Shown piece after piece: positions 1-64,000 of a stretch of DNA of 64,000 nucleotides. The notes beneath the pieces were generated by a model. It was not told where the DNA came from, searched no databases, and saw nothing but the letters and a program-made list of their open reading frames with translations. The DNA comes from Macrostomum lignano. Lineage: Eukaryota. Both the position numbers and the translations under genes were made by a program. The first letter of the stretch is position 1. Each line of letters starts with the position of its first letter. The DNA is taken from NCBI GenBank assembly GCA_002269645.1, contig NIVC01001300.1, forward strand, positions 248,001 through 312,000, written 5' to 3'.

Positions 1-360
1 AGTTTGTGTCTGTGTGAGTGTGTCTCAGTTTCTGTCTGTGTGAGTGTCTCAGTTTGTGTCTGTGTGAGTGTCTCAGTTTGTGTCTGTGTGAGTGTCTCAG
101 TTTGTGTCTATGTGTGTGTGTCTCAGTTTGTGTCCGTGTGAGTGTCTCAGTTTGTGTCTATGTGTGTGTGTCTCAGTTTGTGTCCGTGTGAGTGTCTCAG
201 TTTGTGTCTATGTGTGAGTGTCTCAGTTTGTGTCTATGTGTGTGTGTCTCAGTTTGTGTCTGTGTGAGTGTCTCAGTTTGTTTTTGTCTGTGTGAGTGTC
301 CCAGTTTGTGTCTGAGTGTGTGTCCCAGTCTGTGTCCGTGTGAGTGTCTCAGTTTGTGTC
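1..360. repeat. Minisatellite, ~24-28 bp unit (GTGTGAGTGTCTCAGTTTGTGTCT)
   Basis: Directly visible tandem copies with variable (TG)n core; runs off the window start. Confidence 0.95.
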
Positions 361-431
361 TTCAAGTATTTTGTGTATTTGAATATGGCCTAAGCTGATT
401 GCGTACCGACTTTCTATTACGCAATTCTCAG

Positions 432-825
432 AAAAAGCCGCCAGCAAAGCCGCCAAAGCCGGGGTCGAAGAAAAAGCAGCAACAACAACCGCCGGCTTTG
501 CCAATTCGAAACAAAAAACCACTGCAGACTACTGTAAGTATTTAAGTTATGAACTTACTATTATATATTTATATAATCAGTTTAATGCACGTTAATCCTA
601 CAGAAAAGTGTATTTATCAATTTTCATAGTAAGGCGTTTTCACAATTCTTTGAATTCCAGTCGCCTGGCACAAGTGAAGAGTCGGAGACTGTATATGACA
701 CCATTGAGAATGACAGCTCAGTACCAGCCCAACAGCCGCAGCCGCTGGGACAGCAGCAACAAACCAACGCTGCATTGCCTACCAAGATTGATGTGAACAG
801 TTTCGCAAAACTTGAAAAATTTTAA
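432..825 (+). CDS. Gene 0: last two coding exons of an upstream gene (cytoplasmic tail, partial)
   Basis: Exons 432-533 (ctcag|AAA...ACT|gtaagt) and 661-825 (ttccag|TCG...TAA), both phase 0. They read KKPPAKPPKPGSKKKQQQQPPALPIRNKKPLQTT-SPGTSEESETVYDTIEND...FAKLEKF*. The rest of the gene lies outside the window. Confidence 0.7.
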
Positions 826-1963
826 CAAAGACTTCTAGACGTGACAATACATGTACGATTATGCGAAAGTTGACTGTGCATTTTTAATCTAGATTCGAGA
901 CATAATGTACAGAATTACCCTGACTTGGCTATCACAACAATCTCCTTTAACAAGTTCAGTAGTTTAAAACGATAAACAGCAAAAACACAAAACTTCACAA
1001 ACTTATTATTTTGCATATTTACTCGTAGTAGCTATGCACCCCAGCCCTCCACGCACTTCTACCCAGCTCACCTCCTCCCCGATGCCGAAGCGCTGGCCTT
1101 GCATGGACCCCTGCATGGCCTGAAGTCCAGGAATATGGTCCCCGATACGGAAGAATTCCCGAACCCATGACTTGATGTTTGTGTCTTGAAAAATTGCCTT
1201 GTGGTGTAATTTGAAGTCAGCCATTGGGTGTTGTAGAAAAGTCTTCTCTACACGGACAGAAAATGACTTGGGTAGCTATGCCAAGCTATGCTTCAATACA
1301 CAGAACTTTTTAAACAACGAGAAATATTATAAAATCGATTAACGAAATCAATGCGAATTTTCGGTAAATTTACTTACTTGTTTATCTGTGATATTTTATC
1401 TAATTTATCTTCGTCAACCGAACGTAGTCATAGTGTCACTTAGTCACGCGACACATACAAGTACATATCGGAGAGTTGTTTGTGCTGAAACAAAAAATTA
1501 CTTGTTTTTAAGCAAATTTAAAATATTCTGCTTTTCATCTAAATGTGTATTCCTTAGATACCTAACATTAATTGTATATAGCATATTTTAAACGAAATAT
1601 TTAAATTTTTGTTAAAATAATTTGAACACCTCGTATTTTAAGCTCTGTTATTTTTTGTTCTTTGTTGAATTGTTGTTATAGGGTTACTTATACTAGTGTA
1701 ATACGTGTAAAGCGGCCTTAAATTTTTAGATTAGAAGTATTAGTGTTGCGCTTCTAATACTACTTATCAGATTAGCCTCATTAATTTTTATTATGAGAGC
1801 TCTTATAAGAAGTTTATTGCTATAAGGCAAATTTATTTAATTATTCCAGCTACCAGTACAATGTGAGCAGGGACTCACAGCTAGCAACCATCAGACCGCA
1901 AGCCGTCAAGCCAATGAAAAAGGTCATATGATATTAAAGAGATCGTTTTTGTATTTAAACGTC

Positions 1964-4900
1964 ATGTGGCACCTGCTGGTTTTATCAACTGTGTTGCTTG
2001 CGTTGGGTTCTTCCGCTGCAAAGACGACTGGCAGTAAGCTTCTTAAGCTTTGTTTTAATGCATACAAAATAAAACTATTTTACTTTATTCAGATTTTACG
2101 TATTTTTGGTTATTGGATATTTATACTAAGGTAATTTGTAGAATTTTTCAAGGGGTACTTTTAAGAGGTAAATAAGGCTTTTAGACTAGTAGTTAGAGAG
2201 TCGGACTCACGACTGCGAGGTCTGGGGTCGATTCTACCACTAGGAATAATTTGTGTCCTTGAGCAAGACACTTAACTTTGCATTGCTTCAGTTCACCCAG
2301 CTGTAAAATGGGTGCCAGCATTAGCTGGGGTAATTGAGGGTGTGTGTGGCGATCACCCAGTCCTGAACTGAACAGCCGTACGCAGCCTTCAGATGCGCCG
2401 CGCAATAGCTGCGGCTGAGCTGTCGGTTGCACATCTGCCCATTTAAGGGCCGGAGTAATAAAAATATATAACAACTTTTTATCTAAGTTGTACACGTATA
2501 GAACCTTTAATGAGGAGCTAAATTTTTATTCACTTTTAGTCATTTAAAAACACACACTTTTTCACAGGTTGCAAGTGTGAAAACGGTGGCCAGTGTCCCA
2601 CCTCTGCCGCAACCAAATGCAACTGTCATGCTGGTTACTATGGTAACCATATATTCGTCATTACTTTAAATAATGCGGTTTCAATCCATAAGAATCCACT
2701 GATTCGCCAAACCGACAATTTTTAGGCCAACGCTGCGAACTGGACGTTGCCGACTGCTCGCCAAATCCTTGCACCAAGGGAGGCCAAGGAACGCTCTGTC
2801 TGGAGCGGAGCAACCGGACTCTGTACGGCAGGTCCGATCTGCCCTGGCCTTTCAATGAAACTTTTAGTTATTCTGTGGCTCCTGGCTTTGTCTGCTGGTG
2901 TCCGACTGGTGCCAAGGCTTGCTCGGCTGGTTAGTAAAATTTTGTTTTGCTGCTTGTCTGTTGCACTTGAATGGCCTTGGATCACTCAGTCTTTTCTTCA
3001 TTCTACCAGGGAACGGGACTTTACCAGGATCTTTCATTAGGGCTTTAGCATCAGGGGCTTTAGCACCAGGGGCTTTAGCACCAGGGGCTTTAGCACCAGG
3101 GGCTTTAGCACCAGGGGCTTTAGCACCAGGGGCGCCAGCACCAGGGGCTTTAGCACCAGGGGCTTTAGCACCAGGGGCTTTAGCACCAGGGGCTTTAGCA
3201 CCAGGGGCTTTAGCACCAGGGGCGCCAGCACCAGGGGCGCCAGCACCAGGGGCGCCAGCACCAGGGGCACCAGCACCAGAAGCGCCAGCACCAGAGGCTT
3301 CAAGGGCTAGAATAATATGTAGGAATGATAAGTGGGAATAATATGTAGCTATCATTTTTAGGTTATATTGACCGTCAGATAACATTGCTAATGTTCACTA
3401 CACCATGGGAACGGGATGTTCCCCTGTCCATTTTTTGGTAAAACCTATGTTTTGAATTTCTATCAATTTTCAGAAATAAATTTATGACTGGTAAACTGCC
3501 GCAGTGCAAAAATTTGATATATAATAGCGTAGTTTATTTTGTATTTTCTAAGAGGGTTGACCAAAAACATATGATATCCCTATAGTCAATGCATTGCGCC
3601 AACTTGGGTGGCAGGTTTTGATATCGGCTGTCGAGATTTCATGCAGTGTCAGTCAGAGTGACAGGCATTTAAATAAGGAGAGAAAGGTTTCAGCTTGGGT
3701 TTCAGAGGTGTCAGAGCGTCTTATTAGGTACTGGGGTATCTGATTATGTATCGGGTTGGCTAGTTGGGTATTGGAGTGTCTAACTGGGTATCGGAGTATC
3801 TAATTGGGTATCGGAGTATCTAATTGGGTATCGGGGTGTCTAATTTGGTATCGGGGTGTCTAATTGGGTATAGAGGTGTTGAAATGTTTGACAAAGGGTT
3901 GAACACGATGTCAGAGTGTCATATTGGGCGCCCTCTAAGTGTCAGGGTATCATATTGTGATGTCAGGTTGTCAAAGAACTTCAAAAAAGTTATTTATGAG
4001 TTTATCACCGTACAAGTCACTGATTGGACATGTTATTCATGCATGTACTTACAAAATAATAAAACAAACAGCTACTGGGAGTTCTCAATTTCACAAATCA
4101 ACTGCACTTGTCAGACATGCGGCGGTACCCCGAGATCAAACCGCCAGACTCTGACACTGGCATCTCTAGCGCTGTCACCATTGTGCTTGGTGTCGCTCTT
4201 GGAGCACTGCTCATCGTGGTGCTGTCGGTTGTGGCGCCTGCCGTCTTCACTGCGGTCTATCGAACTGTGAGAAGATTATAAAAGATTCCTACTTTTCTTA
4301 GCGCTTTCATAAGACCTAAATTTCGAAATGCCTAAAATAGTTTTTTTTATTTACCGGCTAATTTTTTTGCCGTTGTGGAAAGTAATTTTTTTATTTACAA
4401 GTCTCAACACCGACTGGTGAAGTTTAGGCATTGCAAAATTTAGTTACTATGATGAGGTTTAGCTGTTATGAAGTTCAGGTGTTATAAAGTTTAGGTGTTA
4501 TGAAGTTTAGCTGTTATGAAGTTCAGGTGTTATAAAGTTTAGGTGTTATGAAGTTTAGCTGTTATGAAGTTCAGGTGTTATAAAGTTTAGCTGTTATGAA
4601 GTTCAGGTGTTATGATGTTCAGGTGTTATGAAGTTTAGCTGTTATGAAGTTCAGGTTTTTGTAAAGTTCAAGTTATATGAAATGTAGGTGTTATGAAGTT
4701 TAGGTTTTTTTTGAAGTTCAGGTGTTATTAAGATTAGGTGTTATGAAGTTCACGTATTATAAAGTTCACGTGTTATGAAGTTCACGTGTTATGAAGTTCA
4801 GGTATTATGAAGTTCAGATGTTACGAAGTTCAGATGTTATGAAGTTCAGGTGTTATGAAGTTCAGATGTTACGAAGTTCAGATGTTATGAAGTTCAGGTG

Positions 4901-5503
4901 TTATGAAGTTTAGGTGTTATGAAGTTCACGTGCTGTGAAGTTCACGTGTTGTGAAGTTCAGGTGTTATGAAGTTCAGGTGTTGTGAAGTTCAGGTGTTAT
5001 GAAGTTCAGGTGTTATGAAGTTCAGGTGTTGTGAAGTTCAGGTGTTATGAAGTTCAGGTGTTATGAAGTTCAGGTGTTGTGAAGTTCACGTGTTATGATG
5101 TTCACGTGTTATGAAGTTCAGGTGTTGTGAAGTTCACGTGTTGTGAATATCAGGTGTTATGAAGTTCAGGTGTTGTGAAGTTCACGTGTTATGAAATCCA
5201 CGTGTTGTAAAGTTCACGTGTTGTGAAGTTCAGGTGTTATGAAGTTCACGTGTTATGAAGATCAGGTGCTATGAAGTTTAGGTCATGTAATTTTAGGCGT
5301 ATTAAAAGTGAATGCATGAACTTTTAGGCAATCGCTAACCTGAAACGAAGTGCTCACTGTATCATTAAGCATATAATTTTTGCCTGACAAAAGCACAAAA
5401 AAGCTATACTGAACTAACTTTTCGTTTTTTTCTAAATTTTCAGGGTCAACTGCCGTGCTGCTGCAAGTCCAGGCGACCAAGTTCAGAATTGGAATATTTT
5501 TAG
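1964..5503 (+). CDS. Gene A: small EGF-TM receptor with a Crumbs-type EGF (~179 aa)
   Basis: join(1964-2033,2568-2642,2726-2908,4115-4266,5444-5503) = 540 nt with consistent phases. Signal peptide MWHLLVLSTVLLALGSSA; EGF CKCENGGQC..CNCHAGYYGQRC; Crumbs-type EGF CLERSNRTLY..FSYSVAPGFVCWC; TM AVTIVLGVALGALLIVVLSVVAPAVFTAVY; tail GQLPCCCKSRRPSSELEYF*. The exon-3 donor (gtgcca) is weak and the exon-4 acceptor is uncertain. Confidence 0.7.
2176..2465 (+). mobile_element. tRNA-derived SINE with CORE-like central domain
   Basis: B-box-like GGGTCGATTCT (~2226) followed by GTGTCCTTGAGCAAGACACTTAAC...CAGTTCACCCAGCTGTAAAATGGG, resembling the MIR/CORE SINE core; A/T-rich end. Lies in gene A intron 1. 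Confidence 0.65.
3040..3300. repeat. 15-bp VNTR (GCACCAGGGGCTTTA / GCACCAGGGGCGCCA)
   Basis: About 17 tandem units in gene A intron 3; same unit as 50390-51830. Confidence 0.95.
3740..3870. repeat. 20-bp tandem repeat (TAATTGGGTATCGGAGTATC)
   Basis: About 5-6 degenerate copies visible. Confidence 0.8.
4450..5285. repeat. 16-bp minisatellite (AGGTGTTATGAAGTTC)
   Basis: About 50 tandem copies in gene A intron 4; a decayed remnant occurs at ~41930-42000. Confidence 0.95.
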
Positions 5504-6028
5504 TTTATAAAAAAACATAAAATCCAGCTTTTTACTTAACTATAAAACTTCATACTTGTAAAAGCCTTACCTGACTACTCGCAAGCTCTGTAAGTAGTGT
5601 AAGTAGAGGTCAAAGTGCAAAATTGTTAAAAAAAGATTTTAGACCTCAAAATTGGAAAATTTCAGCTCAAAACAGCTAATCGTCGCTAACAAAAGTCAAT
5701 GCTTTTTATTGTGCATTTTTTATTTGCAGTAGTTAGACAATTCAATGCATTTTATTGTTGAAATATTTGAAATTTTCTTGAGCCCCAGTCAGCTGCTTGA
5801 AATGAAAATATACCTGCGACTGATTTTAATTACTTTTATTTTTTATTAACCAGTATGGCAAATCTGATTCTTATTTCAATATTCATTATCTCATAAGTAG
5901 CATATTCAGCACAGCTATACTCATTTCTTCTATTTCAATGGATTCAAATTTGATTCAATTTGATTGCATGCTGCTCAAACTTGTGCGAGTTTCAAACTAG
6001 ATAAGCCTCAGCTCTGAGCTCGTCCGGA

Positions 6029-38378
<32,350 letters not shown>

Positions 38379-39679
38379 GCTGTTATACTTGTGCACACAT
38401 GGTAACAGGCCTCTTGATATTTAACTATTGTGTCTGTTTATAAACTTTTTTGTTCAAATATTTAGGACAATATTGTTACTCCAGTGAAGGTATTACAACA
38501 AAGAGGCTATTGTTTTTGTAAATCCAGTATTTTTTCTATTGCACGTACGTACAGTGTCTTGGTTTTTATCACATCGGTAAACTCAAATTCTTATGTGCGT
38601 ATAGATACGCTGTAAATTACATATATATATGCAGCTAATACCCATAATCATCATCATATCATTTTATTAAGCCTTCGCAGACAATAAAATACCGGTATTA
38701 TGATTGCCACTATATCCGCCGGTGAAATATTTACTAAGGAAACGCCCAGAACGAAATTGTCGATTTTCATTTCCAGGCTGCAAATTGAGTTTGTTTCATC
38801 TTGATATTTTTTACGAGTAAAAAAATTGCATAAGGTGCCTTTCTTATGAAATCAGATGTATATTTTTCTTCTTTTGTTTAGAAATTTTAGCCGAATTCGT
38901 CATAATAGACATTGTACAGAACATTCCAATCTGTGTTTTTTTTTCAACTGAAGTACCGTTCTTCTTTTTGTACAAGTAGAGGTTCAACATACTTTCAACA
39001 GCAAAGGGCTGCAATCACTGTGGTCATTGCTATTTTTATCTAATTTTATATACAGCTGTTCCAGACCATGAAATGTTATTAGGCTACGGTGTGTACCCTT
39101 TTCAATTTTTAACTTTTCAAAAATTGCATTCCTTCAGTTTATCTGTTTCTTTTTAAGTGAAGTGACTATTTTCGATCTGAAAAATTACAATCGCTGTTAC
39201 ACATTATTACATATATTACTAACGATTCTTTTGTCTTGGCTTTTCAAAGTACGAACGAAGTGTTATACGGGCATTGGTTTTAGTGATATTTTATCTGAGC
39301 AAAACAAAGATTTTAGCTTCCTTTTAAATAGACGAAAAGAATAGATGAATATCGTCATTCAATAATCGCAAGATGCTCGCCACATTGGGCAGCCCATAGC
39401 TCTGCGCATCATAAATATTACTGTTATTGCATGTATCTTGTTAGTCTTGACAGGACGTCCTTGAAAGGTTGGAAAAAACCGTCCTACGACGCACCGCCCA
39501 GATCACGTGACCATCTAGTTGAAGCACCAGCCAGATGGAGCAGGATGGTGCAGGGTTGTTGCAGCCACAACTACCTGGCGGTTATGACGCTCTTATCAGC
39601 TTGGAAGAGCCTGAAAAGATTTAAAATGTGTTAATCATTATTTAGCTCTGTGGCAACTACATTAAATTAAAAATTTTTT

Positions 39680-40010
39680 AACGACTTAAAGGACGCACCA
39701 ACGCCGTGTTCGAGGACTTCCGGTTATCTCGAACTGCTAGCAGCGAGCCCGGACTCCATCGTCTTTGACAGGAGCAATCAGGCCTGGCAAGCGGCGCACC
39801 TGCTCAGGAACGTTTTTAAATTCAGCTGCGAGGGACGGCCCTGAAGGTGCGCCTCTTCAGTGCGGCCGTAAAGCCAATCCTTTAGCATGGCATGAAAGCG
39901 GTGCCGATGACCGACACGCGAGAGCGAGCCCTGGACGCGCGGGCTACATGTCCCTGCTGCGCTACGCCCTGGGCATGCACAACCCCGAGAGGCTGCCTTT
40001 CAGAACGCCG
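39680..40010 (+). mobile_element. Degenerate RTE-like LINE RT fragment
   Basis: Broken frames read AWQAAHLLRNVF..LKVRLFSAAVKPIL..ERALD..YMSLLRYALG, resembling non-LTR RT C-terminal motifs. Confidence 0.55.
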
Positions 40011-40049
40011 GCCTACAGAGGGACGTCGAGCAGTTTGTGCACCAGTGTT

Positions 40050-40480
40050 CCGTCTGTAATCGACTGCCTGCAGCCACGTAGGCCTATTGAAAATGAGGAA
40101 TCATTGGCCACCCGCATCAAAAGACCATTGAGAGGGTCCACATTGACTGGGTATTCGTACAAGAAGCAATAGATCTACTTGTTGGACAGGTCCGCAGCCA
40201 ATTTAGTGAAATTCTTGAGAACAGTTTTCACTTGGTTTGGTGTACCAGAGCTCGTAGTTTCTAACAATGGGGGCAAGAGTTCACATCTGAAACCCTGCTA
40301 TCCGGGCTTTGGACTATTGGAGCGCAAAAATGGAAACAGCCCCTTACTCGCCGCAGTCGAATGGCACAGCTGAAAGAGCCGTTCAGACTGTAAAAAGAGC
40401 TTTGCAAGCTTGAACCCCGCGACTAACCCACTCCGATTTCAACGCCTTTCTGCAGAAAGTCCTTCTCTACCACCGCAATT
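40050..40480 (+). mobile_element. Degenerate Gypsy integrase fragment
   Basis: LRTVFTWFGVPELVVSNNG resembles the integrase core (..FGxPExxVSDNG). Confidence 0.55.
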
Positions 40481-40539
40481 CATCCAACTCGCGTGGTGCG
40501 ACGCCTGCTGAACTGGTCTCTGGTCGTCGGCTGCGCGTC

Positions 40540-40687
40540 CTCATTTAGGCGCCGCATACACTCATTTTGGCGCCGCAGACACTCCTTTTGGCGCCGCGGA
40601 CGCTCATTTTGGCGCCGCAGACGCTCACTCATTTTGGCGCCGCAGACGCTCATTTTGGCGCCGCAGACACTCACTCGTTTTGGCGCC
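40540..40687. repeat. 21-bp repeat CTCATTTTGGCGCCGCAGACA
   Basis: About 7 copies; related to 61131-61490. Confidence 0.85.
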
Positions 40688-40864
40688 TTAGATGCATTTG
40701 GGTTGCTATTAGATGTGCTCAAATAGTGGAGCACCCCAGAATACTTCACCAGCTTTGGCATCTATATGAGGTCCGTGGAATCGATTGCGATTGCTCAAAT
40801 TCCTGGGACGTTATCGATTGCAGCTTTGCTGCTAAGCTCAATGAAAATATTATTTGTTAAAACT

Positions 40865-41071
40865 GTGTTCCTCTTTTCTGAATAGGAGTGTAAATTCCCG
40901 CTGGGAAATTTGAGGGCCGTGTGAGCTTTCTAATCGCACACAGAAAGTTACGGCATGAATCATATCGCGTGAATGACACACACGCTCACACAAGATCACA
41001 CAGAGAGCTCACAAAGCCCTAGAATTTCCCGCCGGGAACTTACATCTTGCTTTTTTCTAAAAATAGAACAC
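40865..41071. mobile_element. MITE-like element with ~65-bp imperfect inverted repeats
   Basis: GTGTTCC..TGTAAATTCCCGCTGGGAAATTTGAGGGCCGTGTGAGCT at the left pairs with AGCTCACAAAGCCCTAGAATTTCCCGCCGGGAACTTACA..GAACAC at the right. Confidence 0.65.
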
Positions 41072-41715
41072 CTAAATAACAGGCAATTTAGGCTTGCATT
41101 TAGCTTGATGCGAGACTTGTTGCTTAATTCAGCCACGGAATGAAAGCATAGCTTTTACAGTGTATATAGAAATAAAGTTTTATAAGTAGATAAGGAATGC
41201 CAATGTAATGAGTAATTCTTCATGTAGTTATTTATGTCTAGTGTGAAATAAGCGAAGTTCACCTTAGTGTAAATTCCATATAAACTCAATAAATAGAATA
41301 TTCAGGTGCAAGCTCCCTTCAAGACTATGCGACCTATCACTTCACTATTATCTAATCTGAAAGCCCAACAATATCCGTGATTTATCAGTGGCAGGTGATT
41401 CATCAGCAATATTTGCAACATATTAGCAACAAAACTAGTGAGTGTTCGCGCTGTGAATTGTTTTAAACTTAAGCCTATCTTGAGCACATGGATTACATTT
41501 TGAACCATTTACACTGAAGGTTTAAAGGCTGCACTCAATAGTTTCCTGAGAATCGAGCCCAACTCCAATTTATAGATACATTTAAATTCATATTTATATA
41601 TCGCTTGAAATTATTCACTGCGTTTGTACACTTATGAGTACATTCGATGAAGATTGCTGTTTAACTACCTAAGACCTCTAAGACCTCTACCTTTTTCACC
41701 TCTAAAGCTTGTAGG

Positions 41716-43422
41716 ATGACATCTGGAGTGCTTCAGCAGCGGGTTAATCCGAGGCAAAAAATCATAAGGATGCTAATTATGATCGGTTTATCGTCAATTT
41801 TGTGTGTAAATGAAGCGATAGGAGGTTCAGGTAAGCCAAGTTCGCATGAAGAAAAGGTTTTTTTCATTTTACCGCCAATGAACTTGCCGTTACAGGAAAT
41901 TAGGATTTTCATTAACGATTCCCAACACAGTTGAAGTTTAGACGTTATGAAATTTAAATGTTATGGAATGATGTTATGATATTTAGGTGTTATGAATTCA
42001 TGAAAATTCTGTTGCCAATAGTAATTATTCTTCTCACGCTTAAATGCCTGTTAATAACTTTAGCTTTATGAATATAATTTTTCCACCACTGATTTTCAAT
42101 ATGAAGGTTCTGACGAGGACGCCAACGAATTGGCGCGGACGAGGCGAGCCGCCTGCAGCGAGGGCGACTGCAAGAATGGCGGGACTTGCTGGCCGGGTCC
42201 TGTGACGTCAAGCACTCCTCCGTGTCTGTGCACTGAGGCGTACACTGGTACATATTGCACTGTTAGAATAAACTTTTGTGCTACAACCTCCGATGGCAGC
42301 ACTTCATCAAGCAATCCCTGCCAAAACGGAGGCACCTGCAGCAACACAGACGCGAGCCCCTGGTATCACTGCAGCTGCGTTTACGGCTACACAGGTGGGT
42401 GACCCGCTGTAAATCAAAATGAAAAACTTTAAAAATTAAAAAACCTAGTAATATCAAAATAGCTTTTGATGTAACCGCCCTTGTCGCCTGTCCGCTCCTA
42501 TTGAGAGACGAACACTTGGCTAGAGGGGGCAATGACCGTAGGCTGCCTATGACCGGGCAATGACCTGACGGACCTCCAGCACCAGACTGTCCCGCCCACA
42601 TGATTAGTAGCTTTGGTAGCGCTTCGTGACCAGAGGGCCAAGGACCCACATGGACCCCACCTGTAGCCAAGGTGCAATAGTTGGTCACTCGGTCATGGTA
42701 TGACCGAGTGGCTGCCACCACTCTATGTGACCTGGCGCACCTGGATCTTTCTACCAGACCTCTCGAGGCTAGAGCCCCGCCTGGATTGGTTACCAGGGGA
42801 TTTAGGCTAACAGGGGAGACGCATGCAGCCGAGTACAGGGAATCTGCTTGGGGCATGATCGGGAACTCTGGGCTCAATCCTGGAGGATTTCTCAGCAGGG
42901 GATCCTTTGTGGCTGTGAGCGAGGCTGACTTGCGACTTTGATTACTAAGAGTAGTATGAGGCGAACATGCACTGTCTCCAGTTTAGATTGCTCAGGGCGA
43001 AGGGACGCGTTAGCATGGGGTTGCAACCTTCCTACTGCCATTCTGTGCCAAGACTCGCTAATCCCTCTACTGCACGCACACGCGGCCCCGCAGCACGCAC
43101 TCACAGGCGGGCTTTGCACGGGGAGAGGCCATTAGCTTACCCAAACTTCCTTATGCTTTGCCACCCCGGGAGAAAGGCTTAGCAAGCCATGAGTTAAATG
43201 ATGGTGAAAGATTGAATAATGATGAAGTTAGTTAATAGTTAATAATTAGGCCCTTAGGCAAATAAGCAGGCAATTAGGCGGCTTCACTATTGAGTAAAAT
43301 ACAGCAAAAGATGCGGTATCACAATTGGCTCAGCTCTCTAATCAGACAATGGAAAATAGGCAAACCCCGGATAAGCAAAGGCAATTGGAGCACAAATTAG
43401 TAACAGGAACTTACCGGCAGCT

Positions 43423-43457
<35 letters not shown>

Positions 43458-46400
43458 GAGTGACCGAGGGTGGCTGTAGGCTGCAGTCAGGCAGACAGTG
43501 AAGCGGCGATGCGCTGGAGCGGCAAGGCGCTGATGTAGATCAGGCGATGCTGATGATGCTGGGCGGTATCAGACCGCTGGCCGATAGGCGAGCTCGCTTG
43601 GGGAGCTAAGGATAACTTGACGGTAACAGACCGCGGACCGGCAGGGATTCGTCTAATAGACGAATGGGTCAGAACTCAGTCTGACGGCAAGTCTAAAGAA
43701 AGACTAGGAGCCCGAAGGTGGGCAAAAGTTGAGCATTCTCATGCCGAAATCGCTTCCTTTTATAGACCTCACAGCCGCCTCCTCAAGGTCGTTACCATGG
43801 TTCCCTCTCTCTGATCGGCTGCCGGCAGAATGACGTCAGAATGAGTCATGATGAGAAGCATGAGACCGGCATAGCAACATGAGAAATAGGGAAATTGCGC
43901 AATCCGGAGGTGGGGTGGGGGGATAATTGGCGCAGCGGGTGGTCGCGAAAGTGTTGCGCAAGCAAACATGGAGAACAATAGGGCTGGGGTCGAGAACAAA
44001 GGAATTGGAAATCAGGGATAATTGGGGAAAACTGAGAACAGTGGAAAAGTAAACATTAGAGAAAAGGTGATAATTAGGTGCGAAAACGAGAACAAAAGAA
44101 AGAGAAAATCGGAGAAAATGTGATAATTGGTGGGGGTCGAGAGAACAAAAGAATAAAAAACGAGAACAATAGAAGCGGAGGTGGGGTGGGTGTCACATGA
44201 GAAATTTGGGAAGGAGAACAATAGCGTGAGAAAAGGTTGCGCAAGAGAGAGGGATGAGTCATCGATGAGTCACCGAGGGGGAGAAGGGGTCACACGACTT
44301 GCGTCACCGTTTGGGAGTTTGAGAGGGGATGGGGAGACGGTGAGCACACAAAGTACTGTAAGTAGACACAGGGAAAGAGGGGACAGCGCAGGAAAAGAGT
44401 GCAGAGAGAGACAAAAAGAGGGGGAAAGGGAAAGTACAAGAAGAATAGGGTGGGAGGCAGAAGAGATAGGGTAGAGGGGGAGGTACAGAGAGGGGTGGGG
44501 AGCTCCGGAAAGGCAGGTGTGGCGGCAGGGGAGACGGAACCAAGGCAGTAGGAGGGGTGCAGCAGAGCGGGAGTCTCCAGGCCTGGGCGGAGACCTGGCC
44601 GAGTCTCGACAGCTCTGTGCAGAGGGTGCACGGGATAGGAGGCACTTTCGAAAAAGTTCCCATGCCCTATCCCGCGACCAGAGCGTGGTTACATCACTTT
44701 GTAAAATTGAAACAGCTTAACTTAATTAAACAGTAAAGGCTGTCTAAAATTATTTTAACTAAAATATTTTTTTCGTGAAATTTAATCAAAATATATATCA
44801 AAAAAACATAATACGAGTAGGCTTGTACCAAAGCTAAAAATCGCTTCGGAAAAATGGCCTAATCTTATCTGATTGTCTGGCTCAGAAAACCAATGTCATT
44901 CCATACAATCAGCCACCTCACTGATCTCATCCACCATCTCACAGATCCCATCCACCATCTTACAGAGCTCATCCACCAACTCACAAGACCATTCCATCCT
45001 CTCAGATGCGTCATCAATCAACTCTCAGAATTCCTCCAGCTCTGACGATTTGTTTTCATTTTTCCCTCCCCGTAATCCAAGCCATCGCTTTAAAATTAAA
45101 ATACGGAAAAGCTACGAGTAAAAAGTCAATTCTCACCCTTGTAAAATATTTGTTGTTAACTGCCCGGTTGGAGTCACCACAAAAGCCAGCCACGACGGCA
45201 TTCGCGCAGCAGCAGTTAAACTCAATGTTCTGATTGTTTTCCTTTCGAATCCTTTCACAGTACACAGTACATAGATACACAGTACATAGTCTGTGTATGC
45301 AAAAAATTTCATACCCAAATGTCTACGGAATTTCCATGGAATTTCCGTGCAGCGTACAGTGGCGTTTTCTACAGTGTACACTAGTGAACCCATGTTCTTA
45401 TAAGCAGAATCTCTGTTTCATAAAAAGATCAGAGTCATACTGAAGAAGGTATAAAAATATTATTGTACCTCATTTCAAGGTTGTAATGTTTCTAGTTAGG
45501 CAAGTATTCTTTTTTAACCTGCTTCTATTTATTAGTGGATATTCTGCTTAGTCTGAGGCATAAACAAGTCAATGACACTGAGAAGAAACATGGAAAAGGT
45601 GAATATTTTCGACATAGAATTTGTGTCCTTACTTTTTCAGAGAATACATTGGTTTAATAATTCCGCTCCGTGAATTTAGGGCTATAAATTTCAGGCCCAG
45701 GCAAAAAAGCTTCATAGCTATATTAATCACAATTAGTTAATTAAAGTTATTTAAACAAATCAAATTAAAAAGTTTTTGATCTTCTAAAAACCCAGCATTC
45801 AAATAACATTTGATGTATTAGAAACAGAAGTAACTGTACTCGGATAGGAAAATATATAATTTAAACATTATCACGCGCTTTAACTTCTTAGATTTTTCTT
45901 CATTTAAAATTGCAGGTGATTTGCATGGTGTCTTTTTTCTTGCTGGCCTTTAACCAATATCCGTTTGTTCTTGCTGCTGGCCTGGAGCCGGCACCCTGCG
46001 ACCCAAGTCTTTACGGACTCAAATGTCAAAACGGGGGCACCTGCACGAGCAAAGTTGGCAGCTCGAACTACTCCTGCATTTGTGTGACCGGGTTTGAAGG
46101 TAAGTTTTTATGAGCCAAAACTGGAATCGATGGCTGTAAATTGCATAGAATTTTATTATTGATCATCTTGACTCACCTGCCACCGCTAGTGCGGCGCCGT
46201 CACGCAGGGAGATCCTGTGGTGCCGGTGTCAGCAGCGCAGTCCCATTCGGAGAGTTCAGCAGGTGGATGGCTTTTCGCCCGGTTGTGAACGAGCCTGCAG
46301 GACATACCGCCTGTAGGACATGGGACATTCCAGGACAGTCCATACCGCCTGTAGGACATGGGACATTCCAGGACAGTCCATACCGCCTGTAGGACATGGG

Positions 46401-49400
46401 ACATTCCAGGACAGTCCATACCGCCTGTAGGACATGGGACATTCCAGGACAGTCCATACCGCCTGTAGGACATGGGACATTCCAGGACAGTCCATACCGC
46501 CTGTAGGACATAGCAAATTACTATCTTTACAATCGTCGAAAGCATCCGGATTTTAGCCGATGTAGGCGAGCCTGTCCCGAGTAAAGGTGGGGCAGCCATA
46601 GATGAAAGACTCCACATTCTCACCACCTGAAAGGCAGAATTGGTATTTCTCACTGCGGATTTTCCTGTAGGTAGCATTGCTTACTAAATCAGCCATGACT
46701 CCCAAAAGGGTCACTATGGCTACCGCTCTGATACTCCTGATAAAAGTCATGGGCGTCTCGTTGCCACCCACTGTTGAATCCAAGTGATAACAATAAGCAG
46801 CAATCTTGTTAAATGCCTAACGAATGCTTGTACTTTTAATTAAAAAAAACTAGGCAGACACTGCGAAATCAACATCAACAACTGCGCAAGTCACCCATGT
46901 ATAAACGGGCTGTGCTCAGACTTGGTGAATGACTACAGCTGCAGCTGCTACCGAGGCTGGCAAGGCAGGAACTGCAACGTCGATCACAATAACTGTTTCT
47001 ACGGCGCCTGTCTCAATGACGGCCGCTGTCTTGATGGCAATGAAACGTAGGTGAACAGATATGCTCATAAAATTAATTTATCGATATAATTTTTCTAAGG
47101 TTCTTTTTGCACATAGGCTTTCTAAATTTTGCAACATTTACCATTACTCTGATGGTTGCAACAAATAACTGCAGATACAGTCAAAGCTTTCTTAAACCTA
47201 CAAAAAATATACCGAAATGTGTGTATCCTCGACAGATTCACCTGCAACTGTTCTGACACGGGATTCAATGGCTCCAGATGCGAGGTCAACATTGATGACT
47301 GCGCCAGCAAGCCCTGCGCCAACGGCCTGTGCACGGACCTGGTGAAAGACTACAGCTGCAGCTGCTTCACAGGCTGGGAGGGCAAGAACTGTTCAGTGGA
47401 CACCGACTACTGCCTGTCAGGGCCCTGTCAGAACGGTGGCGTCTGCAGCGACGGAAACTCCACGTGAGTGGCTCTGAGCATATCTAGGAATTATAATTAC
47501 ATTAGATTTTTTTAATTTTAGCGTAATATAAAGTGCTAAAATGTTGAAAAAATGTTTCTTTACTTGAAAAGTAGATGAACAAAGCCTTATGTTTTCCAAC
47601 GCCACACAGTAAAAAAAGCTACAACTTTTGCAGAGCTACTACAGATTTCTTAGCCTCCCCTGCTGCAATTATTGATTCATTTTATGCAACAAAAATGCTG
47701 CAGATTTAGCTGCGATTGCACCAGCATCGACTTTCAAGACTCAACCTGTAGCTCGTGGATTGATAACTGTCTGTCAAGTCCCTGTCAGAACGAAGGGAAG
47801 TGTATCGATGAAGTCAGAAATTACACCTGCGACTGCACAGATACAGGGTTTACTGGGGACTGGTGTGAGAACAAAATAAATGAGTGTTATGACCAGCCCT
47901 GCATCAATGGCCTTTGCATTGACCTGGTGCAAAACTACAGCTGCACCTGCTTCACAGGCTGGGAGGGCACAAACTGCTCCGTAGATACGGACTACTGCCT
48001 GTCAAAGCCCTGCCGGAATGGCGGCGTCTGTAAGGACGGAAACTCAACGTAAGTTGCGTGATTCTAGTTGGTACAAAACCAAACTGTAACCAAAATGTAT
48101 TTGTAGCTAACTGGTTTCAAAACTTACAGATACACCTGTGACTGCTCTCGCGTTGACTTCCAAGGCGACACCTGCAGTTCCAAGATCGAGGACTGCGCGT
48201 CGAGCCCGTGCCAGCACGGCGGCGGGTGCACCGATGGTGTCAGGAGTTTCACCTGCGACTGCCTGCCCGGCTACGAGGGCCCGACCTGCTCAGTCGACAT
48301 CAACGAGTGCGAGCGGTTCGGACAGCCGTGTCAGAACGGAGACGTCTGCAAGGACCTGGTAGCGGATTATGCCTGCACCGGCTGCCCCGCTCACTTCGGA
48401 GGCAAAAACTGCTCCGTGCTGCTTCCACAGTACTCGTTCGGCATAAGCGGACTTGTATCGTCTGCGAGTTTCGCTTCTCTGCCAAATGCGTCAAGTGTGT
48501 CTGGCGGAGACTCGTGGACGATTGAGCTGAGGCTGGTGACTTTGTCTCGAGGAGCGTTTCTGCTGCTGCTGGGCGACCCGAGCGACTCGGCGACCACTCC
48601 GAGACTGCTCGCTACGGTCAGTGTCCTTAATGGTTCTTTTTTCTGGATTTAGTGCGATCTTTCAGTTTGTTAAAATCTTTTCAGATCGATCGTTCTGGCC
48701 GTCTGTCCGCCCAGTTACTGCACAGCAACGGCTCCGATATCGCAGCGCTGACGTCCTCAGACTCGGTGGCTACCGGCAGCTTCGTCTCCGTGAAGATCTC
48801 TGTGTCTATATCGGGTCGCTCGCTGTCGCTGTCAGTGTCATCTTCAGTCAGGTCGGCATCGCTGAGCAGTGCGAGTCCGCTGCCGCAGCTGTCAGGCCAG
48901 CTCATCATCGGCGGTTTTAACGGTGCCACGGCAGCATCGGCTCCGCCTTTGAGCCGCAATGACAGATCAAGAAGATCCGTTTGGGATCCTAATTTATCTT
49001 CATCTGTAGCCAATGTTACTGCATTTCGAGGTATTATTGGCTCGACCAGGATCAATGGAATCACAGCTTTACTTCTCAGCTCCCCAGCAGCAACGCTACA
49101 AGAAAGTTTTCCTGGAGCAATTAAACCGAGCGGCTCAACAAATGTGGTTCTTGGAAAACTGGCCGAAAAAGTCTGCGAGCGTTTCAAGCCTTGTGAGAAC
49201 GGAGCGACGTGTCACGATATTTTCTACAACAATTTTGTGTAAGTTCGCTGGTGTTGCCTTTCTGCATGTTTCGATCGTGAATAAAGTATATGGCTGAGTA
49301 ACCCACTGGTACGAGCTACATACATGTACTCCCAACTTTTAGCTGCGAATGTCATTCGGGCTACCACGGCAAGGACTGCTCCAAGGACATTCCGGACTGC

Positions 49401-52400
49401 GACCTCAATCCTTGCGGAGAAGGTTTCTGCTGTTTCGAAAAAAGCAACGCCTCATTGTACAACAGTTCGGACCTTCCATCGCCCTTCAACAGTTCGTTTA
49501 GCTTTTCGCGTGCGTCCGGCTCTGTGTGTTTACCTGGCTGTGAAGAATCACGATTCACAAGTACGCCTTTTTCTGCATGAGCCATTGCATGCTATTATCT
49601 CATTTCTATTTTTGTATAGCAGTTTTGCAAACCCAAGCCATGTCCCTTACAAATAGGCTCTTCTCTCTAACTGCTTTCTCCTGCTCTTGTCTTTATTCTT
49701 CAACCATAATGAACGACTGAATTTAGTCTCAGAAAAGTAGTATAATGCCTAACCCTCTTCTCTGCTTTTGTCTTACTGCATTACTGACTTCTTACTGCCT
49801 AAACACAGTCCAATGATTGTTGTTTATCATTATGTTGCACTGTGGTGGTACCTTCTTAGTGTGCCTTTGAAACAGTAAACAGGCAGAGGGTAAACTTGTT
49901 TTTCTTGAGAAATTCGGGCGAGTCATTTGCCAGAAAAGCTTGATTCGCAATACGATATTGTTTAAAATAATTATTCACAAATGTTTAGTATGCTATGTAC
50001 GTGTAGATTTCACACCTATCAGAACTTTATTAGTCCATATACAAATTTCTTGCACAAACTTTATTATCCCATGCACAATTTTGAGCGATGAATCATTTTT
50101 ATATTAATTTCAGTACTGTCTCCCACTCTATTTTTCACTCCTTACAAGGTTCAGCCGCGACGCAAGTGACGGAAGGCTCACTATCTGCATTGAAAGACGT
50201 ATATATCGCCACCTCAGCAATTTTTTCTATATCTGCTGTCCTCGCGTCGTTGTTCGCATGGCCTAAATTAAAAAATCGGTGTTGGAATAAAAATGTTAGC
50301 AAAGATTTTATTTTATGTTTTTTTACGATTTCCAATGAGCCACTCGAAACTGTGAACTTCGATTGATGGGGCTGGATTTTAGCGAGTCTTTATCACCAGG
50401 GGCTTTAGCACCAGGTGCTTTAGCACCAGGGGCTTTAGCACCAGGGGCTTTAGCACCAGGGGCGCAAGCACCAGGGGCGCAAGCACCAGGGGCGCAAGCA
50501 CCAGGGGCGCAAGCACCAGGGGCGCAAGCACCAGGGGCGCAAGCACCAGGGGCGCAAGCACCAGGGGCTTTAGCACCAGGGGCTTTAGCACCAGGGGCGC
50601 AAGCACCAGGGGCGCAAGCACCAGGGGCGCAAGCACCAGGGGCGCAAGCACCAGGGGCGCAAGCACCAGGGGCGCAAGCACCAGGGGCGCAAGCACCAGG
50701 GGCGCAAGCACCAGGGGCGCCAGCACCAGGGGCGCCAGCACCAGGGGCGCCAGCACCAGGGGCTTTAGCACCAGGGGCGCCAGCACCAGGGGCTTTAGCA
50801 CCAGGGGCTTTAGCACCAGGGGCTTTAGCACCAGGGGCTTTAGCACCAGGGGCTTTAGCACCAGGGGCTTTAGCACCAGGGGCTTTAGCACCAGGGGCTT
50901 TAGCACCAGGGGCTTTAGCACCAGGGGCTTTAGCACCAGGGGCTTTAGCACCAGGGGCTTTAGCACCAGGGGCTTTAGCACCAGGGGCTTTAGCACCAGG
51001 GGCGCCAGCACCAGGGGCTTTAGCACCAGGGGCTTTAGCACCAGGGGCTGTAGCACCAGGGGCTTTAGCACCAGGGGCTTTAGCACCAGGGGCTTTAGCA
51101 CCAGGGGCTTTAGCACCAGGGGCTTTAGCACCAGGGGCGCAAGCACCAGGGGCGCAAGCACCAGGGGCGCAAGCACCAGGGGCGCAAGCACCAGGGGCGC
51201 AAGCACCAGGGGCGCAAGCACCAGGGGCGCAAGCACCAGGGGCGCCAGCACCAGGGGCGCCAGCACCAGGGGCGCCAGCACCAGGGGCGCCAGCACCAGG
51301 GGCGCCAGCACCAGGGGCGCCAGCACCAGGGGCGCCAGCACCAGGGGCGCCAGCACCAGGGGCGCCAGCACCAGGGGCGCCAGCACCAGGGGCGCCAGCA
51401 CCAGGGGCGCCAGCACCAGGGGCGCCAGCACCAGGGGCGCCAGCACCAGGGGCGCCAGCACCAGGGGCGCCAGCACCAGGGGCGCCAGCACCAGGGGCTT
51501 TAGCACCAGGGGCGCCAGCACCAGGGGCGCCAGCACCAAGGGCGCCAGCACCAGGGGCGCCAGCACCAGGGGCGCCAGCACCAGGGGCGCCAGCACCAGG
51601 GGCGCCAGCACCAGGGGCGCCAGCACCAGGGGCGCCAGCACCAGGGGCGCCAGCACCAGGGGCGCCAGCACCAGGGGCGCCAGCACCAGGGGCGCCAGCA
51701 CCAGGGGCGCCAGCACCAGGGGCGCCAGCACCAGGGGCGCCAGCACCAGGGGCGCCAGCACCAGGGGCGCCAGCACCAGGGGCGCCAGCACCAGGGGCGC
51801 CAGCACCAGGGGCGCCAGCACCAGGGGCGCCATTGCCAAAGTAATTGTTGGGGAACGCTAAAATGGGTAACAGTGGCGCCACGGTTGCTGGAAAAAGGGC
51901 GCAAATATTTCAGCCTGGCAACGTCCCTCTCTCTCTCATTCGCTCTTATATCAGTAGTCAGCATTATTCTAATGAATTTTAACCACATGGCGTTGTTTCC
52001 TTTAATGTTTTATTATATGACAGAGACCGGTGGAGGCGGGGCGCACAGCACCCGTGGCAACTGAGTTAGGCAGACTGCCTGATTCAACTTATGCGGTTGC
52101 TGACCGACAACACGTATGACTTCCGCTCAATGTGCTGTTATTTTATTGATAAAAAATTATTGTAGCGTTCATTGAATACTTTATGAATTTATAATCCGTT
52201 TCCTACACAGGAAAGTACAATTGTCACCGGAGAATATGACTATATCGGATCGTCTGGACAAAATGTTAGTGACATTTGCTTATTCTTTAACAGTATTGAG
52301 TCATTTGCAAAGAATACATAAGCAAACTAAACGAACGATACACGCTTAATTCACTAGGTGGCCGATATAGTTCAGACTCCTGCTGAAGCAGCGACAAACA

Positions 52401-52588
52401 GCGGTTGGCAAGATGATTCACAGCCGGGTCAACAGGCGCCAAAACCGAGGCCCAGAGTGGAGCTATTTAACCCTGATGGGGAAGCTAGCGCTGAATCATA
52501 TGCGAAACTGGATATCGTGTATGTGGATATCAAAGGCACAAATAATGCGGAAGAATTACCCCAAAATTCAGTGAGCAGAGATGATTAA
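41716..52588 (+). CDS. Gene C: rearranged Crumbs-like receptor (13 EGF, 1 LamG, TM, Tyr-motif tail; ~952 aa)
   Basis: join(41716-41830,42107-42394,46854-47046,47236-47463,47704-48048,48130-48616,48685-49238,49343-49560,50149-50294,52211-52264,52358-52588) = 2859 nt with consistent phases. The start could instead be ATG 41770. TM is [21 protein letters not shown]. The 3' exon chain is less certain than the EGF exons. Confidence 0.75.
42467..44696. mobile_element. 2.2-kb non-coding insertion, solo-LTR-like
   Basis: Termini TGATGTAACC...GGTTACATCA (10-bp inverted), 4-bp TSD CTTT at 42463-42466 and 44697-44700, no coding domains, internal (GA)n at ~43428. Confidence 0.7.
45916..46099 (+). CDS. 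Alternative first coding exon (signal peptide + 1 EGF) for gene C, or start of a separate gene
   Basis: ttgcag|GTG ATT TGC ATG(45925); [49 protein letters not shown]|gtaagt. The phase-1 end fits exon 46854. Confidence 0.7.
46180..46790 (-). mobile_element. 3' fragment of a LOA/R1-like LINE
   Basis: ORF 46553-46783 reads ..[31 protein letters not shown], a decayed version of the ORF2 C-terminal zinc-knuckle region seen at ~12480-12570. Confidence 0.55.
46303..46510. repeat. 38-bp perfect tandem repeat, ~5.5 copies
   Basis: CATACCGCCTGTAGGACATGGGACATTCCAGGACAGTC repeated with no spacers. Confidence 0.97.
50390..51830. repeat. 15-bp VNTR (GCACCAGGGGCNNNA), ~96 copies
   Basis: Blocks of the variants GCTTTA, GCGCAA and GCGCCA; located in the intron after the gene C TM exon. 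Confidence 0.98.
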
Positions 52589-52591
52589 ATA

Positions 52592-52865
52592 TACTCAGCA
52601 ACATTGAAAAGTCGCAACTCTGTGCTCCAGTGAGAAATTTCTCTTGGACTATTCTGAAATAAAAGTTACGAGAAAACTAACCGGGGTAGCTTTAATCCGT
52701 CCAACCCTCGCACACCGCTCCCCCACTTCATTCCTCAACTCAAGTCTGCCGAGGCGTAGCTGAGTTGCGTCACTCGCAAAGATTGAGAGACTTTACCTGC
52801 TCTCTCAAAAGTGGCGACCGCGGAAGGAATCTTCCATGATGGGGACTTTTCAATGTTGCTGAGTA
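52592..52865. mobile_element. MITE with perfect 22-bp TIRs and TA TSD (Tc1/mariner-type signature)
   Basis: TACTCAGCAACATTGAAAAGTC ... GACTTTTCAATGTTGCTGAGTA, TA on both sides, 3 nt after the gene C stop codon. Confidence 0.9.
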
Positions 52866-53543
52866 TATCAATACCTGTTCAAACGTTTGTATAAAAGATT
52901 TACCTCTTGGTTTTTTATCTTTGTCTGTGGTCACATTTGATTAAATTTACAAAAGTATCAACTGTTTCGTAGCAATGATTTGTTTTCATTTTTTCCGCAT
53001 CTCATACTTACGTATTACTAGTACCTGGTAGCAACTCTTTGCCACAAGCGGACAAAAAGGTTGCATAAATTTACCACGCGAAATATTGTAATTTGCTGTT
53101 TTTCTGAAGCTTCTCAGTATGAGAAAGCGTACATTATTTACAGCTTTGTTGGCAAAACAGTAACTGCAGCTTTTCGCCTAAATTACAACTGTCATCTTAG
53201 TTACCAAAGAAAAGTCGGGTTTTTTATACTCGCTTTAAGGATTCAAACTGCAGCATATTATAACCTTAACTATAAATTACACAAACACATCGAAATGCAC
53301 AGATGCGACAACAGAGATCACACTTTACTCATCGACGTTCATCAACTGATAAAGTCATAAAGTATATTCATAAGAAATGCCAGACATTGTCAATTTAGCT
53401 GACAAATTTAAGATGCCAAAAGTTACTAAAGTAACTTCTGTCGGTAAAATTTCAGTTGATCAAACTAAATAGCACTAAGCACGAGTACATTATACTCGAC
53501 TAATTGAGGAGAATTTTTGCGTGAATAGAAATATTGCTTATTT

Positions 53544-53617
53544 GGCACGACAGCCCAGTGGTCTGGCGCGGCACTCTTATGTGTCAGCGGCCCAGGCTCG
53601 ATTCCAAGTGCAGCCAC
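53544..53617 (+). mobile_element. tRNA-like SINE head
   Basis: A-box-like AGTGGTCTGG and B-box-like GGCTCGATTCC; does not fold into a clean cloverleaf by eye. Confidence 0.35.
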
Positions 53618-55189
53618 ATTAATTTAAGATTAAATTGGAATCTCGGCTTGGCTCTTTAACACCTTTGAGGGACAACTGCAAGGAACAGTGAAGTGTACAT
53701 GCTTAGCAATAAAAAGAGTTAGGGCCGCTGTACACTCCTGTGTGATGTGTGCCTGCGCGTATGACTGCGTACGTATCTTGTGTGCCTGCTCAGGGGAGTC
53801 TGCAGAATAGACAGTAATGCACCTCTCGCCGGTTGTGTGACAATGTCGCTTAAAGTGCACCAGACTACACACAGCCGCCCACCCTGTCTCTAATAAAAGA
53901 TGCCTCCTTAGATTTTGACTGAGGGGTTTTAAGGTTTTAATTTACTCGCACAAATTGAAAGGCTTTGTGTTCTTCAACAGATACTCACATTATAAATTGA
54001 TGCCGCGTTCTCGCTTAAAAGCACTCAAGTACGTTTGAATAATGAGCGCACGAACCCAGCGTCGCACCCAAGTGGTAAAATAAACACTTCTTAAACGGAT
54101 TACTCGTACATTTTCATAAACAGGTTTAATAGGCTAAAAATAGCTTCATTAACATCCTATTTTTCAGTGTGGATTGCCTAGCATGCCTTAATTAACAAGT
54201 TTTCTGTTGATCTTTTCTTAACAAACTTGTTGCTTATTTGGGCCGCTTGAGTCATGCGCTTTCACGCAAATCAGAAACGCAGTGGAAAGGGTTTTAGCCC
54301 AGCCCGTGTGCTTTCTATCAACCTGGCAATATACGGTAAGCTGTTTACAGAAGCGGAATGTTTGAATTGAGGATACTAAATTTCTCTATTTAGCTTGCTT
54401 CTTTTTTTAGATATACAGTATGGGAGCACAGAAATTTTCGCATTGATAGCTAGAGTTGCAATTCAATATCAAGCACAATTATATTTTGTAACTCGTATAA
54501 ATTTAACGGTCATCAAATTAGGAGTATCTCTGAGCGAAGTCTGCAAAGAAATTGAAATATTATATTTTTCAATAATTTTTTCTAGACAATAAATTGGAGC
54601 GGAAAAAGCGAAAAATGAAAAAGGTAACGACATACTTCTCTTACTGGCATATTTTTTCGCTTTACTTTTTAATGTAAAATATGGCTCTCCATTTAATCAA
54701 GCCGAGCAAATAATAACAAACGAATCGCTTTTTTCACTGTTTAGGAAAACTCTTTTATAAAAGACACATGTAGCAACTTCTGAAATTCCATCGGAACCCT
54801 ACTAGCTTAATTTTTCTGTTCTTACGTCTAGTTAATAACATCTGTAAAAAGTAGCTTAGTAATTATAAACCAGAGTTAATATCCATCCAGGCAAAACGCA
54901 TACACTTAAGATTGCAGCTTGCGGTTCAATATGGTAGCTTTCAAAGGTTTGTCAGTGAAGATTTGTCAATAGGAACCAAAATACAAAAAATGAAGCTTTT
55001 CCAGCGAAATAAATTTAAGCGAGAAAAGCAGTTTTCAAGTTACGACATTAACCGTCAGTAATATACAGCATGCCAGCTTAGCTCACAAATAGTATTGCTG
55101 CACTAAATTGTAAATTACTTCAGAGCGTCTCGGAAACTGCTGGTAAGCTGCAGTTCCAGGAAAGTTTTATCAGCACTGGTTCGTTGGTG

Positions 55190-58100
55190 ATGATGTTTCT
55201 TTTCATTTCTTTGTCGACTACTTTCTCGTGTAAGTATGTTTAGATATGTTCTGATGTACACGCACCTCTGAATAAAAAATTGGCAGATTATTATCTAGTT
55301 CAGATAGACCTATTTCTTTTTTTTCAGCTGTATCATCTGTTCAAAAACTTAAGTCGTGCACATACAGTAGCTGCAAGAATGGAGGCTATTGCTGGCCACA
55401 CCCAACTGATACATCACCTCCTTGTGTGTGTCCTGAGCCGTATTCGGGCTCACATTGCACAGTTCGTATCAAATACTGTTCAACAGAACCATCTAAGTGC
55501 CAGAACGGAGGCACCTGCAGCAGCAAAGATTCCAGTCCCTGGTACAGCTGCAGCTGCGCTCCCGGATTCACCGGTGAGTCAATAGCTATTCAAACCTGTG
55601 TTTTTTTAAGTTTTGATTATAAAAACATCAGGTAATTGCGTGAGGAATGTCAGTCCTAGAATTTCAATCAAGCACTAGCCGACACAAATTTGGTAAGCTG
55701 TGGGATACCTGTCAGATTATTTCTAAACGGGGGCTTCATCTACATTACTGACCTATTATACGTATCGATTTTTCAGTGGTGGTGAACTACGAGTGTAGCT
55801 AAAACTGATGGTTACGTAGAATTTTCTTAAATAATCATTTACCTTTACGAAATCACGGGACGGTTACTCAGTTGCTTCACTACTGCTATAGTGGTGTAAT
55901 CGTGATTTCGAATTGGCAGAAGTTGTATTAATTATAATCTCAGGTTATTGCAACCACTTTTAGGACCCTAATAACTTGCTGACACAATAGGCAACGAAGG
56001 CTAACAAAATACTATACGAGCGTAGATTTTCGCGATAAGAAGACGGATGACGAGTGACCAGAGTCTTCCAGTCCAGTCCCTTTGTCGGGTATTAACTTTT
56101 ACTGTCGTTTAATTTTTGATAGTTGTTGACAGCGTATGGATAGCATTTTGTTAAAAATATTGAAATGAGAAGCCAGACTGCATTGGTGAAATAACTTGGA
56201 CGGTATCGCACAAACTTTAGTCAGCTAGCTAAGTTTTGGTATGTTGGCACTTGTGTTATTTCTGACCAATGTCAGCTTGCAGACTACGTGAATGTAATCC
56301 GACACGCCTATTTAACTGACATCTGGGCGCGTCTCATGTATACGGAATGAGTGTACATGATGCTCGACCAACAAGCCAATTTGTCACAAAAACCTCACAT
56401 TTTTTACATTGTTTTTTCATGGAATTGAACTCCAACACTAAAATTAAATGGGACTGTTTTGAAACTTAGCCATAGGGTGTCATAACATTGTAACATCACA
56501 AGACAAAACGAACTATTTTACCACATGACCTGAAATGACGTGCTATGAAAAATGAAAACTGGCATGAAATTAAGTATTAATGCATTGATATGCATCCGCT
56601 CCTAGAAAGCAAATTAATGTAAAGAACCTAGTAGGAAAGGAAAACAGCTTAATCATTAGAACACTATGCTACTCCTCCCTTGGTCCGGCAATAACCAGCA
56701 TTCGTTTGTAACCGAAATCACATGAGGTACAAAATAAATGAGAAGATTGTGCAGTTGAGAAGCAAACTTAATTCGCATGAAAAAGTATTTTACAGCAAAA
56801 TTATGCAAATTATATAAGCAGAGTTCACCTCAGTGAAAACACATAGCGTTCTAAAGTTACAAAAAAGAGAAAAAATTGTTGGAAAATCAGTACCAGCCTC
56901 TGAAATAAAATATTTAATTTGGTCCTGTTTTTGCTGGCTATTTTCCACTGCAGGTCAGAACTGCGAGACGAACATTGACGATTGCCAGCCGAACCCGTGC
57001 AAAAACGGAGCGACATGCATCGATGGCATCAACTCGTACAGCTGCAAGTGCTACGATGGATTTGACAGTACAGACTGCTCCAATGAAATAATTGATTGCA
57101 CGCCAAACAGGTGTCACAACCATGGCATCTGTTTAGAGCGCAGCAACAAATACCTCTACGAAAAGCCCTCACTTCCGCCGCCATTCAACGGCACCTTCAA
57201 CTACTCCCTAGCAGCTGGCTTTGTCTGCCAGTGTCCGAAAGGTGAGATTAAATTGATGAAGCATTACTGCCTTACTGCCAACAAATGCCTGCTGTAATAA
57301 TATTTCTAAAACTACAGACTATCGCGATGACTACAATGATAACTAATAGCGCAATCTAAATCTTAGGTAAATTATAAATCTGTTGACACGGACACCATGA
57401 ATTAAAATAGAGTCGATGTGTTAAACAAAAAAAAATTGCTTTCTTAAAATCTAGCAAAATTAAGACTTAAGTTGAGAAAAATAAAATTTTCAGACTAGAA
57501 ATTATTATTGTAATTTAAAATTCCTAAAAGCTGAAACGACCCAAATATTGTATTAACAAACTACAATCATTGTACCATTCGCTAAATCGCTAAATTATCA
57601 TCAATTTCGCTGCTGCAAAACGGCTCTGCATCCAACTTTATAGCATCGAATTTTGCATACTTTGCCTACGGTAATGCTTTTCCTTGAAAATCACAGAGTT
57701 TCATATATTTAGTCTGTTTAAACCCAAGATTTGGTCAGACTTTCAGCAAAAGGTCTTCGTAGATCACGTTAAATTATTGGCTTCTACTGAAAACTACCAA
57801 AGTAAAATATTTCAAAACCTCTTTTCTGTCGTATATGCTAATAAAAAAAAATTCACTAGTAAGCATAGAACACTCAAAAAATACTACGCTCGGAGCTAAT
57901 AAGAGGAAAGTTACACAAATCGGGGTCACTAATAGCTCTGCCAGCTATTACCACTTGCAAAATACTTTTTAACAGGAGCCTACGGAGACACGTGCTCCAT
58001 CAACCCGAACGACTGTCTGAAACCGGACACCAACCGCAGCGTGTGCGCTCACGCGTCGAGCTGCACGGATGGCCTGGCCTCATTCACCTGCCACTGCCTG

Positions 58101-60321
58101 CCCGGCTACGAGGGCCCGACCTGCTCAGTCGACATCGACGAGTGCGAGCGAGTGCCTTGTCAGAATTCGGAGCCGTCTGCAAGGACCTGGTAGCGGATTA
58201 TGCCTGCACCGGCTGCCCCGCTGAGTTCGGAGGCAAAAACTGCAGCGTCAGACTGACTGGCTGCGACTCCAGCCCGTGCCAGAACAATGCTACTTGCGAG
58301 CCGCTGCTTCTTCAGGAGCTGCCGTCACCTGCTCACGGACATCGCTGCACCTGCAAGCCTGGCTGGTCTGGACCGCAGTGCAACGAGACCACTCTAGTTT
58401 CATTCAGCGGGACGTCCAGTTTCAGCGCCAATTTCACCACAACAGCTGACTGCACTTTCGAGCTGTCGTTCCGCACGACTCTCGCCCACTTCGACCTGGT
58501 CCGGCTCTCGTCTCACTGGGGAGACATCCGAGTCGGCGCTCACGACTCCAGTCTCGTGCTGTTGTTCTTCAATGCCTCATCGTCTGTGATTGGTCGAGTC
58601 GCTTGGCCAATCAGTGACAGCTTGGCCTCTGCTGATTGGCTGACGCTGTCGGTCTCGCTGACCAATGGCAGTGCGACATTGAGTCGCAGTGAGTCGGGAG
58701 TGAGTCAGCTGCCTCGAGCACAGCTGGTCGACGGTCTGTCGGACTCATTCAAGCCGAACAGTCGAATGTCGGTTCGTGTCGGCGGCGAGAGCGGATCCGG
58801 CATCGACGGCGGCGGCTTCCGCGGCTGCGTCAGAGACCTGCGGCTCGTGACGAACGACTCGACATTGGTAGCAACGGAGACCACGGCGGAGTCGAGCAAC
58901 GCGTCCTGGGGAGTCTGCAGTCGGTCGGTGCAGTGCGGCAGCCCGTCGCCTTGTGAAGTAAAGACGAGCTCGATGTGCTCAGATGTGTGGAATGACTTTG
59001 TGTGCCACTGCGCTGCGGACTTCGGAGGTCAAAACTGCTCTGTTGAGCTTCCATCGTTCTCACTGGGTGTGGGCGGCAGCGTGTCATCAGCGAGGTTCGC
59101 GTCTGCAGCAGGTGTGTCAAGTGTGTATGGCGGAGACTCGTGGACGATTGAGCTGAGGCTGGTGACTTTGTCTCGAGCAGCATTTCTGCTGCTGCTGGGC
59201 GACCCGAGCGACTTGGCGACCACTCCGAGACTGCTAGTTACGGTCAGTGTCCTTGTGGTGCTCCTCTGTAGATGTTCAAGGTGTTTTAAAGTCAGTTTTT
59301 GCTTTAAAATCTTTTCAGATCGATCACGATGGCCGTCTGTCCGCCCAGTTACTGCACGGCAACGGCTCCCTCATCGCAGGGCTGACGTCCCCAGACTCGG
59401 TGGCCAATGGAAGCTTCGTCTCAGTGAAGATCTCCGTGTCGATATCGGGTCGCTCACTGTCGCTGTCAGTGTCATCTTCAGTCAGGTCGGCATCGCTGAG
59501 CATTGCGAGTCCGCTGCCGCAGCTGTCAGGCCAGCTCATCATCGGCGGCTTCAGCGGCGCCAAGCCAGCTCCAGCTCCATCGTTTAATCCCAGCAGGCGA
59601 TCAAGACGATCGCTGGCGTCACTGCCAACTGCCGTTGCTCGGCTTCTTTCATCAAATATTTCTGCGTTTCGAGGTGTTATAGGCGCCACTAAAATTAATT
59701 CAGACCGGGCGTTGATCCTCAAACAAAACGATTCCAGTTGGACCGACAGGCTTCCAGCAGCCATTGTTGCCAGCAAGTCAGTAGGAGTCGCTTTATCTCT
59801 AAAGTTGAAACTCGTTGCGAGACTTCAAAATCTTGTCAGAATGACGCTACGTGTTGGAATTTTTTCTTTGTCACGTATAGGTAAGTTTATTAGCAATAGC
59901 TAATAAAATAGTCATTTATCATCGCACGTGAGTCCGAACTGTTGCAGGTGTGAGTGCGCAGCTGGGTGGCACGGTCCCACGTGTTCTGAGCCGGACTCTA
60001 TAACAAGGATTCAAAACAAGACTCACCGCCTAGAAGTGCGAGTGCCTTGATCGCAGGAATTGTTTCATCCACGATCATTATCATTGGCGCCTGCATTGGT
60101 GAGTCCGTTGTTTCACATAACTAACGAGCGAGGCTTCGTTATTCTGTTTAAATTCATTTTCACCTGCAGGTACTCTTGTTTTCCTGAAGCTCCGACGAGC
60201 TCACGAAGTGAAGCATCGAGGTCCGTGGGACAGATTCGACTTGAACGGCCCAACCGGTGTTCGAGTTGGACACCTGAGACCGGACGGAATGCCGCCGTGT
60301 CCACAGGAGGTGTTTTTCTGA
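55190..60321 (+). CDS. Gene D: Crumbs-like receptor (2 LamG, TM, PQEVFF tail) with three apparent frameshifts
   Basis: join(55190-55229,55328-55573,56954-57241,57976-59242,59319-59880,59948-60098,60170-60321). Frame breaks at ~58167, ~59795 and ~60000 may be a pseudogene or long-read indel errors. TM is [24 protein letters not shown]. The first exon is uncertain. Confidence 0.75.
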
Positions 60322-61130
60322 GCAGTCGATTGGTTCCTGTCAGTTAAGAAAAATCAGGCTGCTATTATTGTTGACATCCCATTGATTGTAGACATCTTAA
60401 TTCCTTTACCATTTACCGAAATTCTAATTTTCATTAAGCAAGTACTTGGGCCCCACATCTTAGCTTATTCTCATTTGAAAAGATCTACGTCTCTACGAGT
60501 ACTTAGCTCCGTCATTTATTTAAAAAATGTTTATGTACGTTTCTTGGGTGCAGAATATCCAGAACCTTCTTAAAGCGCGATAGACTATTTTAAGATTCAC
60601 AAAATCTCATTGCTTCATCCCCTTGAGTGTTCTATTATAAATTTACTTTAGGATTTTTCACGCTGGATCTCAGGCTCTGGCCAGCCTAACTTTCTTTTTT
60701 TGAAATTCGGCTTCTTTATTTTTATTATTTTACGCTCGAATTTGAACAAGGTAACAGAAATATTTTGACAGCTTTTACCGTAAAATCAATGCAGACGGAA
60801 AGGTATTTTTATATGAATTAAATACGCCTCTACTGCGCTGGTGTTCGGCGGCCAAGGTTTTCTTTATCTAGAGAAATTATAAGCAATGTACATGACAACA
60901 AAACCAGTGCCCGGTGCCCTATGACCTCACACAATTGACGGCTTAAAGGCTTTTTTGTGCCATCGAATAGCATCAAACAACTCCAACGGTGTACACAGGC
61001 CATGTAATTCAAAATTTGCCTTCCTTTATGGTGACGTGATTACAAATGGTTTTGCCATGGTTTTTTAGTGGGGGAAAAAGTCAAGAATTCTACCTGTACA
61101 TGTACGTTATTTCCAGAATCGGTGTTGTCA

Positions 61131-61490
61131 GCGCTCATTTTAGCGCCGCAGGCACTCATTTTAGTGCCGCAGGCACTCATTTTAGCGCCGCTGGCACTCA
61201 TTTTAGCGCCGCTGGCACTCATTTTAGCGCCGCTGGCACTCATTTTAGCGCCGCTGGCACTCATTTTAGCGCCGCTGGCACTCATTTAAGCGCCGCTGGC
61301 AGTCATTTTAGCGCCGCTGGCACTTATTTTAGCGCCGCTGGCACTCATTTTAGCGCCGCTGGCACTCATTTTAGCGCCGCTGGCACTTATTTTAGCGCCG
61401 CTGGCACTCATTTTAGCGCCGCTGGCACTCATTTTAGCGCCACTGGCACTCATTTTAGCGCCGCTGGCACTTATTTTAGCGCCGCTGGCA
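61131..61490. repeat. 21-bp minisatellite (GCACTCATTTTAGCGCCGCTG)
   Basis: About 17 copies. Confidence 0.95.
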
Positions 61491-63299
61491 CCATATTTAG
61501 ACACACTGAAGCAATTTTTTTTTTCAAAACGGGTCATGTGGATGCTGGGGACAAAACATTGGCCCCCTGGCCCCCTGTACCCCCCCCCTAACCGCCCTCC
61601 CCTTTCGGTGGCGACGCTCCTGAGCGTGAACGATCCTTAAAATGGAGAACAACTTAAACACCGGAATTGAGCCGGATCTTAAGGCTTGATTCCTTGCGAA
61701 GCTATGGAAGTGCTCCAAAATCGATGTCTCAAAGTTTTGAACTCTACTTGTTTCTGGACTATTTTTACTGATGATGTTAAGGGTATCTACAATAGTTGAT
61801 TAATTGCGTTGGAGTAAAGTGCATGTGTAGTAAAGATACGTGTACACGGGGCAAAAGCAACTCAGCGGTATAAACGTGCGCCTGACTCTGATGCCTTAGC
61901 CACCGCGGTTCTATCCCGTTATTATCGGATTAGAAAGACAGAACGGATGTACACTTTGTGTGTGTGTGCCTGTGTTCTGGCCGTCAGCGAGATGGTTGCC
62001 AGCAATGTCGCCAGGGCAAACCTGTAATTATTATCATGAAAGACTTATTATGAAGATTACTATACAGCCCAAAGTAAAACCCAATTGACTGTACAATGGA
62101 TGACTGCCCGCTCGGACTCCTTTTACCTTTTGCAGCTTAAGGAAGGGACTTGGATGCGATGCCTCAGTGTTTCTACTCAGTTTGGTCCGTAGCTTCACTT
62201 TAAGCTTCATTCTGGCGCTTGGTTGACACCCCTTTAAGCGATAGAAGTCAGTATAGTAGCCAGTGAGGTGACCACATGGGTTCATCTATTAGCTTGCTAC
62301 CGCATAAGGGCGCTGTCACAAATAGTGACACGAACTTGCACTACTAATTCGATGTGACGATGTGGCTGTCCAGGCTTCCAAATCTACGTCGTAAGTGTTT
62401 AATATGCTGTTACAACTTCTATATTTGATGAAGTTGACAAAGAATCTTGAATTCACAGTTTGGATAAGTTGATTTTGTCCACAAAAATTGATTCCGTAAT
62501 TATCAGTTGGTTCACATTGCTTCGGGGTCAATTGCAAGTACTGCTATCTTTCGACTGTGTTTTGAACTTTCATGAATTTTAATGCAGCATTTTTTATTGA
62601 GGATTTGATAAGATTCTCAATATCCTAAACGCAGCAGTGTTTTTTTCTACTTGCTTTTTTGCTTTCGCTAGACGTAAAGCAGCTTGAGCGCACTTGCGCA
62701 TACTTGACAAAAGAAAATGCGTAGGCGCATTTACGTGTTTTCTACTGGTGTACTCATGGTGCTAGTCATCTTTTTTCGTTGCCTTAATGTTCTATATGCT
62801 GAGCAAAGACATTGTTTGGGCTTTACGCCCATATATGCAGCCCTATTATATATATGAAAAACAAGTGGCTTCTCTGCTCTAGAAACAGTTCGTTTAAGTT
62901 TTGTAAACAAGCTATTTTTAGCAACAATAGAGAATCCAGGATTCTGCGAGTATAAGAAAATTGGCTACTTTATATGTATTGCTCAGTGAGCTGCATTATG
63001 CTATAAAGGTGTTTTTAAGAGTAAAAACAAACATTAATTTATTCTAAGAAGTCGAAAAGAGTTACTTAGACGCATCAACTTACGAGCGTAGCTTTTTACC
63101 GAAGTAAACCTTTTGATACCACCATCAATATGGCAAAAATGCGAGTCTACTCATGAACCTCTGCGACTTATTGGAAGAAGTTTTGTAGATTGCTAAGTAA
63201 CTTTTTAATAAATTCAAGATTTCTTTAAAGCGCAAAGGACATGAATAAGGTATTTTTTTAATCACAATGTCTTTTACTTTTGAGAGACTAGCAGACAAC

Positions 63300-63540
63300 A
63301 GTAGGGGCACCAGCCATAAGAGAGGGGCACCCACCGAGAGACAGGGGCGCCCACCAAGAGACAGTGGTGCCTACCAAGAGACAGTGGGCCTACCAAGGGT
63401 GCCCACCAAGAGACAAGGGTGCCCACCAAGAAACCGGGCCGGGTGTCTACCAAAGAGACAGTGGTAACTACCAAGAGACAAGGGTGCCAAACAAGAGACA
63501 GTGGCACCCACCAAGAGACAAGGGCGCCCACCAAGGTATG
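63300..63540. repeat. Degenerate ~19-bp repeat (GGGCGCCCACCAAGAGACA)
   Basis: About 11 imperfect copies. Confidence 0.75.
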
Positions 63541-63821
63541 AAATATTGGCATTTTTCAGGCTCTCTTCCATCAATACTTCTGCGTGCGCAACTGCTTCCT
63601 CCTGACTAAGCTAATGCCTCTTCTAGTAACTTATAATCACTTAATACCACCAGAAAACTTAGAAAAGACAAAGTACTGAAAATAACTAATAATTTACTTG
63701 CATTGTCCATGTTTGACGCTCATTTTACGTTGGTGATTTCACTCAGCTGTTCAGTTGTAGGTTCTATAAGTAGCTAGCTTCGAGTAAATCGTTTCTTCTG
63801 ACTCATACTACTCACCTGCAG

Positions 63822-63966
63822 TTCTTTGCAACGGTTTTGCTCGCAATCGCCTTCAATCCGCTCGTCTTTGCCAGAAGAGTAAAATGCGATTTGAAATGCA
63901 AAAATGGTGGAACATGTGAAAAACAGCAAGGTACAGACGTATGTACTTGCAGCCCTGGTTACAACG
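63822..63966 (+). CDS. Gene E: signal-peptide-like stretch + first EGF exon (partial)
   Basis: cctgcag|FFATVLLAIAFNPLVFARRVKCDLKCKNGGTCEKQQGTDVCTCSPGYNG|gtgagt, with the same phase-1 end as the first EGF exons of genes A-D. Confidence 0.7.
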
Positions 63967-64000
63967 GTGAGTACTTTTGTTGACAAAGCAGACTGCAAGG

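Follow-up and report, generated by a model that had tools for sequence, protein, structure and literature searches.

A tandem array of crumbs paralogues constitutes a lineage-specific gene family in Macrostomum lignano

Crumbs is usually represented in animals by one to three genes. CRB3, the short Crumbs form, contains no EGF modules. EYS (eyes shut) is secreted and has neither a membrane-spanning segment nor a tail. The tails of neurexin, Caspr, syndecan and glycophorin C combine a FERM-binding site with a hydrophobic PDZ-binding end (EYYV, EFYA, EYFI). The Crumbs tail itself is defined by a GTY FERM-binding motif and an ERLI end (PMC3564977).

We analyzed a 64,000-nucleotide stretch of M. 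lignano contig NIVC01001300.1 (the window). All EGF and LamG coding pieces are found on the plus strand, within positions 432 to 63980, and belong to six genes, arranged head-to-tail (0, A, B, C, D and E) and coding for EGF/LamG type I membrane proteins. These genes are Crumbs-like but canonical Crumbs is not among them, and both the GTY FERM-binding motif and the ERLI end are absent from all of them. The array is a real, previously undescribed lineage-specific family of crumbs paralogues. The close relatives found are exclusively M. lignano proteins, derived from at least four loci, which agrees with the initial sequence-only reading of the cluster as lineage-specific.

Gene organization and domain architectures

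The features of the window are as follows.

432-533 and 661-825 (including the stop), plus strand: last two coding exons of gene 0, matching the C-terminus of BOX15_Mlig004956g1
1928-5503, plus strand: gene A, splice reconstruction, 198 aa, no LamG; exons 1928-2033 (signal peptide), 2568-2642 (EGF), 2726-2929 (long Crumbs/EYS-type EGF), 4115-4266 (membrane-spanning) and 5444-5503 (tail GQLPCCCKSRRPSSELEYF, then stop)
6029-38378, plus strand: gene B, intact, splice reconstruction, 1404 aa; exons 6029-6125, 6193-6480, 10412-10604, 19348-19692, 30152-30597, 33721-34991, 35815-36389, 36481-36602, 37124-37846 and 38224-38378
12315-17659, minus strand: non-LTR retrotransposon in B intron 3 (endonuclease, reverse transcriptase, RNase H, ORF1-like ORF)
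21540-23528, minus strand: LTR-type retroelement body in B intron 4 (protease, RT)
25029-28996, plus strand: LTR-type retroelement body in B intron 4 (gag, protease, RT, RNase H, integrase)
38224-38378, plus strand: B tail exon, beginning inside the membrane-spanning segment (phase-1 intron) and encoding (A) + 50 residues
41770-52588, plus strand: gene C, splice reconstruction, about 903 aa, one LamG; firm exons 41770-41830, 42107-42394, 46854-47046, 47236-47463, 47704-48048, 48130-48616, 48685-49238 and 49343-about 49539; tentative exons about 50149-50294 (membrane-spanning) and about 52376-52588 (tail ending ...SRDD, then stop)
50394-51832: 15-bp minisatellite CACCAGGGGCGCCAG, 96 copies, in the 3' part of C
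55190-60321, plus strand: gene D, conceptual, about 898 aa, two LamG, EVFF-type tail; exons 55190-55229, 55328-55573, 56954-57241, 57976-59242, 59319-59880, 59948-60098 and 60170-60321
63774-63980, plus strand: first EGF exon of gene E, of the family type (...FARR/VKCDLKCKNGGTCEKQQGTDVCTCSPGYNGE), the remainder lying outside the window

The sequence-only reading had counted four reconstructable genes with two partial neighbours. The neighbours are indeed there: gene 0 at the window start is a 3' end only, and gene E at the window end is a first EGF exon only. As for the four, A, B and C read open after GT-AG splice reconstruction, coding for 198, 1404 (from 10 exons) and about 903 aa, respectively, but D carries three frame disruptions and the 3' end of C is tentative. 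The EGF/LamG exon kit is shared, as had been suggested: identity between paralogous exons is mosaic, at 76-95%, and introns do not align among the genes. The LamG numbers (0 in A, 3 in B, 1 in C and 2 in D) also stand, with Pfam and predicted structures in agreement. Pfam detects only the LamG2-type domain; LamG1 and LamG3 of B were assigned from AlphaFold models, which match LG/LNS domains in PDB with Foldseek probability 1.0 (E-values of 1e-9 and 3e-6).

Published M. lignano assemblies contain 180 Mb of redundant non-repetitive blocks at ≥95% identity (PMC5730564), and on these grounds the array might be taken for an assembly artefact of uncollapsed haplotypes. We regard this as very improbable. 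Domain content and exon number vary from gene to gene and, simple-sequence repeats aside, exons are all that aligns between the genes, at no more than 95% identity. Moreover, the 0-A-B order recurs in an independently assembled contig that is 83-93% identical.

Gene B has the most elaborate architecture. It begins with a signal peptide, an RTRR site and about 13 EGF modules (one of the long Crumbs/EYS type), leading to LamG1. This is followed by EGF, LamG2, EGF plus a truncated EGF, LamG3, EGF, a membrane-spanning segment and a 45-aa tail. The coding sequence runs for 4.2 kb without a stop and holds 15 CxC..C motifs; the protein is 97-99% identical to M. lignano UniProt A0A1I8JA97, and its LamG-to-EGF junction corresponds to that of neurexin-1 alpha. 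The tail strings quoted from the letters alone were all found, GVRVGHLR...PQEVFF at 38313-38375 (B) and 60256-60318 (D), and ELEYF in the tail of A (at 5486). PQEVFF and TGVRVGHLR show no variation in at least five copies.

Compared with B, gene C lacks B residues 194-232 (an EGF) and 551-815 (EGF-LamG1-EGF); its exon 2 matches the end of A0A1I8JA97 at 100% identity. The 3' end of C is tentative. The hydrophobic stretch of its putative membrane-spanning exon is weak, and neither this exon nor the Tyr-tail exon has a homologue among all the proteins and loci searched, so that one of the two Tyr-type tails in the window may be wrong. Gene D is probably a decaying pseudogene. Its frame is disrupted at 58150-58170, where comparison with B and C shows a -6/+2 change, and is shifted twice further on, near 59790 (from LamG2 to the following EGF) and near 59990-60030 (between the post-LamG2 EGF and the membrane-spanning segment). 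The first site is intact in B, C and paralogue P0001, the other two in M. lignano paralogues P0022 and P0023.

The gene 0 piece closes a long cytoplasmic tail rich in Tyr and Pro (...KPPKPGSKKKQQQQPPALPIRNKKPLQTT / SPGTSEESETVYDTIEND...NSFAKLEKF, then stop). It differs by one residue from the final 88 aa of GenBank protein BOX15_Mlig004956g1, a 651-aa protein in which EGF is the only module type, LamG being absent, and which has a single membrane-spanning segment and a tail of about 300 aa. Gene A has its membrane-spanning segment within a single exon, unlike B, D and an ERLI-tailed gene discussed below. All five A exons are kept in a duplicated locus (L005), where the annotation has a 186-aa gene, and the tail exon also in L002 and L004; the A-type tail, QLPCCCxSRRPxSxxEYF, is kept in four copies. 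The linker between EGF1 and EGF2 is variable in family members.

Retroelements and satellites make up about 15 kb of the B introns. Intron 4 has a 126-bp direct repeat (24729-24854 and 29023-29148, 99.2% identical). The non-LTR element of intron 3 is embedded in a 25-bp satellite and lies outside the gene family. A shorter minisatellite array occupies 3040-3300 in A intron 3; the minisatellite yields long spurious ORFs in every frame. The 15-bp satellite also occurs in another M. lignano locus, L001. The M. lignano genome is more than half repetitive and much duplicated (PMC5730564).

Relationship to Crumbs

The Crumbs origin of the window genes, already proposed from the sequence alone, is strongly supported by sequence comparisons. 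The last 430 aa of B, from the end of LamG2 to the C-terminus with the tail included, are collinear with M. lignano A0A1I8G0Z2 (P0020) at 41% identity (BLASTP E-value 1e-109), P0020 being a partial model that allows comparison over the C-terminal half of the canonical gene. P0020 bears a canonical GTY/ERLI Crumbs tail (...RRKESGTYGPSKAE...PPPEERLI). The two proteins have an identical junction between the truncated EGF and LamG3, and a phase-1 intron falls at the same place inside the membrane-spanning segment of B, D and P0020, in B and P0020 six codons ahead of the stop-transfer Lys. P0020 is encoded 5.6 kb from a D-type gene (P0022) in a sister array on NIVC01000114.1. It also settles whether canonical ERLI-tailed crumbs exists elsewhere in the genome: at least two kinds of such genes, P0020 and P0175, are present. 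LamG1 of B aligns with CRB1, and for LamG3 the named matches outside Macrostomum are Crumbs of Nematostella, Saccoglossus and teleosts (Gouania, Denticeps).

Based on the collinear P0020 alignment, the common phase-1 intron and the LamG3 matches, the B/D tail (...PxPQEVFF) is a diverged Crumbs tail. The B tail exon equals the ERLI tail exon in L001 in intron position and phase, and the C-terminal patterns are alike (RPPPEERLI and RPPTEERLI versus PPCPQEVFF). Thus, the earlier division into three unrelated tail types does not hold. TLFRPS in B, weakly resembling GTYGPS, may be a vestige of the FERM motif.

It might be argued that these genes belong to some other EGF/LamG family (EYS, Notch/Delta, neurexin, agrin, Cubilin or Delta-like) unrelated to Crumbs. 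UniProt automatic names include 'Delta-like' and 'Cubilin', an EYS fragment is among the matches, and PDB fold and sequence searches give neurexin, agrin and laminin LG domains, with no Crumbs ectodomain among the matches listed. However, the closest full-domain relative is the ERLI-tailed M. lignano protein, which shares the intron position and adjoins the sister array, and the named LamG-covering matches in other phyla are Crumbs. In addition, B has a membrane-spanning segment and short tail, absent from EYS and agrin, and lacks the LNR and ankyrin parts of Notch according to Pfam. We therefore consider an unrelated origin highly unlikely.

Selection, expression support and proposed history

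In the duplicated locus L005 genes 0, A and B follow one another in unchanged order, annotated at 651, 186 and 1473 aa, and the GenBank annotation of its assembly is RNA-seq-based (PMC5730564). Four paralogues and the duplicated copies of 0, A and B have RNA-seq-based models, and it is these that supply the expression support. Between paralogues and between duplicated loci dN/dS is 0.17-0.6 (0.17 for A versus its L005 duplicate, 0.25-0.6 for the LamG1 exon, 0.17-0.26 for the A and B-versus-D comparisons). Therefore, selection on the array is purifying rather than diversifying.

These data bear on two alternative explanations. According to one, the array consists mostly of dead duplicates from a repeat-rich, recently duplicated genome, with at most one working gene and tails differing by neutral decay. 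Some decay is under way, as D is broken and B introns are filled with retroelements; the homologue-less 3' end of C and the repetitive, duplicated genome (PMC5730564) point the same way. Yet the ORFs of A, B and C are long and unbroken (that of B spanning its whole 4.2 kb), exons are conserved beside unalignable introns, tail ends are invariant between copies, and both the low dN/dS of A and of B versus D and the RNA-seq-based models (PMC5730564) argue for function, making this explanation unlikely.

The other, raised by the sequence-only reading, likens the evolution of the array to that of paired immune or recognition receptors, with near-identical ectodomains, opposing tails and diversifying selection, the result being a code for adhesion or for telling self from non-self. 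Different tails do occur on genes whose LamG1-LamG2 exons are 93-96% identical: EVFF in B and in the gene upstream of P0022 in L001, Tyr-type in P0024. ITSM/ITIM-like strings occur in the tails of gene 0 (TVYDTI) and, tentatively, C (IVYVDI), and the EGF1-EGF2 linker varies. However, dN/dS is below 1 wherever measured, and the membrane-spanning segments of A, B and D contain no charged residue of the activating-paired-receptor kind, hence no sign of ITAM adaptor coupling. In long Tyr-rich tails, chance alone would be expected to produce motifs of 4-6 residues. The proposed receptor-like diversification is thus not supported; the idea of paired receptors or a recognition code is speculation and, in our view, improbable.

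We consider it likely that the array arose through tandem duplication of crumbs, domain loss, exon exchange and tail change, giving type I surface proteins with differing adaptors. The history, inferred from gene anatomy, would include tandem duplication of a crumbs gene, an ERLI-tailed copy of which still adjoins the array at the sister locus. In-frame deletions between similar EGF repeats may have removed domain blocks: EGF-LamG1-EGF from C, together with the intron separating B exons 5 and 6, LamG3 from D and all LamG from A and gene 0. Sequence exchange between copies could have kept some exons 94-96% identical, while identity in other exons of these genes is just 50-80%. The original Crumbs tail exon would have diverged in place in B and D, losing GTY and changing ERLI to EVFF; A, gene 0 and probably C carry different 3' exons.

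The products would sit at the cell surface as type I proteins, using their Crumbs-type EGF/LamG ectodomains to bind partners in the matrix or on adjacent cells. Judging by short motifs, their tails may link to differing intracellular adaptors. The invariant hydrophobic PQEVFF terminus of B and D resembles a class II PDZ ligand; A would be a CRB3-like mini-protein with a potentially palmitoylatable CCC and a C-terminal EYF; and the gene 0 tail, with its YxxI, YxxM, NPxY-like and PxxPxR strings, would be a suitable partner for SH2, PTB and SH3 adaptors. Canonical polarity presumably remains the task of the ERLI-tailed genes elsewhere in the genome.

Comparison with known systems

Like paired immune receptors (KIR, LILR, SIRP, Ly49), the array is a clustered multigene family with similar ectodomains and different tails. 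Unlike them, it is built on EGF/LamG rather than Ig or lectin folds and has no charged membrane-spanning residue, diversifying-selection signal or link to immunity. Gene 0, along with C should its proposed tail be correct, may be likened in architecture to Draper/CED-1, MEGF10 and PEAR1, multi-EGF receptors with phosphotyrosine tails: EGF-only or EGF-rich ectodomain, single pass and a long tail with NPxY-like, YxxI/L/M and proline-rich strings. Sequence homology of the window genes to these proteins was not found, and Pfam detects no EMI domain. The hydrophobic aromatic C-termini ...ELEYF (A) and ...QEVFF (B and D) are, by analogy over 3-4 residues, of the kind bound by PDZ domains of p55/MAGUK and syntenin.

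EYS shares EGF and LamG repeats with the family, as well as the long type of EGF, and an insect EYS fragment was matched, but EYS ranks below Crumbs for the LamG domains. CRB3 of vertebrates and C. elegans is similar to A in its small size, reduced ectodomain, single membrane-spanning segment and short tail (198 aa in all and about 24 aa in the tail for A); unlike CRB3, A retains two EGF modules and has the tail CCCKSRRPSSELEYF rather than GTY...ERLI. The closest system is Crumbs itself (Drosophila Crb, vertebrate CRB1/CRB2), also a type I membrane protein with many EGF repeats. Gene B reproduces its LamG-EGF-LamG-EGF-LamG-EGF-membrane order and short tail (45 aa versus 37 in Crumbs), and the long EGF with the ...CLERS..LY....F.Y...G..C.C insert is common to the window genes, CRB1 and unnamed relatives. 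The homology of B to Crumbs is direct, via the ERLI-tailed P0020. Unlike Crumbs, B and D end in PQEVFF and carry the family-specific TGVRVGHLR, and the copy number of the family is far above that usual for Crumbs in animals.

Gene models and repeats of the window

The window is eukaryotic DNA rich in repeats. Its six-frame translation revealed EGF-type cysteine patterns on the forward strand exclusively, and the closest database proteins all came from the flatworm Macrostomum lignano. Exon junctions were chosen with guidance from homology to these proteins; the splice donors are mostly GTGAGT or GTAAGT. The resulting Crumbs-like genes, arranged head to tail, are as follows.

Crumbs-like genes (window coordinates)
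432-825, +, gene 0: only the last two exons; LamG 0; real, matched by a GenBank protein
1928-5503, +, gene A: 198 aa; LamG 0; intact
6029-38378, +, gene B: 1404 aa in 10 exons; LamG 3; intact
41770 to about 52588, +, gene C: ~903 aa; LamG 1; intact, 3' end (last two exons) tentative
55190-60321, +, gene D: conceptually ~898 aa; LamG 2; EVFF-type tail; three frame breaks
63774-63980, +, gene E: first EGF exon alone, continuing past the window edge

Over 88 residues, the gene 0 exons (432-533 and 661-825) show a single difference from the C-terminus of P0184 (BOX15_Mlig004956g1). This 651-aa protein has EGF as its only type of repeat, crosses the membrane once and carries a ~300-aa tail rich in Tyr and Pro. 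In the gene A product, a signal peptide precedes one EGF and one long Crumbs/EYS-type EGF, and the membrane-spanning segment leads into the tail GQLPCCCKSRRPSSELEYF. Gene B begins with a signal peptide, an RTRR site and ~13 EGF repeats (one of the long type), followed by LamG1 and LamG2 with one EGF between them, an EGF and a truncated EGF ahead of LamG3, and then a last EGF, the membrane-spanning segment and a 45-aa tail with the C-terminus KPVPQEVFF. In A, B and D the N-terminus is hydrophobic and the membrane-spanning stretch strong (Kyte-Doolittle 2.3-3.0), which gives them the type I layout of Crumbs, with an N-terminal signal peptide and a single pass through the membrane close to the C-terminus. 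The tentative membrane-spanning stretch of gene C is weak (1.95), and its tentative tail had no match anywhere searched. Tyr-type tails of the M. lignano paralogues P0002, P0021 and P0024 had no match within the window, and an Rfam search of the window returned zero RNA families.

Gene D is probably an unprocessed pseudogene, judging by its reading frame. The first break, a -6/+2 change at 58150-58170, lies where B, C and the M. lignano protein P0001 are intact; a tiny intron skirting it was rejected, as the sole GT...AG pair spans 12 nt. The other two are shifts near 59790 and near 59990-60030, at both of which the paralogues P0022 and P0023 are intact. Assembly noise is an unlikely source of these three breaks in 2.7 kb, because ~7.7 kb of coding sequence of A, B, C and gene 0 contains none.

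Several public models of the family carry wrong fusions or wrong names ('Cubilin', 'Delta-like', 'Clip domain'), which is of practical importance. A0A1I8JA97 ('Cubilin') joins B exons 5-10, an intergenic ORF (39765-40172) and C exon 2 at 97-100% amino acid identity, which identifies the window as M. lignano DNA. A0A1I8G256 ('Clip domain') fuses a gene-0-type tail to the A-type EGF exon of a paralogous locus.

Tandem arrays and retroelements make up most of the 32-kb length of gene B.

Repeats and mobile elements (window coordinates)
12315-17659, -, non-LTR retrotransposon: endonuclease, RT and RNase H reading frames open; a further ORF1-like ORF of 466 aa
21540-23528, -, older LTR-type pol fragment in B intron 4
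25029-28996, +, LTR-type element, near-complete gag-PR-RT-RH-IN, in B intron 4
1-362, 4452-5283, 6984-7526, 8780-10175, 31053-32709, 46303-46511 and 61134-61500, further tandem arrays in or between genes: periods 24, 16, 4, 21/42, 27, 38 and 21 bp, respectively

The non-LTR element looks young. It is enclosed by a 25-bp satellite (flanking halves 11506-12218 and 18123-18439); at 24367-24733 there is another array of this satellite, the third, which has diverged further. The near-complete LTR-type body is bracketed by a 126-bp direct repeat, 99.2% identical (24729-24854 and 29023-29148), and the pol fragment by repeats that are 89% identical (20958-21178 and 23663-23873). Part of the 21-bp-unit array at 8780-10175 matches window 44913-45243 and another M. 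lignano locus, L004. Locus L003 matches, on the opposite strand and at 94-99% identity, a 2.2-kb stretch of C intron 2 (42467-44696); this stretch is presumably a mobile element that was active recently. Introns of family genes in the window also carry the 15-bp minisatellite CACCAGGGGCGCCAG (3040-3300 and 50394-51832), and the sister array L001 (NIVC01000114.1) has two arrays of it (6694-7407 and 24632-25248). It is open in all six frames and produces spurious 'GAPGA' ORFs of ~500 aa.

Relationship to Crumbs

The sequence-only reading had proposed a Crumbs-derived array with three unrelated tail types. Its first part is borne out by an alignment to a canonical Crumbs of the same species, a common phase-1 intron and Crumbs matches to LamG3. 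The last 430 aa of gene B are collinear with P0020 (A0A1I8G0Z2), at 41% identity and an E-value of 1e-109, over a region that includes the truncated EGF running into LamG3. In an exhaustive phmmer search of 1.84 billion representatives with B exon 9, P0020 ranked second, behind the product of the window itself. Named matches covering B LamG3 are the Crumbs proteins of Nematostella, Saccoglossus, Gouania and Denticeps. Homology of the family to bona fide Crumbs thus appears to exceed that to other EGF/LamG families. Membership in Notch or EYS was considered and rejected on the P0020 alignment and these named matches.

The Crumbs tail is short (37 aa) and is defined by a juxtamembrane FERM-binding motif, which includes the conserved Tyr10 (GTY), and by the PDZ-binding ERLI (PMC3564977). 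P0020 ends in ...FKYVQNRRKESGTYGPSKAESRSNAHAQAQPPVRPPPEERLI and carries both GTY and ERLI. It is encoded by the L001 minus strand; its gene and that of the intact D-type P0022 are convergent and 5.6 kb apart, and the genes of P0024 and P0021 are on the same contig within ~200 kb. A second ERLI-type protein of M. lignano, P0175, has the tail ...GQYRPSKEE...PPTEERLI, so that a canonical crumbs, sought elsewhere in the genome, is represented by at least two genes. P0175 is identical to its sister model P0035, also outside the window, through ...GQYRPSKEETNH; beyond this point, the C-terminus reads ...PPTEERLI in some models of this type and ...NIVLGNMQVARL in others. Alternative tails or separate copies could account for the difference, which is reminiscent of the CRB3a/CRB3b isoforms.

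Within the window, GTY is absent from every family tail. ERLI on the coding strand occurs only outside the gene models, and its single minus-strand match falls in a retrotransposon. Since neither motif is present in the tails, the genes are Crumbs paralogues and not Crumbs proper. The observed tail ends are EVFF (B, D), EYF (A), EKF (gene 0) and, tentatively, RDD (C). Where P0020 has GTYGPS, B has TLFRPS, at best a putative vestige of the FERM motif. In P0020, B and D a phase-1 intron splits the membrane-spanning segment six codons before the stop-transfer Lys; in gene A, and likewise in the tentative C model, a single exon holds the whole segment. The C-terminal pattern is also alike in ERLI genes (RPPPEERLI, RPPTEERLI) and in the B/D type (PPCPQEVFF). 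From its collinearity with P0020, the phase-1 intron and the matching end pattern, the B/D tail is a diverged Crumbs tail. Contrary to the proposal, the three tail types are thus not all unrelated.

Ectodomains, duplicated copies and selection

EGF-like repeats with interspersed laminin-G domains form the ectodomain of Crumbs (PMC3564977). This arrangement is found in B, D and C, but not in A and gene 0, which have EGF alone. LamG counts of 0, 3, 1 and 2 in A, B, C and D, read earlier from the sequence, hold when Pfam LamG2 is combined with predicted folds of LamG1 and LamG3. Structure prediction was needed because Pfam alone detected only the LamG2-type domain, one per protein. AlphaFold models of B LamG1 (pLDDT 66, from eight aligned sequences including CRB1) and LamG3 (pLDDT 61) matched LG/LNS domains of neurexin, agrin, laminin and perlecan in Foldseek (probability 1.0; E-values 1e-9 and 3e-6). 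In sequence searches of the PDB, LamG1 had no match, and that of LamG3 was carried mainly by the following EGF; the LamG3 end together with this EGF matches the LNS-EGF junction of neurexin-1 alpha.

Self-comparison of the window revealed a mosaic. B exon 6 is 94% identical to D over 1282 nt, B and C are 76-95% identical piecewise, and introns of the window genes do not align to one another. B residues 194-232 and 551-815 are missing from C, whose exon 6 is an in-frame join of the start of B exon 5 and the middle and end of B exon 6. From these joins, the C ectodomain looks like the product of deletion between similar EGF repeats rather than of classical exon shuffling. The most variable stretch of the otherwise conserved exon 2 is the EGF1-EGF2 linker (B 6330-6400, C 42245-42315), which in the duplicated copy of B reads TNRIKYCQTDSGG, with a 6-aa gap. 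Just ahead of the first EGF there is a proprotein-convertase-type RxRR site (ARTRR|AAC in B, ~6215-6230, and C, ~42130-42145; FARR|VKC in E, ~63870-63880). P0001, P0184 and the ERLI-tailed P0175 have such a site as well; A and D lack it. This suggests a putative cleaved propeptide common to the family and the canonical Crumbs of M. lignano.

The array is a real, lineage-specific crumbs expansion with domain loss and tail change. Locus L005 (NIVC01001242.1) is a duplicated copy of the window locus: it is collinear with window 1-11000 at a DNA identity of only 83-93% and retains 0, A and B in this order as annotated genes (651, 186 and 1473 aa). The published M. lignano assembly is known to contain redundancy, and the GenBank annotation of the assembly that includes L005 derives from a genome-guided RNA-seq transcriptome (PMC5730564). 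An array arising as an artefact of uncollapsed haplotypes was considered and rejected, since domain content and exon number vary from gene to gene and the order 0-A-B recurs in L005. Through the RNA-seq-based models of L005, expression of genes of the array (0, A, B) appears to be supported. All five exons of A are conserved in L005 (dN/dS 0.17 at dS 0.12), and the A-type tail exon recurs directly upstream of B-like genes in two other loci (L002, L004). For the LamG1-containing exon, dN/dS is 0.25-0.26 for B versus D and for B versus its L001 counterpart, whereas other pairs give 0.4-0.6; L004, its reading frame shifted at the exon start, was left out of this comparison. These whole-exon values (0.17-0.6) point to purifying to relaxed selection, with no overall sign of diversifying selection. 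Literature searches on Crumbs in Platyhelminthes or Macrostomum, Mlig gene identifiers and Crumbs family expansions returned nothing on this family.

Possible functions and comparison with known receptors

Research on Crumbs treats it as a polarity determinant of low copy number and reads its function from the 37-aa tail; the large ectodomain is poorly understood. The array is of moderate interest, mainly for Crumbs evolution and the role of the ectodomain. It represents a natural experiment, in which the ectodomain was retained and trimmed stepwise and the tail altered or replaced, with a canonical copy in the same genome. The family could reveal what the ectodomain does by itself, and how a PDZ-binding end can drift from ERLI to EVFF while the gene persists. 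RNAi, in situ hybridisation and transgenesis are available in M. lignano.

B/D-type copies all share PQEVFF and TGVRVGHLR without change, and A-type copies conserve EYF, which argues for tail ends bound by some partner; PDZ domains would be the obvious candidates. Macrostomum might conceivably use the Crumbs ectodomain as a multigene receptor family, in which 0-3 LamG domains and at least three tail classes (PDZ-type ends EVFF and EYF; phosphotyrosine/SH3-type tails) make up a combinatorial code of cell-cell recognition or adhesion, the ERLI genes retaining the polarity role. We consider such a code improbable. If true, it might serve tissue sorting in regeneration, or gamete or partner recognition in this hermaphrodite.

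Draper/MEGF10-type receptors combine EMI and EGF domains with an NPxY/YxxL tail. The tail of the gene 0 protein P0184 contains NPRY (NPxY-like), YxxI, YxxM and PxxPxR strings, but this resemblance is without homology, and a Pfam search found no EMI domain. ITIM-like strings, short candidate motifs, are also present in family tails. In paired receptors, the inhibitory member carries ITIMs, and the activating member has a charged membrane-spanning residue and a short tail, whereas direct reading showed the membrane-spanning segments of A, B and D to be free of Asp, Glu, Lys and Arg. The earlier proposal of paired-receptor-like diversification is weakened by this and by the dN/dS values, and a part of it stands. 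As in paired receptors, similar ectodomains are found on genes with different tails, the LamG1-LamG2 exon being 93-96% identical between EVFF-tailed and Tyr-tailed genes, and this likeness is the whole support for the analogy.
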